NCBI GenBank assembly: GCA_050250895.1 | Contig: JBFWNU010000002.1 | Span: 64,001-128,000, forward strand | Origin: Vulcanimicrobiota bacterium | GTDB lineage: Bacteria > Vulcanimicrobiota > Xenobia > Xenobiales > JADMJV01 | Reading direction: 5' to 3' | DNA length: 64,000 nt | Part shown: piece after piece, positions 1 through 64,000 of the stretch | Layout of the letters: every line of letters begins with the position of its first letter | Position numbering within the stretch: position 1 is the first letter of the stretch | Position numbers and translations under genes: made by a program | The notes under the pieces: generated by a model | Told to the model about the DNA's origin: nothing | The model's database searches: none | Seen by the model: only the letters and a program-made list of their open reading frames with translations

Positions 1-1
1 G

Positions 2-346
2 GGGCGCTGGCTTCAGCGAGACTCCGTCCTGTTGGTCGAGCCACCACTCACTGAAGCCAAGCTGAAGCGAACTCTCGGACCGCCATCCCACCGCTGGACC
101 AACGGGTCGTGGTGTGGAACCTGTTACGCCGAACTCTGGGCCTATCCGGGCGGTCTCTCGGTGACCTCTGATTTGGGCGGCCTTGGAATGTTTCGTCTGA
201 CCACCGCAGAGGCCACCATTCCCGAAGGTTGGGTCTCCGTCGGCGAGAAGCGCCCGAGGGCTGTCTCGAACGGTGAGGGCGGCTTAACCACTCTACCTGC
301 GCTGCCGCGGACACTCGGGGCATCCCCAGTCGCCCCTGCCAGGTAG
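2..346 (+). CDS. 5'-truncated hypothetical protein, similar to 54247..54702
   Basis: Frame 2 is open from the window edge: GRWLQRDSVLLVEPPLTEAKLKRTLGPP...WAYPGGLSV, with TLG.P and AYPGGL motifs shared with 54247..54702. Confidence 0.55.
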   Translation, partial: GRWLQRDSVLLVEPPLTEAKLKRTLGPPSHRWTNGSWCGTCYAELWAYPGGLSVTSDLGGLGMFRLTTAEATIPEGWVSVGEKRPRAVSNGEGGLTTLPALPRTLGASPVAPAR

Positions 347-367
347 ACCACCCTGACCACCCTGACG

Positions 368-397
368 GCCCGACCCGGCCAACGGGGCCGGTCGGGC
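368..397. terminator. GC-rich hairpin between convergent genes
   Basis: GCCCGACCCGGCC-aacgg-GGCCGGTCGGGC; no U-tract. Confidence 0.4.
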
Positions 398-403
398 TCG
401 GCT

Positions 404-3400
404 CTAGAACCAGACGTGGATGTCCTCGGTTTGGCAGATTCCGCGGATGTCGGGACCCTGGCTCTTGAGCACGAAACGGTCACCCTGGCGGGCGTAGAGG
501 AACTGTCCACCCGGAGTGACCGGGTCGTTCCCGGCCCCCACCTGGGCCAACTCCGCCGGATACTCGCCGTGGTCGAGTCGATAGAGCTCCAGCTTTGCCA
601 CCGTGCGCATTGCTTCCAGACGGGCGTAGGACAGGCGCGCCTGCTGGTTGGCCCGGGTCAGGTTGGGTAGCAAGACCGAGGCCAGGCTACCCGGGCGGAC
701 CGTGTCGACGCCCGGCATTCGGCCCCCCAGGGCGCAATCGCGCCAGGCCAGAAAGCCGGCCGAATAGATCTGCAGCTCGCGCTGCTTGTAGACGGCCGGC
801 AGGGCCAGCGGCGCCAACAGGGCCAGTTCGCTACCGCTCAGGTCGTCGATCTCGCCAGAATCCAGTTCCTGGAAAGCTCGCATTCCGAAAGCCATCTCTT
901 CGTCAAGATGCTGCAGGTAGGCTTGCTGGCTCCACTCCTGCTGGTCCAGAGCGGTCAGGATGCGCTGGTAGTCGGCTTCACCAAAGCGATGTCGCTGCAA
1001 CAGGCCCAACAGGGCGTCGCCGGCGATGGCCTCCTGGGCCACCGTGATCAGCCCGTGAATGAGCGGCCCCTGGCCGGCCAGCTGGTCGGCCCAGTCCAGG
1101 CCGAAGAGGCAGTAGTCAAGGGCCTGGTCATAGTGACCCGCGCGCTCGCATTGCAGGGCCCGAACATAAAGGCCCTGATTGACCGCTCGCATCAGGATGA
1201 AGTTGGGCATCATCGCTCCGATGCCCTCGCTCCAGCGCGGGGGCACCACCCATTCGGGGCGCTCCATGGCCGTCCTCAGGCGCAGCAGGGCCTGGTCGAA
1301 GCGCTCGGTGTCCTGGGCGGCCCGCTCTTGCTCCTGGTCCAGTGCCTGCAGGATCTTCTCGCGATCGCCCTCGACCGCCCAGGAGAGGGCCTTGAGATCT
1401 TCGCCCAACATGGTGGCGCGCTGGCCCGGAGATTCGCTGCGCATGAACGTCACCGCGACCTGCTCGAAGCCGTTGTCGCGAGGGCTGACGGCCGCCTGGG
1501 CCAGTTCCCGCCGGCGGGCCTGCTCATAGATCCGCGACACTTCGGCCGTGCGGGCCTCGGGCACATCCAGCAAGACCATGCGAAGGCCGCCCCAGACCAT
1601 CACCACCAGCAAAGCTCCCACCGCTGCCCGGTTCAGAGTCGGGCCCAGCGGCACTGGCTCGTTCTCATCAAAGAGCACGAAACCGGCGCCGCCGAAAGCC
1701 GCCCCCAGGGCCAGTCCAAAGGCGCCGAACCAGGCCAGGACCGCCAGTTCGGCGGCCGGGCCGGGCGCCACCAGATTGGCCTGGAACAGAGCCCGGCCGG
1801 CCAGGGGCACCGTCGAAAGCAGGCCGCCCGTAACCGCTCCCAGACCCGCGCCCAGAGCCACGGCTTTGGCCAGGGATTGGGCGCACAGGCTGGCCAGAGC
1901 TCTGGCCAGCGGACCAAAGCAGAGCGAGGTCAGGGTGATCAACAGCACGACGGTGGCCAGGGCCGAAGAGGCGGCCATGGTGGCCGAGGTCGCGAAGGTC
2001 TCCAGCACCAACATTCCCACCAGACCACCCGCCTGCAAGGCTGCCACCAGAGTCAGGGCGGTGGCCGGGACCAACATGACTCGTTGCCCACTGCGGCGGG
2101 GCGAGACCGGGACCGGTTGACGCTCCCACTGCTGGCTCAGGCTGGTCTCGAGGGTTCGCCGTGACGAGACGGCCACATTCAGACAGGTCAGGCCGAGAGC
2201 GCCCAGCACCAGAGTCTCGCTCAGGATGTGGGACCATGCCTCGTCGCTCAAGTCGGCTCCCAGTACGACTCCCAGCAGGCCGATTCCCAAGCAGGCTGCG
2301 GCCCAGCTCAGCAGCCAGGTCCAACCTGTTCGGGCCAGGCCCGCCATAGTCCGGGTGCCGGCCTCGCTGCGGGTGCGGACCTGGGCCGACACGGCCAGTC
2401 CCATCAGGCCACCGGCCAACGGCATCAGCAGGGCTGCTAACAGGATCAGCAGGCCCGAGCCTATTTCCCAATCGGCCCAGTGCAGCCCCGTCGGGTCGAA
2501 AGCTACTGCCAGGCCGGCCACCGCCAGCACCGAGGCCAGTTCTAGATACACGGGCACGCAAGCCACCTGCAGCCAGCCGCGCAAAAAGACCCATTCGTTG
2601 AGGCCTGAAGCCAGCAACGTCTCGAGCGTGCCGCGCTCGCGCTCTTCCACCAACGCCGAGCTGGTGCGCAGGGCACAGCGCACAAAGGATAGACAGGCAA
2701 CCACTCCGAGCAAGGCCTCGAAGCCCCCGCGCCAGTCGGCGTAGGGCAGACAGATCAGTTGGGTTGCGGCCACCGTGAGAACCACCGTCGGTAGCACCAA
2801 TCGAGCCAAAAACAGCCCGCCCAGTCCTCCCGGGATGGCTCCCGCCAGGCGGGCGATTTCGCGCTGCACGATGGGATTGTCGCTGACCGCCCCGACCCAG
2901 GGGTTGCGCCGATAAGTGCGAGCCGGCGGCTCGAGGGCGCGCTCCAGGGCGGCCACTGTGAAGCTGCGTCCCACGACCAGGGCCAATCCGCCCACTGCCA
3001 GCGAGAAGACCAGGCAGGCCATCCCGTGCCCGTGCCAGAGCAGCCAGCCGCTACCTCCGGCCAGAACAGTTCCCAGTCCGGTCGCCATCAGGCTGGCGCC
3101 CCAGGCAGCTCCGCTGCCAAAGCGAGGAGCCACCATCACGGCTTGCACCAGATACGAGCCCACAAAGAGCAGGCAGGCCGTCAGTGGCAACCAGCCCAGG
3201 GCCGCGGTCAATACCAGGCCTCGGGAAGCGGCCGGAAAGATGCCTGCTCCAAGGGCCAGGATGAAGGCCACCGGCAGGCCCACCCGCATCAGCGAGCGCA
3301 GACTAAAACTTGCCAGAGCGTCCGACACTCCGCCGGCGCAGAGGCCCGAGGTCAACACCTCGTCGAGGCACCGACCCCGCACCAGCGAGCGCAGAATCGA

Positions 3401-3910
3401 GATATCCGAGGCGAAGTGATAGAGCGGCAGGGCGATGAGCAGGCTCAGACCCACCGTAGCCACAAAGAATCGAGCCGAAACGCCCTGCCCCATGAAGCTC
3501 ATGGCCAACCCCGGCAGGCCGTAGGCCAACACCGCCGTGGCCAGCCAGAAGGAGGGTCCGCGCAGGCCCGCCCGCACTGCTCGTGTCTCGAGCAAAGCGG
3601 CCAGCGGATGCGAGCCCGACAGCGAGATCAAGCCATCCAGCCAGCGCGAGAATCGGCCCACGGCGCGGTGAACCGCCAGCATCGGAACCACCTGCTTTTC
3701 GGCCTGGCCGGCCACCCGGCTGGCAAAGTCGGCCGGGAGGGGTCGGGCCACCGGCATTACCGCCGGCAACTCGCGCAGAGAGCCCACCAATCGCTGGCAC
3801 TCGCTACACTCGTGCAGATGGGCTTCGACCCGCTTGGAATCTAGGGGCGAGGCGTGCCCATCCAGCCAGTCGGAAATCGTCTCGAACAAATTCGCGCATT
3901 CGTGTTTCAT
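404..3910 (-). CDS. zf-HC2 anti-sigma factor fused to ABC-2-permease-like multi-TM region and a large extracytoplasmic helical domain
   Basis: N-terminal HLHECSEC (HxxxCxxC); many TM segments with NPIVQREI and EERERGTLETLLASGL motifs; C-terminal YRLDHGEYPAEL...DP...FLY; overlaps the sigma factor stop codon. Confidence 0.75.
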   Translation of the reverse strand: MKHECANLFETISDWLDGHASPLDSKRVEAHLHECSECQRLVGSLRELPAVMPVARPLPADFASRVAGQAEKQVVPMLAVHRAVGRFSRWLDGLISLSGSHPLAALLETRAVRAGLRGPSFWLATAVLAYGLPGLAMSFMGQGVSARFFVATVGLSLLIALPLYHFASDISILRSLVRGRCLDEVLTSGLCAGGVSDALASFSLRSLMRVGLPVAFILALGAGIFPAASRGLVLTAALGWLPLTACLLFVGSYLVQAVMVAPRFGSGAAWGASLMATGLGTVLAGGSGWLLWHGHGMACLVFSLAVGGLALVVGRSFTVAALERALEPPARTYRRNPWVGAVSDNPIVQREIARLAGAIPGGLGGLFLARLVLPTVVLTVAATQLICLPYADWRGGFEALLGVVACLSFVRCALRTSSALVEERERGTLETLLASGLNEWVFLRGWLQVACVPVYLELASVLAVAGLAVAFDPTGLHWADWEIGSGLLILLAALLMPLAGGLMGLAVSAQVRTRSEAGTRTMAGLARTGWTWLLSWAAACLGIGLLGVVLGADLSDEAWSHILSETLVLGALGLTCLNVAVSSRRTLETSLSQQWERQPVPVSPRRSGQRVMLVPATALTLVAALQAGGLVGMLVLETFATSATMAASSALATVVLLITLTSLCFGPLARALASLCAQSLAKAVALGAGLGAVTGGLLSTVPLAGRALFQANLVAPGPAAELAVLAWFGAFGLALGAAFGGAGFVLFDENEPVPLGPTLNRAAVGALLVVMVWGGLRMVLLDVPEARTAEVSRIYEQARRRELAQAAVSPRDNGFEQVAVTFMRSESPGQRATMLGEDLKALSWAVEGDREKILQALDQEQERAAQDTERFDQALLRLRTAMERPEWVVPPRWSEGIGAMMPNFILMRAVNQGLYVRALQCERAGHYDQALDYCLFGLDWADQLAGQGPLIHGLITVAQEAIAGDALLGLLQRHRFGEADYQRILTALDQQEWSQQAYLQHLDEEMAFGMRAFQELDSGEIDDLSGSELALLAPLALPAVYKQRELQIYSAGFLAWRDCALGGRMPGVDTVRPGSLASVLLPNLTRANQQARLSYARLEAMRTVAKLELYRLDHGEYPAELAQVGAGNDPVTPGGQFLYARQGDRFVLKSQGPDIRGICQTEDIHVWF

Positions 3911-4539
3911 CGGTCTCCCTCTCCCTGCAGGGCTTTGGCAAAACGCAGCCGGGCCTTGGCCAGGCGGCTGCGGACAGTTCCCAGCGGCACTTTGAGCGCC
4001 CGGGCAATCTCATCGTAAGAAAGCTGCATCACTTCGCGTAAGGTCAGGACGGTGCGGTCCTGGTCGTTGAGCTCGTCAAAGGCCCGGCTTAGATCCAGGC
4101 GTTGCTCGGTGCCCTCGCTCTCGGCCGGTGTGACCGGCTCTTGGCCGCCATCGGCCAGCGCATCCAGCGACCCCGGACGCGTGCGCCGCTGAAAGCGACG
4201 GCATTGATAGGTGACGATGCGCAGCATCCAAGAATGGGCCGCCTGGGGATCGCGCAATTGGTGGATGGCCGAATAGGCGGCCAGGTAGGCCTCTTGCAGG
4301 GCGTCCTGAGCCGTATCGGCGTCGCGCAGCAGCGAGCAGGCCAGGCGATAGGCCGGCTCTTGCGTTTCGCGCACGAAGGCCTCGAAGGCCCCCTCTTCGC
4401 CGTCTTGAACCCGGCCCACCAGCTGCGACAACCTTTGCCGGCGACTGTCGGTCATGCTCGGGGATTGCTCGGCCACGGCCTGACCGCCTCTTGACCCGAG
4501 CAAGTTTCCGACCGCAAATGCTCCATAAGCTGAACTCAC
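3907..4539 (-). CDS. ECF (sigma-70 group 4) RNA polymerase sigma factor
   Basis: AQDALQEAYL (region 2) and LSYDEIARALKVPLGTVRSRLAKAR (region 4 HTH); GGAGG RBS upstream. Confidence 0.93.
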   Translation of the reverse strand: MSSAYGAFAVGNLLGSRGGQAVAEQSPSMTDSRRQRLSQLVGRVQDGEEGAFEAFVRETQEPAYRLACSLLRDADTAQDALQEAYLAAYSAIHQLRDPQAAHSWMLRIVTYQCRRFQRRTRPGSLDALADGGQEPVTPAESEGTEQRLDLSRAFDELNDQDRTVLTLREVMQLSYDEIARALKVPLGTVRSRLAKARLRFAKALQGEGDR

Positions 4540-4609
4540 GCACTCACCTCCGTCTAACGGGTGATAGTGCCAGCGGGCTCAGGAAAAGTTCGCGGTGGCT
4601 GAAAAAGTT

Positions 4610-5059
4610 TTAGCTAGCGCGCCGCTCGAGAGCCTCGACCCGAGCAGCCAGGTCGCTGACGATGCCAGTCAGTTCCTCGTTCTGCTTGACCACGCTCTCC
4701 ACTTTTGCGCGGTCTTCCAGGAGCCTAGTAAGGATCTGCTCGATACTGGCAAAGGTGCCCCCCAGGGCTACGGTGGTGGCTTCCATGTGAACCGACCGAG
4801 CTTGAAGGTTCTTGACCGCACCATCCAGTCGCGCAACGTCCCGCTGGACGTAGCCCAAATCCTCCTGGAGTTTCCCCACGTCCTCCTGGAGTTTCCCCAC
4901 GTCCTCCTGGAGTTTCCCCATATGGGTTCCCAGGTCCCCGACCACTCCTACAACCGTGGAGAGTTCTCGCGTGGTAGCACTCTGTTCGGCTTGAAGGTCC
5001 TGGAGGTGGCCTCCGACCGCGGTCATGGCTTGGCGAAGCTGATGGAGGTCGTCGCTCAT
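4610..5059 (-). CDS. coiled-coil hypothetical protein
   Basis: Heptad repeats GKLQEDV; TATAAT lies 6 nt before the ATG at 5059, implying a leaderless start. Confidence 0.75.
   Translation of the reverse strand: MSDDLHQLRQAMTAVGGHLQDLQAEQSATTRELSTVVGVVGDLGTHMGKLQEDVGKLQEDVGKLQEDLGYVQRDVARLDGAVKNLQARSVHMEATTVALGGTFASIEQILTRLLEDRAKVESVVKQNEELTGIVSDLAARVEALERRAS
4860..4920. repeat. 21-bp coding tandem repeat, about 3 copies
   Basis: TCCTCCTGGAGTTTCCCCACG twice plus a 19-nt partial copy. Confidence 0.95.
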
Positions 5060-5103
5060 AGGCATATTATACGACTTCTGACCGCTTCATCCAACCTCTG
5101 CGG

Positions 5104-5535
5104 TTATAAGCCGGCTGGGACAGCCTCGGGTTTGACGATCTGATAGCCCGCCAGCTTCCATTTGGCATCCTCGCGAATCAGCGTCAGTAGTTCGGCGGCC
5201 TTGGGCAGATTGGCGTAAGACGAGGTGAACCGCAGCACGTAGAAGTCCCCGGTCACCCCGTTGAGTTGGTTATGGTGGGTGGCCTTGACGAACTTGCGGC
5301 TCTTTCGCGCTCCTACGGCTTGGTGAGCTGCAGCTAGTGAAGCGGCAAAACTGTCGGCAGTGGTGGCCTGCTGCAGCATCGCCGCGCCGGCCTTGTAGGC
5401 GTCGGCATAGTTGCCTTCATCGAGCGTCACCAACACCTCCTGGCCCCGGGCCACCGCCGCCTTGTCGGTCTCGGCCACCCCTACCAGGGTCGCCAGCAAC
5501 ATCAACCACATTACTAAGCAAAAACGTCTCATCAA
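5104..5535 (-). CDS. secreted DUF4019-like protein
   Basis: Signal peptide; LDEGNYADAY...GARKSRK...GDFYVLRFTSSYAN...ELLTL...WKLAGY pattern. Confidence 0.7.
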   Translation of the reverse strand: MMRRFCLVMWLMLLATLVGVAETDKAAVARGQEVLVTLDEGNYADAYKAGAAMLQQATTADSFAASLAAAHQAVGARKSRKFVKATHHNQLNGVTGDFYVLRFTSSYANLPKAAELLTLIREDAKWKLAGYQIVKPEAVPAGL

Positions 5536-5574
5536 GAGACTTTCGCGCCCGGGCGGCGGCCACCCTGGCTCGTC

Positions 5575-5613
5575 TTTCAGGCTGATTTCAGCCGCCGGGG
5601 CTAGTCTGTCTCC
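5575..5613 (+). promoter_or_regulatory. heptamer direct repeat plus -10 element, leaderless promoter
   Basis: TTTCAGG-ctga-TTTCAGC-N9-TAGTCT-N6-ATG. Confidence 0.65.
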
Positions 5614-6675
5614 ATGCAGATTGCAGGAGTGGGGCTAGCCTTGTACGCCCGAAGGCCGCCTCAAACTACCCGGGCCGCATCGTTAGACCAGGTATGCCTT
5701 CAGGCCGGCGAGACCCACGCCCAACGTCCCGTTTTTGCGGCACCGACTTTGCGTCCCCGTCCTGAGCCTATCCAGGTGCAGGGCGAACAACTGGCCCAGC
5801 AACTGGCTCCCACGCTGACCCGGCACACCGTCAATTATCGCTACAATTCGCTCTTGCCCATGCTCGATTTCGTCAATCACCTCAACGGCCAGCCGGCTGA
5901 ATGCACCTTCCGCCAGGGCTTCGAGAGCTATGCTCCCGACCTGGTGGGCGATATGGCCAAAGTTGGCGGCCGCTCTTGCGTGGGCATGGCCATCACCTTG
6001 CGCGACGACCTGCGGGGTCGGGGACTGCCCGCCTACATCTGTCCGGTCAGTCTCCCCGAGGCCCTCCAACACGGCAATCCGCTGGCTTTTGGCCACACCG
6101 CTGTGGTCATCCCCTTCCGCCACCAAAATGACCAGGGCTACGTCATCCTCGACCCTGGCCTGAGCATTCCCAAGCCGATCGTGGTGCGCGAAGGGCAGAC
6201 CACCAGCCTGGTCCCCTGGGAGAATTCACCTCACCCCCAGACCTGGACTTTCCAATTCGAGAGCCCTCACATGCTCAGTTGCGAGGTGCAGATTCCCAAC
6301 TCCAGTGGGGGAGGCACGAGTCGCTTCCTTATCGACCAGGAGTGGACTGACCCCGAGGCCACGCTCGGCCGTTGTGCTTCGCTCAATCCCCGCCCTCGCA
6401 TCACCGCTCGCGACGCCCGGGGTGAAACGCTGGCGGCTGTGGCCGTGGAGATGCGCCGCCCGGGCTCGGTGCGGGTGGTGGTCGAAAGCGAGGGCCGGCG
6501 CCAACGCTTTGCCTACCAGGCTGAAGACAAGTGGCAAGAAGCCATCAGTCCCGAAATTGCCCGGTTACTCTTGCCCCACTCCGCCGACCCGCGCCAGGAA
6601 CTCATCGAGGCCGTCCGGCGATGCAGCCAATCCATGCCCATCTTGCAAACCGCTATTCAGGCGGTGCTAGCTTGA
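5614..6675 (+). CDS. hypothetical protein with putative Cys-His-Asp triad (NAT/transglutaminase-like)
   Basis: GRSCVGM, FGHTAVVI and YVILDPG in triad order. Confidence 0.6.
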   Translation: MQIAGVGLALYARRPPQTTRAASLDQVCLQAGETHAQRPVFAAPTLRPRPEPIQVQGEQLAQQLAPTLTRHTVNYRYNSLLPMLDFVNHLNGQPAECTFRQGFESYAPDLVGDMAKVGGRSCVGMAITLRDDLRGRGLPAYICPVSLPEALQHGNPLAFGHTAVVIPFRHQNDQGYVILDPGLSIPKPIVVREGQTTSLVPWENSPHPQTWTFQFESPHMLSCEVQIPNSSGGGTSRFLIDQEWTDPEATLGRCASLNPRPRITARDARGETLAAVAVEMRRPGSVRVVVESEGRRQRFAYQAEDKWQEAISPEIARLLLPHSADPRQELIEAVRRCSQSMPILQTAIQAVLA

Positions 6676-6734
6676 ACGTCCGTGTCCCTGGCCAGCCTGC
6701 CGCTGCTGGCTGGCCCCGACGGCCGCTACCACCT

Positions 6735-6773
6735 TTTCCACAACCTTTAAGCACGCGCTGTTAGCCTGTTGCT
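6735..6773 (+). promoter_or_regulatory. heptamer direct repeat plus -10 element, leaderless promoter
   Basis: TTTCCAC-aacc-TTTAAGC-N9-TAGCCT-N6-ATG. Confidence 0.6.
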
Positions 6774-7970
6774 ATGCAGGTCCAAGCCAACCGTCGGTCC
6801 ATTTCCATCGATCAGGCCTCGCGCGTTCTCTCGCGCCAGCCCGACCCTGGCACGCGCCAGGGCGACCGTGTCACCCTGGGCGGCGGCAGCCTGGCCAGCC
6901 CGGCTCTTGTGCCCGACGGAGTTTGCCACGCCTCGGGCCGGCGACTGAGTTGCTACGACCGCAACGGGCAGGTGCGCTGGCGTGAAGACTTCTCCACCCC
7001 GGTCTCGGCCGTGGGCGCGGACGCCCAGGGGCGCACCTTCGTGTGCAGCGACGACGGTCACCTCCACGGCCTTGGCCCCGACGGCCAGCAACTTTTCGCC
7101 CCCATCCAGGTCGATGCCGACAGCGGCCACGCTCCGGCGGTGGCCCCGGACGGGACTGTCTATATCGTCACTCGTGGCACGCGCCTCGAGGCTTACACCC
7201 CCGAGGGCGAGCAAAAGTTCTCGAAAGACTTGCGCAAAACCAGTCTGCGTTCGCTCCTCGGCCTCGAGAATCGCCATCAGTATAGCTCCACTCCCACCCT
7301 TACCAGCGATGGCAAAGCGGTAGTCGCAGACGAGCGAAACTACGTCACCGCTTTCGACTCCTCCGGCAAGAGAAGCTGGACCTATCGTTTGCCCCAGCAG
7401 GTGATGACCGGTATCAGCGCCGGCCCGGACGGGCGCGTGGGCCTGGGCATCTATCTCGACGAAATGATCGTGCTCAATCACAAAGGCAAGGTCGAGACTC
7501 GAGTCGACGCCCAGGGGCCGTGTGTGTCCACCGGAGTAGCCGTGGCCGCCAACGGAGATTTGGTGGCTGGCGACTCCTCTGGCATCCTGGCCGCCTACGA
7601 CCGCAAAGGCATCCGCAAGTGGACCATCCGCAATGACCACAAATTTACCGGCACACCCACGTTCCAGAAGGGGCACCTCTACGCCACCACCTGGTTCGGC
7701 AAGTTTTATGACATCGACGCCGCCACCGGGAAAGTCGCCTTCTCCACCGACCTGGGTGGCGGCCAGTTGTCGATGTCGTCTCCCGTGGTCGACGAGGAGG
7801 GGACGGCTTACATCAGCCTGGTGAACGGTCTGGTGGCCCTGCGCACCCAGACAAAAGAAGTCGACTCCAGCCTCGACCCCCACGAACCCGTCAAGCCAGC
7901 CGCTCTCGAGTTGCAAGAAGACGACGGCTGGCTGGTGGTGGGCGACCAGCAACTCTCGATCAACTACTAG
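6774..7970 (+). CDS. PQQ-like beta-propeller repeat protein
   Basis: Repeated blades (PAVAPDGTVY, AFDSSGKRSW, AYDRKGIRKW, SSPVVDEEGTAY). Confidence 0.85.
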   Translation: MQVQANRRSISIDQASRVLSRQPDPGTRQGDRVTLGGGSLASPALVPDGVCHASGRRLSCYDRNGQVRWREDFSTPVSAVGADAQGRTFVCSDDGHLHGLGPDGQQLFAPIQVDADSGHAPAVAPDGTVYIVTRGTRLEAYTPEGEQKFSKDLRKTSLRSLLGLENRHQYSSTPTLTSDGKAVVADERNYVTAFDSSGKRSWTYRLPQQVMTGISAGPDGRVGLGIYLDEMIVLNHKGKVETRVDAQGPCVSTGVAVAANGDLVAGDSSGILAAYDRKGIRKWTIRNDHKFTGTPTFQKGHLYATTWFGKFYDIDAATGKVAFSTDLGGGQLSMSSPVVDEEGTAYISLVNGLVALRTQTKEVDSSLDPHEPVKPAALELQEDDGWLVVGDQQLSINY

Positions 7971-8994
7971 GCGGGCTGACCGCCTGCGCCCCACCCGAGC
8001 GGCGAAACCTGGCCCGATAGGCAGCCAGCGGACGTTCCAACAGCCAGTATGACGCCAGCGTACAGGCAAGCAGGGCCAGCCAGGCCGGCCATCCCCGAGC
8101 GAACGGCACTTCGAGTCGGCTAATAAAGAGGGGATGCCAAACGTAGAGACTGTAAGACACCCGCCCCACCGCCACCAGCGGAGCGAACCTGAGCAATGAG
8201 GCCCGGTTGACCACGCTCCACCACACCAGGGCGGTGAGAGCCACATCGCGCAGGGTGGGCAGAAACGCCAGCAGCACTCCGGGCAGTTGGGTTGCGTAGG
8301 CGTGAAGACCCAGCACCGCCAGCACCGAGATCACCGGGGTCGCCGCCCAGGGGCGAGCCGGCGAGTCCTCCAGGAAGATGGCCAGGGCACAGCCCATCAT
8401 CAGGGTGCCAAAGCCGGTAGCCTGCAGCATGGTGGCCGGGGAGAAATCCAGAGTGCCGTTCTTGAGAATGCGCAAGAGCGGCCAGCCCAGGCCAAGGCCC
8501 AGGGCAAGCCACCCCGCCCGCCGCTTTCCCAACCAGCGCAAGAGCAAGGGCCAGACCAGATAGAACTGCTCCTCGTAGGACAGCGACCAGGCGTGCTCGA
8601 GGTTGTGATGCAGATGGGTGTGGAACCAGTTGACCAGATACGACGAAGCCACCAACAGGCTGAAGGTATCGGTGTAGACGACCTGAGCGGCCCGCAACAG
8701 CACCAGGACCAGCACGTACAAATAGAAGATGGGAAAAATCCGCACCGTTCGCCGGATGTAGAACTGCTTGAGATCGAACCGGCCATGCTCCTTCTGTTCG
8801 GCTAGCAACAGCGAGGTGATCAGGTAGCCACTCAACACGAAGAACAGGGCCACCCCCGTTCGCCCGCCGAAAGGAAACCATCTCGGCGTTGCGACATAGC
8901 CCGCAAAGCTCGCGTGGAGCCACACCACCAACAGAATCGCTACCCCCCGTAAGCCGTCCAAGGGGACGCAACGAGAGCCGTGCTCGGATCGCAT
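7960..8994 (-). CDS. acyltransferase-3 (OafA-like) membrane O-acyltransferase
   Basis: LDGLRGVAILLVV, GVALFFVLSGYLIT, FYIRRTVRIFP, HAWSLSYEEQFY. Confidence 0.93.
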   Translation of the reverse strand: MRSEHGSRCVPLDGLRGVAILLVVWLHASFAGYVATPRWFPFGGRTGVALFFVLSGYLITSLLLAEQKEHGRFDLKQFYIRRTVRIFPIFYLYVLVLVLLRAAQVVYTDTFSLLVASSYLVNWFHTHLHHNLEHAWSLSYEEQFYLVWPLLLRWLGKRRAGWLALGLGLGWPLLRILKNGTLDFSPATMLQATGFGTLMMGCALAIFLEDSPARPWAATPVISVLAVLGLHAYATQLPGVLLAFLPTLRDVALTALVWWSVVNRASLLRFAPLVAVGRVSYSLYVWHPLFISRLEVPFARGWPAWLALLACTLASYWLLERPLAAYRARFRRSGGAQAVSPPSS

Positions 8995-9032
8995 GGAAGG
9001 CCTTTTGTCGCCTTCGCCTGGCTCCCCTTCGT

Positions 9033-10310
9033 TTACTCCGCGGGCAACCTGAAGTAGAAGCGGGTAGGGCTTCCTTCGGCGCTCTCGACCCCCACCTGGC
9101 CGCCGTGACGCTCGACCACCAGCTTGCAGAAGGTCAGTCCCAACCCGGTGGTGCGGTGTTCTCTTTGTGCTTGCGAGAACTTGTCGAAGATCCTCGCCTG
9201 CTCGGCTGAGGGCACTCCTGGTCCCCGGTCGATGACGCTCACCTCGAGCAGGTCGCCCCCCGACCGCGTCACCACTCGCACCGGTTCTTCCTCGGGGCTA
9301 AAGCGCAGGGCGTTGGTTAGAAGGTTGCCCAGTACCCGCGTCATCAGGTCCCGGTCGCAGCGCAGCCTGGCCTGATCGCCCTCGATCACCACCCGCGAGC
9401 GGCCCGGCCCCACCCGCTCTAGCGCCTGGCTCACCAGCTGGTCGACTCCCGTGTCTTGATAGGCCAGCGGCATCTGGTCTGACTCGAGCCGGCTCACGTC
9501 GAGAATGGTCTCGATCATCTCGGCCATCACCCCGGTGAGGCTCTGGATCTTGCTGACCATTTCTTGTCCTCGCCGCGACAACTCTTGCGATTCCTCGAGG
9601 TAGTGAGCGTAGAATACCACACTGGTCAGCGGCGTCCGCAGGTCGTGAACCATCATGTGGGTCAGACTGTCGCGCAGGGCTTCTAAGCGCCGCAGCGACT
9701 CGTAGTTTTCTTCGAGCTGCTGCCCCAGTCGCTGGGTCCTGACGAAGAGCCTGCCCAACAAACGTACCCCCCGCTCGGACCCCAGCAGATACAGCACGCC
9801 GCCCAGCCCGAGGATGCGGTGGAAAGGCTGGGCCGAGAGCAAAAATGACAGGAACATCGGCCCTATCAGGCCGAGCACCGCCAGTCGGACGATGGTCGGA
9901 TGAAGGGCGTAGGTCGAGCTGGTGCCCGCCGTGATCAATAGCACGCAAGCAAATAGGTACACTCGCGTGGTCAGGTCCGTCCCGGCCAAAAGCACCAGCG
10001 AGCCCAGCCCCCACCACAGGGCCACCGCTACGATGGTCCCACCCAGGGCCAACTCCCACTGTCGCACCCGGGCATCGTCTAGCTCACCCTGAGGAAAGCG
10101 CTTGAGCACCGCCCCACGAACAAAGGCCAGGGTCATCATCACTGCGTTCCAGACGACCAGCTTCCACCACGGCACGATGCCCACCAGGCCGGCGCTCACC
10201 AGCAAAGCCCCCAGGGGGCTCAAGACGACGTTGAGGGCCGACTGCAGACAGACAAACCGCACCCGCTCGGCGCGCACTCTTCGAGCTAGCTCGACTTCGA
10301 ACTCGGACAT
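9033..10310 (-). CDS. membrane sensor histidine kinase
   Basis: About six TM helices; H-box HDLRTPLT, N-box NLLTNALRF, G-boxes DRGPG and GLGL; start placed at MSEFEV. Confidence 0.9.
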   Translation of the reverse strand: MSEFEVELARRVRAERVRFVCLQSALNVVLSPLGALLVSAGLVGIVPWWKLVVWNAVMMTLAFVRGAVLKRFPQGELDDARVRQWELALGGTIVAVALWWGLGSLVLLAGTDLTTRVYLFACVLLITAGTSSTYALHPTIVRLAVLGLIGPMFLSFLLSAQPFHRILGLGGVLYLLGSERGVRLLGRLFVRTQRLGQQLEENYESLRRLEALRDSLTHMMVHDLRTPLTSVVFYAHYLEESQELSRRGQEMVSKIQSLTGVMAEMIETILDVSRLESDQMPLAYQDTGVDQLVSQALERVGPGRSRVVIEGDQARLRCDRDLMTRVLGNLLTNALRFSPEEEPVRVVTRSGGDLLEVSVIDRGPGVPSAEQARIFDKFSQAQREHRTTGLGLTFCKLVVERHGGQVGVESAEGSPTRFYFRLPAE

Positions 10311-10395
10311 ACCCAGACAGTTCCCCATCCGTGGCAATCAGACCCCGGTGGTCGATTGATTTGATGAACGCGGGTGATGGGCTAGCAGCAGATGC

Positions 10396-10681
10396 ATGAG
10401 AACCACCCTCAATATCGACGACGACGTTCTGTTCGCGGTTCGCGAACTCGCCCGCCAGGAGCGGAAGACGGCGGGCCAGATCTTGTCGGAGTTGGCTCGA
10501 CGAGGATGTGCTCGACCAGCGCCGGCTCGACCCATACCGGGTCCACGGACCCGGGCAACTGACCGACCTCTACCTTTTGGCCCTGGCCGTGGCCAGAGAA
10601 GGCTGCCTGGCCACCTTCGACCAGGCCATTCCCCTTTCGGCAGTGACCGGCGCCCAAGCCCGTCACGTCGTGGTTGTTTAA
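10396..10681 (+). pseudogene. internally deleted vapBC locus (antitoxin N-terminus joined to VapC C-terminus)
   Basis: MRTTLNIDDDVLFAVRELAR...SELARRG, then in another frame QLTDLYLLALAVAREGCLATFDQAIPLSAVTGA...* ending at 10681. Confidence 0.8.
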
Positions 10682-10748
10682 CACCCTGGCAAACAGTTCC
10701 AGGCCCGGTCCAAATCCCGGTCCAAACTCCGTCCTTTAAGCTGGTGAT

Positions 10749-11846
10749 ATGTTGGTCGGTCCACATCTACCCGTCCACCGGCCCGGTCTGGTCCAGCGCA
10801 GCCTCGAGGCGATGGGCGGCGTGGCCGGAGCTACCGTCGAGTTGATGAACTCGGTAGGTCCGTCGGTCGTCACCGGCGCGGTGGCGGCCCTGCAGGTCGG
10901 TCGGGCCAGCGAAGAGGAGCGGGCGAAAATCTCGACTCGAGCGCTCGAGATCACCATGGTTGGCCAACTCTTGCTGGGGCTCGGAGTCTACGCCGTCAGC
11001 CACGCTAGCCTGGTCGGACTGGCCACGGCCGCCGCCACCAAAGGCGTCTTCGGCGGAGCCTGGACCAAGCTGTATAGCGAGAGCGGCGCCAGCAGCCGCA
11101 TCGCCGAAGGCCTGCGCCACCGCGTCGAAGCCGTGGTCACGCCCGCAGACGACACCGGCGAGCGGCTCATCAAAGGGGTGGCCGTCGGACTGGCCGCCGG
11201 CCTGATCGGGTCGGCCAGGGTCGGCTACAAAGAAGGCAAAGGCGCCGTCGGAGGCACCATCGACGCGGTCAAGCGCCTGCCCGCGACTCTGGCCACCCGG
11301 GTCAAGAATCTCGCCACCACCCGGGGATGGTCAAGCCCCGCCCGCATCGCCACCGGTCTGGTCACCGGCAGCGTCGGAGCCGCCCTGTGCGCGGGTATCG
11401 GTCTGGCCCAAGGTTTTACCGACGCCCTGGGCGACAAGATGGACGCTGCCAAGCACCGCCGCTGGCTGACCCTCGAAGGCGCCCTGGCCGGAGCCGCTAC
11501 CGGCCTGCTCCTGGGCGGAGCTCCCGGTCTGGCCGTGGGCAGCGTGCTCGGACTGGCCGCCACCTCTCTGGTTGCCCGAGTTGAATCGCGCCACGACCTC
11601 GACCGCCAGATCACCGCCGACATTCAGGCCCAGCTCGACGAGGTCAAGCGCACCACCTATCAGGAGGGCGACCAGGTCGCCGATACCTACCGCCGCGCCC
11701 TGCAAGGCCTCTCGGTCGGCTTGGCGGCCGGGGTCGAGGCCGGCTTCAACCGCTTTGCCGAACTCGCTCAATCCAAGCCCGAACCCGGCTCGCCGGTGGG
11801 CAAGCAGGTCCAGGACCTGGCCGAACTCGGCCGTCCCCGGGACTAG
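10749..11846 (+). CDS. Gly/Ala-rich hydrophobic-helix protein with two tandem copies of a domain
   Basis: GxxxG-rich helices; TAAGCT-N6-ATG upstream. Confidence 0.7.
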   Translation: MLVGPHLPVHRPGLVQRSLEAMGGVAGATVELMNSVGPSVVTGAVAALQVGRASEEERAKISTRALEITMVGQLLLGLGVYAVSHASLVGLATAAATKGVFGGAWTKLYSESGASSRIAEGLRHRVEAVVTPADDTGERLIKGVAVGLAAGLIGSARVGYKEGKGAVGGTIDAVKRLPATLATRVKNLATTRGWSSPARIATGLVTGSVGAALCAGIGLAQGFTDALGDKMDAAKHRRWLTLEGALAGAATGLLLGGAPGLAVGSVLGLAATSLVARVESRHDLDRQITADIQAQLDEVKRTTYQEGDQVADTYRRALQGLSVGLAAGVEAGFNRFAELAQSKPEPGSPVGKQVQDLAELGRPRD

Positions 11847-13861
11847 GGCGCGATGTTATTTAGCACGGCGTGGATGTTGTTGCCGTTGAGTCCCACCACA
11901 TCGTCCCAGCCATCCGCGTTCAGATCGCTGGCGACGCAATTGCCCAGCACAGCCGCCGGCACGTCTTGATAGAATACCGGCGTCGCCACCGGGGCCAGGA
12001 TCTGAGTGACGGCGGTTGCGGCCGTGTTCGATAACACCAGGACCAGTTCGCCGGGTCGGGTCACGCCGGGGGTCGAGAGGGTCAAGAGGCGGTTCCAGCT
12101 TCCGGCTGGCAGGCTGGTCGAGTTAGGCTGAGCCAGAAAGATGCTTGACTGCGAGACCAGCACTGGGTCAGTCGAGTTCGGGCGTTGGCTCAGGACCGCC
12201 AGGTTACTCTCGAGCGGGCCAAGGGTCGGAGCCGGCGGCATGAAGCTCGCAAAGTCGCCAGGAACTGCGTCACCGATGATCTTCTCGGCTTGACTCACAG
12301 AGGCGTTGCCTTGCGAGCTGCCGCGAATCGTCTGGGTCTGGAAACGATTACTTCCTCCGCGGAGAATAACCAGTTCTTCGTCTCGGGCCAGGGGTTGGAA
12401 AATCTTGCCAAATCGTTCTTGACCATTGAGCCCGCCTGCCAGGGTGGCCCCGACCACCTGCACGTCTACGATGTTGTCAGGATCTCTCTGAAGCAGTTGG
12501 GCTGCGGTTCCTTCGATGACGAAAACCGACCCGAGCCGCGCGCGGAAAAAGCCGGCTTGCAGGGCAGTGGGGTTGGCGGCAAGGGTGAGACTACGATACT
12601 GGCCGGTGGCGCCGGAGCGGAAGACCACCCGCGCTTGCCCCGTCGAGGCGAGCACCAGGTCCTCGAAACCGTCACCATTGATGTCCGCCTCGGCGGTGAG
12701 CAAGTTGCCATTGACCGTGAGGCCGGTGTTTTCAACCCGGGCCGTGGTCTCGAACGTGCCGTCGCCCCGACCGCGATGGACTCGAAGGGTCGACAGGCTG
12801 CCCACTGGAGGTCCGGCCACGTCGGGCACGCCGTCGCCGTTGAAGTCGTGAACTACCGGCCCCCGCAGGGTCGTGGCCACGGTGGTCACCACCTGGCGCT
12901 TGACCGTGTAAGGACGGTCGGCGTTGACGACCCGAAACTGCCCCCCGCGCTCGCCCGTGTGGATGAACTTGAAGACACAATTGACGGGATAGTATCCCTC
13001 GACGACTTTGTCGGGGGAAAGGGAGGCCGCGGATTCCACGACGGGACCATCGACCAGGATCTCGACAGGGGGATTGACTTCGCGGTCCATGCCGTCGTCG
13101 AAACGCTGCATGAACTTGACTCGGACACGCTCCCCGACCCCAATCGTGGTGAAGGGTTGGTTGTTGTCGTCGCGGACCACAGAAAGGGTATTGGGCAGCT
13201 CCCGGGCGGAGTTAGCGTTGAACACCCGGCTGGCGCGAACATTGTTGAGCGCAACCGAAACGTTAGCCGTCGAGGACCTGGGCATTCGCAGCACGCCGGT
13301 GCGGCTTACAGATCCGCTGCCGGTCAGGCTCCAGGTGACCAGATTGGTGACATCGCTCTTGGTCGTGTTGTCGAGGGTGGCCTCGGCGGTCAGCTGGGTA
13401 TCGCTGTCGAAGGGCACGGGATTGGCTCCCTTGATCTCGATGGAGCGCACCAGGCTGACCTGGACCGGATTGACACCCTGGAAGACGACGTTCTGTCCCG
13501 GTGCGAGGCTGAGAGACGTGCCCCATTGCTCGACCAGAGTACCGCCGGCATCGTTGTAGTCGATGATCAGCCTCGTCGAGTCGGCCGGTACCGGTACGGT
13601 AATGGTCGGCGCTTTCGGGATCGGGTTCGAGACCGAGGTGGTCGCGCCGCTGCTATTGGACGTTTTGAAGGTCAGAGTGCTGACCGTCCTGGTTACACTG
13701 CGGGGCAGTTCCAGGGTGCTGACCAGGGTGATCGTGGCTGGGTCTGGAGGGGCCGTCGCTCCTGTTTCGTTGGGGGTGTTGTCTCCCCCCGAATTCGAGT
13801 CGCAGGCTGCCAATCCTAAGAGCAAGAAGAGAACGAAAATTCGAAGCCACGGTGTCCGCAT
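11843..13861 (-). CDS. lipoprotein with Ig-like and FG-GAP/VCBS repeats
   Basis: Lipobox LAAC; DVTNLVTWS (Ig-like); DFNGDGVPDV, DINGDGFEDL, DLNADGWDDV. Confidence 0.85.
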   Translation of the reverse strand: MRTPWLRIFVLFLLLGLAACDSNSGGDNTPNETGATAPPDPATITLVSTLELPRSVTRTVSTLTFKTSNSSGATTSVSNPIPKAPTITVPVPADSTRLIIDYNDAGGTLVEQWGTSLSLAPGQNVVFQGVNPVQVSLVRSIEIKGANPVPFDSDTQLTAEATLDNTTKSDVTNLVTWSLTGSGSVSRTGVLRMPRSSTANVSVALNNVRASRVFNANSARELPNTLSVVRDDNNQPFTTIGVGERVRVKFMQRFDDGMDREVNPPVEILVDGPVVESAASLSPDKVVEGYYPVNCVFKFIHTGERGGQFRVVNADRPYTVKRQVVTTVATTLRGPVVHDFNGDGVPDVAGPPVGSLSTLRVHRGRGDGTFETTARVENTGLTVNGNLLTAEADINGDGFEDLVLASTGQARVVFRSGATGQYRSLTLAANPTALQAGFFRARLGSVFVIEGTAAQLLQRDPDNIVDVQVVGATLAGGLNGQERFGKIFQPLARDEELVILRGGSNRFQTQTIRGSSQGNASVSQAEKIIGDAVPGDFASFMPPAPTLGPLESNLAVLSQRPNSTDPVLVSQSSIFLAQPNSTSLPAGSWNRLLTLSTPGVTRPGELVLVLSNTAATAVTQILAPVATPVFYQDVPAAVLGNCVASDLNADGWDDVVGLNGNNIHAVLNNIAP

Positions 13862-13940
13862 TTGGACCCCCCTTTATGTCGTAGTGCCCCCGATTATACG
13901 ATCCCTGTCAAGTCCCGACCGGCCTGCCGCCGACCGACCA

Positions 13941-14609
13941 CTAGCCTGGCGGCTGGACGCGGCGATACTCCACCTCGGGCCCGACCGGTCCGTCTCGTCC
14001 GACCTGCGTGAGTGCGAGCTTGTCTTCGGCTAGTCTCGTCCGGTAATAGCGTCCTCCAAAGTAACACTGGTCGCGGTTGATCTCGAAGCGGTCCGACATC
14101 AGCTCGCGCGTCCCCCGCACTCGCATCACGGCCACATAAGTGTCGGGTGGCATCAGTTCGAAGACCTCGGGAAATCCATCTGGGGCACCCGAGGCGGCCT
14201 CCCAGCGTCCGGCCAAGGAAGCCGCACCCATGTCCGAAGCCAGGGCACTCGAGCCGGAAAATAGGTCGGCGGCGAATTTCAGTTCAACCCCCCGGCCGTC
14301 GGGATAGGTCAAAGTGCCATGGTGTTTGTTGCCGTCACTCCAGACGACATTCAGCTTCCAGGTGCCGGCCAACCCTTCGTCCTTAGAATCGCTCATCACC
14401 ATTCGCGTTTCGACCGCGTCCCCCGTGGACTTCACCGCTTCCAACAAGGTGAGTCCCTTCGGGCTTTTATGCAGGACAAAGCCTCCTGGAGTGAAGCGCA
14501 CAATCACATCGTCGCTATACCACCGCCCCACTCGGTCCTTGTAGTTGTTTAGCGAACAACCACAAAGCAGAACTAGCATGGAGGCACATAGGAAACGACC
14601 GATCGACAT
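13941..14609 (-). CDS. lipoprotein, tandem paralog B
   Basis: Lipobox LCGC; highly similar to 14742..15410. Confidence 0.8.
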   Translation of the reverse strand: MSIGRFLCASMLVLLCGCSLNNYKDRVGRWYSDDVIVRFTPGGFVLHKSPKGLTLLEAVKSTGDAVETRMVMSDSKDEGLAGTWKLNVVWSDGNKHHGTLTYPDGRGVELKFAADLFSGSSALASDMGAASLAGRWEAASGAPDGFPEVFELMPPDTYVAVMRVRGTRELMSDRFEINRDQCYFGGRYYRTRLAEDKLALTQVGRDGPVGPEVEYRRVQPPG

Positions 14610-14741
14610 ATTTGCTATTTACGCCGCTAGGCCGGTTTACTCCTTCGCTTTCGCCACCGCCCAGGCTCACTTCCGAGCGCGAATCGTGGCATCCCGTTCA
14701 TTCCCGGAGACTCCCCCGAGGCCGCCACCTTCCAGCGCCCC

Positions 14742-15410
14742 CTAGCCGGGGGGCTTGACGCGGCGATACTCCACCTCGGGTCCGACCGGACCGTCTCGTC
14801 CGACCTGGGTGAGTTCGAGCTTGTCCTCGGATAGCTTCGTTTGGTAGGAGCGTTCCGCAAAGCGACATTGATCCCGGTTGATTTCGAACCGGTCGGCCAT
14901 CAGTTCGCGAGTGCCTCGAGTGCGCATCACGGCCACATAGAGGTCGGGAGCCATAAGCTCGAAGACCTCGGGAAAGCCGTCGGGGATTTCCGACACGGCC
15001 TGCCAGCGCCCGGCCAACGACGTCGCTGCCAGATCCGAGGCGAGCGAGGATGAGCCAGGAAACAGGTCGGCGGCGTACTTCAACTCGACCCCGCGACCGT
15101 CGGGATAGGTTAAAGTGCCGTGGTGCTTCCTGCCGTCAATCCAGACTACATCCAGCCTCCAGGTCCCGGCCAGGTCCGAGTCTTTCGAGTCACTTATCAC
15201 CAGCCGCGTCTCGACGGTGTCGCCTGAGGACTTGACGGCTTCGAGCAAGGTGAGGCCCTGCCGGCCGTTGTGGACGACATAGCCTCCGGGAGTGAACAGC
15301 AAGATCGCATCGTCGTTGTACCAGCGCCCCACTCGGTCTTTGTAGTTGCTCGGCGAACAGCCGCCAAGTAGCAGTAGTAGTGCGGCACATGAGAAACAAC
15401 GAAGGGGCAT
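14742..15410 (-). CDS. lipoprotein, tandem paralog A
   Basis: Lipobox LGGC; highly similar to 13941..14609. Confidence 0.8.
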   Translation of the reverse strand: MPLRCFSCAALLLLLGGCSPSNYKDRVGRWYNDDAILLFTPGGYVVHNGRQGLTLLEAVKSSGDTVETRLVISDSKDSDLAGTWRLDVVWIDGRKHHGTLTYPDGRGVELKYAADLFPGSSSLASDLAATSLAGRWQAVSEIPDGFPEVFELMAPDLYVAVMRTRGTRELMADRFEINRDQCRFAERSYQTKLSEDKLELTQVGRDGPVGPEVEYRRVKPPG

Positions 15411-15499
15411 CGAATGCTATTTACGCCGCTATGCCGCTTTACTCCTCCGCTTTCGCCACGGCCCTGGCTCAGTGCGTCGCGCCTTCTCCAGAAAGCGAC

Positions 15500-16250
15500 C
15501 CTTTCACACCGCGATTCTCGGGGTGAACCCCCAAAATCGACCTTCACCCCGCGATTTCTCGGGGTGAACCCCCGCCGCCCGCCCTCCCCGCCCCGCCGCC
15601 AGCCAGCCCGGCCGCCGCCCGCCAGCTGGTCCAGGGCCGCGGCCCTCCCCGCCAGCCGCCGCCCGGCCAGCCCGGCCGAGGTTGCCAGCGATTTCTCGGG
15701 GTGAACCCCCGAAATCGCCCTTCACCCCGCGATTTCTCGGGGTGAACCCCCGCCGCCCGCCCTCCCCGCCCCGCCGCCAGCCAGCCCGGCCGCCGCCCGC
15801 CAGCTAGCCCAGGGCCGCGGCCCTCCCCGCCAGCCGCCGCCCGGCCAGCCCGGCCGAGGTTGCCAGCGATTTCTCGGGGTGAACCCCCGAAAGCGACCTT
15901 CACCCCGCGATTTCTCGGGGTGAACCCCCGAAATCGACCTTCACCCCGCGATTTCTCGGGGTGAACCCCCGAAATCGCCCTTCACCCCGCGATTCTCGGG
16001 GTGAACCCCCAAAGTGACCTTCACCCCGCGATTTCTCGGGGTGAACCCCCGAAATCGCCCTTCACCCCGCGATTCTCGGGGTGAACCCCCAAAAGTGACC
16101 TTCACCCCGCGATTTCTCGGGGTGAACCCCCGAAATCGCCCTTCACCCCGCGATTCTCGGGGTGAACCCCCAAAAGTGACCTTCACCCCGCGATTTCTCG
16201 GGGTGAACCCGCGAAATCGCCCTTCACACCGCGATTCTCGGGGTGAAACC
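15500..16250. repeat. REP-like palindromic repeat array (about 14 cores, 40-41 bp period) with a duplicated 178-bp higher-order unit
   Basis: TTCACCCCG-cgatt(t)ct-CGGGGTGAA hairpins joined by near-identical linkers; 15542-15719 is repeated at 15720-15897. Confidence 0.93.
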
Positions 16251-16460
16251 CCGCCGCCCGCCCAACCCCCCGCCGCCCGCCAGCCCAGCCTGCCGCCCCG
16301 CCGCCCGCCAGCCAACCCAGCCGCCGCCCGCCAACCCCCCGCCGCCCGCCAAGCCAACCACCGACCCACCGCCCCGCCGCCCCGCCGCCCGCAGCCACGC
16401 CGAGCCAGTCCGCACGCCAAGCCAACCACCGACCCCGCAGCCTGCCGAACCCGCCCCCAA
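16250..16460. repeat. C-rich low-complexity tract
   Basis: Degenerate CCGCCGCCCGCCA units with very few T. Confidence 0.75.
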
Positions 16461-16495
16461 AAGAAAGAGCGGGCGCATCGCTGCGCCCGCTCTTT
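16459..16495 (-). terminator. intrinsic terminator of 16507..17214
   Basis: AAAGAGCGGGCGCA-tcgc-TGCGCCCGCTCTTT hairpin followed by T-rich sequence on the minus strand. Confidence 0.8.
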
Positions 16496-16506
16496 GGGGT
16501 GGACTT

Positions 16507-17214
16507 TTAGTATTTTTCGTAGGGGACCAATTCAGTGTAAGAGCCGTCCGGGTTCTGCATTACGGGGTTGGTGGTCTGGGTGTTGGGATACAGATAGCTC
16601 TGGCCGTCGTAGGGATTGACGTATTCGTACTGGTCGTGAATCGTGTTGACGTACTGGTGGTGGTACTTGTCGCGCTGGGCGTCGGCCTGGCGCAGTCCCT
16701 GCATATAGCTGTCGAAAGCGGCGTTGTTGTCGCGGATGCGCTGCTGGCTGGCCTGGAAGTTCTGCTCTTCCATCTGGCGGCGAGCGTAGTAAGACTGCTG
16801 GCCCTCGGGAGTAGAGACCTCCCACTGGCGCTGGGCGATCCACTGCTGCAGGTTGGGCTGAATCTCTTGGTAGGAGCGGTAGTCGCGGAACTTCGTGCGG
16901 TAGCAGTATTCCATCAGGTTGGCCTGATACTGCTGGTAGCCGCCCGGGGCGCGCAGGCCGTCGAGGTTCTGGGCCAGGCCTTCGAGGTAGTTGTAGAACT
17001 GCTCGGTATACTGCATCTCGTAGACCGCTAGTTGATACTGCTGGTTGTCGCCGGCCATCTGGGCGATGTCGATCATCGACTTCGAGGTGGCGTAGTTGCT
17101 GCGGGTGATCTGGGCCGATACCTGCAGCTCCTGGAGCAGTTGCTGGTCGGTCTGGGCCCAGCTCGGGCCCGCCAATACGAGGAATAGAGCTAAGAGAACC
17201 GCTTTGACTTTCAC
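16507..17214 (-). CDS. secreted Gln/Tyr-rich hypothetical protein
   Basis: Signal peptide ending SWA-Q; clean ORF followed by a terminator. Confidence 0.8.
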   Translation of the reverse strand: MKVKAVLLALFLVLAGPSWAQTDQQLLQELQVSAQITRSNYATSKSMIDIAQMAGDNQQYQLAVYEMQYTEQFYNYLEGLAQNLDGLRAPGGYQQYQANLMEYCYRTKFRDYRSYQEIQPNLQQWIAQRQWEVSTPEGQQSYYARRQMEEQNFQASQQRIRDNNAAFDSYMQGLRQADAQRDKYHHQYVNTIHDQYEYVNPYDGQSYLYPNTQTTNPVMQNPDGSYTELVPYEKY

Positions 17215-17305
17215 CAGTTCGTCACTTTCCTGTGGGATAGTGACATACTAGGAGGGCAGGGGAGCCCGAACAGTGACTTCGATCACCATAGCCCTGTGAG
17301 CCAGG

Positions 17306-17719
17306 CTACTTTGTGAGCGAGGTCGCAACCGGCTCGTCGGCCAGCATCAGCTTGAGAATGGCCGCCGCTGCCGCCCGCGGCGAGGCACGGACCGTCTGGT
17401 GGAGATCCGGGCCCGAGCCTATGTGGGCTCGGAAGGCATCCAGAGCCCGCTGGCGCGTCCCGCTGTCGATCACCGGCAGCTGAGCAATGCACATGGTGAC
17501 CTGCTGGACCACTTCCGGGGTCAGCTGAGAGAAGAGTTCGGCCGAGGTCTCGGGAGGCAGGTTCATCAGCACGATGGCCGCTTGTTGAGTTCCGGGGCCT
17601 GCCGGCGCCGACGAGTTTGGAACGGGCAGTGGAAGCGCGTTCTTGCGATTGAGACGATAGCCGACGAAGGCCGACCAGGCGACCCCACCGGCGAATCCGA
17701 GCAAAACTTCGAGTAGCAT
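17306..17719 (-). CDS. membrane-anchored protein with FliG-like armadillo motif
   Basis: N-terminal TM; QQAAIVLMNLPPETSAELFSQLTPEVVQQVTMCIAQL. Confidence 0.65.
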   Translation of the reverse strand: MLLEVLLGFAGGVAWSAFVGYRLNRKNALPLPVPNSSAPAGPGTQQAAIVLMNLPPETSAELFSQLTPEVVQQVTMCIAQLPVIDSGTRQRALDAFRAHIGSGPDLHQTVRASPRAAAAAILKLMLADEPVATSLTK

Positions 17720-17801
17720 GTTGGCAGAGTAGCAAAGCGGGCCGGCCTATTCCGTGCCGATCGTCACTTACGGCTGAACGCCGAAAGCCCTGCGGATGTT
17801 C

Positions 17802-18701
17802 TCAGGCGGCTCTGGCCAACCAGCGCCGGAGCCGACCCAGGACCGTCTTGGGAGGGGCTTGGATGGCGTGCCGGCGGGGGCGCAACACGCGCTTGAAAGC
17901 GTCGTCGAGATCCTCGGCCCAGGCCAGTCTGGCCAGATGCAGGTCGGCCGAACCGGGGAGCGCCGCGACGGTGTCGAGCAGGCCGCGGGCACGTTCGGGC
18001 CTCATGGTGGCCAATTGCGTCAACAGCCCGAGCAAACTGTCCGCTGAACTCACGCCCTCACGCAACAGACGGGCGTAGAGTCGATACGCGGCCAGGCAGA
18101 CCATCGGACTCAGCTCGGCAGGCAGCACGGTCAGAAAGCCACTCAAGCGGGCAGCCGCCGAGGTTCTGCCGATGGGACGGCCGATCGCCTCGGCCAGGGC
18201 TACGGCCGCGACCGGTTCGAAGTGGCTCAGCAGTTCGACCACCAGACCCGGCTGATGGCCCCGAGCCAGATATTCCAGCACCACTTCAAACTGGTCAAGA
18301 GGCTCGACCGCCCGCCAACAGGCTCTGAGCACCGTCAGCGCGTGGTGGTGAGAGTAGCCGGCCTCGATCAGCCCCCACATGGCTCGATAATACGGCAGAG
18401 GAGCATGCTTGGCGTAGCGGCGGGGTGAGTCCGGACCGTTCACGAGCACTCCGGTCTGCTCGAGCCAGGCCAGTTGTCGCTCCAGACCGGCCACCCCCAC
18501 GCGGTGACACATCTCCTCGAGCAGAGCGGTGGCCACCTCCGGCACGAGGCCATACTCGGTAAGGCGGGCGAGCACTCGCTCGGCAGTCTCGGGCAAACGA
18601 TGCTTGCGCAAATAGCTGGCCAGCTGCGAGCACTCATAGGGCCACAGCCCACCACGAAGAGCCGCTCGAATCACTTGAAACCCGGTTGATTGTGTCTGCA
18701 T
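17802..18701 (-). CDS. helical hypothetical protein
   Basis: Long ORF; GGAGGT RBS before MQTQ. Confidence 0.7.
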   Translation of the reverse strand: MQTQSTGFQVIRAALRGGLWPYECSQLASYLRKHRLPETAERVLARLTEYGLVPEVATALLEEMCHRVGVAGLERQLAWLEQTGVLVNGPDSPRRYAKHAPLPYYRAMWGLIEAGYSHHHALTVLRACWRAVEPLDQFEVVLEYLARGHQPGLVVELLSHFEPVAAVALAEAIGRPIGRTSAAARLSGFLTVLPAELSPMVCLAAYRLYARLLREGVSSADSLLGLLTQLATMRPERARGLLDTVAALPGSADLHLARLAWAEDLDDAFKRVLRPRRHAIQAPPKTVLGRLRRWLARAA

Positions 18702-18767
18702 CGCTACCTCCTGCAAGAACATCAAACCGCATTGAACTCGGCCGAACCTACAAAAGCGGGCGACTAA

Positions 18768-18800
18768 ATGTTAACGGAATGCTAACGGAATGTTAACAAA
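18768..18800. promoter_or_regulatory. 11-bp-period triple direct repeat (putative winged-helix regulator site)
   Basis: ATGTTAACGGA ATGCTAACGGA ATGTTAACAAA upstream of 17802..18701. Confidence 0.7.
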
Positions 18801-18911
18801 GGATGAACGGGTGTGGCCGAGGTCCCGCCCCGTCGCTCGGGCTGCTTTCTCACCGATCAACAGCGTTCTCAGGGCTCTCATGCAGAAGTCATTCCGGGCA
18901 ATCCGGGCCCC

Positions 18912-18935
18912 AGACCCGCCCGGGTGGGCGGGTCT
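18912..18935 (-). terminator. hairpin downstream of 18943..19497
   Basis: AGACCCGCCC-gggt-GGGCGGGTCT; no U-tract. Confidence 0.45.
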
Positions 18936-18942
18936 TGTCGGC

Positions 18943-19497
18943 CTATGCCTGCTGGGTGGGGTCTCCCTTGAGATAGCTATAGCCCGTGGCCGGTTCCGCC
19001 GCCGCGGGCGCGGGCGCTGGCGCTGGCGCCGGCGCGGGAGCGGGTTGGGGCCCCGGAGTGCTGGGGGCAAGCACGACGACCACGGGCACGGGGATCGGCC
19101 GCCCCCGACCACGATAGCCTTGATTGCCGTTGTTCGGCGTTTGCTCGGGCCCCGCGGCCGGCTCGGCTGCTGGGGCCTCGGCGGCGGGGGGCTCGGCTGA
19201 GGTTGGGGCCTCGGCGGGCGGCTTCAAAGAGTTCAACTGGGTGTCGAGCCAGTATCTGCGGTCCAACACTTGAGGCTTGTCGGCCCCCGAGAAGTCCTGC
19301 CAACCCCCGCTCATTTGCGAATAAGCTTCCAGGTATTCTCGCCTCTCTTCGGGGGACAACGCACCCAGAGGGTTGTCGGATGAGGGGTCCTGAACGGCCG
19401 TAGACGTACCTGCCGAGAGAGCCTGTTCGGCCATATCGCGCACAGGCGAGGGGGCGGACCAAGAACTGTTTACGTTCGAATATTGTGTGTTGAGCAT
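18943..19497 (-). CDS. Pro/Ala-rich, probably disordered hypothetical protein
   Basis: GGAGGT RBS before MLNTQY; PAPAPAP tracts. Confidence 0.7.
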   Translation of the reverse strand: MLNTQYSNVNSSWSAPSPVRDMAEQALSAGTSTAVQDPSSDNPLGALSPEERREYLEAYSQMSGGWQDFSGADKPQVLDRRYWLDTQLNSLKPPAEAPTSAEPPAAEAPAAEPAAGPEQTPNNGNQGYRGRGRPIPVPVVVVLAPSTPGPQPAPAPAPAPAPAPAAAEPATGYSYLKGDPTQQA

Positions 19498-19814
19498 CAC
19501 TACCTCCGTTTCTTCCTCGAGTTTAGGCAGCTTCTCTCTGTGACCGTTCTGTGGCCGGGCCGAGAAGATGAACAATTCTTGAACGAAGAATGAACTTCTT
19601 CCGTAGCCTTTTGCATCAGCTTGCCCGGTCGGTGTCATCCATGGTGTCCCGGAGGTAAGCACGAGCGACTCGTTGCGCCTTCGGCCAAAGCTCTCAAGAG
19701 GAGTCTACAGGACACCCACAAGGTTGAGCCGAGGCCGTCGTCGGCCTGGCCCTGGCCGCCAAAGTCAGCGCGGGACAGCGAGAATAAGTGAGCAACTCCG
19801 GCGACCGTTAGGTC

Positions 19815-20327
19815 ATGTGGAAGCGAAGTCTCGAAGTCCTGGTCCTTCTTTTGGCGGTGGGTGGCCTGGCGGCCGTCTACCAGGCCCCGAGCCAGCCCTC
19901 TGCGCCGGCACCGTCACCCCCTCTCAGAACAGCGCCCAGCACCGCTCCCGCCAGGCCGGGTCCGCCTCCCAATCGGTGGGGCACCATTCCCTGCCAGGTT
20001 CTGCTCGAGCAGGGTCACCTGCGCCTGCGCTTCAAGAACGATGGCCCTGAAGATTTCAACATCCTGACCGGCGGCTCGGGTTACCACCTCACGATCGTCT
20101 CGCCCGAGCGGATCCAGATCCAGGCCGACTATTACGGCTGCGCTCTGACCTCGATTCACGACTGTTACCATACCCAGAGCCTGCTGGTACCTGCCGGCAA
20201 GTCGGTCATGCTCGACCTCGGACGGGCCCCCCAGGAACTTGCCGGCCTGCCCGATTCGCTCCCTGGCGAGTATGTTACCTACCCACGCCCAGCCAATCTC
20301 CAGCCCAAAATGGTGCCGGTTTATTAG
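19815..20327 (+). CDS. exported hypothetical protein
   Basis: N-terminal hydrophobic segment followed by a Pro-rich linker. Confidence 0.65.
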   Translation: MWKRSLEVLVLLLAVGGLAAVYQAPSQPSAPAPSPPLRTAPSTAPARPGPPPNRWGTIPCQVLLEQGHLRLRFKNDGPEDFNILTGGSGYHLTIVSPERIQIQADYYGCALTSIHDCYHTQSLLVPAGKSVMLDLGRAPQELAGLPDSLPGEYVTYPRPANLQPKMVPVY

Positions 20328-20382
20328 CCAATCGTTTCCAGGCCGGGTGGCCGGGGTAGAAGCCCGTAGGAGGATTTGAACA

Positions 20383-21180
20383 ATGGCAACCAGTGAAAAG
20401 ACCCTGCTTTCAGCAGGCAGCTTCTGTTGGGCCGACCTGGCCTCGACCGACCCCGCCAAGACCCGCAGCTTCTACACCGAGTTGATGGGCTGGACCCTCA
20501 ACGACGTGCCGATGGGCGACGGCCCGAGCTACACTATGGTGATGGCTGGCGAGCAGGGTGTGGGCGGCATGTATGCGATGGACGCGGCCCAGAAGGAGAT
20601 GGGCGTCCCCAGCCACTGGATGTGCTACCTCCTGGTCGACGACCTCGAGGCCATGACCAAAAGGGCTGCCGAACTTGGCGCTACCGTTCGCGTCGAGCCC
20701 TTCTCGGTCGGTCAGTTCGGTAGGATGTCGGTGCTGGTCGACCCCACCGGAGCCACTTTCGCCCTCTGGAAGTCGAGCACCGGCGAAGCCACCGCCTCCA
20801 CCGGCCTGGGCACCGTCTGCTGGAATGAACTTATGACCGAGGACACCCAGAACGCCTCCGAGTTCTACACCAAGCTCCTGGGCTGGACCCCTGAAGCCAT
20901 GCCCATGGCCCACATGACCTACACCATCTTTAAGAACGGTCAGGCTCCGGCGGCCGGCATGATGGAACTGCCGGCCGAGGCCAAGAAGCACGGCGCCAAG
21001 GCCCACTGGTTGCTCTATCTATCCGTGAACGATTGCGATCAGACCGTGGCCCGCTGCAAAGAACTCGGCGGCGGCATCTGCATGCCCGCCACCGACTTTG
21101 AGGGCGTGGGCCGGGGTGCCATTCTCACCGATCCGACCGGTGCAGCCTTTGGCGTGATTCACCTCAACAAGAGCTGCTAA
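20383..21180 (+). CDS. two-domain VOC/glyoxalase family protein
   Basis: FCWADL...FYTELMGW and VCWNEL...FYTKLLGW, with DPTGA in each half; AGGAGG RBS. Confidence 0.93.
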   Translation: MATSEKTLLSAGSFCWADLASTDPAKTRSFYTELMGWTLNDVPMGDGPSYTMVMAGEQGVGGMYAMDAAQKEMGVPSHWMCYLLVDDLEAMTKRAAELGATVRVEPFSVGQFGRMSVLVDPTGATFALWKSSTGEATASTGLGTVCWNELMTEDTQNASEFYTKLLGWTPEAMPMAHMTYTIFKNGQAPAAGMMELPAEAKKHGAKAHWLLYLSVNDCDQTVARCKELGGGICMPATDFEGVGRGAILTDPTGAAFGVIHLNKSC

Positions 21181-21293
21181 GCGGGGTCTTTTTTAGGACC
21201 GGAGAATCGTTACAAGTCTGCAATCCGCGACCGTCCTTCCAAGGGCTAGACTATAGATCCAACCAGCTCCAATATGATGCAGGAGCGCGTCCA

Positions 21294-22001
21294 GTGCAGG
21301 TTAGAAGTTTCCATCCCGGTCCCCACGTGCAGCTTGCCGCTGCCCCGCCCAGGTCGCCCAGGACCGAGGACCTGTTTGCTCCCCAGCCCCCCGAGCCTCC
21401 CCCTCGCGAGCGCATGAACATCGGCGGGGCGGTCGGGCTGTCGGCCTTCATCGCGGCTTCGGCCGCGGCCGGCGGAGCCGCCGGAGTGGGGGCCATGGTT
21501 TGGTCCGGCTGGCCCGGCCTGGCGGCCGGGGCGGCCATGGGCGGCCTGGGGGGAGTCACGGCCGGCTGGCTGGCTACCAAAGGTGCTCTCTACGGCCTGA
21601 CCAAAGTCACCGGCCGGGAGCCCTCCGACCAGCTCAAAAAATGGGCCCACCGCCTCACCTTCGCCGCCTGCCTGGCCGGGGGAGCGGCGGCCGGCTATGC
21701 GGCCATTCCCGCCAACGGGGGCAGTGGCTTCTGGATGGTAGCCAGCATGGTCTGTGGTGTGGCTGGCGGCCTTTGTTGGGGTCAAGAGCTGATCTTCGGC
21801 AATGTCTTCGACGACAACCAGCTGGTGGGCTACCGCAATCGCGAGGCTCAACGCCAGTTCGAGCAACAGACCCGAGAGTACGAGGAAGAACTCGCCCGCT
21901 TTCGGGCCGAGCTGGTGCCACCCGGTCAGGAAGTCTCGCTCGAAGAAAACGACGAATCGCTGGTCGTCGGCGACGTCACGCTGCCCCGCCAGACCTCCTG
22001 A
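21294..22001 (+). CDS. glycine-zipper membrane-helix protein with conserved C-terminal tail
   Basis: Four Gly-rich hydrophobic helices, a coiled coil and tail EENDESLVVGDVTLPR; AGGAG RBS. Confidence 0.75.
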   Translation: MQVRSFHPGPHVQLAAAPPRSPRTEDLFAPQPPEPPPRERMNIGGAVGLSAFIAASAAAGGAAGVGAMVWSGWPGLAAGAAMGGLGGVTAGWLATKGALYGLTKVTGREPSDQLKKWAHRLTFAACLAGGAAAGYAAIPANGGSGFWMVASMVCGVAGGLCWGQELIFGNVFDDNQLVGYRNREAQRQFEQQTREYEEELARFRAELVPPGQEVSLEENDESLVVGDVTLPRQTS

Positions 22002-22147
22002 ACGTGGACCCGGCGCCGCCGGGCTGTTCGGGTTTACAAATGGCGATCTGAGGCCGCGCCGATTCGACCCTCTTTGATTCGACCTTCCAGGCTGGAAGAC
22101 AACTTATGCCACCCTCTTGCGGCCGCCCCGAGGTCTTCTCCCCAAGC

Positions 22148-22173
22148 AAAAGCGGGCCCGTTTGGGGCCCGCT
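22148..22173 (-). terminator. intrinsic terminator of 22198..23109
   Basis: AGCGGGCCC-N5-GGGCCCGCT followed by a T-run on the minus strand. Confidence 0.7.
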
Positions 22174-22197
22174 CACGGGGGACTTGCCTCTCTCGGG

Positions 22198-23109
22198 CTA
22201 TTGCTGTTGCTCCTGCGCTCCTACCACGCGCACGCGCTCGAAACCGTCAAGCTTGATCAAGTTGCCGCCCTCGCCCTGGGTGAAGAGCACCTCTCCCTGC
22301 TCATTGACCACGGTCACGGCCTTGTCACCGGCGCGAATCACGGCCACGTCGTGGTCGCCCTGCCCGCCCGAAAGACGCACCTGGTCCTCGCCCCGGCTGG
22401 CTCTAAAGACCACTCGGTCGTCACCCACGCCGCCGCGCACGCGGGTCGTGTCCGAGCCCAGACCCCCGCTGGCGCGCAAGACATCGTCTCCGCGGCCTCC
22501 CCGGACCACCTGACGGTCGGCTCCCTGACCTCCGCGGGCGATGGTTTCGTCGTTGCCTTGACCACCGCGCACCAGTTGCCGATCATTGCCCTCCTGGCCG
22601 CGGGCCAGTTCGAAGTCGTTGCCCTGGCCGCCGCGGATGACCTGGCGGTCACCACCACGTCCGCCCTCCTGGGCCAACACGTCGTTGCCCTGGTGGCCGC
22701 GGGCCTTCTGCACGTCACGGCCGGCGTGGGCCCGCTGGAAGCGGACATCGCGATGCTCGCCACCGTCGAAAATCTGGCGGTCGCGCAGGGGGTGCTCGAC
22801 GGGCGGCTGGGGGTTGGGCAGACTCGAGCCCGGATAGTAGTCGGTGAAGGTGAAGTAGGGGTCGATGGGAGTGGGCGAGACCGGCTGGCCGGCGAAGCCA
22901 CCGAATCCCTGGGCCAGTTGGGTCAGGCTCTCGAGCAGGCTGACCAGCATCTGAGCCGGTCCCTGGGCCGGGGGAAACTGGCGGACGTCCTGGTTTCCGA
23001 CGATGCTCCAGATGTTCTGGTAGGCATTCTGGTTGGCCGTCAGGTTGTTACGGAAGGACATCTGGGTGGAAACGGGGTCCTGATTGAAAGTGAAGGGTGA
23101 AATCGCCAT
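22198..23109 (-). CDS. RTX-like Gly/Asp repeat (putative Ca-binding beta-roll) protein
   Basis: About 13 GGxGxD-type repeats at 11-residue period; start placed at MAISPF after a GGAGAG RBS. Confidence 0.8.
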   Translation of the reverse strand: MAISPFTFNQDPVSTQMSFRNNLTANQNAYQNIWSIVGNQDVRQFPPAQGPAQMLVSLLESLTQLAQGFGGFAGQPVSPTPIDPYFTFTDYYPGSSLPNPQPPVEHPLRDRQIFDGGEHRDVRFQRAHAGRDVQKARGHQGNDVLAQEGGRGGDRQVIRGGQGNDFELARGQEGNDRQLVRGGQGNDETIARGGQGADRQVVRGGRGDDVLRASGGLGSDTTRVRGGVGDDRVVFRASRGEDQVRLSGGQGDHDVAVIRAGDKAVTVVNEQGEVLFTQGEGGNLIKLDGFERVRVVGAQEQQQ

Positions 23110-23194
23110 GTTCGTTCTCTCCTGCAACTCGTTTGTTTTCTGAACCCAGAATAGGCTGGACCAAAAAAATCGGAGAAAAATGGCGACTCTCTAA

Positions 23195-23212
23195 TGTAAA
23201 CATTTTGTAAAC
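23195..23212. promoter_or_regulatory. 11-bp-period direct repeat in a divergent intergenic region
   Basis: TGTAAAC-attt-TGTAAAC. Confidence 0.55.
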
Positions 23213-23258
23213 CCGACTCGCCGAGGAGACCGTTGTCGGTGGGCGAAGGAGAGGGCCG

Positions 23259-25616
23259 GTGGCTAAGCAGGTCAGAGTTTTGGTGTTGGAAGACGACCCC
23301 ACCCTGCGGGAGGTCCTTCGCGACGTTCTCGAGGCGCGCGGTCTGCATGTCACCTCGGCCTCGCGCGGCGAAGAGGCTCTTGAGAAGGCTCGCATCGAAC
23401 CCTACGACCTGATTGTGGCCGACATCCGGATGGAGGGCATCACTGGCCTCGACGCCATCGAGCGGGCCCGCGAACTGCAGCCCGACATGGGCTCGATCGT
23501 GGTCTCGGGTTTTGCCTCAGAGGAAGAGACCCTGCGAGCAGTCAAGCTCAATGTGGCGGGCTATCTCAAGAAGCCGTTCAAGATTCCCGAGTTGCTCGAA
23601 CTGATCAATGGCTATCTGCTCGAGCGCAAGGTCAAGGCCGAAAAGGAAGAAGAGACTCGCACCCTGCGCGAGGCCTTGCTGTGGTCTCTGGGGCAACAGG
23701 GGGCGTGGGCCGAGAAGGCTCACCCTGGAAAGGTCGAGCGCCCGGCCAATCTGGCTCGCGCCCTGGCGCGCGCCCAGGGCCACAATCAGGGCCTGGGCGA
23801 ACAGGTCTTCTTGGGGCTGATGCTGCGCGCTATCGGTCAATTGACGGGTCAGACGCTACCGACCCGGGTCCAGGGGGCGTTGCACCCTTTCCAAGCCTTG
23901 CTCGAAGCCGTTGACGGCAGCCCGGTGGGGGATTTTGCACTGGCGGTGGTGACCGCTTCGCCGGACGCCTGGCCACCCCTGGAAGGTTTGCCTGACCAGG
24001 TGCCTGGCCCCCTCAAAGAAGCGTATGCACGCTTTCTCGAGGCGGCCGGTCAAGACGAGCCCGAGCCCGAAGACGACGACGAGCCCATCGAGAGTATGAG
24101 CCTCCTATCGCTGGCTTTAACCCTCGAGCAGGTTCGCGATCTCGAGGGTGCTCGCCGGGCCTATTCTCAGTTGCTCGAGCAAGACGTGGCCTCTTCGCAT
24201 ACTTTGCAGGCCAATCTCGGCCTGGCCCGCCTGGCCGTGGCCCAGGCCAGCACCGAGCAGCTGGAGCAGCGGGTCACTCAGACCCTGGCGCTGGCCGGCC
24301 GGCTGGGCCCTCTTTCCCTGGCCCAGTCCGAACTCGAGGCGGCCAGGTTGCTGCGCCAAGCGGGTCACCCCGCCGCCGTCAAACTGTTCGAACGGGCCCG
24401 TGCCAGCCTCGAAGGCCTCGACCTGGCCGTGCCGCGCGCCGTCTGCGTGCTGGCTCTGGCGGCCCTCGACGCCGATCCGGGACCAGCCCTGCTCACTTCG
24501 GCTCTGCAGGCTCTGGCCGAGGCCGACCATGAGCCCGAGGTGGTCGAGTCGCTGCCGTCGCTGTTGCCAGACCTGCTCGAAGTGGCCCGGGTCCGACCCG
24601 AAAGCTCAGCCGTGGAGCTCGCACGCCAATTCGTGCGTAGCTTTCCTCACCTCCTGACCGGAGCCTTTGCGTCCATGTCGGCGGCCACTCAGAAACTCGC
24701 CCTCGAGTTGTTGGCCCAGTCTCAGGTGGGGTTGCCCGACAGCCTGGTGCCCCTACTCGAAGCCAGCGAGCAATCCGAGTTGCGGTCGTTTTTGCAGGCT
24801 TTCGAGCCGGCCAGGGCCGAGTCCAGCCGAACCTTGCTCAGGGTGCAGACCATGGGCGGCATGGTCACCCACGTCGGCGAGCAGCAAGTCGGTGAGAAAG
24901 AGTGGAAGACGCAGAAGGTCAAGTACCTGCTGGCGCGCCTGCTGGCGGTGGCGCCGGGCTCGCTGCATGTCGAGCTGGTGATCGAGGAGTTCTGGCCCAA
25001 GGCCCCGGAACGGGGGCGCAAGAACGTCAATACCTCGGTTTCGAGCCTGCGCAAATGCCTGCGAGATGCCGGCCTGGAAGAGGAGCTCGACCCGGTCGAA
25101 CGGGCCGGCGAGCGGCTGGCCCTCAACCCTCGCCTGTTGTGGTGGAACGATTCGCTCGAGTTGGTGAAGGCGCACGAGCGGGCCCAGAGCCTGGCCAACG
25201 ACAATCCCGAAAAGGCGCTGGCCGCCTGCAGTCGGGTGGTGCGGCTCTATCGCGGGCCCTATCTTGACGGTTGCTATATGGATTGGGCCATCGAGCTGCG
25301 CCAGCATTACGAGCGCATCTACGAGCAAGCCCTCTTGCAGCTGATGGAGTCGAGATTTGCCCAGCACCGCTATCGCGAGGCCTTTGAATACAGCACCGAG
25401 TATTTGCGCATTCAGCCCGACGACATGCGGGCTCACGAACTTACCATGCTGTGCTTGCTCGGCTTGTCTCGGCACCAGCAGGCCATCGACCACTACGAGG
25501 CTTATCGCAAAGAACTCATGGCCTCGCTCGGCAGCGAGCCGGCGATCGAACTGGTCAAGGTCTATCAGATGGCTCGGTACGGGTTTGCCCAGTCGTCTGG
25601 CCTGGCCGGCCTTTAG
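23259..25616 (+). CDS. response regulator: REC + TPR-like region + winged helix/BTAD (SARP-like)
   Basis: VLVLEDD, ADIRM, YLKKPF; C-terminal WKTQKVKYLLA, SSLRKCL, LYRGPYLDG...W and ELGSEP-like BTAD motifs. Confidence 0.88.
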   Translation: MAKQVRVLVLEDDPTLREVLRDVLEARGLHVTSASRGEEALEKARIEPYDLIVADIRMEGITGLDAIERARELQPDMGSIVVSGFASEEETLRAVKLNVAGYLKKPFKIPELLELINGYLLERKVKAEKEEETRTLREALLWSLGQQGAWAEKAHPGKVERPANLARALARAQGHNQGLGEQVFLGLMLRAIGQLTGQTLPTRVQGALHPFQALLEAVDGSPVGDFALAVVTASPDAWPPLEGLPDQVPGPLKEAYARFLEAAGQDEPEPEDDDEPIESMSLLSLALTLEQVRDLEGARRAYSQLLEQDVASSHTLQANLGLARLAVAQASTEQLEQRVTQTLALAGRLGPLSLAQSELEAARLLRQAGHPAAVKLFERARASLEGLDLAVPRAVCVLALAALDADPGPALLTSALQALAEADHEPEVVESLPSLLPDLLEVARVRPESSAVELARQFVRSFPHLLTGAFASMSAATQKLALELLAQSQVGLPDSLVPLLEASEQSELRSFLQAFEPARAESSRTLLRVQTMGGMVTHVGEQQVGEKEWKTQKVKYLLARLLAVAPGSLHVELVIEEFWPKAPERGRKNVNTSVSSLRKCLRDAGLEEELDPVERAGERLALNPRLLWWNDSLELVKAHERAQSLANDNPEKALAACSRVVRLYRGPYLDGCYMDWAIELRQHYERIYEQALLQLMESRFAQHRYREAFEYSTEYLRIQPDDMRAHELTMLCLLGLSRHQQAIDHYEAYRKELMASLGSEPAIELVKVYQMARYGFAQSSGLAGL

Positions 25617-27934
25617 ACGGGCGGCAGGATGACGCGAAAGGTCGCTCCCTGGCCCGGTTGTGACTCCACTTCCAGCCGGCCATGGTGGCGCTCGACAATC
25701 TGGTGGGCAGACCACAAGCCCAGCCCCGTGCCTCGGCCTGGCTCTTTCGTGGTAAAGAAGGGCTCGAAGATTCGCTCCAGCTGGTCCGGGGCGATGCCCG
25801 GGCCGCCGTCCGTGACCCACAGCTCGACCTCTTTGCCAGCGCGAACCCCCAGGGTGAGCGGGCGGGCGCCTTCGGGCATCTCTTCCATGGCCTGGGCGGC
25901 GTTGAGCAAGAGGTTGGTCAGGACCTGTTGCAAAGCCTGGTATTCGCCTCGCACCATCACCGGGTCGGGCGAGAGATCCTGGCTCAGGCTCACCCGGGCC
26001 GTCTTGAGCTGATAGGACAGGAAGTCGACCGTGTCACGGGCCAGACCGTTCAAGTCAAGCGGGGTCATGGTCCGGCTCTCGGGGCGAGAATAGACCATCA
26101 ACCGCGAGATGATCTCACGCGAACGCTCGACCGCCTCTTGACCTCGGCGCAGCAGTCTTTGCACCAGTTCGGGATGGCTGTCGAACATCTCCAGGGCCTC
26201 GTCGAGACAGATCGAGATGGCTCCGATGGGAGAGTTCAGCTCATGGGCCACCCCGGCCGAAAGTTGACCGACCGCGGTCATCTTGCTCGACTGGACCAGG
26301 TGGGCCTGGGAGCGTTCTAACTCCAGCTTGGCCTGCACCGACTCTTGATAGTGAGTAGCGTTGGACAAGGCCATGGCCGCCTGGCAACACAAGATGAACA
26401 GCTGGTCTTTCTGCTCGTCCGAGAACGGTGCTGGACCCACCAGGGCGGTCACGCCCAGGCAGCTGGACCCGGTGGTCAGGGGGGCTAGCAGCACCGGACC
26501 AGGCAGTTCGAAGGCCTGACGCTTTTCGGCTGCCTGGGCCAGCCCGGCCGGGCTCACCTCAGGCACCTGGCCCCATTCTCGTTGCCGGCCCCGCGGGGAA
26601 AAGAAGGCTCCGCCACGGTTGGGAATGGTCTCGTTGACGACCTTGAGAAACCGCTCCAGGAGGGTGTCGGGGTCAAGCGACGAGGCCACCGCTTCAGCCC
26701 CCGAGATCAGAGCCGAGAGATGCTCGACTCGCTTCTCGAGGTTGAGCACCGCTTGCTCTGCCTGCCGCTTGGCCTGGACCTGGCGGTGGGTCTCGAGGGC
26801 CGACCCAAGGGCCAGGGTGGCCTTCTGGCACAGCCAGCGCAGTTGGTCGAGCTGGGTCTGGGACAAGACCTCGTCATTTCCCACATAAAGCACACCCAGT
26901 TCGCCCAGGGGCAGGGCGGCCACGGCCGCGTCGGTAGGGAACAGTCGCTTGTCGTCAGGTTCCTCCAGTCTCACCACGGCCTTGCCCGAGGCGCGGGCTT
27001 CGGTGACCGCCGGCTCGGTCACGGCCAGCAGCGATCGGGCTTGAAGGCGGGGTCCCAAAGCCTCTTCCACCAGGTAAGAGACAGGCTCGGGGGGCTCGCC
27101 CAGAAAGACAGCCACATTCTTCACCGGTAGCAACTCGCGGGTGGTGGCGGCCAGCTGGCCGGCCGCCTCCAGGGGGGTAGGGTGCGAGGAAAGATGGCGG
27201 GCGAAGTTCTCGAGCAAACTCTTCTCTTGTTTAACCCGGCTGAGCGCGCGCCGGGCCGCCTTCTCCCGATCTCCCAGCTGGCGGATGCGCACCAGCGCCT
27301 GGGCAAAAGTCTTGTCCTTGGCTTTGCCCAGGACGTTCTCGGCCGCCAGGTCCAGTTGGCGCAGCAAGGGAGCCACCGCCAGCAGGGCCCAGGGGTAGAC
27401 CGAGGCGAGCATGGCCAGAGCTACCCCCAACAGGCTCAGGCCCAGCTCCAGGGGCCGAATCTGCAAGAAGAGCTGACGCCACACTGCCCGTTCTTCGGCC
27501 TGCTGCGGCACCTCGAGCCAGGCCTCCAGTTGCAGCCGCGAAACCAGGTATACCAGGGCCACCAACAGGGCCTGGACCGGCAGGGGCAGGTCGCTCATTC
27601 GTGCCATGGGCCCGGCCAGCAGATAAGCCAGGGCCAGGGCGAGATTCTGTCCCAGGTTCTCGGCCAGGCTTCGATCCAGGTGGTGCAGCGAGCAAAGCAC
27701 GATGGCCACCACTCCCACCAGCGGCCCGGCTCCTGGAGTCACGGCCGTGGCCAGCAAAAGGGGAGCCCCCGGAGAGAACTGATAGTTCTCGGTCAGGCGA
27801 AAGCTGCTCGATTCGGCCCACAAGATGGCCGCCACCAGCAGCCCCGAGGTCAGGGGGTCGCTGGGGATCGGGCTCAAGATGCCCGCTACCAAGAGCAGCA
27901 GCCCCACCAGAGCGGCCCGAGTCGCAGTGGTCAA
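25613..27934 (-). CDS. membrane sensor histidine kinase with GAF-like domains
   Basis: TM N-terminus; AGVAHELNSP, QVLTNLLLNA, FEPFFTTKEPGRGTGLGL. Confidence 0.92.
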   Translation of the reverse strand: MTTATRAALVGLLLLVAGILSPIPSDPLTSGLLVAAILWAESSSFRLTENYQFSPGAPLLLATAVTPGAGPLVGVVAIVLCSLHHLDRSLAENLGQNLALALAYLLAGPMARMSDLPLPVQALLVALVYLVSRLQLEAWLEVPQQAEERAVWRQLFLQIRPLELGLSLLGVALAMLASVYPWALLAVAPLLRQLDLAAENVLGKAKDKTFAQALVRIRQLGDREKAARRALSRVKQEKSLLENFARHLSSHPTPLEAAGQLAATTRELLPVKNVAVFLGEPPEPVSYLVEEALGPRLQARSLLAVTEPAVTEARASGKAVVRLEEPDDKRLFPTDAAVAALPLGELGVLYVGNDEVLSQTQLDQLRWLCQKATLALGSALETHRQVQAKRQAEQAVLNLEKRVEHLSALISGAEAVASSLDPDTLLERFLKVVNETIPNRGGAFFSPRGRQREWGQVPEVSPAGLAQAAEKRQAFELPGPVLLAPLTTGSSCLGVTALVGPAPFSDEQKDQLFILCCQAAMALSNATHYQESVQAKLELERSQAHLVQSSKMTAVGQLSAGVAHELNSPIGAISICLDEALEMFDSHPELVQRLLRRGQEAVERSREIISRLMVYSRPESRTMTPLDLNGLARDTVDFLSYQLKTARVSLSQDLSPDPVMVRGEYQALQQVLTNLLLNAAQAMEEMPEGARPLTLGVRAGKEVELWVTDGGPGIAPDQLERIFEPFFTTKEPGRGTGLGLWSAHQIVERHHGRLEVESQPGQGATFRVILPPV

Positions 27935-27956
27935 GAGGCGCTATGTCCTTGCCGGC

Positions 27957-30014
27957 CTAAGGATGGAAGTGCAGGGCCGATCTCTCGATGGTGTAGATGG
28001 CCGTTCCCTCGGGTTGCATTTCCACCAGGTTGGGAAGATAGCGCGGATCCCAGTGAACACACACGTTGCGCCCAAAGACGCGCACGTCGCCACCGAGACT
28101 GGCGCTGGTGCCGGGCCCCGAGGCGGCGGAAGGATCCTGCCCATAGGCCACCACCGCTCCCTGCAGGCTGGCCTGTCCTCCCACCAACTCGGCCGCGCCG
28201 TCGGCCGCATATACATACACGTCGCCCCAGCTATAGAGAAGGCCGCGGAAGGTCAGGTTGCGATAGCGACCGTCGGGGCCCAGATACGAGGCGAAGGACG
28301 AGACCTTGAGATCGCCCCGGGCATAGATAGTCAGCCTCACCGAGGCGCTGCGACCTTCGCCGGGAGGGATCGGGATGGTTTCGTCGGGCTCGGCTTCTTC
28401 AAAGCCATCGTCGGACACGTCGAGCGACTCGTTGATGGCCGTTGCCGCGGCCGTCATCAAGCGGGCCGTACTCACGCCGTTCGAGGCCAGGCTCAGGGTT
28501 CTTCCCGAAAGGATTCTGACCTCACCGGTGCTGGTCAGGCAGGTCCCTTCGCCAATGAAGCTACCCTGAAGATGCAGGTCTCCCTCGACCGAGAAGAGGC
28601 ATCGCTCGAGTTGGATTTTCATCCGGTCGGGAGTCACCCCATCGCTGGCCAGTGCGTAGGTTGGGAGCGGGGCGGTTTTGATGAAGCGCGGCGGCAAGGT
28701 GGGTACCAGGGCGAAGCTGCTGTGGCCACCGGGAGAGGGCAACACGCGAATCTCGGTCTGGTTGTTCTCGAAGGAGAGCCCCTGAGTGGTATATTCTTCG
28801 TTGGTGAGCGGGTCCAGGAACTTCATGGCGACCTTGTGCCAGAGAATGCCGTCGGGGCAGGCGGCCAGATTCTCGCTGGGACGGACCTGATGGAAGTCGT
28901 GTCCCAGGGGAGTGGCGAAGGGATCAAAGGTCGGGTCGGTGGTGATCCGGGCCCGGTAGTCATCGTAGCTCATGTCGAGCCAGGCAAGGCTCAGGCTGGC
29001 GGGATCAGCCGGGTCCGAGAGCCCATAGACGTAGGTTCCGCCGTAGAGGCAGACGGTGCGCGGGTCGTCGGTGACCGTGCGAGCCTGACGAACCTGGCTC
29101 CAGCGCAGGCGATAGAAGTCTTTCGAGTCGCCGGGCTCTTCATGGCTGGTGGTGACGGTGGCATTGCCGGCCAGGAACTCGGGCGTGCCGTTTGAGCCCA
29201 GTTCCACGGTCAGGTTGTTGCGGTCGATCTTGAGGGGGGCGCTACCGCTGGGGCGGCGCAGCTTCATCGTGCCTTTGGACCGAAGGCGGATGGCCTTCCC
29301 CTGGGCAAACCGACGGTGGGCCGACTTGATCCAGACCTTGCCGCTCTCGGCCACTCGGATGTCGAGGTTTCCGCCGGCCATGATGACGGCGTCATCGACG
29401 CTGCGGTCGGGCACGGCTCGAAAGATCGAGCTGGCCACCTGGGGGGCCGTGTGGGATTTGCCAGCCACCCTACCTTCGACGAAGATGCAGGCCGAGTGGG
29501 CGGGAATGGCCTGCGGACCGACGGTGGGGTCCAGGACCTCATAACTTCCCCCTAGACCCTCGGGTACCACGGCTTCTTCCTGGCCGCTCATGTTGTTGAT
29601 GGAAACTCGTCGGGTCTCGAATCGCCAACCGGCAATCGGGTCGGGCAGGCCATCGGTGGGAATGGCCCCGGGGCTGCCGTCGTAGAAGTTGAATCGGATG
29701 CGAAACTCAGACACCGAGCCGTCCGGGTCGGTGATACGGCCCAGCACGTTGCCCTGCTGCTCTTCGATGTGGAGATCGGGCTGGTCCACCACCACCGTAT
29801 TGCCGTTGCCCCTCCAATGGGGGTCCTCGCGCAATTGACAGGCGGCATAGTCGAGCCCCGACAGCACGGCCCGGCGGGCCCGTTCTTTGTCGCTGCTCAA
29901 GTTGGAAGCCGTATTGGCTACCGGCAGGCGAAGGAGAGCCACGCGAACCAATAGGCTCAGCACCAGCACCACCATCATGGTGGCGATGAGCACAAATCCC
30001 GCGCGCTGTTTCAT
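27957..30014 (-). CDS. large PilX/GspK-like minor pilin
   Basis: G|FVLIATMMVVLVL prepilin site lacking Glu5; last gene of the pilin operon. Confidence 0.7.
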   Translation of the reverse strand: MKQRAGFVLIATMMVVLVLSLLVRVALLRLPVANTASNLSSDKERARRAVLSGLDYAACQLREDPHWRGNGNTVVVDQPDLHIEEQQGNVLGRITDPDGSVSEFRIRFNFYDGSPGAIPTDGLPDPIAGWRFETRRVSINNMSGQEEAVVPEGLGGSYEVLDPTVGPQAIPAHSACIFVEGRVAGKSHTAPQVASSIFRAVPDRSVDDAVIMAGGNLDIRVAESGKVWIKSAHRRFAQGKAIRLRSKGTMKLRRPSGSAPLKIDRNNLTVELGSNGTPEFLAGNATVTTSHEEPGDSKDFYRLRWSQVRQARTVTDDPRTVCLYGGTYVYGLSDPADPASLSLAWLDMSYDDYRARITTDPTFDPFATPLGHDFHQVRPSENLAACPDGILWHKVAMKFLDPLTNEEYTTQGLSFENNQTEIRVLPSPGGHSSFALVPTLPPRFIKTAPLPTYALASDGVTPDRMKIQLERCLFSVEGDLHLQGSFIGEGTCLTSTGEVRILSGRTLSLASNGVSTARLMTAAATAINESLDVSDDGFEEAEPDETIPIPPGEGRSASVRLTIYARGDLKVSSFASYLGPDGRYRNLTFRGLLYSWGDVYVYAADGAAELVGGQASLQGAVVAYGQDPSAASGPGTSASLGGDVRVFGRNVCVHWDPRYLPNLVEMQPEGTAIYTIERSALHFHP

Positions 30015-30024
30015 TGTCTACTCC

Positions 30025-30804
30025 TCAATGCACCGGAAAGACCGAGAAAACGAGATGGTCCGTCCATTCCGAGTCGATCAGCGAAACCGAGCCGACGGCC
30101 ACGCCCTGGCCTGCCTTTTCCTTCGAGAAGGCCGAGCACACCACCTCGACCTCGTTGGGCCAGGTCGGGTCGGGACCGAGGTGAACCTCGAACGTCAGCA
30201 AACCGCTGGCCACCAACCGTGATTCCATGACATAGGCCGGGGCGGTCCCCAATTCGGGAAAGCCCAGGCTGTAGTCCTCGGGAACGACCACCCAGTGGTC
30301 GATGTTGGCGTCAGGAACGAGTTTCTCCTCGGGCCGTGGCAAGTCAGGGGCTTCCTCCCAGGGGCGCTTGCGAATCACCCGGCGCACCAGGAATTTGTGG
30401 GGGCAGCGGGCATCATAGCCGTCACACGTCTGTCCGAAAAGCTGGTCGTGTTTCTTGGGGGCGGCCAAATAATAGAGGATATTGGTGTTCCATTGGGGCG
30501 TGCCGTCGTCTTGAGTGCGAAAGCGCCCATCGACCTGGTCGTAGGCCGACAAGAACCATACGGCCGGAATATCCTGCCCGAGTTTTGTCACCACTTTGGT
30601 CTTGAGCTGAGAAAAGCTGGTTTCGCGCAGGTCGGACTCGACACTGCCCCGGGCCTTCTGCAGGGCGAAGACGTTGTCTTGTTCCGAGCTGATGCCCTGA
30701 GACAGTTGCGAACTGCTGCGCATGACCACGATGAACAAGATCAAGAACAGCGAGAAAATGGCCGTCGTCACCCCGATCTCGGCCAGCGTGAAGCCTCGTC
30801 TCAT
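30025..30804 (-). CDS. prepilin-type (PilW/GspJ-like) protein
   Basis: MRRG|FTLAE. Confidence 0.85.
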   Translation of the reverse strand: MRRGFTLAEIGVTTAIFSLFLILFIVVMRSSSQLSQGISSEQDNVFALQKARGSVESDLRETSFSQLKTKVVTKLGQDIPAVWFLSAYDQVDGRFRTQDDGTPQWNTNILYYLAAPKKHDQLFGQTCDGYDARCPHKFLVRRVIRKRPWEEAPDLPRPEEKLVPDANIDHWVVVPEDYSLGFPELGTAPAYVMESRLVASGLLTFEVHLGPDPTWPNEVEVVCSAFSKEKAGQGVAVGSVSLIDSEWTDHLVFSVFPVH

Positions 30805-31271
30805 CGCATCTCTCGATTCACCAGGCGGGTGGAGTAGATTTTCATGCTACCCCGCCCGTCCCGGGCGGCATCTCCGTCCGAGTTCCAGCTCACCGTCACG
30901 CGCACCATCTTCAGACCGTTCACGGCTGAAGACGCGCCCAGGCGCCCCCCGCCGTCTTCATTAACGGTGGCGGCCGTGACCCAGTAGCGATAGTCGGTGT
31001 GGCCGATGCGCTGGTTGCCGGTCCGCCAGGCGTCGGTCTGGTCCGGATACTCCTGGCTCCAGAAGTCGTCGGCGTCGCCCAGAGGCAGGCTGTTGAGTTC
31101 GTCGACCACCCGCTCCAGCTGGCGTTCGGCTACGGCCCGGGCTCGGGCCGATTCGGTGATGTTGTGCTGGGCCACCAGGTTCGAGACCAGCACCTGACCC
31201 AGTGCGGTGGCGGCAATCGCCAGGACGGCCAGGGCAAAGAGCACTTCGAGCAGACTAAAGCCCTTCTTCAA
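30801..31271 (-). CDS. prepilin-type (PilV/GspI-like) protein
   Basis: MKKG|FSLLEVL; TTG start overlapping the upstream stop. Confidence 0.85.
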   Translation of the reverse strand: MKKGFSLLEVLFALAVLAIAATALGQVLVSNLVAQHNITESARARAVAERQLERVVDELNSLPLGDADDFWSQEYPDQTDAWRTGNQRIGHTDYRYWVTAATVNEDGGGRLGASSAVNGLKMVRVTVSWNSDGDAARDGRGSMKIYSTRLVNREMR

Positions 31272-32365
31272 GCGCCGAAGGTGCTCACCATCTTCATAAT
31301 GGGCATAAACGCCGCCACCGCCACGAAACAGGCCACCATCCCACCAGCTGACAACAGAATCGGTTCCACCAGCTTGAGGGCGGTATCGAGGCGGCGCTCG
31401 ACATCTTCGCTCATCAGGCGGGCTACCTCTGCGGCCATCTCTGAGAGTCTACCAGACAATTCTCCCACCTGCATCAGTTGCACCACCATGGGCGGGAAGG
31501 AGGTATGCTCCTGCAGCGAATCGGCCAGGCCCATGCCACGGGTGACACTCTGGATAGCGTTTCTCAGGTCGCGCCGTGTGGCTCGATTCTGGCAGACGTT
31601 GGCCCCCAACTGCAAGCTCTTGAGGACATCCAGGCCCACCCGCATCGAGTTGGACACCACATCCAGGGCGCGGGCGATGTCGAGACTAGTCTGCAGTCTG
31701 CCCAGCACCGGCACCGATCTCAGAAACTCGTCGAGTTGCAGGCGAATGTCCGGGCTAGCGCTATAGATGCGGCGCAGCACCAGGACGGTCACGACCAGTG
31801 CCAGCAGACTCCCACCCAGAAAGAGCGGGCTGGTCAACAGGTTGAGCATGAAAACCAGCAGGCGGGTGGGCGCGGGCACGTCCTCGCCGAGCAGCTTGAT
31901 CAGCCCGCTATCACCCGGCGCGATCAAGAAGACGAAAAGCAGGCCTACGGCCAACATCACCGTCAATAAGAAGGCGGGGTAGGTCAAAGCCGAAGCCAGG
32001 GCCTTTCTTCGCCGGGCTTGATTCTCGGCCACGGTAGCAATGCGAGCGAACGTCTCGACCAGGGCGCCGTGCGTTTCACCCACCATCACCAGTTGGACGA
32101 ACAGGGTATCGAACGCCCCGCTGCGGGCCAGGGCCGCCGATAGCATCTTGCCCCGCTCGAGGCTGCCCACCACCTCCTCGAGCACCAGGCTGAAATACGG
32201 ATCCGGCTCGCCCTTCTCGAGATAGCTCACGGCCTGGACCAGCCCCACGCCCACCTGGGTCATGGTATGCAGCCTGCGAAAGAAAAGCGCCTGAACTTCA
32301 GGCTTGAGAGTCCGCGGTCTTAACCGCTGCAATCCTACCGCGTCTTGACTCGTCGGGCTTGCCAC
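31268..32365 (-). CDS. PilC/GspF family inner-membrane platform protein
   Basis: Two T2SSF repeats (VGETHGAL...ALTYP; FPPMVVQLMQVGELSGRL...LVEP). Confidence 0.92.
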   Translation of the reverse strand: MASPTSQDAVGLQRLRPRTLKPEVQALFFRRLHTMTQVGVGLVQAVSYLEKGEPDPYFSLVLEEVVGSLERGKMLSAALARSGAFDTLFVQLVMVGETHGALVETFARIATVAENQARRRKALASALTYPAFLLTVMLAVGLLFVFLIAPGDSGLIKLLGEDVPAPTRLLVFMLNLLTSPLFLGGSLLALVVTVLVLRRIYSASPDIRLQLDEFLRSVPVLGRLQTSLDIARALDVVSNSMRVGLDVLKSLQLGANVCQNRATRRDLRNAIQSVTRGMGLADSLQEHTSFPPMVVQLMQVGELSGRLSEMAAEVARLMSEDVERRLDTALKLVEPILLSAGGMVACFVAVAAFMPIMKMVSTFGA

Positions 32366-32406
32366 CGGCTGGAGAAATTCCCTCTCCCGCTGGCTTCACC
32401 TCTGAT

Positions 32407-32904
32407 TCATTGGGGCCAGGCCCGAAGATAAAAGTCGACGGTGGCCGTGCCCTCGAAAAGGCCGCCTTTGGGAGCCAGCTTGAGGTCGACCAGGCGCGTA
32501 GGCCGTACCTGCGAGCTGACCAACCCCCGCAGCCCCGCCTTGATTTGCGCCGGCGGGCCCGACAAGCGCAGCTCGGCCCGACGAAAGCGGAACTCGGCCG
32601 TTCCGGGTTGCAGTTCGGAAGCCTTGACCAGAGTCACCCCCGGGGGCAGTTCTGAGCGGATATGCTCGACCATCTGCTCGGGGTCTTCCAGGGTTTGCTG
32701 AAAGGGTCGAACTTTGCTCAGCTCTTGTTGCTCGGCCAGCAACTTGGAAATTCGTTGCTCGGCATCGGCTAGATGGGCCACGCGATCCTGTAACTTCGCC
32801 AGGCGCTCCTGACGCTCGGCCAGCAGGATTTGCAGCTCTTGCTCTTCGGGGCTGGGGCCGCAAGCCACCAGCCAGGCAAGGGCGACGATCCACAGCCATC
32901 TCAT
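32407..32904 (-). CDS. lipoprotein with coiled coil and PilO-like ferredoxin-type C-terminus
   Basis: Lipobox LVAC; pilus operon context; fold assignment tentative. Confidence 0.6.
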   Translation of the reverse strand: MRWLWIVALAWLVACGPSPEEQELQILLAERQERLAKLQDRVAHLADAEQRISKLLAEQQELSKVRPFQQTLEDPEQMVEHIRSELPPGVTLVKASELQPGTAEFRFRRAELRLSGPPAQIKAGLRGLVSSQVRPTRLVDLKLAPKGGLFEGTATVDFYLRAWPQ

Positions 32905-33179
32905 CGAAAATCCAACTCCACGGCCTGGCTCCAATCGGCGGCTTCGAGCCGCGCGAGGGTCTCTTGCTGCTGGCTTACCTGTTCGCGATGCAATTCCAGA
33001 GCCCGCTCCAATCGCTGTTCGCGCTGGGCCAGCTCTTCGACTTCGGGGTGTTCAATCTCGAGCTGCTTGATCTGCTGGGTGAGCCGCTCGACCTCGGCTT
33101 GTAGCTCATGCTGTCTGGCTTCGTTGGCACAGCCGGCCAGGCCGAGCACCAGCATCGCGATGGCGAACCAATTTCTCAT
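32901..33179 (-). CDS. small coiled-coil lipoprotein
   Basis: Lipobox LAGC; translationally coupled to the next gene. Confidence 0.7.
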   Translation of the reverse strand: MRNWFAIAMLVLGLAGCANEARQHELQAEVERLTQQIKQLEIEHPEVEELAQREQRLERALELHREQVSQQQETLARLEAADWSQAVELDFR

Positions 33180-33242
33180 AGCCTCGCGGTTCGCGCCCTC
33201 CCCGGGCTACCCTGCGTGGACCAGGGCCCTGGACCAAGAAGG

Positions 33243-33803
33243 ATGACACGCCGGTCAGAAGAAGTGCGCCCGGTGAAGTCCACCGGTCCCACAGTGGTCG
33301 CTCAGGTCGGCCTGGTCACCAACCCCTGGCTCACCCTGCGACGCAAAGACGTCAGCTTCGAGGGCAAGGTCGAAGATTACTATTCGCTGACCCTGCCCGA
33401 CTACGTGGCCATCGTGGCCCGCACCCCGAGCGGCAAGATTCCCCTGGTGCGCCAGTATCGACCGGCCGTCGAGCAATTCACCTGGGAGCTGCCGGCCGGC
33501 ACGGTGGCCCCTGGCGAGTCCCCGCTGCGGTGCGCCTTGCGCGAGCTGCAAGAAGAAGTCGGCCTGACCGGCACGGCCACCCCCCTGGGCACTTATTGGC
33601 CCGACACGGGCCGGCTCGAGAACCAGCTCCATGTCTTCGCGGTCGAGTGCCAGCAAGAGACGGCGTCCGCCGACTTCGTGCCCGAAGCCGGACTCGAGAT
33701 CGGCTTGGTCACGCCGGCAGAACTGCGCCACATGATTGCCGCCAATACCTTCAGCCATCTCCAACACGTAGCCGCCCTCTACCTGGCCCGGGTGCTGCCA
33801 TGA
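33243..33803 (+). CDS. NUDIX hydrolase (ADP-ribose/NDP-sugar pyrophosphatase-like)
   Basis: VRQYRP, WELPAG and Nudix box GTVAPGESPLRCALRELQEEVG. Confidence 0.92.
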   Translation: MTRRSEEVRPVKSTGPTVVAQVGLVTNPWLTLRRKDVSFEGKVEDYYSLTLPDYVAIVARTPSGKIPLVRQYRPAVEQFTWELPAGTVAPGESPLRCALRELQEEVGLTGTATPLGTYWPDTGRLENQLHVFAVECQQETASADFVPEAGLEIGLVTPAELRHMIAANTFSHLQHVAALYLARVLP

Positions 33804-34990
33804 AGACGGTCACCATCGTGGGTGGCTGCGGCCACGTCGGGCTACCGCTGGGCATCGTACTGGCCGAGGCCGGCTATCGTACCCACCTGCTCGACCGCAA
33901 TCAGCAGTTGGTCGAGCAGGTCACCCGCAAAGAGATGCCCCACCTCGAGCAAGAGGGGCCCGAGCGCCTGACCCAGGCCATCGATAGCGGCCTGCTCTCG
34001 GCCACCACCGACCTCGGCGTCATCGGTAGCAGCGACATCGTCATGATCGCCATCGGCACTCCGGTCGACGAGTATATGAACCCCCGCGTCCAGGACCTCA
34101 TCGCCGCTCTTTTCGAACTCAAAGAGCAGCTCCACTCGCCCGAGCAACTGGTGATCTTTCGCTCCACCATCGCGCCCGGCGTGCTGCGCACCCTGGCCGA
34201 CCACCTACAGGATTGGGGCTGCCCGGTGGCCATCGCCTATTGTCCCGAGCGGATTGTGCAAGGTCACGCCTTGACCGAACTCAAAGGTCTACCCCAGCTT
34301 GTTTCGGGCTTAGACCAGCAGGCCGTCGATGGGGCTCGCGAGCTGTTCTTCAATCTGACCGAGACCGAGCCGATCGTGCTCAAGCCCATCGAAGCCGAGC
34401 TGGCCAAGCTCTTCTGTAACGCCTGGCGCTATATCAACTTCGCCATCAGCAACCAGTTCTACGAGATTGCCGAGAGCACCGGAGCCAGCTTCGCGCGCAT
34501 TCACGCCGCCGTGACCTATGATTATCCGCGGCTCGAGGGCTTTGCCCGGGCCGGGCTCACGGCCGGCCCTTGTCTGCTCAAGGACACCATGCAACTGGCC
34601 GCCTTCAGTCAGAACACCTTTTTCCTCGGTCACAGCGCCATGCTGGTCAACGAGGGCCTGCCCAACTTTCTGGTTCACCAGCTGGTGGAACAGATGGGCA
34701 GCCTGCGCCGCAAGCGGATCGCCCTGCTAGGTCTAGCTTTTAAGCCCAACAACGACGACACGCGCGAGTCGCTGTCGTTCAAAGTGCGCAAGTTGCTGCT
34801 GCAACGGGGCGCCCAGGTGGTGTGTCACGACCCCTTCGTCAATCACGCCCACCATCCTCACGTCCAGTTCGTCAGCCTGGAGGAGGCCCTCGAGGTCGAC
34901 GCCGTGGTGGTCGGCGTGCCCCACGACTGCTATCGAGAACTCGATTTCGGTTCGACCCCGGTGCTGGATGTCTGGGGAGCCATCGGGTGA
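33800..34990 (+). CDS. UDP-glucose/GDP-mannose family nucleotide-sugar dehydrogenase
   Basis: GGCGHVGLP, IGTP, RST, CPER, AELAKL, GPCLLKD, GLAFKPNNDDTRES. Confidence 0.93.
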   Translation: MKTVTIVGGCGHVGLPLGIVLAEAGYRTHLLDRNQQLVEQVTRKEMPHLEQEGPERLTQAIDSGLLSATTDLGVIGSSDIVMIAIGTPVDEYMNPRVQDLIAALFELKEQLHSPEQLVIFRSTIAPGVLRTLADHLQDWGCPVAIAYCPERIVQGHALTELKGLPQLVSGLDQQAVDGARELFFNLTETEPIVLKPIEAELAKLFCNAWRYINFAISNQFYEIAESTGASFARIHAAVTYDYPRLEGFARAGLTAGPCLLKDTMQLAAFSQNTFFLGHSAMLVNEGLPNFLVHQLVEQMGSLRRKRIALLGLAFKPNNDDTRESLSFKVRKLLLQRGAQVVCHDPFVNHAHHPHVQFVSLEEALEVDAVVVGVPHDCYRELDFGSTPVLDVWGAIG

Positions 34991-35931
34991 ACATTCTCGT
35001 CACCGGGGGTAGCGGCTTCATCGGCGCGGCCCTGGTTCATTCCCTATGCCAGGCCGGCCACGAGGTGCGGGTCTTTGACGACAACTCGCGAGGCTCGCCG
35101 GGGCGTTTGGCCGGCGCCGAGGTCGAATTCATCCAGGGCGACATCCGCCATGCCGAAGCCGTCATTCAAGCCTGTCGGGGCATGGACGCAGTCTGGCATC
35201 TCGCCTACATCAACGGTACGGCCAACTTCTACGAGCAACCCGCGCTGGTGCTCGAGGTCGGCGTCAAGGGTATGGTCAACGTGCTCGACGGCTGCCGCTT
35301 CCATGAAGTCCCCGAGCTACTGCTGATGTCGAGCTCCGAAGTTTATCAGACTCCTGGTCAGGTTCCCACCCCCGAAAGCGTGCCTCTGGTAGTGCCGGAC
35401 CCCCTCAATCCGCGCTTCTCTTACGGCGGCGGCAAGATCATCTCCGAGCTGATGGCCATCAACTATGGCCGCACGGGATTTGAGCGCGTCATGGTCTTGC
35501 GTCCGCATAACGTCTACGGCCCCGACATGGGCTTTGACCACGTCATTCCTCAATTTGCGGCCCGCTTGCGCGAACTGCGGGATCAACCCCAACCCATCGC
35601 CTTTCCCATCCAGGGCGACGGGCGCGAAACCCGGGCCTTCGTCTACATCGACGACTTCGTGGCCGGGGTCAACCTGCTGCAGGAGCAGGGTCAGCATCTC
35701 GAGATCTACCATGTCGGCAACGATGTCGAGTCGACCATAGGCGAGGTGGCCGAACTCACCGCCCAGGCCATGGAGCTGACGGTCAGGCTCGAGCCCGGCC
35801 CTCTGCTGGCCGGCAGCACGCCACGACGGTGCCCTGACCTGTCCAAGTTGAGAGGCCTGGGCTATCGACCCCAGGTCAACCTGGCTGAAGGCATCCAGCG
35901 CTATGTCGATTGGTTCCTGCAATGTGCCTGA
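34987..35931 (+). CDS. NAD-dependent epimerase/dehydratase (extended SDR)
   Basis: VTGGSGFIG, SSSEVY, YGGGK, HNVYGP. Confidence 0.93.
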   Translation: MNILVTGGSGFIGAALVHSLCQAGHEVRVFDDNSRGSPGRLAGAEVEFIQGDIRHAEAVIQACRGMDAVWHLAYINGTANFYEQPALVLEVGVKGMVNVLDGCRFHEVPELLLMSSSEVYQTPGQVPTPESVPLVVPDPLNPRFSYGGGKIISELMAINYGRTGFERVMVLRPHNVYGPDMGFDHVIPQFAARLRELRDQPQPIAFPIQGDGRETRAFVYIDDFVAGVNLLQEQGQHLEIYHVGNDVESTIGEVAELTAQAMELTVRLEPGPLLAGSTPRRCPDLSKLRGLGYRPQVNLAEGIQRYVDWFLQCA

Positions 35932-35968
35932 CGATACATCCCCTCAAACCATCCATCGGAGGCCCTCT

Positions 35969-37216
35969 ATGACTACCCTGGGAACCGGCACCAGCAGTGT
36001 CGTCTCTCGCTGCCAGATCTGCGATTGCGAAGAGTTACGGTCGCTGCTCTTCGTGGGCTACCTCCCGCCTGTCAACGCCATGCCGGCCATCGGCTCGCAG
36101 CCCCAAGAAGAGACCTCTTATCCGGCCGATCTTCTGTTGTGCCCCAACTGCCGACTCATTCAGCTGGGGCTCGTGGTCGACGCCCAGATTCTTTTCCCCT
36201 CGAGCTATCCCTACACCAGCAGCACCACTCGCATCCTGCGCGAGAACTTTGCCCAGCTCTATGAAGAGTGTGTGCCGCTGATCGGTCTCGAGCCCGATCA
36301 ACTGGTGGTCGACATCGGTTCCAACGACGGCAACCTGCTCATCAACTTCAAAGACAAACACCGCATCTGCGGCATCACCCCCGAAGAGATCGGCAAGATC
36401 GCCATCGAGCGGGGCATTCCCACCATTCTCTCGTATTTTCAGGCGGCCGTGGTGGATCAGATTCTGGCCGAGCACGGCCCGGCCGGACTGATCACCGCGA
36501 CCAACGTCTTCGCCCATATCGAGAAGCCTCATAGCGTGCTCGAGCAGGTGTTGCGTTTGCTCGACGACGGGGGAGTCTTCTTGACCGAGTCCCACTATGT
36601 ATTAAGCCTGGTCGAGACGGTCCAGTACGACACCATCTATCACGAACACCTGCGCTACTACTCGCTACACAGCCTGCAGCATCTACTGGGCATGCACGGC
36701 CTCGAGGTGTTTCACGTCAAGCCCATTCCGACCCATGGGGGCTCGATTCGAGTCTATGCCGCCCGCCGGGGGGATCACCCCGTCAACGACTCGGTGCGGG
36801 CCCAGCTCGAACTCGAACAGACCGGCTTGAGCGACGCCAGTCTCGAACTCTTCCGTCATCAGGTCCAGCAATCGCGACTCAAGCTGTGGGCTCTGCTGGC
36901 CGAACTCCGGGCCGAGCACAAACGGATTATCGGGGTCAGCGCACCCAGCCGGGCCAGCACGCTCATCAGCTATACCGGGCTTGACGATGGCATCCTCGAA
37001 GCCGTGGTCGAGGTGAAGGGCTCTCACAAGATCGGCAACTACATCCCCGGCACTTTGATCCCGGTGGTCGACGAGGGCCTGATGTTTGCCGAGCCTCAGC
37101 CCGATTACGCCCTGCTGTTGGCCTGGCACATTGCCGATGAACTCATCCCCAAACTGCGGCAGTTCGGCTTCAGGAACAAGTTCATCATTCCTCTGCCCAC
37201 GCCACGGGTGATCTAG
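35969..37216 (+). CDS. NDP-sugar C-methyltransferase (Zn-binding, class I SAM)
   Basis: CQICD...CPNC Zn site, VDIGSNDG, NVFAH, DTIYHEHL, THGGS. Confidence 0.92.
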   Translation: MTTLGTGTSSVVSRCQICDCEELRSLLFVGYLPPVNAMPAIGSQPQEETSYPADLLLCPNCRLIQLGLVVDAQILFPSSYPYTSSTTRILRENFAQLYEECVPLIGLEPDQLVVDIGSNDGNLLINFKDKHRICGITPEEIGKIAIERGIPTILSYFQAAVVDQILAEHGPAGLITATNVFAHIEKPHSVLEQVLRLLDDGGVFLTESHYVLSLVETVQYDTIYHEHLRYYSLHSLQHLLGMHGLEVFHVKPIPTHGGSIRVYAARRGDHPVNDSVRAQLELEQTGLSDASLELFRHQVQQSRLKLWALLAELRAEHKRIIGVSAPSRASTLISYTGLDDGILEAVVEVKGSHKIGNYIPGTLIPVVDEGLMFAEPQPDYALLLAWHIADELIPKLRQFGFRNKFIIPLPTPRVI

Positions 37217-37219
37217 CCC

Positions 37220-38155
37220 ATGAAGGTCGCTATCATCGGTCAGGGCTTCGGTCGCAGTGCTCACCTGCCGGCCTGGCAAAGCGACCCTCGGGCCACCGTG
37301 CTGGGAGTCTTCACCCGCCAGGATACCCCGGCCGTGCTGGCGCGGTCCGATGTCGACATCGTCTCGCTGGCCGTCCCTCCGGCGGCCCAGCCGGCCCTCA
37401 TCGAGGCGGCCGCCGGCAAGCACATCTTCTGCGAGAAACCGCTGGCCGCCGACCTGGCCAGCGCCGCCCGCCTCAAGCCGGGCGGCCAGTTCGGCATCGA
37501 CCTTTTCTTTCCCGAGATTCCGGCCTGGCAAGAGGCGCGCAAACGCCTGCCCAGCCTGGGTCCCCTGCGTCACGCTCACCTCAGCTGGCGGCTCGAGAGC
37601 CGCGCCTTTCGTTTCGGGGCCACCGGTTGGAAGACCAATCCGGCCGAAGGGGGAGGGACCCTGGTCAACTTCGCGTCGCACACCTTCCACTATCTCGAGT
37701 GGCTCTTCGGCCCCATCGCCTCGCTCACAGGCCAGGACAGCGGGGGCCATGGCGCCGATGTCCAGGCCGGGGCCGACCTGCTCCTACGCTTTCCTAACGG
37801 CCTGACTGCGACCCTGTCGGTGGCCGCCGATGCCTACCAGGGGTCAGGCCATCGCCTCGAGGTCTATGGCCAGCATGGTTCGCTGGTGCTGTCCAACAAC
37901 AGTGGCGACTTCGCCCGCGGCTTTCGCCTGCAGGTCGCCCTCAAAGACCAGCCCTGGCAAGATTGCACGCCCCCCGACGTAGAAGGGCAGGGCGACGGCC
38001 GAGTCCCCCTGGTTTCTCGCCTGGTCAGCCGCCTGCTCGACGCCATCGAGAACGGCCACCCCATGCGTCCTGGCCTGGCCGAGGCCCTGCGGGTACAACG
38101 ACTGCTCGAGGCCGCCCGGAGCGTCCTCGAACAACGAATCTGGATGGATCTATGA
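37220..38155 (+). CDS. Gfo/Idh/MocA oxidoreductase
   Basis: AIIGQGFG, KHIFCEKP, GGGTL. Confidence 0.9.
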   Translation: MKVAIIGQGFGRSAHLPAWQSDPRATVLGVFTRQDTPAVLARSDVDIVSLAVPPAAQPALIEAAAGKHIFCEKPLAADLASAARLKPGGQFGIDLFFPEIPAWQEARKRLPSLGPLRHAHLSWRLESRAFRFGATGWKTNPAEGGGTLVNFASHTFHYLEWLFGPIASLTGQDSGGHGADVQAGADLLLRFPNGLTATLSVAADAYQGSGHRLEVYGQHGSLVLSNNSGDFARGFRLQVALKDQPWQDCTPPDVEGQGDGRVPLVSRLVSRLLDAIENGHPMRPGLAEALRVQRLLEAARSVLEQRIWMDL

Positions 38156-38886
38156 GCCAACTCGACATCATCATCCCGGTCTACAACGAGGGCGAGAACA
38201 TCATTCCCACCCTCACCTCGCTACGTGAGCACGTCAAGACACCCTGTCGCGTGCTCATCTGCTACGACTTTCCCGAGGATACCACCCTCACCGCCATCGA
38301 GGGTTTCGAGGGGCTGGCCCTGGTGCCCGTGCTCAACCGTGGTCGGGGCGCTCACGCAGCGGTGCTTTCTGGCTTTGCCGAGTCGAGCGCCCCGGCGGTC
38401 ATCGTCATCCCGGCCGACGACGATTTCAACGCTCCCATCCTCGACCGCATGGTCGAGCTTTGCCGGGATGGGTGCGATCTGGTGACTGCTAATCGCTTTC
38501 TGCCCGGGGGCTGCATGCAGGGTTGTCCGTGGCTCAAGGCCACCCTGGTGCGCACCGCCGCCTTCTTGCTCTACTATCTGGCCCGACTGCCCAGCAGCGA
38601 TCCCACCAGCGGCTTTCGGCTGTTCTCGCGCCGGGTGCTCGACACCATCGTGATCGAGTCGGACGTTGGCTTCACCTATAGTCTCGAACTTTTGGTCAAG
38701 GTCCATCGTCTGGGTTGGCGCATCGGCGAGGTGCCCGCCCTGTGGTACGAGCGCCAACACGGACAAAGCCGCTTCCGCGTGCTCAAGTGGCTACCGGCCT
38801 ATCTGCGCTGGTTCTTTTACGCCTTCGCCACCACCTATCTACGCCCCGGGCCCGAAAGCGTGCCTCGCCAGGGGGGACACCGATGA
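38152..38886 (+). CDS. GT2 glycosyltransferase (polyprenol-phosphate glycosyltransferase-like)
   Basis: IIIPVYNEGENI, ADD, DPTSGFRLF, ERQHGQS. Confidence 0.9.
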   Translation: MSQLDIIIPVYNEGENIIPTLTSLREHVKTPCRVLICYDFPEDTTLTAIEGFEGLALVPVLNRGRGAHAAVLSGFAESSAPAVIVIPADDDFNAPILDRMVELCRDGCDLVTANRFLPGGCMQGCPWLKATLVRTAAFLLYYLARLPSSDPTSGFRLFSRRVLDTIVIESDVGFTYSLELLVKVHRLGWRIGEVPALWYERQHGQSRFRVLKWLPAYLRWFFYAFATTYLRPGPESVPRQGGHR

Positions 38887-39401
38887 GCCTGATTCTTCGC
38901 TATCTCTACTCCATCCTCAAAGCCCTGTGCAGCTCGACTCTGCAGCCCCTCGACCAGGGGGTCATCCAGCTACGGGTCTGGCCCTTTGATCTCGATCCCA
39001 ACCTCCACCTCAATAACGGCCGGTTTCTGTCCCTGATGGATCTCGGCCGCATGGACCTGGTGGTCCGCTGCGGCCTGGGCAAGCAGTTGTGGAAGCACGG
39101 CTGGCGCCCGCTGGTGGGCTCGGCCGTGATCCGTTACAAAGGTTCGCTCGAGCCCTTCCAGACCTTTGAACTCAAAAGCCGCATCGTGGGCTGGGACGAC
39201 AAGTGGTTCTTCATCGAGCAGCGCTTCGTTCGCCAGGGCCGTACGGTGGCCGTGGGTGCCATCAAAGGTCTCTTCCGCGGTCGCAACGGCAATGTGCCCA
39301 GCGCCGAAGTGCTAGCCGCCACCGGGGTCGAGGCAGCCTCGCCCGAGCTTCCTCGGTGGCTTGCGACCTGGCATCAGGCCGACGGCCAACTCGAGCTGTA
39401 A
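38883..39401 (+). CDS. hotdog-fold thioesterase
   Basis: RVWPFDLDPNLHLNNGRF...DLGR...GWDDKW. Confidence 0.88.
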   Translation: MSLILRYLYSILKALCSSTLQPLDQGVIQLRVWPFDLDPNLHLNNGRFLSLMDLGRMDLVVRCGLGKQLWKHGWRPLVGSAVIRYKGSLEPFQTFELKSRIVGWDDKWFFIEQRFVRQGRTVAVGAIKGLFRGRNGNVPSAEVLAATGVEAASPELPRWLATWHQADGQLEL

Positions 39402-39437
39402 GGGAAGCCCGCTCCCGTCGTCGAACGGCGCGCGGCT

Positions 39438-41732
39438 ATGCCGAGAATTCGCCTTTTCTTACTCCTTCTACTAGTGACCACCGCCCTGGCCCAGGCCCAG
39501 CCCGAGGTGGAAAGCCGGGTCGAAGCTTTGCTGAGCAAGATGACCACCGAAGAGAAGCTGGGCCAGCTTCAGATGTTCGGCGGAGTCGGCGAGGGCGATT
39601 TGCCCCCCGAACACATCGAGCTACTCAAGCAAGGCCGTCTGGGCACCACCCTCAACATCCGGGGGGCGGCCCGGGTCAACCGGTTGCAGAGGATCGCGGT
39701 CGAAGAGACGCGCCTCGGCATTCCGCTCATCTTCGCCTTCGACGTGATTCACGGCTATCGCACCGTCTTTCCCATTCCGCTGGGCGAAGCGGCCAGCTTT
39801 GACCCCGAGGCGGCTCGTTTGTCGGCCGAAATCGCCGCCCGCGAAGCCACCGCCGATGGCCTCAAATGGACCTTCGCACCCATGGTCGACATCGCCCGCG
39901 ATGCCCGCTGGGGTCGGATCTCTGAAGGAGCGGGCGAGGACCCCTACCTCGGTCGGGCCCTGGCCGCCGCCCGGGTGCGCGGCTTTCAGGGCGACGACTA
40001 CAGCCAGCCCGACCGGGTGGTGGCCTGTGCCAAGCACTGGGTGGCCTATGGGGCGGCCGAAGCCGGCCGTGACTACAACACCACCGACGTCAGCGAGCGG
40101 GTGCTGCGCCAGGTCTACTTCCCGCCCTTCAAAGCGGCCGTCGAGGCCGGGGTGGGCACCTTCATGAGCGCTTTCAACGATCTCAACGGCACGCCCACCT
40201 CGGGCAACCACTGGACTCTGACCGAGGTGCTGCGCGACGAGTGGGGCTTTGACGGGGTGGTGGTCAGCGATTATGAGTCGGTCAAGGAGATGCTCAACCA
40301 TCGCAATGTCGACGGCGAGGCCGAAGCGGCCCGGGTGGGCTTGAGCGCCGGAGTCGACATCGAGATGGTCAGCAGCCTCTACAACCAGCATCTGCCCGCC
40401 CTGCTGGCCGACGGACGGCTGCCCATGGACGTGCTCGATGAGGCCGTGCGTCGCATCTTGCGCCTCAAAGTGAGGCTCGGGCTGTTCGAGAATCCTTACT
40501 GTCAAGAAGGGCTGGTGGATAGCATCTTGCTGGCTCCCGCCCACCGGGCCGCCGCCCGCAGAGTGGCCGCCAGTTCGCTGGTCTTGCTCAAGAACGACAA
40601 TCACACCCTGCCGCTGGCCCCGGTCAAGACCCTGGCCGTAATCGGTCCGCTGGCCGACGACCCCTCGGCCATCCTGGGCTCGTGGGGCGGCGACGGTCAC
40701 CCCACCGATTCGGTCACCATCCTCGAGGGTCTCAAAGCCGCTGTAGGACCCAGCACGCGGGTGCTCCACGCCAAAGGTGTGGCCATCGACACGGTCGGCG
40801 CGCGCGGTAACTTTCACGACGCACCGATCATGGCCAGCGCAGGCGGCAGCAACGTGGGCACCGTGGGCGGCATCGCCGTCGAGCGGCTGGCCACCACGCC
40901 CACCGCCGCCGGCGACTTCGAGCAGGCCGTGGCTACGGCCCGCCAGGCCGACTTCGTGGTGCTGGTCGTGGGCGAGACGGCGGTCCAGAGTGGTGAGGCC
41001 GCCTCGCGCACCGAACTGGGCTTGCCCGGTCGCCAACTCGAACTGGTGCAGGCCGTGGCCGCCACCGGCAAGCCCTATGCGGTGGTGCTGATGAATGGCC
41101 GGCCTCTGGCGGTGCCGTGGCTGGCCGAGCACAGTCCGGCCATTCTCGAAGCCTGGTTCCCTGGCACCGAGGGCGGCCACGCCGTGGCCGACGCCCTGGT
41201 CGGCAAAGTCAATCCCGGCGGCAAACTGCCCGTGACCTTTCCGCGGGCAGTGGGTCAGGTGCCCATCTACTACAACCACAAGAGCACCGGCCGGCCGCCC
41301 AGCCGCGAAAAGTATACCTCGAAGTATCTCGACCTGCCGGTCACCCCGCTCTATCCCTTCGGTCACGGCTTGAGCTACACCACCTTCGCGCTTTCCAACC
41401 TCAAGCTCGACCAGACCAGTCTGCCCGCTAACGGCCGGCTGGCCGTCAGTGTCGAGGTGACCAACACCGGCCAGCGAGCCGGTGATGAAGTGGTCCAGCT
41501 CTATCTGCAGGATGTGGCCTCCACCGTCACCCGGCCGGTCAAGGAGCTATGCGGCTTTCGACGCGTCAGCCTCGAGCCGGGCCAGAAACAGACGGTGCAG
41601 TTTAACCTGGGTTCGGCCGAGCTGGGCTTCTATGACCAGAAGATGAATTGGGTGGTCGAGCCGGGTCGCTTCAAGCTGTGGGCAGCTACCAGCTCGGAGG
41701 GCGGCCTCGAGACCACCTTCGAGGTGCGCTAG
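39438..41732 (+). CDS. bglX: periplasmic GH3 beta-glucosidase
   Basis: Signal peptide; DVIHGY, RDARWGR, CAKHW, VVSDY; C-terminal Fn3-like domain. Confidence 0.93.
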   Translation: MPRIRLFLLLLLVTTALAQAQPEVESRVEALLSKMTTEEKLGQLQMFGGVGEGDLPPEHIELLKQGRLGTTLNIRGAARVNRLQRIAVEETRLGIPLIFAFDVIHGYRTVFPIPLGEAASFDPEAARLSAEIAAREATADGLKWTFAPMVDIARDARWGRISEGAGEDPYLGRALAAARVRGFQGDDYSQPDRVVACAKHWVAYGAAEAGRDYNTTDVSERVLRQVYFPPFKAAVEAGVGTFMSAFNDLNGTPTSGNHWTLTEVLRDEWGFDGVVVSDYESVKEMLNHRNVDGEAEAARVGLSAGVDIEMVSSLYNQHLPALLADGRLPMDVLDEAVRRILRLKVRLGLFENPYCQEGLVDSILLAPAHRAAARRVAASSLVLLKNDNHTLPLAPVKTLAVIGPLADDPSAILGSWGGDGHPTDSVTILEGLKAAVGPSTRVLHAKGVAIDTVGARGNFHDAPIMASAGGSNVGTVGGIAVERLATTPTAAGDFEQAVATARQADFVVLVVGETAVQSGEAASRTELGLPGRQLELVQAVAATGKPYAVVLMNGRPLAVPWLAEHSPAILEAWFPGTEGGHAVADALVGKVNPGGKLPVTFPRAVGQVPIYYNHKSTGRPPSREKYTSKYLDLPVTPLYPFGHGLSYTTFALSNLKLDQTSLPANGRLAVSVEVTNTGQRAGDEVVQLYLQDVASTVTRPVKELCGFRRVSLEPGQKQTVQFNLGSAELGFYDQKMNWVVEPGRFKLWAATSSEGGLETTFEVR

Positions 41733-42014
41733 CGCCGCGCCGCAGGGGTGACTTCAATGAGCGTCACCCCGGACGCGGCTTGACGGGAACGACGAGAACG
41801 CAAGTCCAGGACGTTAGACTGTTGGGGTAGCGACGTTCTCGTCATTCCCTATCGGCGCTACGCGCCGCGCCGCTGGGGTGACTTCAATGAGCGTCACCCC
41901 GGACGCGGCTTGACGGGAACGACGAGAACGCAAGTCCAGGACGTTAGACTGTTGGGGTAGCGACGTTCTCGTCATTCCCTATCGGCGCTACGCGCCGCGC
42001 CGCTGGGGTGACTA
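41726..42014. mobile_element. head-to-tail array (2 full + 1 partial) of a 130-bp structured element
   Basis: 41755-41884 is repeated at 41885-42014; sub-terminal IR GTCACCCC/GGGGTGAC; homolog at 53108-53244. Confidence 0.8.
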
Positions 42015-43022
42015 GCCAAAGATGATGCGCCATAGCCAGGGCAAGAGATCCTTGAGTGGATAGAGCAGCCACATCGTCAACAGGGGAGCCAGCCACAGGT
42101 TGTGGTTGTCGAGCTGGCGCCCCAGGCGGTGGAGCATTTTCTTGATGGTGGTATGGGGGCAGACGGGACGAATGTCGCCACTGAGCACGATCTCTAGCTC
42201 TTTACGCAGCTCGGCGATGTTGGCAAAACGCTGCGCGGGGTCGCGCTTGAGCGCTCGCGAGATGATGCGGCTGGTTTCGCGTGGCACCCGGCCCTGAACC
42301 GGGTGCACGTGCGACTCGGCCGCGGGTGGGTCGTGGTAGAGGATCGAAGTCAAGAGCTGGCTGCGATTGTCGCTGGGGTGCGGCTTCTCCAGCGCGAACA
42401 GCTGATAGAGCAGCACGCCCAGCCCGTATTGGTCGGTGGCTTCGCTGGTCACCCCCTCGAGTTGCTCGGGGGCGGCGCATTCCATGGTGCCATAAAACTC
42501 GCCCGAAGAGTCCTCGTCCGAACTCTCTTTGACCAACCCCCAGTCCATCAGCCAGACCTCGCCGTGGCCGCCCAGCATGACGTTGTCGGGCTTGATATCG
42601 CGGTGGAGAAAGCCGCGTTCGTGGGCAAAGATCAGGGCGTCACACAGGGCCATGGCGATCTGCAGGCGGCGGCTGAAGGTCATCTCTTCGTGGGTGGCTC
42701 GGTCACCCGCTCTCAGACGGTCGATCACCGCCCCCAGAGTCTCGCCTTCCACCAGCTTGAGCACGAAAAACGGGCTGCCGTCCTCACCCTGGCCAAACTC
42801 GTAGACGGGCGGGATGCTAGGGTGCTCGAGGCGCCCGGTGACCCGGGCTTCGAGCACGAAGCGCTGCTGGGCCTCGTCGCTCTGGCTCAATTCGCCCCGC
42901 AGCGACTTGACCGCCACCTCGCGATCCAGGCGAGGGTCGTGGGCTCGATAGACCACTCCCATCCCGCCACGGCCAAGCTCATGAACCTCGTCAAACCGGT
43001 TGAAAAGAACGCCTTCCTGCAT
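42012..43022 (-). CDS. Hanks-type Ser/Thr protein kinase
   Basis: LGRGGMGVVY, VAVK, HRDIKPDN, DWG, APEQ; start placed at MQEGV. Confidence 0.92.
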   Translation of the reverse strand: MQEGVLFNRFDEVHELGRGGMGVVYRAHDPRLDREVAVKSLRGELSQSDEAQQRFVLEARVTGRLEHPSIPPVYEFGQGEDGSPFFVLKLVEGETLGAVIDRLRAGDRATHEEMTFSRRLQIAMALCDALIFAHERGFLHRDIKPDNVMLGGHGEVWLMDWGLVKESSDEDSSGEFYGTMECAAPEQLEGVTSEATDQYGLGVLLYQLFALEKPHPSDNRSQLLTSILYHDPPAAESHVHPVQGRVPRETSRIISRALKRDPAQRFANIAELRKELEIVLSGDIRPVCPHTTIKKMLHRLGRQLDNHNLWLAPLLTMWLLYPLKDLLPWLWRIIFG

Positions 43023-43211
43023 CCGCCATCCATTCCAGGCCCGGCGCGGAGCGCCTGCCGGCAGGCCGATGTAACGTCCCCCGGCCAGAGCGAAGACTGG
43101 CCGGGTAAACTCCGCCAGGCCGGGGTCACGAGTAATGAGCGAAGTGGAAACACAATCTTCAAGATCTCGCAGCCCCCGAGCCGATAGGCTGGCCCCGGAG
43201 GATAGACATAA

Positions 43212-43799
43212 GTGATTCAACCCTGTACTCTCACAACCCCCACCCCCACCCCCCGGCGCGCCTCGGCGCCGCCGCCCACATCCGAGGGGCTGGGTGACTG
43301 CTTTGAAAAGGCGGCCCGCTGGGTGGCCGGCAAAGTGGTCGGAGTGGTCTTCGGCACCAGCGGTCTGGTGGCCAACGCCGCCGCTGGCGGTGCCCGCGGC
43401 ACCCTGCACGCGGCCCGGGTCGAAAGTAACCACCAGGAACTTCTATTTCAGGCCGGCATGACGGCCAACATGGCCGCCCTGGGCGCCCTCGGCGGCGGTC
43501 CCGCCGGAGCTGTCCTGGGCGTGGCCGGTGGCCACCTGCTGTGGCGAATTCAGGGCGAGAAAGTGCGCGAGCGCGTGCTCACCAAGTCGGACCAGTGGGT
43601 CGACAAGGTGCTCGAGAAACTGCCCGGCGACCCCGACCAGGCCGGCCGCCTCAGAAGAGTGGCTAACGGCGTGGTGGGTGAGGTGGTCGGCACGGCCGCC
43701 GGAGCCGTCGGCGGCACCTTCGCCATGTTCGAGCAAGGCGAGCAATACGGCCAGTCGCTGTTTGACGAAATGACCGGCAAAGAGCCTCCCCAGGGCTAA
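43212..43799 (+). CDS. glycine-zipper hydrophobic-helix protein
   Basis: GGAGG RBS; GxxxG-rich helices; resembles each half of 10749..11846. Confidence 0.75.
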   Translation: MIQPCTLTTPTPTPRRASAPPPTSEGLGDCFEKAARWVAGKVVGVVFGTSGLVANAAAGGARGTLHAARVESNHQELLFQAGMTANMAALGALGGGPAGAVLGVAGGHLLWRIQGEKVRERVLTKSDQWVDKVLEKLPGDPDQAGRLRRVANGVVGEVVGTAAGAVGGTFAMFEQGEQYGQSLFDEMTGKEPPQG

Positions 43800-44215
43800 G
43801 CGTTCAACATCGCGCGGAGCTGCGACGGGGTGTAGACCGGCAGCGGCGAACCCACGAAGCCGCTCAGGTCGCGAGTTACGATAGCCTCGACCCTGACCGC
43901 CTGGCCGCAGGCAATCTGCACATCGTCTTCATAATCGGCACCCTCAAGGGCCTGGGCCGCTGCGAGCACGAGCCGGTCGACCGGGGCGATCTCGAAAGTC
44001 TCGAGGCAAACAACCACCGCCTTCCGGGCCCGCTCGCGGTCAGTCAACTTGCGGGCAACATAGTAGATGTCGGTGAGGGTCGAGGCCGGTAGGCAGGCCA
44101 CCAGTCGCGATTCGTCGATCGCTCGCCAGAGAGCCGCGGCGTCTTCAAGCCAGGGGGAGCGGGCTAGCAAGACATCGAGTACGACGTTGGTGTCGAACAG
44201 AACGCGAAGCGTCAC
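43796..44215 (-). CDS. PIN-domain toxin
   Basis: VLFDTNVVLD, DYEDDVQ, IVTRD. Confidence 0.92.
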   Translation of the reverse strand: MTLRVLFDTNVVLDVLLARSPWLEDAAALWRAIDESRLVACLPASTLTDIYYVARKLTDRERARKAVVVCLETFEIAPVDRLVLAAAQALEGADYEDDVQIACGQAVRVEAIVTRDLSGFVGSPLPVYTPSQLRAMLNA

Positions 44216-44457
44216 TTCTCGAGGCGGCGCTGGGCCAAAAGGCGCTCGATCGCCTCGTCGTCGGGCGGTGCCTGGGGTCCAGCCAGCAAACCGAGGGCCC
44301 TTTCGAAGGTGGGGCTGCGTTGTTCGTCCTGTTCGACCAGGTAGGCGATGTAGTCCACCAGTTGGGACTGGCGACCCCGCTCGACCACATAGCCTCGCTT
44401 GCGTGCAGCTTCGACGAGACGCCGTTTTAGCTCAGCGGGAAGGTAAATGGAACTCAT
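44212..44457 (-). CDS. putative antitoxin
   Basis: 81 aa with RHH-like N-terminus (SIYLPAELKRRL); overlaps the PIN gene start. Confidence 0.75.
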   Translation of the reverse strand: MSSIYLPAELKRRLVEAARKRGYVVERGRQSQLVDYIAYLVEQDEQRSPTFERALGLLAGPQAPPDDEAIERLLAQRRLEK

Positions 44458-44467
44458 TGTCGAGATT

Positions 44468-44497
44468 ATTCTATAGTTTGATTGGCGGGGGAGTCAA
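44468..44497 (-). promoter_or_regulatory. sigma-70 promoter of the TA operon
   Basis: TTGACT-N18-TAGAAT. Confidence 0.65.
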
Positions 44498-44818
44498 GGC
44501 GGCAGCCGGCCGACCCGGCCGAGCAGTCGGTCGGCTCTCTGCTTGAGGAATGGCGGCAGCGCGCTGGACCCAAGAATTTCTAGAAATTTCTCGGCAGCCG
44601 CGGTTTTCCCCCGAATCCACCTCCACGATCAACCATAGCCGTGAGAGCGCCACAGCTTCGCTCTGAGCCATCTCTGCGTAAAATTTGGTTTCGACCTCAT
44701 CACGAGGCCGCCGAGGCCCGGACATCATCTCTCGTGGCGCCATTGGATCCCATAACCAAGCCGTTTTTGGCTGTTCGCTTTTTTGCTCGAACGGACCCCA
44801 AGCAGCTAAAATCAGAGG

Positions 44819-45952
44819 ATGAACCCTCTTCAATTCACCCGTCAAAACCTCGTCGAACTCGAAGCCCTGGATCTCCATCAACTCGTTCAACAAGCAGCCG
44901 TCAACCTGGTCCGGCATCGTCTGCTCCTTGGACGCTGTCTGCTAGCTTTGCAGCTCACCGGTCATTACCGCGACTACGGATGCAGCAGCCCCATCCACTA
45001 CGCCATTCGTGTGCTGGGCCTGAACAAGAAAGAAGCCACTACCTGTCGCCGAGTGGCCTTCCGCCTTGAAGACCTGCCGCTGCTCACTGCCGCCGCCGAG
45101 TCGGGCCACCTCGGCTGGGCCAAGTTGCGTGAAATCGTCAGCAAGGCCAGCCCCGAAACCGAAGCCCTGTGGCTGGAGCTAGCCGCCCGTTACAACGCCA
45201 CCACCATCGCTCGACTGGCCGCAATCACTCCCGACGGTGGCCTTCCGGGCCAGGCCAAGCCCACCGAAGCCGAATGCGAAGAACTCACCCTGCGTCTGAC
45301 CCCAGAGAATCGCGAACTGGTTCGCCTCGGCTTGCAATCGCTCTCTCTCGAACTGGGTCGCAAAGTCGAGTTCAGCGAGGCCATCGGCTTGCTCTTCGCC
45401 GAACGCCTGCAGGCTCGTCCGGTCACCGAGAGAGATGTCGAGAAGATGCGGGCTCGGGCCACCGCCGTCGTCGAATCGCACGAGCGCCGCCTGGCCGAAC
45501 CGCTGGCCCAGGCCCACAAGGTGGCTGTCGAGTTGGGCCTGGCTCATGGTCCCATGCGGGACGAGGAACTCTTCGAGGCCACCACCGCGATGACCACTGA
45601 GGATTGCCCCGAGGCTGATGCCCAGCTCGTCTGTCGAGCCAAGCCTCACTGGCAGCCTTCCAACCAGCTCGCCTTCAACCCCGAGGCCCGCGGCCTCACC
45701 CCCGCCCAGACCGAGTGCCTCAAGATTCGCGACTGTTACTGCTGCCAAACCCCCGACTGTCCCAACCATCTCTGGCTTCAAGCTCACCACATCCGCTACT
45801 ACTCCGCCGACGGCCCGACCGTGCCAAAGAATCTGGTCTTTCTCTGCTCTGCCTGTCACCGCAACGTCCACGAGGGATACCTGCGCATCGAAGGCGAGGC
45901 TCCTGATGATTTGACCTTTGAGGATGGGGAAGGCAGGAAGTTCGAGGATTGA
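44819..45952 (+). CDS. HNH endonuclease with DUF222-like N-terminal region
   Basis: GHLGWAKLREI; RDCYCCQTPDC...AHHI...GPT...NLVFLCSACHRNVH. Confidence 0.88.
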   Translation: MNPLQFTRQNLVELEALDLHQLVQQAAVNLVRHRLLLGRCLLALQLTGHYRDYGCSSPIHYAIRVLGLNKKEATTCRRVAFRLEDLPLLTAAAESGHLGWAKLREIVSKASPETEALWLELAARYNATTIARLAAITPDGGLPGQAKPTEAECEELTLRLTPENRELVRLGLQSLSLELGRKVEFSEAIGLLFAERLQARPVTERDVEKMRARATAVVESHERRLAEPLAQAHKVAVELGLAHGPMRDEELFEATTAMTTEDCPEADAQLVCRAKPHWQPSNQLAFNPEARGLTPAQTECLKIRDCYCCQTPDCPNHLWLQAHHIRYYSADGPTVPKNLVFLCSACHRNVHEGYLRIEGEAPDDLTFEDGEGRKFED

Positions 45953-46122
45953 GACGCTGGGTCCGTGTCCCCGTTGGTCCGCGCGGGTTTTTCTAATCGG
46001 AAGCTCTCTGAGTAGGCGAACGTTACTTTAGGCGACGCTGGGCCAAAAATTGCGGCATGGTCCATCGGGCAACGTGCGACTCCCGTGGCACAGGGGCTTG
46101 ACCAGGCTGCTAAGATCCGGTC

Positions 46123-47403
46123 ATGGATCAATTCGAACTCGAACAGGTCCTCAGCCAGGCGCGGGAGCTTCTGCCCGACGCGCAGGCTGCCTATGGCCGT
46201 TTGCGCGGGCTGCTGGATTACCCCGGTCAGCTCGACAGCGCGGCTGCCTTTCGGGCCGCCTTCGACGCCTTCGCCCTGATTTGCGACGCTCGCCCAACGC
46301 CTGATCTCGCCCAACTCGCCCGCGCCGCTGACCCCCAAGACCCCAATAGCCTTTTTGCTTTCGCCCATCGGGCCTACGAGTATGGACTGCACGCGTTCGC
46401 GGCCACCTGTCTGGCCCGAGCCCATCAGCTCGACCCGGGTGGGGATTTCCTGGCCGAGCTAGTAGCCAACCTCGAGGAGCTTCGCCTCAACCGTGAAGCC
46501 GTCCGTTTGCTGCAACAGAGCCCCGTTGACCAGGACCCCTGGCTGGCCTATCTTCTAGGCTTTCACGCTTTGATGAGCGGAGACACCGAGCTGCCTCATC
46601 GCCTGCTACCCCGGCTGCTCGCCCAAAACGACGACAACCTGGCCCTGGCCGTAGTCCAGTTGCAAGCCATGGTCGAGCGCGCCCGCCGGTTGGCTTGTAG
46701 CGAGCTGCGCGGCTGGCATCTCGCTCTCAACGCCAGCCTCCTGTTGTTCGTCAGTCCGGATGGATTCGACCGTGGCATGAATGGTCGTTACGCCTTCGTC
46801 CAGGACTACTACGCCCAATGCCGCCAGGGGCTCGTCTTGCTGGGCGAGGCGCTCGACGCGCTTGGGCTGTCCGTCCCCCGGGTCTTCGCTCTCCAGGACC
46901 GCTCCAGTCAGATCCTGGCCGAGGCGGCGGCCGCCTTTTTCTCGGCGCCGCTGGCTGCCTGGCCGTCGGAGCTGCCCGGCCTGGCGGTAGCCTACGACCT
47001 CGACCGTGTGGACAACCGCGACCTGGAGCCGCTGGCTCACCATCGCCCTGGCCAGCTCCTTTTCGCTCACGCCAGCTGCTGGACCAGCCCCTTCCCGATG
47101 GCACCTGACTTCACCACCTTTCTCTACCAGTACAACTCCGCCCCCTGGGATGAGCGCATGCGGTTTAGCCCGGACGGCGAGAGCGAGATGCAGCCCGCCG
47201 ATCCCTCGCCCGCCGAAGAGTTGGGACGCCGGATCCTCGACAGTCAGGACGAGTGGCCCAGCCACGGCGGAGTCGAGCCTCTGCTCGAGCTGTGCGCCGC
47301 CGCTCGCCGGTTGCCCCAGGAGTGTACCATCGGCTGCTATCGGCAAGATGGGTTACGCACCCGCCAACGCGCCGGCTCGCCGATCTCCAGCAACTCGTTC
47401 TAG
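46123..47403 (+). CDS. TPR-like hypothetical protein
   Basis: Helical repeat N-half; TAAGAT-N6-ATG upstream. Confidence 0.7.
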   Translation: MDQFELEQVLSQARELLPDAQAAYGRLRGLLDYPGQLDSAAAFRAAFDAFALICDARPTPDLAQLARAADPQDPNSLFAFAHRAYEYGLHAFAATCLARAHQLDPGGDFLAELVANLEELRLNREAVRLLQQSPVDQDPWLAYLLGFHALMSGDTELPHRLLPRLLAQNDDNLALAVVQLQAMVERARRLACSELRGWHLALNASLLLFVSPDGFDRGMNGRYAFVQDYYAQCRQGLVLLGEALDALGLSVPRVFALQDRSSQILAEAAAAFFSAPLAAWPSELPGLAVAYDLDRVDNRDLEPLAHHRPGQLLFAHASCWTSPFPMAPDFTTFLYQYNSAPWDERMRFSPDGESEMQPADPSPAEELGRRILDSQDEWPSHGGVEPLLELCAAARRLPQECTIGCYRQDGLRTRQRAGSPISSNSF

Positions 47404-48752
47404 ACACTCAATCCCGGTGCAAACCAGAGCCGGAAGGTGGTTCCCACTCCTAGCTCGCTGTCGACCTCGACCCGACCGCCCTGGGCCAGCATCAGCCGGC
47501 GCACGATGGCCAGGCCCAGCCCGCTCCCACCGTCGCGGCGAGCCCGGCCCTGGTCGACCCGATAGAAGCGGTCGAAGATCCGGGGCAGTTCGCCAGCCGG
47601 AATGCCCGCGCCATCATCGCGCACGCTCAGGCACCCATCTTCATAGGCGACCTCTACCATGCCCCTCGAGGCGGCTCGGGCATTGTCGATCAGGTTGGAG
47701 AGCACGTGCCGGAGCGCTACCGGGTGGGCCAGCACATGGGCCGAGCCCACCCGCGCGGTCACGCCAAGTTCATCCACCACCTCGGCCAACTCCACCCACT
47801 CTAGCGGCAAAGGGCCTTCGAAGCGGTGCAACGTGAGCAAGTCATGCACCAGCTTCTGCAGGCGCAGCTGTTCTTTTCGAACCAGCCGCAGCAAGTCGGG
47901 ACCACCGCCTTCGTCTAGAGCGTCCAAAAGAGCGGCCATGCAGGCCAGCGGGGTTTTCAGCTCATGCGAGGCATCGGCCACGAAGCGACGCTGGCTTTCA
48001 TCGCGCCGGGCCAGACGAGTGGCCATTTCTTGAAAGCTAGACACCAGCATCCGCAGCTCCGCGCAGCCTCCGCCCAGGCGAGGGTCGGCAAAGTCACCCG
48101 AGGCGATGCGACACGACCAGGCCGCCACCCGCGCCACCGGCGCGGCCACCCAGCGTGAGAGGGCAAAGGCCAGCATGGTGGCCACCGTCAGGCAGCTCAG
48201 CAGGAGTCCGGCCAGGCTCTCTTGCCAGCGCAACTGCTCGAGGCGCAATCCCACCAGGGAGCGACTCAGGTGCACGGAGCCGCCCCGGCAGGGAACCACC
48301 ACCGTCAGGGTCTTCACGGCCCGCAGTTCGCCATGCCACGGACTCTCGGGCGGCAGGTCACTCATCACTACCGTCATCCCCTCTCCCCGGGCTCGGGCTA
48401 TCGCCGGCGACTCGAAACGAGAGGTAGTGAAAGCGTTGGGGCGAGCCCCCGGACGCCGTCCCACCCAGGCCAGAGCCGTGCCTCCGCCGCTATCGTCGAC
48501 CACCCAACCGTCGCGGTCCACCAGCCGGATGCGAGTTTCGAAGGCCAGGCCCAATCTTCGCAATTGGCGCGAAAGAGCGGCTGAGTCATGGTCCCAAAGA
48601 CCGGCCACCAGCCCGGCTACGGCCGTCGACTCGGCTACCACCGCCCGCTCGGCCTGCTCTTGCTGGCGCTCGAGCAACACATAACCCGGCACCAGGAGGC
48701 AAAAGGCGATCAAAGCCAGATAAGAGATGAAGAGGCTCCGTCCTAGACTCAC
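47400..48752 (-). CDS. HAMP sensor histidine kinase
   Basis: DASHELKTPL, NLIDNA, FDRFYRVD, GGSGLGL. Confidence 0.93.
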   Translation of the reverse strand: MSLGRSLFISYLALIAFCLLVPGYVLLERQQEQAERAVVAESTAVAGLVAGLWDHDSAALSRQLRRLGLAFETRIRLVDRDGWVVDDSGGGTALAWVGRRPGARPNAFTTSRFESPAIARARGEGMTVVMSDLPPESPWHGELRAVKTLTVVVPCRGGSVHLSRSLVGLRLEQLRWQESLAGLLLSCLTVATMLAFALSRWVAAPVARVAAWSCRIASGDFADPRLGGGCAELRMLVSSFQEMATRLARRDESQRRFVADASHELKTPLACMAALLDALDEGGGPDLLRLVRKEQLRLQKLVHDLLTLHRFEGPLPLEWVELAEVVDELGVTARVGSAHVLAHPVALRHVLSNLIDNARAASRGMVEVAYEDGCLSVRDDGAGIPAGELPRIFDRFYRVDQGRARRDGGSGLGLAIVRRLMLAQGGRVEVDSELGVGTTFRLWFAPGLSV

Positions 48753-49417
48753 TCGACCTCCAGTCGGTAGCCCACCCCGCGGACCGTCACCAACATGCCC
48801 TCGGGCAGTTTCTCGCGCAGCCTTCGCACTGCCATGTTGACGGTGGCGTCATCGCCCGAATAGCGCCAGCCCCAGACCTCGCGCAAGAGTTGCTGGCGCG
48901 GCACCGCCACCCCCGGCCGCTCCAGCAGATACTCCAGTAGCCCGTACTCTCGCGGAGCCAGCTCGAGCGGCTGCTGGTCCAACCACACTCTTCGGGCTGC
49001 TCGATCCAGCCGCAACCGCCCGGCCGCCAGGCCACTGGTCTGTTCTCCGGTGAGACGTCGATAGCGCCGCAGGTGAGCTCGAATGCGGGCCAGCACCTCA
49101 CGGGTGGCAAAAGGCTTGGTGATGTAATCGTCGGCCCCGACCTCCAACCCGATCACCTTATCGACCTCGTCATCGAGCGCCGTCAGCAACAGAATAGGCC
49201 GATCATAGCCGTCCGCCCGCAGGCTTCGGCAAGCTTCCAGGCCATCCAGGCGGGGCATCAAGATGTCCAACAAGATGGCGTCAAAGACCGACGAGGCCGC
49301 CAGCCGCAGGGCCTGCTCGCCGTCCAAGGCCGTCCGCACCTCGAAGCCGTTGGCCTCGAGGCTAAAACGCAGACCGTGCAGCAGCGACTCCTCGTCGTCG
49401 ACCAGCAAGATTCTCAC
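48749..49417 (-). CDS. OmpR/PhoB family response regulator
   Basis: LLVDDE, LDILMP, GADDYITKPF, TVRGVGYRL. Confidence 0.95.
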   Translation of the reverse strand: MRILLVDDEESLLHGLRFSLEANGFEVRTALDGEQALRLAASSVFDAILLDILMPRLDGLEACRSLRADGYDRPILLLTALDDEVDKVIGLEVGADDYITKPFATREVLARIRAHLRRYRRLTGEQTSGLAAGRLRLDRAARRVWLDQQPLELAPREYGLLEYLLERPGVAVPRQQLLREVWGWRYSGDDATVNMAVRRLREKLPEGMLVTVRGVGYRLEVE

Positions 49418-50949
49418 GAGTGATTCCGCCAGGCCGCATAGCGCCGCACGATTTCGTGAAACTCGCGACGGTCCGGCTCCCGGCAGTCCATGGTGGCTTG
49501 CACCACCCGGTCGAGACTACCACCCTCGTGGCGTAAGACCATTCCGAATTCCGCCACGGCGCTGGCGAAACGAAAGTCCTCCGAAGCCTCGTCGAGGGTC
49601 ACTCCATAGTCGGTCAGCACGCCGTCGATCAACTGACTTTCCCACCCACCGGGCTGCTTATAGCGGATCTTCAGGCGAGCCACCCGGCCCGGCCCCGAGA
49701 CGGGCTCGAACTCATACAAGGCTGTAACCGATTGCCCCGAACCCATCTCGCCTGCGTCCTTGCGGTCGTCGGCAAAGTCCTGGTTCTCCAAGACGCGGTT
49801 CGAATAGCCCACCAGGCGATAACTGCGCACTCGCTCGCGGTCGAACTCGAGCTGCAGCTTGACGTCCTGGACCACCGTCACCAGCGTCCCCCCGGCCTGC
49901 TCCACCAGCACGCGTCTGGCCTCGCTCAGACTATCGATGTAGGCATAATTTCCGTTGCCGTGGTCGGCCAGTTTTTCGAGCCCCGAGTCATTGAGGTTAT
50001 CGCGTCCAAAGCCCAGAACCGACAGAGCCACGCCCGACTCTCGCATGCGCTCGATTAGCTCAATCAGCGCCTCGTCGTTGCTCGCGCCCACGTTAAAGTC
50101 ACCGTCGGTAGCCAGAATCACCCGATTCACTCCATCTTTCACGAAGTTCCGGCGGGCGACGTGATAGGCCAGGGCTATCCCCTCGCCGCCATTGGTCGAG
50201 CCGCCGGCCTCGAGATGCTCGATAGCCTCGAGAATCGCCCCTCTTCGCTCGGCCTCGGTCGAATCGAGCACCAGCCCGGCCGCCCCCGCGTAGACCACTA
50301 CGGCCACCCGGTCGTGAGGGTTCAAATGCTCCACCAGGGTGGCCAGACCGCGCTTGAGCAGCGGCAGCTTGTCGTCGGATTGCATCGAACCCGATACGTC
50401 GATCAGGAAGACCAGGTTGCAGCGGGGCAGTTGCTGCGGATGCATCTCGCGAGCCTTCAGACCGATGCGCAGCAATCGCTTTTCGGGGGCCCAGGGACAG
50501 TCCGCCACCTCCCCGGTGATGGCTAACGGCAGGTCTCGCACGGGAGCCGGGTAGTCGTAGTGAAAGTAGTTGAGCATCTCTTCAATGCGTACGGCCGCTT
50601 TGGGCACCGGTTGGCCGTCGCGCAAAATGCGGCGGACGTTGCTGTAGCTGGCCGTATCCACATCCACCGAGAAGGTCGAGACCGCCTCTTGGGCTACCGC
50701 CTGAACAGGGTTGGGCGGCGACCAGTCATAGCTGGGTCCATCCACACGTTCGATCAAGCCCTGCACGGCCGTATACTGCGGATAGTTCGGCGGCAAAGGT
50801 TGCACCTTGAAGCGGCCCGGGACGGGCAAGTCTCCCAGGCCCCACCAGTTGGCCGCGACCTGAACGGCCGGGTCGACCCGCGACCACAACACCAGACCGA
50901 CTACCAGGGCCAGCCCAAACAAGGTAAGGAATACAGCATTTTTTTTCAT
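49414..50949 (-). CDS. membrane-anchored vWA domain protein (YfbK-like)
   Basis: STFSVDVDTASY, MIDAS DVSGS, GGSTNG, LATDGDFNVG. Confidence 0.92.
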   Translation of the reverse strand: MKKNAVFLTLFGLALVVGLVLWSRVDPAVQVAANWWGLGDLPVPGRFKVQPLPPNYPQYTAVQGLIERVDGPSYDWSPPNPVQAVAQEAVSTFSVDVDTASYSNVRRILRDGQPVPKAAVRIEEMLNYFHYDYPAPVRDLPLAITGEVADCPWAPEKRLLRIGLKAREMHPQQLPRCNLVFLIDVSGSMQSDDKLPLLKRGLATLVEHLNPHDRVAVVVYAGAAGLVLDSTEAERRGAILEAIEHLEAGGSTNGGEGIALAYHVARRNFVKDGVNRVILATDGDFNVGASNDEALIELIERMRESGVALSVLGFGRDNLNDSGLEKLADHGNGNYAYIDSLSEARRVLVEQAGGTLVTVVQDVKLQLEFDRERVRSYRLVGYSNRVLENQDFADDRKDAGEMGSGQSVTALYEFEPVSGPGRVARLKIRYKQPGGWESQLIDGVLTDYGVTLDEASEDFRFASAVAEFGMVLRHEGGSLDRVVQATMDCREPDRREFHEIVRRYAAWRNHS

Positions 50950-50969
50950 AGGCCGAGCATAGGCCTGAC

Positions 50970-51000
50970 CCCGATAACCGTTCCATCACGGTTTCATAAC
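50970..51000 (-). promoter_or_regulatory. 11-bp-period triple repeat, putative OmpR-family box
   Basis: Minus strand GTTATGAAA-cc-GTGATGGAA-cg-GTTATCGGG upstream of the vWA-RR-HK operon. Confidence 0.5.
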
Positions 51001-51091
51001 GGTGGTGTCTCTCGACTCGTAACATCTCGGCAATATTCGGAGCAGGTTTTCAATAAGATCCTCTAGCCCGACCCTCTACGCTGAAGTTGCG

Positions 51092-52138
51092 ATGATTAGC
51101 CAGGTAGCCCATTCCAGGTCTGTGACCAGAACGCAGTTGCGCGCTCAGCCGGCCTCCAGGCCCGACCCCAGCGGGGCCAGAGATAGGGTCACACTGTCGC
51201 CATACCAAGCCGCCGATACCGTTCCCGACGGACCGCGTCCCGCCCCGGCCACACCGAGCCAGACCCAGTATGGGCCCGCTCCTGGCGGCCCGGCTCGAGG
51301 ATTGGTGGGGGAACCGAGCAGCAAATGGAGCGCCCCCGATGCGCACGGCTTAAGATCCCGCACGCTGCATTCAGCCGACGGGAAAGAAGGCTGGTATCAG
51401 TGGAAGTCCCCGGGCCAGCGGCGCGATTACTTTAGCCGGAGCTACAAAGACAAGGGACGCGAGTTCTACGAAGTCCTCAAGGGCAACCAGCACAGTCGCA
51501 TGCAGCTGCTCGGCCAGGCCTTCCGCAATGCCAAACGCGAAGGCTCGGTGCGCCTCACCGACAAGCAAGGCAAAGACCTCGGAGTCGAGGTCCACGGCAA
51601 ACTCACTCCCGCCCAACAAGACCAGCTTCGCAAGGCGATCCAGGATTTGCCCCCGGCCCTGCGCAAATACGCGCGCTCGATCGCTGTGGTCGACAACCTG
51701 GGCCAGCAGGGAACCCGCCACAACGGGCACACCCGCTGGGAATCTCACACTCTCGGCAAAACCGATAGCAAAGGCCGGATCGCCCTCGACCGTCGTCTGC
51801 TCAAAGACCCGAAGAAGCTCTTCGAGACGCTTGCCCACGAGGCCGGTCACGGACTGCAGGTCGACAAGGCGCGCAAGCTCGGCCCCGAGTGGGGCAAGAA
51901 GAGCGTCTCTGGCTATGGCAACACCGACCCCTACGAAGATTATGCCGAGACTGTGGCCTATGTGGCCAAGAACTGGAAAAGCCTGGTCAATGGTGGCCAC
52001 GGAGGCCTCTTGCGCACCGCCGGACAGCCCATCCCCGGCGCCGGACAACGCTCCTCAGACATCACTCGGCGCCCTTCGGCAACCAAGATTCTGCAAGTTC
52101 TCCGGGCCATGGGCTGGCAATCGAGCGGGCAGAATTAG
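51092..52138 (+). CDS. HEXXH zincin-like metallopeptidase, paralog 1
   Basis: LAHEAGH...SVSGYGNTDPYEDYAE. Confidence 0.8.
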   Translation: MISQVAHSRSVTRTQLRAQPASRPDPSGARDRVTLSPYQAADTVPDGPRPAPATPSQTQYGPAPGGPARGLVGEPSSKWSAPDAHGLRSRTLHSADGKEGWYQWKSPGQRRDYFSRSYKDKGREFYEVLKGNQHSRMQLLGQAFRNAKREGSVRLTDKQGKDLGVEVHGKLTPAQQDQLRKAIQDLPPALRKYARSIAVVDNLGQQGTRHNGHTRWESHTLGKTDSKGRIALDRRLLKDPKKLFETLAHEAGHGLQVDKARKLGPEWGKKSVSGYGNTDPYEDYAETVAYVAKNWKSLVNGGHGGLLRTAGQPIPGAGQRSSDITRRPSATKILQVLRAMGWQSSGQN

Positions 52139-52454
52139 GCTGTCCGCGACTGACCACGCTCACTCTCAGCGGCGTCATCTCCGGCGGGACCGTCCGCACT
52201 CAGGTCGACCTGCGAAGAGCTGTCGGATGGTCCGCCGGGCGACGAGCTCTTCGAGAGGCGACCACCGCCCTGACTACCGAAGCCACTCGGCCGACCAGCC
52301 CGAAACCGCCGTGCCGTCGATGGCCCTCCATCTCAACTCGCAGCAGAGCTCGCGGCGGCGGGCCGGTCCCCCAGAGGACGGCTGTCCGGCGGCGCTTCCC
52401 GGAGAAATTTCAAAAAGACTTCGGCCCAGAGCGAAAACAGGCCCTGGGCGACCC

Positions 52455-53466
52455 AGCTGGGCCAAGCGCGAGATCGCCAGCAAAGCCACGCCTGAGACCG
52501 AAGAGCTTTGGCTCGAATTGGCTTCGCTGTATTCCACCTCGGTCGTCCCGCGCCTGGTGGCCGCCACTCCCAAAGGTGGCCTACCTGGTGAGCTTCCTTC
52601 CACCAAGATTGAGAACGAGGAGATCACCTTACACCTCGACCCGGAGACGACCGAGCCCTCTGTGCTGCTGAAGTTGGTCCTCCATTCCCCTTCGTTCGAG
52701 CTGGGGCGCAAGGTCGAACTCAAAGAGGCCCTGGCCCTCTTGTTGGCTCAGCGCCTGCAGACCGCTCCCGTCACCGACCAAGACCTCGAGGCAATGCGGG
52801 CGCGAACGGCCGCGGTGGCGGCCTCGCACCAGCGCAAGCTGGCCGGCCCAATTCAGAGGGCGCACGAGTTGGCTCAGGCGCTGGGCCTTCGTCCCCCGGG
52901 GGACGAGTTTTTCAAAGCCACGACCGCGGTGGACGGGGAGGAGTGCCCAGGCAATTCCGGGGTCGAGCGGGCTCGCCGGGCCAAGGCGCACTGGAGGTCT
53001 CGCCGCGGCTGAGCTTCAACCCCGACGCGCGCGGGCTCACGCCGGCTCAGACCGAGGCCTTGAAGATTCGCGACTGCTACTGCTGCCAGACTCCGGACTG
53101 CCCTAACCCAATGGGCGTCCCCCCGGCCGCGGCTTGACGGGAATGATTCGAACGCACGTTCACGAGGTTTAGCTAGAACGTCGGCGACGTTCACATCAAT
53201 CATCCCCTGTCGTCGCTACGCGACGCGCCGCTGGGGGGGACTTACACATCTGGCTCCAATCGCACCCCATCCGTTTCTTCACCCTCGGCGGCCTGACCGT
53301 GCTGGCGAACTGGATCTTCCTCTGCACCCGGTGTCATCGCAATGTTCACGATGGCTTTCTCTTCATCGAAGGAACAGCTCCCGATGGCTTGACCTTTCGT
53401 GATCGCGAGGACGTGAATTCGAGCGTTAGACAGCGGGGGGTCGAAAGTGGCATACTACGAATATGA
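52455..53466 (+). pseudogene. decayed second copy of the DUF222-like HNH gene
   Basis: Colinear with 44819..45952 from WAK(L)REI onward; 5' part missing, frameshift near 52995, 137-bp insertion after CPN, resuming at HIWLQ...LCTRCHRNVH. Confidence 0.9.
53108..53244. mobile_element. 137-bp structured insertion without target-site duplication
   Basis: Removal restores tgc cct aac|cac atc tgg; IR GTCCCCCC/GGGGGGAC; homologous to the 41755-41884 unit. Confidence 0.88.
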
Positions 53467-54262
53467 CGAGTTCGGCCAGCAGATTGCCTACTCGGGCCCG
53501 GTGGTGAGTCCGAAGACCTACGTGGGCGGCCTGGGCGTCCACGACGACACCGCCGACACCGGCTTGCTCTACATGCGCCAGCGTCATTATGACAGCACCT
53601 TAGGGAGATTCATTTCGCGGGACCCGATTGGGTTTAGGGGTGGCTTGAATCTGTATGGGTACGTCGGGCAAAATCCAACAGGATTTACTGACCCCACTGG
53701 TTTCAAGTTTGAGGCCACCTCGGACCTTAAGGAAGCCTGCAGCCAGTTGAGCGACCAGCTCGGTTGGCGCGGAATCATCGCTCCGTTTGAAGAAAGATTC
53801 CAGCAAGCTATAGACCTCGCGCTGGCAAGATTTCGAGAATTGCGTCGTAGAGAGCAAACCGGCGAAAACACTTGTGGTTGTGAAGTTCCTAAGGGGATTC
53901 CATATGAAGAGTACATCCTGGGCGAGGAAATCATCAGCGTAGGGAAATCGGACTCAACTTTCCCCCAGGATAATAAAGATCTCGCAAAGGCTTATCACAA
54001 GGCTCTTCAGGACTACAAGAACCATGATGGAATCAAGCAAGCTACCTCCGATAGAGATTCGATCGCTCTGCAGATACAAGTTTGCCTCAACAAGCCAGAA
54101 AGTATCGCTCGTGACCTTCTCCATGAGCTGACTCACATTGGCCTGAATCGAAAGTATGGCGGCTCCGAAGGGGTCATAGAAAAATTCGGCACTGACCATC
54201 CCGAGAAGATGTTTGGACCTTATCAACGGTATGATCGGGGGATCGAATGCGTCCATTTTTGA
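53447..54262 (+). CDS. orphan Rhs core fragment plus C-terminal toxin with HEXXH
   Basis: YEYDEFG, GLLYMRQRHYD...GRFISRDPIG...NLYGYV..NP...DPTG, then a lower-GC C-terminal region with LLHELTH. Confidence 0.88.
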   Translation: MAYYEYDEFGQQIAYSGPVVSPKTYVGGLGVHDDTADTGLLYMRQRHYDSTLGRFISRDPIGFRGGLNLYGYVGQNPTGFTDPTGFKFEATSDLKEACSQLSDQLGWRGIIAPFEERFQQAIDLALARFRELRRREQTGENTCGCEVPKGIPYEEYILGEEIISVGKSDSTFPQDNKDLAKAYHKALQDYKNHDGIKQATSDRDSIALQIQVCLNKPESIARDLLHELTHIGLNRKYGGSEGVIEKFGTDHPEKMFGPYQRYDRGIECVHF

Positions 54263-54702
54263 GAATCTTTGTTGTTCTTCTAGCCTTTTCGCTCCAACGA
54301 GTTTCGGCAACCCCCCGCTATACGGTTAATGGAGTCGAGGTTGGCATGAATTACGAAGTCATCGTCGATTCTTTGGGGGAACCGCGAGTAGATGTGTCCT
54401 ATCCAGCTGATGAACCGAGGTTCTCGAAGCGTCATTGCGCCTGGCGAGAAGTCGAGGTGGATTTTTCCCACACAAATCTTGCCGAGTATATTCGAGGCAC
54501 GCGCTTTGAACTCGACGGAAAGGTCGTTATTCGGACAGGAGACCCTGGGACGATTGTCGCTGAAACCCTCGGTGAACCACTACCGTACTTCCCATCGGAG
54601 TATGTCGCTTACCCCGGCGGGCTGACCTTCCAGCTTCGCGAGGGACGAGTCTTTCGAGTAATCCTATCATCAGGCTCCTCGCCCAGCAACGATTACCATT
54701 GA
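54247..54702 (+). CDS. exported protein, candidate immunity protein
   Basis: Overlaps the toxin stop; same lower GC; signal peptide. Confidence 0.65.
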   Translation: MRPFLRIFVVLLAFSLQRVSATPRYTVNGVEVGMNYEVIVDSLGEPRVDVSYPADEPRFSKRHCAWREVEVDFSHTNLAEYIRGTRFELDGKVVIRTGDPGTIVAETLGEPLPYFPSEYVAYPGGLTFQLREGRVFRVILSSGSSPSNDYH

Positions 54703-54925
54703 GAACGTCACCCGGGCGCTGGCGCGCTCTTTCACGAAAGGGCGCTCGCCAGCGCCGCGGGACGTGAGCAAGGACTGCAACGGAGAAGGGCGTGAACGTC
54801 GCTGAAAGGCGCTCGGGCGCAGTTCTCAGACCACGTCGAACCTGATAGAACTGCGCGCGAGACGGTAGCGCCAAGACCCAGGCCAAGACTCGGCTTAGCC
54901 GGGGCCTGGGCCTTTCAAATTGTCG
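54703..54925. other. multi-hairpin non-coding segment
   Basis: Stems GGCGCTGGCG/CGCCAGCGCC, GCGCAGTTCT/AGAACTGCGC and CCCAGGCC/GGCCTGGG. Confidence 0.55.
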
Positions 54926-55050
54926 GTGAAGGGCGGCCGTCGTGGCCGTTGGGCGGGCTTGTTGCTAACTCTTTCTCTTGCACGTCTGGAACCGCTCCAA
55001 TCGAGCCACAAGATCCGCCAGGCGGTGGTCATCAAAGACCCGGTCACCGG

Positions 55051-55448
55051 CTAACCTTTCAACACGGGCTTGATATCCAGGACCGGTGTGCCATCGATGG
55101 CCTCGAGCGGCTCGACCCGCAGGCCCGACGTAGTCACCTCGAGGATCGTCACTGGGTGCAGGCCGATGGGGTTCGGGCGGTCGGGGGATCGGGTCGAGAA
55201 GACTCCGCGTTCGGCTCGGTTCGGTTCGCTGCGAGGGCGTACCCGCAGCACCTCGCGGTTCGATTGATGCAGCCAGGTCAACAGGACCACTTCGGCGCCG
55301 ACCTCCAGGCCATCGAGGGCGGTGGCAAAGGCCGGCTGGATTTCCACCCAGGCCGAGGGAGCGCCTTCGCGTCCTGCATCGGAGCCTCGGCCCGCGACTT
55401 CAAGGCAGAGCGAACAACGCCAATGGGCCGCAAGAGGAACTCACTCAT
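55051..55448 (-). pseudogene. tsaA: TsaA/TrmO (YaeB-family) methyltransferase with a 1-nt frameshift
   Basis: LRPIGVVRS...APMQ in one frame; EGAP...GVFSTRSPDRPNPIGL...IDGTPVLDIKP in another; shift near 55372. Confidence 0.85.
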
Positions 55449-55572
55449 CGCACACCCGCGGACGTAAGCAGCCACAGCAAACACATCCAGCGCATCCTCC
55501 AGGATTACACTCCGGGCCAGCGATGGCCTTCCCTCCAGAGGCGCTCGGCGCGACTGAAGCGAAGCCTCGGCG

Positions 55573-56838
55573 ATGGCCTTGACCATCGCGCTGATGACCC
55601 TGGGCACCCGGGGTGACGTGGCTCCCATGCTGGCTCTCGGACAGGCGTTGAAAGCCCGTGGCCACCGCGTTCGCCTGGCGGGTCCTGACGACGCGGGCGA
55701 GTGGGTTCGCTCGCACGGCTTCGAGTTTCACAGCCTGGGCTTTGACATCGAGGCTTTCCTCCAATCACCCGCAGTCAAAGAGAAGCTCTCTGGCGGACCG
55801 CTGGCGCTGGCTCGTATCTGGTGGCGCGACGTGCTACCCACCGCTCACCGCATGTTCCGGGCTATCGGCAGGGCCGCCGAAGGCTGCGATGTCATCGTCA
55901 GCCATCCCAAAGTGGTCGGCTCCCACGATGCCGCGGTGGCCAACCGGGCGCTTTATCTGCGAGCCCACTTTCTGCCGCTGACCCCGACCCACCACTTTCC
56001 GCCCCCCGTCTTCACTCGCGAACTGGGCTATTTGAACCGGCCACTCTACCAGCTGTTCCGGCTTTCGCGGTTGCCCTACCTGAACCAGTTGAACGCCTGG
56101 CGCCATGAGCTGGGACTGCCCCCCGGACCATGGTTTGATTCGCTCAGCCATCCCAGTCTTTGCGCCGTTTCACCGGCCGTGCTACCCCGGCCCTCCGACT
56201 GGCCCGACCAGCACTTCATGACCGGCTACTGGTTCTTCGACGACCCGGCCGAGTGGCAGCCTGACCCTGCTCTGGCCGATTTTCTGGGGGCCGGCGAGCC
56301 GCCCATCTATATTGGCTTCGGCTCGATGACCAGCCAGAATCCGCAAGAACTCTCGCAACGGGTGGTCGAGGCGGTGCGCCTGGCCGATTGCCGGGCCGTG
56401 CTGGGCCTGGGCTGGGGAGCCCTCGATCACTGTAATGACGAGCGCGTACACGCTCTGAAATCAGCGCCTCATCACGCGCTCTTCCCACTGTGTTTGGCCG
56501 TGGTCCATCACGGCGGGGCGGGCACGACCGCTCAGGGCTTGCGAGCCGGGCTGCCTACCTTGATTTGCCCCTTCTTCGCCGACCAGCCCTTCTGGGGGCA
56601 ACGGGTCCTCCAGAAAGGCTGCGGACCCATCCCGCTCTCGCTCGAGGGCGCATCGGCTGAGCAATTGGCGGGTCGTCTCAAAGAACTCGCCAACCCCGAC
56701 TATCGCCGTTCGGCCGAGTTCGTGGCGGGGGAGTTGGCAAAGGAAGATGGTCCGGGCAAAGCCGCCGCCATCATCGAAGCCATGGCCGCTCAGTCAGGAA
56801 AGGGAGAAAAGGCTTTGCAGAGGGGGTTCCAGAGGTAG
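55573..56838 (+). CDS. GT1 glycosyltransferase (sterol glucosyltransferase-like)
   Basis: GTRGDVAP, YIGFGSM, VHHGGAGTT, PFFADQPFW. Confidence 0.93.
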   Translation: MALTIALMTLGTRGDVAPMLALGQALKARGHRVRLAGPDDAGEWVRSHGFEFHSLGFDIEAFLQSPAVKEKLSGGPLALARIWWRDVLPTAHRMFRAIGRAAEGCDVIVSHPKVVGSHDAAVANRALYLRAHFLPLTPTHHFPPPVFTRELGYLNRPLYQLFRLSRLPYLNQLNAWRHELGLPPGPWFDSLSHPSLCAVSPAVLPRPSDWPDQHFMTGYWFFDDPAEWQPDPALADFLGAGEPPIYIGFGSMTSQNPQELSQRVVEAVRLADCRAVLGLGWGALDHCNDERVHALKSAPHHALFPLCLAVVHHGGAGTTAQGLRAGLPTLICPFFADQPFWGQRVLQKGCGPIPLSLEGASAEQLAGRLKELANPDYRRSAEFVAGELAKEDGPGKAAAIIEAMAAQSGKGEKALQRGFQR

Positions 56839-57215
56839 CCGGCGGCTGCGCCGGCCAGGGCCGCCCCGCCTGGTCCACCCGCGAAAGCCGCCGCGCCGAC
56901 GCCGACACCCACGGCCGCCCCTAGCAGGGTTTTGCCCAGCACTTCACCGGTCACCAGCACGGGATCGGTCTGGCGAGAAAAGGCTCCCACTGCCCCACCC
57001 AGTCCACCGAAGACGGCGCCTCCGATGAAGGCGCTGGTGAGCAGGTCCCCGCCGGCCAGGGCCACGCCGATTCCAGCCGCCGCGCCTACCACCGCCGTCA
57101 CTTTGCTGGCCATCGAACCCGAGGGCTTGAAGGAGTCGACAGGAGCGTTGTCTGGTACCGAGGCGCGCCGCGTTATTGGAGGGGAATAGGAGCGTGAAAA
57201 CCCGTTGATGACCAT
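56790..57215 (-). CDS. small glycine-zipper hydrophobic-helix protein
   Basis: GxxxG-rich helices after a polar leader. Confidence 0.7.
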   Translation of the reverse strand: MVINGFSRSYSPPITRRASVPDNAPVDSFKPSGSMASKVTAVVGAAAGIGVALAGGDLLTSAFIGGAVFGGLGGAVGAFSRQTDPVLVTGEVLGKTLLGAAVGVGVGAAAFAGGPGGAALAGAAAGYLWNPLCKAFSPFPD

Positions 57216-57254
57216 GACCCAAGTCTAGGCCAGGGCGTTGAAAGATTCTTGAAA
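57216..57254 (-). promoter_or_regulatory. heptamer direct repeat plus -10 element, leaderless promoter
   Basis: TTTCAAG-aatc-TTTCAAC-N9-TAGACT-N6-ATG on the minus strand. Confidence 0.65.
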
Positions 57255-57255
57255 T

Positions 57256-59904
57256 CTAGTGAGCGCCGCGACGGCGATAAACCAGCACCCCACCGGCGGG
57301 CAGGTCGAGTTGGGGGCGGGGACCGTGCAGTTGCTCGGGCACGGGCTGGCCTGAGCCGCCAAAGCGCGCGTCGTCGGAGTTAAGCACTAGATCCCAGTGG
57401 CCGTCGAGTTGCAGGCCGTAGCCGTCGAGGCGCTGGTGGTTGAGCGAGCCCACCACCAGATACTCGTCACCGCGAGTGAAGGCCATCACTGAGGCATCGT
57501 CGTTGCAGTGCACCTGGCGGGCCTCCGAGTCTGCCCGCAGAGCCGGGCTGGAATTGCGCAGGTGGATGACCTCGCGGGCGAAGGCGTGATGGTGGGCGCG
57601 CGGCCCGTCGGCCGGCCACTCCCAGCCCACATCCCAGGTCGAAGGGATGCCCCAGCGAAAGGTGTTGGTCGCTAGCGACTCGTCACCCTGGAAAAAGATG
57701 GGCACGCCCGGGCTCAGCATGCCGACGCCAAAAGTCAGGCGCGAGGCCGCCCGGGCCCAGACATCGGGCTCGCCGTCGCCGCTGGCCACTTTGATGGTCC
57801 GCTCGGCGTTGCCCACTTCGTCGTGATTCGAGACCACCGTCACCGAGTTGGCCGAACTCAGAAAGCCGGGGTGCCCGGTCAGGTGGTCCATAAACTTCTG
57901 CATACGAGTGGGGCCGTGGTGGGCTGCCTCTTGCAGCACCGAGGGATTGTGGTGGTCAAAGACCAGGCGGTGTTGAAACTCGGTGTTCCACATGGCGTCG
58001 AAGCCCGCTCCACCCTGGCCATTGGGGCCCACCGGTGTGACCACGATGGGATGGTTGGGAAACTCCTCGGCGGCCATGAAAGCGTCCGGATGGAAGAAAT
58101 CGACCTCGCGGTTGATGCGCCGGAGCATCTCCCAGCCGACCGTTCCTCCGCCGCCATTCTGGTCGTGGATGGGATGGGTAAAGTCCAGGCGCAGGCCGTC
58201 AAAGTGCAGCTCGTCGAGTTGGGCCAGGGCGTGGTCGGTAATAAACTGTCTTACCGGTTCTTTGTCATAGGCGGGCAGCGGCCCCCAGGGGGTAAAGCGC
58301 AGGCCGCCCTGCGACCACGAAAACCAGGGATTGTTCTTGCCATCGCTCTGCCACGAATCGTTGAACTCGCCTCCGAAGTGATTGTAGACCACGTCGTTGA
58401 GCACTCGGAAGCCGCGACCGTGAGCCTCGTCGATGAACCGCTGCAGGGCCTCGAGCCCGCTGACCCAGCGGCCGTCCGAATCCTCGAAGCCGTACTGCTC
58501 GCTGGTGGCCAGAGTGTTGCTACCGATATAGCCCCAGTCGCGCGAGCCCTCGAAGCTGCCGGTCGGCAAGAACTCGAGGGTGTTCACTCCCAGATCCTGG
58601 AAGTAATCCAGCCGCTTTTGCACATCTTCAAAGGTGGTGCGGTCCGTGTTCTTAGCCTGGCCGAAGACCGACCCGACGTGCATCTGATAGATGACCATCT
58701 CGTTGGCGTTCTTAGCCGTGCGAGCCACCTGGTCGTTCTTCCAGTCGAAGCTTGCGTCGCTGAGAATGCCTAGCCTGGGCCAGCGATGGCGGCCGTCGAG
58801 CCGCGCCGAATAGGGGTCGTTAAAGTTCGTCTCTTTGGCCTCTTCGGCCGATAATTGGCCGTCAGCGTTGGCATCGCCCACCAATCGGCCGGCCTGGATC
58901 ATCTCGAAGCGATAGTCGAGACCCTCGAGCCCGGCAGGCAGGGTGGCGGCCCAGGCCTCGCCCTGACGCAGCAGGTGGATGCGGCCGTCGGGTTGGACGT
59001 TCTCGAGCCAAAAGTCATTGGCCTCACGACCGTGAAAGCGACCGACCAGCTGCGAACCACCCTCGCCCAGTCGGGCCAGCAGGCGGCTCTTGTCGAGCAC
59101 GCCCTGTTCATCGCGCAAGGTCAGGGTGACGGTGTCGGCCTGGCCCTGCACTTCAAAGCGCGTGAAGCGCACCGCTCCTTTGATGAACTGGTGAACCTCC
59201 TGTCCGCTGTTGGGGTCGAGATAGAGATCGGCCAGACCGCGCTGGGGGCCCTGGCGTCGCCGCGCGTAGGGGTCCACCCGCAACACCCGCTCGCCTTCGC
59301 TGGTGGTCACCTCGAAGCCGTAGGCCTTGCCCTCGAGGTGGTCCCAGGAGCCGGCTCTACCGCTCCAGTGGCCATCGGCTTGGCGCACCATCGGAAAGCG
59401 CTCGACGCCGTTGCCGGTGACAAAAACGCCATCCACCTGGCGGGCGTTGGGAGCCCAGTAGTCCAGGTCCACGCTGTCCCCTTCGCGGTGGGCACCGCGT
59501 GACTTCAGGGTGGTGGGGGAGTAGGTGGCCTCGGCCTCGTCGCCCAGGCGCAGATTGCCCTCTTCAAAGACCGCCCATCTGCCGTCAGCCACCACGCCCC
59601 ACTCCCAGGGCTTCTGGCCGGGAGCCAGGGCCACCTCGGCCGTCCAACGACCTTGCTCGTCCTGGCGCATCGGCACGGCCGAGTCTTTCCACTCTCGATT
59701 ATAGTTGCCCCCCGCGTCCCACGATCCGAGCAGCGTCACGCCATGCAATTGCCGACCGTCGCCGTCGAAGACGAACTTCACCCGACGGGCGCCCTCGGGT
59801 TCCGTTCGCAGGCGGGCTCCCAGGTGGACCCGTTGGCCATTGGTGGGCACCACGAATTCATCCGCGGGTTTGGATCCGGCAAAGCGAAGAGGTTGGACCT
59901 TCAT
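57256..59904 (-). CDS. GH13 alpha-amylase-family enzyme (branching enzyme/TreZ-like) with CBM48-like N-terminal modules
   Basis: WAPNA, DPY, IYQMHVG, DVVYNH, FDGLRLD, AEE, NHDE, VLNSDD. Confidence 0.9.
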   Translation of the reverse strand: MKVQPLRFAGSKPADEFVVPTNGQRVHLGARLRTEPEGARRVKFVFDGDGRQLHGVTLLGSWDAGGNYNREWKDSAVPMRQDEQGRWTAEVALAPGQKPWEWGVVADGRWAVFEEGNLRLGDEAEATYSPTTLKSRGAHREGDSVDLDYWAPNARQVDGVFVTGNGVERFPMVRQADGHWSGRAGSWDHLEGKAYGFEVTTSEGERVLRVDPYARRRQGPQRGLADLYLDPNSGQEVHQFIKGAVRFTRFEVQGQADTVTLTLRDEQGVLDKSRLLARLGEGGSQLVGRFHGREANDFWLENVQPDGRIHLLRQGEAWAATLPAGLEGLDYRFEMIQAGRLVGDANADGQLSAEEAKETNFNDPYSARLDGRHRWPRLGILSDASFDWKNDQVARTAKNANEMVIYQMHVGSVFGQAKNTDRTTFEDVQKRLDYFQDLGVNTLEFLPTGSFEGSRDWGYIGSNTLATSEQYGFEDSDGRWVSGLEALQRFIDEAHGRGFRVLNDVVYNHFGGEFNDSWQSDGKNNPWFSWSQGGLRFTPWGPLPAYDKEPVRQFITDHALAQLDELHFDGLRLDFTHPIHDQNGGGGTVGWEMLRRINREVDFFHPDAFMAAEEFPNHPIVVTPVGPNGQGGAGFDAMWNTEFQHRLVFDHHNPSVLQEAAHHGPTRMQKFMDHLTGHPGFLSSANSVTVVSNHDEVGNAERTIKVASGDGEPDVWARAASRLTFGVGMLSPGVPIFFQGDESLATNTFRWGIPSTWDVGWEWPADGPRAHHHAFAREVIHLRNSSPALRADSEARQVHCNDDASVMAFTRGDEYLVVGSLNHQRLDGYGLQLDGHWDLVLNSDDARFGGSGQPVPEQLHGPRPQLDLPAGGVLVYRRRGAH

Positions 59905-60072
59905 CGCTTGAAGACCACCACAAAGTAGGCTTCGAGTCCTGGCCCGATTTGTTAAAAGACGGAAGATTGCAAAGTGTAAAGAACTGTTAACAGATTCTGC
60001 AAGTTGGAAACAAAATTCTCCCGCTCCGCCAGCTAGGCTGAAGCTGGTAGCAGTGTGTAAGGAGAGAGAGAA

Positions 60073-61359
60073 ATGGCTAGCTCATCTGTTAGTTCAGCAC
60101 CCAAATCACCCCCCAAAACGTCCGGCTCGACCTCCCGGCCATCGAGTTCGGGAAGTGCCAGCAGGGCCGCCAAACCGGCAGCCGCCAAACCAAAGACAAC
60201 CGCCCCCGCGACCAGGTCAGCGCCCGCTCGCACGAGTGCCTCGCCGTCGCCGAGCGAGAAGCCCTCAAAGGCTGGAACGACACTCAGCCGCGGAATCACG
60301 CAGGCTTATCAGGATTCGAGTGCCCGTGACCGGGCCGGTTCGGCCGCGGCCGCCCAGTCCGTCGGTGGCCAGCGCGACGGTCAGGCCGGCTCGGGCAATG
60401 GCGCCGCTCCCTCGGGCAGTGGCCCTTCGGCCGTGCAGGGACCCGGCGCCACCAGCTCGAGCCCTCAAGCCACGCCCCCATCGACGCACGGGCCCGCGCC
60501 GGGTGGTCCCGCCCAGGGCTTGATTGGCGAGCCCAACAGTCCCTGGCAGCCCGCCACCAGGCCAGGCGAGCAGTATCGCACCCTCAACTCGGTGGACGGC
60601 AAGCACGACTGGTATCAATGGAAGGCTCCCGGTCAGACTCAGGACTCGTTTAGCCGCACCTACAAGGAAGGCGGCAAAGAGGTGCATGAACGCCTCAACG
60701 GCGACCAGCACAAAATCATCCAACACGTCGATCAGGCCTTCAGCAATGCTAAGCAGGACGGCAGTCAGCCCCTCAAAGACAAAGACGGAAAGGACCTGGG
60801 AGTGGCCGTGCACGGAAAGCTGACACCCGAGCAGCTCGGCCAGCTTGGGACGGCTGTCGAGTCGTTGCCTCCCGCCTTGCGCAAGCACGCTAAGGAGGTG
60901 GCGGTGGTCGACCAGCTCGGCAAACAGGGCGTGCGTAAGGACGGCCAGACCGACTGGACCTCGAACACCCTGGGCAAGACCGATAGTAAAGGTAAGATCG
61001 CGCTCGACCGCAGTGTCTTCAATGACCCGAAGCTGCTTAGCGAGACCCTGGCCCACGAGGCCGGTCACGGCCTTCAGGCCGAAAAGGCACCCAACCTGGG
61101 GCCCGAGTGGGGCGACCGCAGCAGTGTTTCGGAATACGGTAAGACCAGTCCGGGCGAGGACTTCGCCGAGACGGCTGCCTACGTGGCCAACAACTGGAAG
61201 AGCCTGGAAAACGGAGGTCATGGCGCTCTGCTTCGCACCGCCGGGGAGCCGATTCCGGGTGCCGCCGAGAGGGGCTCTGACATAACCCACCGTCCGTCAG
61301 CCACCAAGATCTTGCAGGTCTTGCGAGCCATGGATTGGCAGTCGAGCGGCCAGAACTAA
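60073..61359 (+). CDS. HEXXH zincin-like metallopeptidase, paralog 2, with long S/P/A-rich N-terminus
   Basis: LAHEAGH...SVSEYGKTSPGEDFAE; ends WQSSGQN like paralog 1; AAGGAG RBS. Confidence 0.8.
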   Translation: MASSSVSSAPKSPPKTSGSTSRPSSSGSASRAAKPAAAKPKTTAPATRSAPARTSASPSPSEKPSKAGTTLSRGITQAYQDSSARDRAGSAAAAQSVGGQRDGQAGSGNGAAPSGSGPSAVQGPGATSSSPQATPPSTHGPAPGGPAQGLIGEPNSPWQPATRPGEQYRTLNSVDGKHDWYQWKAPGQTQDSFSRTYKEGGKEVHERLNGDQHKIIQHVDQAFSNAKQDGSQPLKDKDGKDLGVAVHGKLTPEQLGQLGTAVESLPPALRKHAKEVAVVDQLGKQGVRKDGQTDWTSNTLGKTDSKGKIALDRSVFNDPKLLSETLAHEAGHGLQAEKAPNLGPEWGDRSSVSEYGKTSPGEDFAETAAYVANNWKSLENGGHGALLRTAGEPIPGAAERGSDITHRPSATKILQVLRAMDWQSSGQN

Positions 61360-61369
61360 GTCGCCCTGG

Positions 61370-62254
61370 TCAGACTCCATAGAACCCACGTAGGTGAGTC
61401 ACGAATCGGTCCAGGGCGGGTGAGGCCAGACGCCACACAAAGAGCACCTCGAGAGCGGGGGCGTCCTCGGGCAAGGCCAGGATCTTCACTCCTGGCCAGT
61501 CCCCGGGGCGCCCCGGGATGTAGATGGGAGCCAGCCCAAGGCCGGCGCTCACCATGAAGATCTGGGTGACTCCGTTGGTGGCGTACTGGCCCACTTCGGG
61601 CTCAAAGCCAGCCTCGCGACAACGGGTCACGAAGCCCGTGTAATAATCGGGTATGATCGCTCCCGGATCGACGAAGATCAACGACTCGCCCTCGAGGTCG
61701 CGCCACCGCAACGAGGCCCGAGAATCCAGCCTGTGACCGGTCGGCACGGCCAAACCCATCTTGCCCGAGCGGACCCGAATTCGCGACAGGCCGGTCAGCA
61801 AGCTGTCGGGCAGGGTCACGAAGCCGGCGTCGATGGTGCCCTCTCGCAGGGCGGCCACCTGCCACAGCGAGGGGTGCACATCCAGACCCACATCGATCTC
61901 GGGGTGCTCGCGCCGAAAACCCCGCAAGAGTTCGGCCAGTTCGGCGTTGGCCAGGTTGGAGATGGCGGCCAGGCGCAGGCGCCCCAACTGACCGCGGCTG
62001 CTGCGCCGGGCGCGCTGCTCGAACCGCTCGACCCGCTTGAGAATGGCTCGTGCGTCAGCCAGCAGGTCGTGGCCGGCAGCGGTCAATTCGGTCTTGCGAG
62101 TCGAGCGGGCGAACAGTTGCAGGCCCAACTCCGACTCGAAATCTTGAATCTGTTGACTCAAGGATGATTGCGCCACCATCTCTCGCTCGGCGGCCCGGGT
62201 GAAGTTCAATTCCTCGGCTACGGCCACAAAGTAGCGCAGATGTCGCAGTTCCAC
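61370..62254 (-). CDS. LysR family transcriptional regulator
   Basis: MELRHLRYFVAVAEELNFTRAA...QSSLSQQI. Confidence 0.95.
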   Translation of the reverse strand: MELRHLRYFVAVAEELNFTRAAEREMVAQSSLSQQIQDFESELGLQLFARSTRKTELTAAGHDLLADARAILKRVERFEQRARRSSRGQLGRLRLAAISNLANAELAELLRGFRREHPEIDVGLDVHPSLWQVAALREGTIDAGFVTLPDSLLTGLSRIRVRSGKMGLAVPTGHRLDSRASLRWRDLEGESLIFVDPGAIIPDYYTGFVTRCREAGFEPEVGQYATNGVTQIFMVSAGLGLAPIYIPGRPGDWPGVKILALPEDAPALEVLFVWRLASPALDRFVTHLRGFYGV

Positions 62255-62310
62255 AATTAATCTCCGTTGGCGATTAATTCTATATCAATTAGATATTTCC
62301 CTTATCAATC
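62255..62310. promoter_or_regulatory. AT-rich LysR operator region
   Basis: AATTAATC-N9-GATTAATT inverted repeat between divergent lysR and MFS genes. Confidence 0.6.
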
Positions 62311-62334
62311 CGAAGGCGCTATGCTCAGAGCGAG

Positions 62335-63501
62335 ATGCGAGAGATTTCCCCCCGGCTGCTCTGGCTTTTGACCACTACGGCCGCCGTCACCGCCGCCAAC
62401 ATCTATATCAGCCAGCCGCTGCTCGAAGAGATCGGCCATAGCTTCGGCCAACTACCGGCCCGCACCGGACTGGTCCTCACCCTGACCCAGCTTGGCTATG
62501 TGGCCGGGCTCGTTCTGCTGGCACCCCTCGGCGACGTGGTCGAGAAGAAGAAGTTGCTGCTGGCCATGCTCGGGGTCGACATCCTGGTGACTCTGGCCGC
62601 CGGCTTGACCACGAGCTTTGCGGTGTTCCTGACTCTAGCCTTCGCGGTTGGTTTTACCAACGTGCAGGCGCAACTGGTCTTTCCCTATGTGGCGGGCCAC
62701 CAGAACGGCAGTCGTAATCTGGGGATGGTGCTCAGCGCCTGTCTGGTGGGAGTGCTTTTGTCGCGAACCTTGAGCGGGCTGGTGGGCGAGCACCTCGGCT
62801 GGAGGGCCGTCTATGTGGTGATGGCCCTCGGATTGAGTCTGCTGGCCCTGGTGCTCTACCGCACCATGCCCGTCGCTCCGCCTGATGACAGACTGTCTTA
62901 CTCCGAGCTGCTGGCCTCGCTCTATGGGTTGTTCCTCAGTCGTCCGCAGGTGCGCTCCATCGCCCTCACGGGCGCGCTCATCTACGGGTCGCTAATGGCC
63001 TTCTGGGCCTCGCTCGCCTTCTATCTGCAGGGGCCAGCTTTCGGCCTGAGACCCGACGCCGTCGGCGCCTTCGGCTTGATCGGGCTGGCCGGCGCCCTGG
63101 CCTCGAACTTGACCGGACGCTACCTCGATCGCCTTCAGGTCAAGCAGTTCTTGCTCGCTCTGATCGCTTTGATGCTGCTTTCCTACTTGGTATTACTGGT
63201 CTCGGGTCCGTCGATTCCGGTCCTGGTGGTGGCCGTCGTGCTGCTCGACCTGGGCGCTCAGGGAGCCAGTATTTCAAATCAATCCGAGATTTACCGACTC
63301 TACAACGACGCCCGCACCCGGCTCAACACCATCTACAAAGTCGTCTACTTTCTCGGCGCCGCCCTGGGCTCGGCTCTATCCACCTGGGCCTGGCAGCACC
63401 AGGGCTGGTCCGGGGTTTGCCTGGTCGGAATCGGCATGCTCCTGTTGGCCGGACTCAACCTCAAGCTGCAGCCCACCTACGAGCCCGCCGTGGCGGCCTA
63501 G
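62335..63501 (+). CDS. MFS transporter
   Basis: About 12 TM helices; ANIYISQPLL, PLGDVVEKKK, GVLLSRTLSG. Confidence 0.93.
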   Translation: MREISPRLLWLLTTTAAVTAANIYISQPLLEEIGHSFGQLPARTGLVLTLTQLGYVAGLVLLAPLGDVVEKKKLLLAMLGVDILVTLAAGLTTSFAVFLTLAFAVGFTNVQAQLVFPYVAGHQNGSRNLGMVLSACLVGVLLSRTLSGLVGEHLGWRAVYVVMALGLSLLALVLYRTMPVAPPDDRLSYSELLASLYGLFLSRPQVRSIALTGALIYGSLMAFWASLAFYLQGPAFGLRPDAVGAFGLIGLAGALASNLTGRYLDRLQVKQFLLALIALMLLSYLVLLVSGPSIPVLVVAVVLLDLGAQGASISNQSEIYRLYNDARTRLNTIYKVVYFLGAALGSALSTWAWQHQGWSGVCLVGIGMLLLAGLNLKLQPTYEPAVAA

Positions 63502-63998
63502 CCGGAAGTCAAGAACTCGAGGTCGCGGATTACTTCGCTATGGGCGAAGGGGTCGAGGCCAGCTTGACCTTCGAAGTGGCTGAGTGTGTGTTGCTTGTCG
63601 GGCCGCAGCTTGGCGGGAAAGACCCCCGGCGAGAAACACAACTCGAAATCCCCTCGGACCAGGCTCTCTAGCGGACTATCGCTGGCAGGCTCGCGCCAGC
63701 CGCGGTCCAGCAGTTCGAGCAGAGCCTGCTGAGCTACCTGGCGGCCGAGATAGTGGTGGATGGCGTAGCTGGGTCCAAACGCCTGGCGGCCGAGCTGTTC
63801 GAATGGCTGGAGCAGCTGGTAGTCGGCAAAAACGTCTCCCCAGCGCCTGGCCAGGACGGAGTCATACTCCAGGGGATGGATCAGGCCAATCTCCGCCTCG
63901 TTCTCGAGTTCGAAGGCGTTGTCATCGAGGTCGGCCAGCGAGTTGTCCTCGGCGATGCGAAAGGTTGCCTGAGGGCGGTCTTGCTGGTAGGTGGCCCA
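63498..63998 (-). CDS. 3' end of a DUF4132-like protein
   Basis: Not in the ORF track; manual translation gives WATY...TFRIAEDNSL.D.DD...IHPLE...W...FADY.LLQPFEQLGR...SEVIRDLE. Confidence 0.75.
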   Translation of the reverse strand, partial: WATYQQDRPQATFRIAEDNSLADLDDNAFELENEAEIGLIHPLEYDSVLARRWGDVFADYQLLQPFEQLGRQAFGPSYAIHHYLGRQVAQQALLELLDRGWREPASDSPLESLVRGDFELCFSPGVFPAKLRPDKQHTLSHFEGQAGLDPFAHSEVIRDLEFLTSG

Positions 63999-64000
63999 CA

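Follow-up and report, generated by a model that had tools for sequence, protein, structure and literature searches.

Seven genes in a 64-kb stretch of Ca. Eremiobacterota/Vulcanimicrobiota DNA (the window) encode unrelated proteins with a similar hydrophilic N-terminus, and we questioned whether these leaders could mark a common set of exported substrates. The original prediction had placed a D-x-[VF] motif in all seven and read it as a type III or flagellar-like export signal. All seven open reading frames and the peptides quoted from them were confirmed at their coordinates, with 56790 (start 57215) and 57256 (start 59904) on the minus strand and GTG start codons in 21294 and 43212. We curated 53 window proteins (18,331 residues), comprising 20 housekeeping proteins, 21 Sec/TM proteins, the seven named genes and five further non-Sec orphans. 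The genes discussed below are the following.

5614..6675, plus strand: arylamine-N-acetyltransferase-like Cys-His-Asp enzyme; M-Q-I start, hydrophilic leader of ~55 residues
6774..7970, plus strand: BamB/PQQ-type beta-propeller; M-Q-V start, Sec signal absent
10749..11846, plus strand: helical protein of glycine-zipper-like type; starts M-L-V, lacks D-x-V and has a -10 hexamer 6 nt ahead of its ATG
17306..17719, minus strand: membrane anchor plus FliG N-terminal-like domain (Pfam FliG_N, E 9e-13; TIGR00207 partial)
17802..18701, minus strand: orphan non-Sec protein; 11-bp repeat pair upstream (2 mismatches), weak candidate member
18943..19497, minus strand: orphan Pro/Ala-rich non-Sec protein; GTTCA repeats of 11-bp period upstream, candidate member
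21294..22001, plus strand: glycine-zipper-like membrane-helix protein; GTG start (M-Q-V), Pro-rich leader
22198..23109, minus strand: calcium-binding/RTX-like repeat protein; M-A-I start, TTACA repeat pair upstream, candidate member
43212..43799, plus strand: glycine-zipper-like helical protein; GTG start, Thr/Pro-rich leader
51092..52138, plus strand: HExxH zincin-like protein; residues 1-70 unmodelled
56790..57215, minus strand: small glycine-zipper-like protein; M-V-I start, D-S-F-K-P-S at residues 27-32
57256..59904, minus strand: predicted GH13/CBM48 alpha-glucan-active enzyme with catalytic motifs present; short-leader clade M-[KN]-[IV], conserved D-x-V absent
60073..61359, plus strand: 51092 paralog (67% identity across 297 residues); its Ser/Pro/Ala leader of ~130 residues is unlike that of 51092

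The absence of a hydrophobic signal from all seven was borne out (0/7): in a simple window test, the 9-residue Kyte-Doolittle maximum reached 0.23-1.98, against a mean of 2.94 in the 21 Sec/TM genes. By hydropathy and composition, the seven genes show the hydrophilic start without a Sec/Tat peptide that is looked for in type III substrates. The cargo assignments were upheld as well. The Cys-His-Asp enzyme 5614 keeps its Cys/His/Asp set in both homologs and has a predicted fold resembling arylamine-N-acetyltransferase (TM 0.60-0.66); 6774 is a propeller whose residues 1-28, modelled at low confidence, include a conserved short helix; the zincin-like 51092 has HEAGH and a sub-threshold Peptidase_Mx match; and 57256, to which 60073 lies divergently oriented, is a GH13+CBM48 protein of a subfamily distributed over Vulcanimicrobiota, myxobacteria and Blastocatellia. 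Separately, we observed that 10749 is an additional class member overlooked by the original prediction.

The motif itself fared less well. It is clearest at two sites.

6864..6881, plus strand: residues 31-36 of 6774, D-R-V-T-L-G; fits the motif but falls on the first propeller strand
51182..51199, plus strand: residues 31-36 of 51092, D-R-V-T-L-S; outside the core common to its paralog

D-R-V-T-L-[GS] starts at residue 31 in both proteins and occurs nowhere else in the 18,331 residues. The likeness of this pair, described as near-identical, is nevertheless partly coincidental and the 6774 site structural, because V33 of 6774 aligns with the propeller-repeat Trp (W in 5/8 orthologs), D31 and the PDP are poorly kept (D31 in only 2/8 orthologs, PDP missing from an 88%-identical homolog), and R32-L35 form a strand within the confident part of the AlphaFold model. 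The D-R-V-T-L-S of 51092, lying outside the paralog core, is the cleanest putative leader motif of the window. Nor is the motif common to all seven genes, since four of the named sites are unsupported: under an independent profile, those in 5614, 43212 and 57256 score at background (shuffle p 0.24, 0.77 and 0.33) and the best-scoring site of 21294 differs from the named one. The D-x-F of 57256 is gone in a 90%-identical homolog, and D-x-[VF] is found in 0/11 other short-leader GH13s. In P0081, a homolog of 5614 (about 45% identical) with an M-R-I start, a D-S-Y-Q-P-G site aligns on D25.

Counts of the loose D-x-[VF] at residues 10-45 (1/20 housekeeping, 4/21 Sec/TM, 7/7 named genes, 1/5 further non-Sec orphans) are circular for the named genes, because these were picked by the motif, and the background is 20% of random internal windows. 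A less circular grouping, with the GH13 gene shifted to housekeeping and two unannotated genes shifted to cargo, gave 7/13 cargo versus 2/19 housekeeping (p=0.015). Strict forms were present in 0/20 housekeeping proteins of the window, in keeping with the expectation that the motif is not common there. A profile trained solely on GH13 leaders of other genomes placed 51092, 56790 and 6774 first among the 53 window genes, with scores of 9.3-10.8 against 3.7 for the best housekeeping protein. The motif by itself is still not diagnostic, because ordinary genes in the loci compared, under permissive start choice, score 8-10, as high as the best members in the window.

We then asked how the leaders behave on relatives of the cargo. 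D-x-[VI]-x-[LI]-[SG] recurs on the unrelated GH13 family in other genomes, in 9/19 long leaders (0.16 expected), with exact D-x-V-x-L-[SG] in 3/19 (0.03 expected), even though 13 motif-bearing leaders are only 22% identical (19% when shuffled) versus 53% for their cores. These counts are not independent events, because GH13 leaders share descent. M-x-[IV] starts were seen in 22/32 leader-bearing GH13s versus 0/21 canonical GlgB/TreZ, 0/8 leaderless operonic GH13 paralogs coupled to an MscS gene and 0/7 control genes of the window whose -10 box lies near the start. In these comparisons, the more general leader trait is an M-x-[IV] start with ~20 hydrophilic, acid-poor residues after it, and the leader class as judged from sequence is real: non-Sec, non-housekeeping and with a hydrophilic start predicted to be disordered, the D-x-V motif being optional and weaker than claimed.

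These data bear on whether the genes share any function at all. Fast-evolving orphans with low-complexity N-termini and a motif picked by chance would fit the 20% background, the part that a propeller strand plays in the best pair and the four unsupported sites. The strict motif in divergent GH13 leaders lies far above shuffles, however, and the promoter motif described below is independent DNA evidence that held for genes outside the seed set. We consider such a chance origin highly improbable, and for the class it is already largely refuted.

The pattern TTTCA-N6-TTTCA-N11-TANNNT precedes 5614, 6774 and 56790, and a related repeat pair lies ahead of 51092.

5575..5607, plus strand: TTTCA-N6-TTTCA direct repeat (11-bp period), 11 nt and a -10-like TAGTCT; exact match, 6 nt before the 5614 ATG
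6735..6767, plus strand: promoter pattern with 2 mismatches, 6 nt before the 6774 ATG
57222..57254, minus strand: exact copy, 6 nt before the 56790 ATG
50981..50996, plus strand: 11-bp repeat pair with 1 mismatch; lies 95 nt ahead of 51092, in the stretch shared with the divergent 50949

Although the pattern was read from two window sites, those upstream of 5614 and 56790, its three window matches compare with 0.21 expected and 0/100 shuffles, each standing 6 nt ahead of a named gene; the 5614 mRNA is probably leaderless. The sole exact match in 79 loci precedes a gene of another genome encoding an M-Q-V leader, a Gly-zipper and an amylase. Repeat pairs were present upstream in 7/12 cargo versus 0/25 control regions, with spacing that peaks at period 11; once the two seed genes are set aside, 5/10 cargo regions still have one (1.2 expected, P=0.002). 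The full promoter is absent upstream of 21294, 43212, 57256, 10749 and 60073. Direct repeats of 11-bp period beside a -10 box are the arrangement of SARP/OmpR-type sites, and the box is on this evidence a putative activator site; co-regulation does not prove export.

The last point leaves room for a regulon of cytoplasmic or membrane proteins, such as a stress, dormancy or storage-granule programme, in which the leader governs intracellular targeting or turnover and nothing is exported. GH13/CBM48 enzymes are mostly cytoplasmic glycogen or trehalose enzymes, and the short-leader GH13s have just 11-26 residues ahead of the fold. We regard this as unlikely, given that the same genomes keep a leaderless operonic GH13 paralog to fill the housekeeping role (genome JASBRJ has both kinds, L001 and L059), and that Sec signals appear on cargo relatives in place of the leader: Sec-like starts mark P0050/P0052 as well as GH13 relatives from Planctomycetota, and 105/142 non-orthologous propellers begin hydrophobically versus 0/8 orthologs of 6774. 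Within cargo families, as far as sequence can tell, leader and Sec signal replace one another, or an operonic paralog does without the leader. Propellers, RTX-like repeats and the leader-Gly-zipper-amylase fusion would also better suit extracellular action. Unrelated proteins with a similar unstructured tag, several under one gene switch, suggest a coordinated set of putatively exported attack or digestion proteins.

If exported, the set might use another Sec-independent route (contractile injection, type IV/VI secretion or pilus-tip delivery), with general disorder or a C-terminal module as the true signal. Disordered N-termini also load contractile injection systems, and such a module is shared by two window genes.

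7905..7967, plus strand: C-terminal ~20-residue module of 6774, an acidic stretch and then W/S-L-V-V-G-D-x-x-L, common to 21294
about 21933-21986, plus strand: copy of this module in 21294

It is kept in 7/8 orthologs of 6774 (the eighth is truncated) and found in 1/142 other propeller matches. Many T4P/T2SS-like PilC and pilin genes are annotated in a relative, Ca. E. taraoceanii (PMC9259500), and one such cluster lies in the window. Against such a route, the module is confined in the window to these two genes and missing from every GH13 and NAT-like row, T2SS/T4P cargo normally requires a Sec/Tat signal, absent here, and the surroundings of the cargo genes showed no apparatus of this sort. 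We judge it quite unlikely.

We therefore return to type III-style export. The original expectation of a type III-like apparatus is upheld in the relative and fails within the 64-kb window: export apparatus genes were found neither in the window (Pfam, 60 ORFs) nor among 92 flanking genes of Vulcanimicrobiota-type loci, and the only flagellar/T3SS-related piece is the FliG_N-like domain (17306..17719), which is not an apparatus. Pfam likewise detected no class I chaperone beside cargo in the 60 window or 92 flanking ORFs, a search that diverged or distant ones would escape, and the terms CesT, YbjN and SycE are absent from the relative's annotation tables. In Ca. E. taraoceanii, a complete flagellar cluster is accompanied by a second flagellar-type export cluster in which filament and motor are not annotated (PMC9259500 supplement file 6), the latter known from this one MAG's tables, where many genes are unannotated. 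The second cluster keeps FlgB, FlgC, FliE, FliF, FliG and FliM/N, and its best eggNOG matches are Bacillota flagellar genes; TXSSCAN calls its FlhA T3SS_sctV and marks most of the cluster as flagellar (PMC9259500). No hook, hook-associated, flagellin or stator gene is named by Prokka in scaffold_78 genes 1-71, which include hypotheticals and gene 39, a 271-residue FlgE/F/G-family protein linked by eggNOG to a hook KO (PMC9259500). Among the TXSSCAN T3SS rows listed (29 of 36 places) in the relative's published annotation, sctC was not found. With FlgB, FlgC and FliE present, the cluster does not qualify as a classical non-flagellar T3SS as delimited in PMC3459982, nor does it match the myxobacterial needle-less T3SS*, a core without rod, FliE and FliG.

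The second cluster could instead be a remnant or a scattered second flagellum, with the leader proteins leaving by way of the usual motility flagellum. Such export has been reported for non-flagellar proteins in Campylobacter and Yersinia, and M-x-I starts resemble those of flagellar substrates. The relative's complete flagellum would serve, and extra flgG/flgJ/flgB genes lie on its other scaffolds (PMC9259500). Yet its flgE, flgK, flgL, flgH, flgI, flaB, fliD, motA and motB are single in Prokka and all on the flagellar scaffold, whereas the export core is duplicated (PMC9259500). Myxobacterial T3SS loci are without flagellar parts, and still the GH13 orthologs there have leaders. The shared promoter, which combines an activator repeat of 11-bp period and a sigma70-like -10, is also unlike the sigma28 consensus. 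Export through the motility flagellum consequently appears improbable.

The explanation we favour, and to which we give an even chance, is that the leader proteins are the co-regulated substrates of a flagellum-derived, type III-style, Sec-independent exporter. The TTTCA repeat abutting the -10 box would act as activator site for scattered stand-alone genes, many with leaderless mRNAs. Their predicted products begin M-x-[IV], continue with about 20 hydrophilic, acid-poor, S/P/T/Q/R-rich residues without a Sec signal and, in a subset, appear to carry an extra D-x-[VI/F]-x-[LI]-[SG] strand at residues 25-45. By analogy with type III substrates, the first ~20 residues may be the export signal and the strand may dock a shared chaperone or the export gate. 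The exporter would be a second, flagellum-derived apparatus like the one in the relative's genome, in which MS ring, C ring, ATPase, export gate and rod are kept. Judging by what the cargoes are and how the clade is predicted to live (this uncultured Vulcanimicrobiota group is probably predatory), the arsenal of membrane-inserting glycine zippers, zincin, Cys-His-Asp enzyme, propellers and glycogen/starch-degrading enzymes could act on prey or host cells. More tentatively, and with less than even prospects, Vulcanimicrobiota predators may have repurposed a duplicate flagellar basal body as a rod-retaining, filament-less effector exporter, independent of the classical injectisome and of myxobacterial T3SS*, that serves a genome-wide arsenal marked by a protein tag and a single activator box and perhaps hands cargo to type IV-like pili.

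To our knowledge, type III export signals are notable for having no consensus. If the proposal is true, a visible motif and matching promoter would allow an entire effector arsenal to be read off from sequence alone. The 12 candidates in 64 kb would imply several hundred per genome, and the arsenal would be rich in new antibacterial or anti-algal proteins. A flagellum-derived exporter that keeps its rod would parallel, in a living lineage, the proposed passage from flagellum to injectisome. The proposal would also offer a mechanistic basis for the predation that has been suggested in Ca. Eudoremicrobiaceae. The export idea is testable now, because the myxobacterial leader gives direct candidates for still unidentified T3SS* substrates in culturable predators.

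Among known systems, flagellar export substrates such as FlgM share a disordered N-terminus, and FlgM carries a D-x-V-x-[IL]-S-like stretch. The likeness did not extend to database families: 0/14 leader fragments matched FlgM in Pfam, 0/3 fragments and 0/19 proteins in NCBIfam, no flagellar substrate family was matched, and the leader cargo, unlike FlgM-type substrates, is non-flagellar. Type III effectors (a signal of about 20 residues plus a chaperone-binding beta-motif; PMC6114900) are alike in an uncleaved, non-hydrophobic start, a short, putatively strand-like motif in the first 100 residues and unrelated cargo. Their beta-motif is given as hydrophobic-x(1-4)-hydrophobic-x-hydrophobic (PMC6114900); the hydrophobic-x-hydrophobic-[SG] core found here follows an Asp, occurs in a subset of leaders and in 6774 coincides with a fold strand. 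The leader genes further differ from those effectors in that Pfam detected neither a class I chaperone nor an injectisome among the window and flanking ORFs. PMC10972967 describes SARP/PhoP-type activator sites as direct repeats of 11-bp period over the -35 region, alike in period and in placement just upstream of the -10, although the TTTCA unit differs from the SARP heptamers listed. Chlamydia secretes GlgA, GlgB, GlgX, GlgP and MalQ by T3SS, with the first 20 residues as signal and no Sec signal, according to PMC4829429; this is a precedent for 57256 as type III cargo, from another phylum and an intracellular pathogen with a secretin-bearing injectisome, whereas here we find a separate GH13 subfamily and a leaderless paralog. 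A further comparison is Myxococcus, whose needle-less T3SS* acts with a Kil/Tad pilus in prey lysis (PMC12075869 and PMC3459982): it is a predator with an export core lacking classical needle and secretin, pilus genes are abundant, and 57256 orthologs bear an analogous hydrophilic leader of their own, with [DS]-x-F-[ED] in 28/28 (0.48 expected). All genomes of that myxobacterial group had a T3SS locus, and their systems are without FlgB/C/D/E/K and FliE/G (PMC3459982), whereas the Eudoremicrobium cluster keeps FlgB, FlgC, FliE, FliF, FliG and FliM/N; the leader motifs also differ, D-x-V-x-[LI]-S in Vulcanimicrobiota versus [DS]-x-F-E in myxobacteria.

All seven open reading frames of the original prediction, and the peptides quoted from them, are present where they were placed in the window. 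Gene starts were curated manually for 53 genes of the window; two doubtful calls, one incomplete gene, an RHS fragment and a TrmO gene whose start was unsure were excluded. We divided the 53 into 20 housekeeping genes, 21 Sec/TM genes, the seven predicted genes and five additional non-Sec orphans. The loose D-x-[VF] pattern at residues 10-45 (background 20%) occurred in 1/20 housekeeping, 4/21 Sec/TM and 1/5 other orphan genes and in 7/7 predicted genes, the last count being circular. The strict form D-x-[VI]-x-[LI]-[SG] (background 1%) was found in 2/7 predicted genes and in 0/20, 0/21 and 0/5 of the housekeeping, Sec/TM and other orphan genes, and the Asp of the site lies at residues 25-31 in six of the seven. 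Across the 12 cargo genes (the seven plus the five orphans), S/P/T/Q/R content over residues 1-30 was higher (p=0.0002) and D/E content over residues 1-20 lower (p=0.001) than in housekeeping genes, with both biases weak in the five orphans that the prediction had not picked (p=0.02 and 0.03). When compared with Pfam, the leaders matched no family of note. Hydrophilic leaders of the M-x-I type also precede further orphans in other genomes (L001:13690, +; L042:9957, +; L057:11126, -), two with glycine-zipper-like helices after the leader.

The GH13 subfamily of 57256, a GH13/CBM48 enzyme, provided an out-of-sample test, comprising 78 proteins and 79 loci from the best 80 of 135 relatives. Among named homologs, those closest to 57256 (90% identity) and to the NAT-like enzyme 5614 (84%) come from 'Candidatus Eremiobacteraeota bacterium' MAGs, and FastTree placed 57256 inside a 51-row clade containing Vulcanimicrobiota- and Xenobia-labelled rows; Eremiobacteria, Xenobia and Eudoremicrobiia are among the classes named in PMC9758169, and the gene content suggests a class other than Eremiobacteria. 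In the GH13 tree, four loci titled Bacillota, Burkholderiales or Selenomonadaceae (L003, L041, L052, L056) cluster with Vulcanimicrobiota, three of them also by synteny, and these labels are probably wrong.

The subfamily N-termini fall into three states, namely a leader, no leader or a Sec-like signal. Among 19 long leaders of the Vulcanimicrobiota clade (20 rows, one without an anchor), nine carry D-x-[VI]-x-[LI]-[SG] where shuffles expect 0.16, three carry the exact window form D-x-V-x-L-[SG] (expected 0.03) and 13 a wider form picked post hoc from the data (expected 0.3); the long leaders are kin, so these are not 13 independent events. Mutual identity among the 13 motif-bearing leaders is 22% (19% in shuffles) and among their cores 53%, suggesting that selection has maintained the motif. 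The most general leader feature is an M-x-[IV] start, which 22 of the 32 GH13s with a leader have (one on a doubtful start), against 0/21 canonical GlgB/TreZ proteins. Leaderless initiation, which might have produced this start as a by-product, was rejected as its explanation, since none of seven control genes of that type begins M-x-[IV].

Nested within the same clade is a leaderless GH13 paralog that is coupled, in 8 of the 79 loci sampled, to an MscS gene and whose protein begins at the fold and has M-x-[IV] in 0/8 cases; leader-bearing and leaderless forms coexist in one genome. Planctomycetota relatives and the homologs P0050 and P0052 have a Sec-like signal. For the propeller 6774, the best 150 of 9,643 matches contained 8 orthologs, none with a hydrophobic start, versus 105 of 142 non-orthologous propellers.

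We then applied to the window genes a profile trained solely on the 13 motif-bearing GH13 leaders. The top three were the zincin-like 51092 (10.8), the glycine-zipper protein 56790 (9.6) and 6774 (9.3), against maxima of 3.7 for housekeeping and 7.9 for Sec/TM genes; once starts may be chosen freely, some ordinary genes in a set of 153 from the loci reach 8-10. The looser motif versions proposed for 5614, 57256 and the glycine-zipper protein 43212 drew no support from the profile, which did not rank these three above other window genes. The D-x-F of 57256 was ruled out as part of the signal, being absent from the nearest homolog, and D-x-[VF] occurs in 0/11 other short-leader GH13 members (a set of 12 rows, one without an anchor). 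A homolog of 5614 has a site almost identical to that of the unrelated 56790.

The near-identical motifs reported in 6774 and 51092 proved to lie in different settings. In 51092 the motif is N-terminal of the core common with its paralog 60073, which starts near residue 53, and falls in the unmodelled region of a low-confidence model (pLDDT 56, built on 2 sequences). The 6774 site instead sits on the fold: in the AlphaFold model residues 1-28 are unresolved and R32-L35 form a strand where confidence climbs above 80. Among the 8 orthologs from the best 150 of 9,643 matches, V33 aligns to a propeller-repeat Trp in five and D31 is conserved in two. We speculate that one strand in 6774 could serve both fold and signal. 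PDP in 6774 was rejected as part of the signal, being lost in an 88%-identical ortholog. BLASTP of 6774 against 51092 gave E 0.06, by itself not significant.

Fold searches with the low-confidence 51092 model returned only zincins at E>0.02 (anthrax lethal factor, AsaP1, fragilysin), at most a lead. Searching the ESM Atlas with residues 1-60 of 51092 produced no usable match, and PDB sequence searches with 5614 and with the 51092/60073 pair found nothing significant. The nearest ESM Atlas predicted structures to 5614 (5614-6675, +) are arthropod-labelled uncharacterised clusters (TM 0.77), nearer than bacterial arylamine N-acetyltransferases. Further along the window, 53447-54702 (+) holds an RHS-core fragment of low GC content whose C-terminal domain is divergent; a small protein with a Sec signal comes next, and by appearance the two are an orphan polymorphic toxin and immunity pair.

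Two unrelated proteins also end in a similar module of about 20 residues:

7905-7967, + strand: C-terminal module of 6774
21933-21986, + strand: C-terminal module of 21294, a glycine-zipper protein

No further gene call, in the window or the 79 loci, matches its pattern, but within the best 150 of 9,643 matches it is present in 7/8 6774 orthologs versus 1/142 other propellers. BLASTP of 6774 against 21294 gave E 0.04, by itself not significant, and Pfam held no family of note for the module, which is possibly a second targeting signal.

Upstream of 5614 and 56790 we observed an identical promoter pattern, TTTCA-N6-TTTCA-N11-TANNNT, ending 6 nt 5' of the ATG, with a two-mismatch copy upstream of 6774. 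The window holds 3 matches versus 0.21 expected (0/100 shuffles), and across the 79 loci from the best 80 of 135 relatives the sole exact match precedes an L018 gene, whose product combines an M-Q-V leader containing D-Q-V with a glycine zipper and an alpha-amylase domain; the pattern was read from 56790, 5614 and L018, so those three sites are not tests. Repeat pairs (≤2 mismatches, within 160 nt upstream) occur at 7/12 cargo genes versus 0/25 controls and, minus the two window seed genes, at 5/10 where dinucleotide shuffles expect 1.2 (P=0.002). The excess is concentrated at period 11; two of the sites are common to divergent control genes, and five cargo genes have no pair. The 11-bp period of the window's TTTCA repeat is the one that PMC10972967 describes as typical of SARP and PhoP sites, where it spans the -35 region.

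Several other non-coding features were apparent. A TANNNT box lies 6-9 nt before the start, with no Shine-Dalgarno, upstream of 5059, 17719, 44819, 46123, 50949 and 62335, and leaderless mRNAs look common in the window. A TTGAC element stands just 7 nt 5' of the -10 box upstream of 13861 and 46123, and 59905-60072, between the divergent 57256 and 60073, contains several TTAACA/TTTACA-like repeats of non-standard geometry. A similar 11-bp AATGTTAACGG tandem occupies 18767-18797, and non-coding tandem arrays lie at 15511-16397 (41-bp-based units, about 9.6 copies) and 41726-42013 (130-bp unit, 2.2 copies).

Outside the Vulcanimicrobiota clade, GH13 orthologs have other leaders. Those of myxobacteria begin M-S-x-x-[KR]-I followed by [DS]-x-F-[ED]:

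L006-L054, e.g. L007 at about 9640-12805, + strand: myxobacterial GH13 genes, distinct leader with [DS]-x-F-[ED]

This pattern, derived from the same data and from close kin, occurs in 28/28 leaders (28 of 30 loci had an intact start; 0.48 expected). Blastocatellia orthologs show a third type, M-S-x-N-R-I, rich in Asn/Gln/Thr (L004, L043, L045, L047-L049, L055); L055 is labelled Clostridia but appears Blastocatellia-like. The named myxobacterial genera belong to Cystobacterineae, and PMC3459982 reports that every Cystobacterineae genome available at the time had a T3SS locus. According to PMC12075869, T3SS*, the needle-less type III system, is required for prey lysis in Myxococcus and its effectors remain proposed; the leader-bearing GH13s are candidate T3SS* substrates in culturable predators.

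Within the window the sole flagellar-related piece is a membrane-anchored FliG_N-like protein (17306-17719, -) outside any flagellar cluster, and a search from its domain found no full-length FliG of the clade among 1,091 candidates. No export gene appeared in the flanks, where Pfam covered 92 of the 160 gene calls of Vulcanimicrobiota type, or in the other loci, where 200 cluster representatives of 518 gene calls were inspected by eye. The relative Ca. E. taraoceanii is predicted to be predatory (PMC9259500), and supplementary file 6 of that paper places a full flagellar cluster on its scaffold 18. A second cluster occupies part of scaffold 78, where genes 22-50 include flgB, flgC, fliE, fliF, fliG, fliI, a lytic transglycosylase, a FlgE/F/G-family gene, fliM, two fliN, fliP, two fliQ, fliR, flhB and flhA; in the same tables none of genes 1-71 is named hook-associated, filament or stator, and TXSSCAN calls FlhA T3SS_sctV and the other parts seen flagellar. 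Several partial FlhA matches fall outside both clusters, which, together with the 17306 protein, suggests expanded export-part paralogs. A type IV pilus/T2SS-like minor-pilin cassette at 23259-33179 (BTAD-domain response regulator, sensor kinase, pilin-like genes, PilC) is of a kind repeated many times in the Ca. E. taraoceanii tables.

Collectively, the class of leaders, the motif that some members carry, the promoter and the signal swaps are established as sequence patterns, and the class is real and under-described; titles, abstracts and passages from the literature searched on these lineages and on hook-less flagellar export yielded no account of leader, promoter or second cluster. We infer export, its route, chaperone docking and a predation role: the first ~20 residues would act as the export signal and the downstream strand, where present, would dock a chaperone. 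Co-regulated non-Sec export, whatever the route, is probable, and the chances that it runs through the second type III core are about even. As annotated, the scaffold 78 cluster differs from a classical injectisome by the criteria in PMC3459982 and from the myxobacterial type described there, which is without rod genes. By analogy the class may work like type III substrates, among which it is a candidate member. Such substrates are described in PMC6114900 as having a ~20-residue signal and then a downstream chaperone-binding strand, and Chlamydia glycogen enzymes are reported to be exported on 20-residue signals (PMC4829429); the window leaders match this two-part design as outlined there, with the strand optional.

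Follow-up and report, generated by a model that had tools for sequence, protein, structure and literature searches.

The window, a stretch of 64,000 nucleotides, contains a GH3 glycosidase gene (39438..41732, + strand) and a Ser/Thr kinase gene (42012..43433, - strand) that converge on a short non-coding array at 41726-42013, in which a partial right end is followed by two 130-nt units arranged head to tail. The partial right end (41726..41753, + strand, 28 nt) comprises the 3' arm of a side hairpin (P3), the motif GCGCCGC, an array-specific variant of the right inverted repeat (GGGGTGAC) and a T; it aligns to unit positions 101-130 and covers the TAG stop codon of the GH3 gene (41730-41732). 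Full unit 1 (41754..41883, + strand) consists of a 3-nt junction (TCA) and 127 model positions (ATGAGC ... GACT), and scores 119.3 bits with nhmmer and 144 bits with the covariance model. Full unit 2 (41884..42013, + strand) is the same as unit 1 across the model, and its last two bases (CT) belong to the CTA stop codon (42012-42014) of the convergent kinase gene. The units are 99% identical over one alignment register and have the same score over the 127 model positions. Between the partial right end and unit 1 lies a junction hairpin or core site (41745..41770, + strand), composed of the right inverted repeat GGGGTGAC, a 10-nt spacer (TTCAATGAGC) and the left inverted repeat GTCACCCC, which is found again between unit 1 and unit 2 (41875-41900). 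The natural stop codon of the GH3 gene abuts the left edge of the array, its C-terminus (...TFEVR-stop) ending at the same point as in homologs, and that of the kinase gene overlaps the right end, its C-terminus having the length of the homolog C-terminus. In relatives, which share 65-81% DNA identity, the genes that flank the array are not adjacent. A diverged single copy of 137 nt (53108..53244, + strand; 115 bits with the covariance model) lies within an HNH pseudogene. The initial annotation, which described two head-to-tail 130-bp units with a partial right end, and a start CAATGRGC and GCGGCTTGACGGGAA common to both forms, is borne out on these points. Its statement that the window lacks a transposase is upheld within the 49 ORFs of 150 aa or more that were compared with Pfam.

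The element is built from two inverted arms of ~38 nt which form one long imperfect hairpin (P1 + P2), one arm bearing the small side hairpin P3 (CGGCGC-TTC-GCGCCG), so that the whole is a three-way junction. Fold and covariation statistics were obtained from 20 distinct copies, with 500 shuffles and slid partners as the alternatives. Stem cells are paired in 96.4% of cases, and both-sided changes occur in 10/32 pairs, as many being found in 1/500 shuffles. The covariation score is 0.179 compared with 0.074 in shuffled alignments (reached by 0/500) and 0.025-0.060 with slid partners, and covariation also links the two inverted-repeat arms (columns 11-12 with 130-131). The stem covariation originally proposed from the two window forms is therefore real; however, the accompanying claim that the central loops differ completely does not hold, because the loop is the most variable region yet has invariant and near-invariant positions in the 20-copy alignment. 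Fold z-scores span -2.9 to -6.2, with unit 1 folding as RNA at -64.9 kcal/mol (z -4.05) on the + strand and -68.7 (z -6.24) on the - strand. For the consensus, too, folding is stronger on the - strand (-59.6 kcal/mol) than on the + strand (-45.8), and every mismatch in P2 is A.C on the + strand and hence G.U on the - strand, which suggests folding of just one of the strands. P3 and a 13-mer also occur in a second repeat family. In Rfam 15 the whole window gave no match at gathering score (best E-value on the array 3.5), and a consensus scan for promoters and terminators gave 0 sites of each.

Genome-wide, nhmmer returned 39 matches at 25 loci and the covariance model 32 full units. Two or three full head-to-tail units are present at 9/25 loci, which rules out the tandem form as an assembly artefact. 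Identity between loci is at most 89.8% (median 77%) and units within an array are identical. With between-locus identity at or below 90% the family looks old, and the identical tandem units suggest local amplification; tandem identity combined with between-locus divergence fits local amplification better than transposition of multimers. The tandem units may have originated locally by unequal recombination between a partial and a full right end. Partial right ends bear array-specific repeat variants, and the left edges of arrays are cut at variable points, several with microhomology (GCGCTA, GCTGG, GGCGC). The form of the arrays, multimers with an intact 3' end and a truncated 5' end, would suit a retro-insertion model, but this model was set aside since a PF00078 (RVT_1) search of the genome gave 0 matches and eight single insertions retain nearly complete left ends. 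A CTAG or TAG target duplication was also considered and rejected, TAG or AG being present on both sides of the array at 5-7 loci. The requirement that both stop codons be retained would also account for this, and no duplication is seen where single copies interrupt genes.

Evidence of movement comes from copies that interrupt coding genes. The copy at 53108-53244 separates the Asn codon from the His codon in a decayed HNH gene (CCTAAC/CACATC), the two parts of which were delimited by tblastn with an intact paralog (5' part 52275..53107, + strand, with a frameshift near 52998; 3' part 53245..53409, + strand, restarting at the His codon); the disrupted gene also carries a His-to-Pro change. The intact window paralog (44819..45952, + strand; PF01844 HNH) has the empty site between 45766 and 45767 (CCCAAC/CAT), and AAC/CAT or AAC/CAC is uninterrupted in 10 HNH paralogs of the genome, including this one. 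These paralogs confirm the placement of the 137-bp copy first given, with no target duplication and a boundary ambiguity of 1 nt (C), and its description as a non-coding, non-autonomous mobile element that inserts without target-site duplication is supported. Two HNH paralogs, which fall in different clades, have the element at one and the same nucleotide with matching orientation: HNH2 groups as sister (support 1.0) to the intact copy of the window, HNH1 belongs to another clade, and between them the gene flanks are 62.7% identical but the elements 75.2% identical. In the YhgA/Rpn-like gene family the element is inserted at three different places, cleanly in comparison with empty paralogs. 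Target-site duplication is absent from the HNH site and from two further sites with empty paralogs, and clean insertions have destroyed HNH, Rpn-like and RHS-family genes. Single insertions have at least 5 different flanks, the HNH site alone recurring, and share just 1 nt with the target. The element was mobile and site-selective, and the repeated targeting of one nucleotide in the HNH family represents sequence-selective insertion without a visible guide.

At 15/25 loci the element lies outside long ORFs, and at 11/15 of these extragenic loci a convergent gene has a stop codon that shares 1-2 nt with the right end of the element, the natural C-terminus being kept in 4/4 flanking genes checked. 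Most extragenic copies are placed precisely where convergent genes end at their 3' side, so the hairpin would probably be carried into 3' untranslated regions, and the better-folding - strand is the one that is co-directional with the abutting gene. These observations, along with stems that stay paired at a median identity of 77% and the sharing of P3 and the 13-mer with a second repeat family, would suit functional 3'-end structures of RNA or DNA (an mRNA stabiliser, a barrier to read-through from one convergent gene into the other, or a protein-binding site) kept by selection at each locus and spread mainly by recombination rather than transposition. However, function leaves the clean, gene-destroying insertions unexplained, promoter-like or intrinsic-terminator-like signals were not found in the consensus scan, and an Rfam match is absent, making this explanation improbable. 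The exact fit to the natural stop codons of convergent genes offers a way to test whether selfish DNA is connected with RNA structure at 3' ends.

The element's inverted repeats (GTCGGCCCgGC / GCtGGGCCGAC) are sub-terminal, perfect over 8 bp and matching at 10/11 positions. They leave extensions of about 7-10 nt on the left and 2-4 nt on the right, with spacers of 10-12 nt at tandem junctions; measured from empty sites, the left/right extensions are 9/3 at HNH1, 8/3 at HNH2, 7/4 at the Rpn-like site and 10/2 at C1:3788105. According to the account in PMC11187229, IS1111-group elements have sub-terminal inverted repeats that are usually 11-13 bp and perfect or near-perfect, and beyond them the termini extend by 7 or 6 bp at the left end and by 3 bp at the right end. 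In the features which that account describes, the element resembles the group in its sub-terminal repeats, its asymmetric extensions that are longer at the left, its joined ends 10-12 nt apart and its site-selective insertion without target-site duplication (PMC11187229). However, the lengths of the extensions vary between copies, and the repeats are perfect over 8 bp (10/11) rather than the 11-13 bp reported there (PMC11187229). The element differs in further respects: it contains no DEDD transposase, the genome has no such gene whose ends match, the copies have no common target, no target-complementary segments were found, and arrays start with truncated right ends. The sole IS110-family gene of the genome (PF01548/PF02371, contig C10, 4711-5859) has inverted repeats of its own (ATGGGTGGACC); neither the covariance model nor nhmmer placed the element there, and the ends of the gene are unrelated to those of the element. 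The IS1111-like ends of the initial annotation stand as similar geometry (PMC11187229).

This bears on the suggestion that the element is a guide-RNA-only cassette, that is, IS1111/IS110 ends around a seekRNA or bridge RNA whose variable loop guides each copy, with a DEDD transposase acting in trans. The end geometry and the lack of target duplication would fit, the ~105 nt that the repeats enclose would have room for a seekRNA, for which PMC11187229 gives sizes of 82-96 nt, and one HNH site has been struck twice by the same sub-lineage. A precedent is ssr9, a small RNA-gene module of ISPpu9 (IS110 group) that depends on an IS110-family transposase; according to PMC12288879 it makes its own minicircles and spreads selfishly with the help of a transposase that is produced elsewhere. 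The element is similarly a short non-coding module bounded by IS-like end boxes; however, the end boxes of ssr9 are those of the resident IS, whereas this genome has no IS with the element's ends, and ssr9 recombines at an AG dinucleotide where single insertions of the element share only 1 nt (PMC12288879). Comparison of loop or element sequence with flanks gave no sign of guiding: over 21 loci, self means of 3.9-4.9 against non-self 4.15-4.6 place own-flank matches no higher than mismatched pairings, and in 8 single insertions at most 2/8 copies agree per column, a value at least equalled in 500/500 permutations, both comparisons being of low power. The CACATC shared by the HNH copy and its right flank is at chance level, 6-mers being common to 12-22% of non-self pairs. 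In addition, the central loop holds conserved motifs and not free guide segments, this genome yielded no transposase with the element's ends, and elements of the same architecture occur in a second genome, distant but of the same phylum (G089), that has no IS110-family transposase. A guided cassette of this kind is consequently very unlikely.

REP, REPIN and BIME elements are mobilised by RAYT (a Y1 HUH enzyme); they are inverted pairs of short palindromic units forming long hairpins, mostly between convergent genes, and occur in tandem clusters and lineage-specific sequence families. The element is likewise an inverted pair of short palindromic units in a hairpin, mainly extragenic and in tandem clusters. 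However, an additional side hairpin makes it a three-way junction, some copies interrupt coding genes precisely, and the copy number is low (32 full copies here). It also has points in common with classical bacterial MITEs, being small, non-coding, structured, non-autonomous and present in multiple dispersed copies, but lacks a target-site duplication, and its repeats are sub-terminal and not terminal. Such small structured repeats are usually credited to a resident transposase. The second genome, G089, shares the architecture: P1 and P2 differ in sequence yet stay complementary, P3 is identical, and at least 300 arm copies lie in tandem and inverted arrays. A Y1 enzyme (RAYT or TnpA) that moved folded single-stranded DNA and has since been lost, as in REP/REPIN or IS200/IS605, would agree with the two inverted arms, the BIME-like arrays of G089, the copies between convergent genes, insertion without duplication, and the one-strand fold indicated by the P2 mismatches and the consensus energies. 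However, searches with the PF01797 profile (Y1_Tnp, RAYT) gave 0 matches both in this genome (G000, 99.6% complete) and in G089, although the same search matched 6/14 known genomes used as a control, so that the RAYT gene is absent from both element-carrying genomes. The HUH or IS110 transposase with the same ends that the initial annotation proposed to look for was likewise not found in this genome. A search of the genome for the TnpB zinc-ribbon family gave no match, and no conserved short target was found 5' of the left end, where the flanks of insertions differ and no tetranucleotide is common to all; these results also speak against an IS200/IS605-derived PATE or omega-RNA cassette. Orientation relative to GC skew is 16 versus 11, without bias, giving no sign of a lagging-strand single-strand mechanism. 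With the low number of full copies as a further difficulty, a lost Y1 system is quite unlikely.

Searches beyond the two genomes yielded little. Twenty other genomes of the phylum contain the P3 17-mer one or two times, which is the level of a reversed-pattern control, and roughly 400 of the genomes sampled in the phylum do not have the P3 motif. Pattern matches in genome contigs (1) and metagenome contigs (3) were rejected as chance in coding DNA at no more than 13.8 bits, and a viral contig (L051, 27.7 bits) was set aside, being seeded by an exact 20-mer and lacking P3; a right-end pattern scan of viral contigs gave no match, and a literature search with arm 12-mers of G089 gave unrelated primer sequences only. 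Neither Y1 nor IS110-family transposase genes were found in G089, and searches of the genome studied here for IS110-family, Y1, TnpB and reverse transcriptase genes did not yield a cognate enzyme. An IS91 Y2_Tnp profile matched no genome in a control search, so its use on this genome carries no information.

The reading that we hold with slightly more confidence than doubt is that the copies constitute a single local family of a DNA element, selfish and non-autonomous, with features of both REPIN and MITE, which was moved in trans and is now largely quiescent. The unit would be set by a break within the 10-12-nt spacer between two sub-terminal inverted repeats, where the left and right repeats adjoin in a circle or tandem copy, and would be joined to its target without duplication through 1-2 nt of microhomology. 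The enzyme, presumably supplied in trans, may recognise either the element folded as a single strand or the junction of repeat, spacer and repeat, which is proposed as the reason why the stems covary, and the end geometry appears closest to IS1111-type DEDD recombination. However, the insertion sites lack the single common target expected of an IS1111-type element, and the variable truncation of left edges with microhomology is unexpected from a simple two-ended site-specific reaction; both count against this explanation. At present the family looks largely quiescent, near-identical copies at different loci being absent.

A broader proposal, which we regard as rather unlikely, is that the element and its G089 homolog represent a hairpin-repeat class spreading without RAYT/Y1, DEDD, TnpB or reverse transcriptase, in which an unrecognised host or mobile enzyme would read P3 (CGGCGC-TTC-GCGCCG) and join the right end onto the stop codons of convergent genes. 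As two unrelated genomes carry a covarying three-way-junction repeat without the usual enzymes, comparison of their gene content could reveal a new mobilising activity. For annotation, the element family accounts for several pseudogenes (HNH, Rpn-like and RHS-family) and for spurious ORFs that read through arrays. As a separate observation on gene layout, many convergent genes in this genome have overlapping stop codons that read CTAG.

The element, a repeat of about 130 nt that carries no transposase gene of its own, is real, structured and non-autonomous, and was formerly mobile. Direct reading of window positions 41500-42300, together with a repeat scan, bore out the two head-to-tail 130-nt units reported in the initial annotation (41754-41883 and 41884-42013), as well as a partial copy of the unit's right end (its 3' terminus), which spans 28 nt upstream of them (41726-41753, direct reading). 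On the left, the edge of this array runs into a GH3 glycosidase gene, overlapping its TAG stop codon (41730-41732); on the right, the final 2 bases of the array fall within the CTA stop codon (42012-42014) of a Ser/Thr kinase gene in convergent orientation. Both genes are assigned by Pfam. Each protein stops at exactly the same point as its homologs from related genomes; the C-termini are therefore natural, and the entire gap between two natural stop codons is array. A third, diverged copy (53108-53244; reading and repeat scan) splits an HNH-family gene between its Asn and His codons without duplication and with one ambiguous base (C), as had been claimed, and the uninterrupted site is present in 10 paralogs of the same genome. 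One of these 10, an intact copy, lies in the window itself (44819-45952; empty site between 45766 and 45767). The interrupted gene has an additional frameshift near 52998 and a His-to-Pro change. The HNH-endonuclease family (about 377 aa) has at least 12 paralogs (window 44819-45952 and 52275-53409 plus 10 other places in the genome) with 63-84% DNA identity, and a PIN_3-domain gene (43799-44431) adjoins the intact window copy. Among the 49 long ORFs of the window no transposase or recombinase family was matched, in agreement with the initial annotation.

The genome-wide collection of copies proposed there was carried out on the source genome (G000; 9.5 Mb in 17 contigs, 63% G+C, 99.6% complete), in which the window is C2:64001-128000. 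Iterated nhmmer gave 32, 38 and then 39 matches, at 25 loci; 32 full units were recovered by a covariance model based on 20 distinct copies, and a 13-mer scan added 2 further solitary right ends. Three types of locus are found: single near-complete units within genes, extragenic arrays of 1-3 full units behind a partial right end of variable length, and solitary right ends of 30-60 nt. The genes with internal units are two HNH paralogs (HNH1 and HNH2), an RHS-repeat gene that has 3 near-identical copies in the genome, and a YhgA/Rpn-like family (a weak PF04754 assignment, below the curated cut-off) occupied at 3 different positions.

Empty paralogs show that the insertions are clean, with no duplication. 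In a tree of HNH flanks the occupied HNH1 and HNH2 fall in different clades, HNH2 as sister of the intact window copy (support 1.0) and HNH1 with two other empty HNH copies, and their gene flanks are 62.7% identical compared with 75.2% for the inserted elements. This argues for two hits by related copies on one nucleotide, both with the same orientation; the other reading is that the site underwent several precise losses. The left flank terminates in CC(C/T)AAC at both occupied HNH sites and at the RHS site, which is suggestive of an insertion preference, as judged from three sites. The copy at C1:3792878-3793004 is unlike the remaining insertions: in its left flank, 11 nt of the copy's left repeat region are present as a direct duplication (GGCCCTCACCC GGT GGGCCTCACCC).

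Outside long ORFs there are 15 loci, and at 11 of them the right end (GACT) shares 1-2 nt with the stop codon of an opposite-strand gene. The abutting genes are ordinary by Pfam (Era, PFK, AhpC, SDR, TraB-family, TPR protein, response-regulator cyclase and kinase); the PFK gene has the same final residue as its same-genus ortholog, and the TPR gene ends within 1 residue of its ortholog's end. TAG-C directly precedes the partial copy at 7 loci, and in 6 of these the TAG terminates an ORF of 120 aa or more. One such gene pair is likewise adjacent and convergent in a genome of the same genus (G001), where the orthologs lie about 580 nt apart with no element in the gap. The element could have come to fit stop codons through insertion into stop codons shared by two genes: in an approximate ORF set of G000, 219 of 1521 convergent pairs overlap by exactly 4 nt (CTAG 127, TTAG 54, CTAA 24, TTAA 14), and each neighbouring distance holds 0-25 pairs. 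It could equally have done so through compaction after insertion.

Between loci, the identity of copies does not exceed 89.8% (median 77%); units inside one array are identical or nearly so, and partial right ends match the variant of their own array (for example GGGGTGAC, GGGCTGAC and GGGGGGAC). This pattern is most simply read as an old family with arrays that expand and shrink locally; array size would change by unequal recombination between a partial and a full right end. The left edges of arrays lie at variable unit positions, at 3 loci coinciding with flank microhomology of 5-6 nt. At C3:389826-390455 about 530 nt belonging to a second repeat family interrupts one unit, and the apparent partial end is the unit's 3' part. 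This second non-coding family (...CCGCGGTTTATTTCTCAGGCGC CCCACTGGCGAGCCACACCGACC..., about 150-500 nt) occurs at C1:1538900-1539306, C3:389863-390398 and at least 30 other places in G000, adjoins two element arrays, shares the 13-mer CGCGCCGCGCCGC with the element and has no match in Rfam.

The fold predicted by RNAalifold from 20 distinct copies is a three-way junction. P1, the closing helix, is formed by both sub-terminal inverted repeats and lengthened by GCGGC/GCCGC; P2 is a long helix enclosing a loop of about 36 nt; and P3 is a small side hairpin, GGCGC-TNC-GCGCC. The stem covariation noted initially is upheld: a pair count on the alignment gave 96.4% paired cells in stems, both sides change in 10 of 32 pairs (reached by 1 of 500 shuffles), and the covariation score is 0.179 as against 0.074 in shuffles, none of 500 reaching it; sliding the partners gives 0.025-0.060. 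Single units have fold z-scores of -2.9 to -6.2. The central loops, described earlier as completely different, are the most variable part of the element, but several of their positions are conserved across the 20 copies. All P2 mismatches are A.C on the plus strand, equivalent to G.U on the minus strand, and the consensus fold energy is -59.6 kcal/mol on the minus strand versus -45.8 on the plus strand. There is thus a hint from the modelled fold that the minus strand may be the folding strand, the tendency in P1 being opposite and the independent events few. The element matches no Rfam family, and no promoter-like or terminator-like consensus was found in it.

The resemblance of the ends to those of the IS1111 group, suggested in the initial annotation, is real. 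According to PMC11187229, the group is defined by sub-terminal repeats of 11-13 bp, with a left extension of 7 or 6 bp and a right one of 3 bp, and its seekRNA has two short target-complementary segments. The element likewise has sub-terminal repeats, 8 bp perfect or 10/11 when extended, which are spaced 10-12 nt apart at tandem junctions. Its extensions, deduced from empty sites at about 7-10 nt left and 2-4 nt right, follow a similar pattern but vary in length between copies. The further proposal of a guide-RNA-only cassette found no loop-target covariation in two tests of low power. Longest words common to the central region and flanks at 21 loci averaged 3.9-4.9 for own flanks against 4.15-4.6 for those of other copies, and when 8 single insertions were compared column by column with their reconstructed targets, 5-mer matches reached at most 2 of 8 copies per column, all 500 permuted pairings doing at least as well. 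The CACATC match of the inserted copy to its flank is at the chance level of these comparisons.

A transposase with the element's ends, whether IS110 or HUH, was not recovered from G000. Its one IS110-family gene (C10:4711-5859; PF01548 and PF02371) lies in an insertion sequence (C10:4600-6220, equivalent to L031 1321-2924) with nested inverted repeats (one of 11 nt, perfect, and one of 15 nt at 93%) and about 325 nt of non-coding region 3' of the gene, which together give an IS1111-like layout; this 3' region is likely the seekRNA region. The element is absent from that locus by nhmmer at maximum sensitivity and by the covariance model with filters off. No match to Y1_Tnp (RAYT, IS200/IS605), RVT_1 or the TnpB zinc-ribbon family was obtained in G000, whereas the control searches were positive. 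The element combines IS1111-like ends with the overall hairpin layout of REPINs. It lacks the defining features of either family, having neither a cognate DEDD transposase or guide signal nor a RAYT, and we file it among orphan small mobile hairpin repeats.

Across 40 relatives, of which 1 belongs to the same genus and 14 to the same family, the covariance model had no match, and among 150 genomes sampled across the phylum only G089 (2.6 Mb, a different family) was positive, at 41 and 31.7 bits. Its copies have the same architecture, with P1 as GTCATCCTG/CAGGATGAC, P2 as TCGAAGGAC/GTCCTTCGA and a P3 sequence identical to that of G000. The P3 17-mer occurs 21 times in G000 and 6 times in G089, the sole genomes above the reversed-pattern control among 401 sampled. 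A hairpin arm of about 30 nt (GTCATCCTGAGC..GTCGAAGGAC; for example at loci L080 1500-1700 and L081 1400-1760) is also matched at least 300 times in G089, in tandem and inverted arrays, tandem left-arm runs being followed by right-arm runs as nested palindromes. No Y1 or IS110-family transposase gene was found in G089. Should the two families be homologous, many compensatory changes have occurred while the fold persisted. Neither usual enzyme class accompanies it.

Elsewhere in the window, dense direct repeats at 13935-16458 adjoin ORFs without a Pfam match; they include an 800-nt duplication (13935-14234 / 14736-15035, 79%), two 178-nt units that are 98% identical, and about 9 C-rich units of 40-41 nt at 15830-16296.
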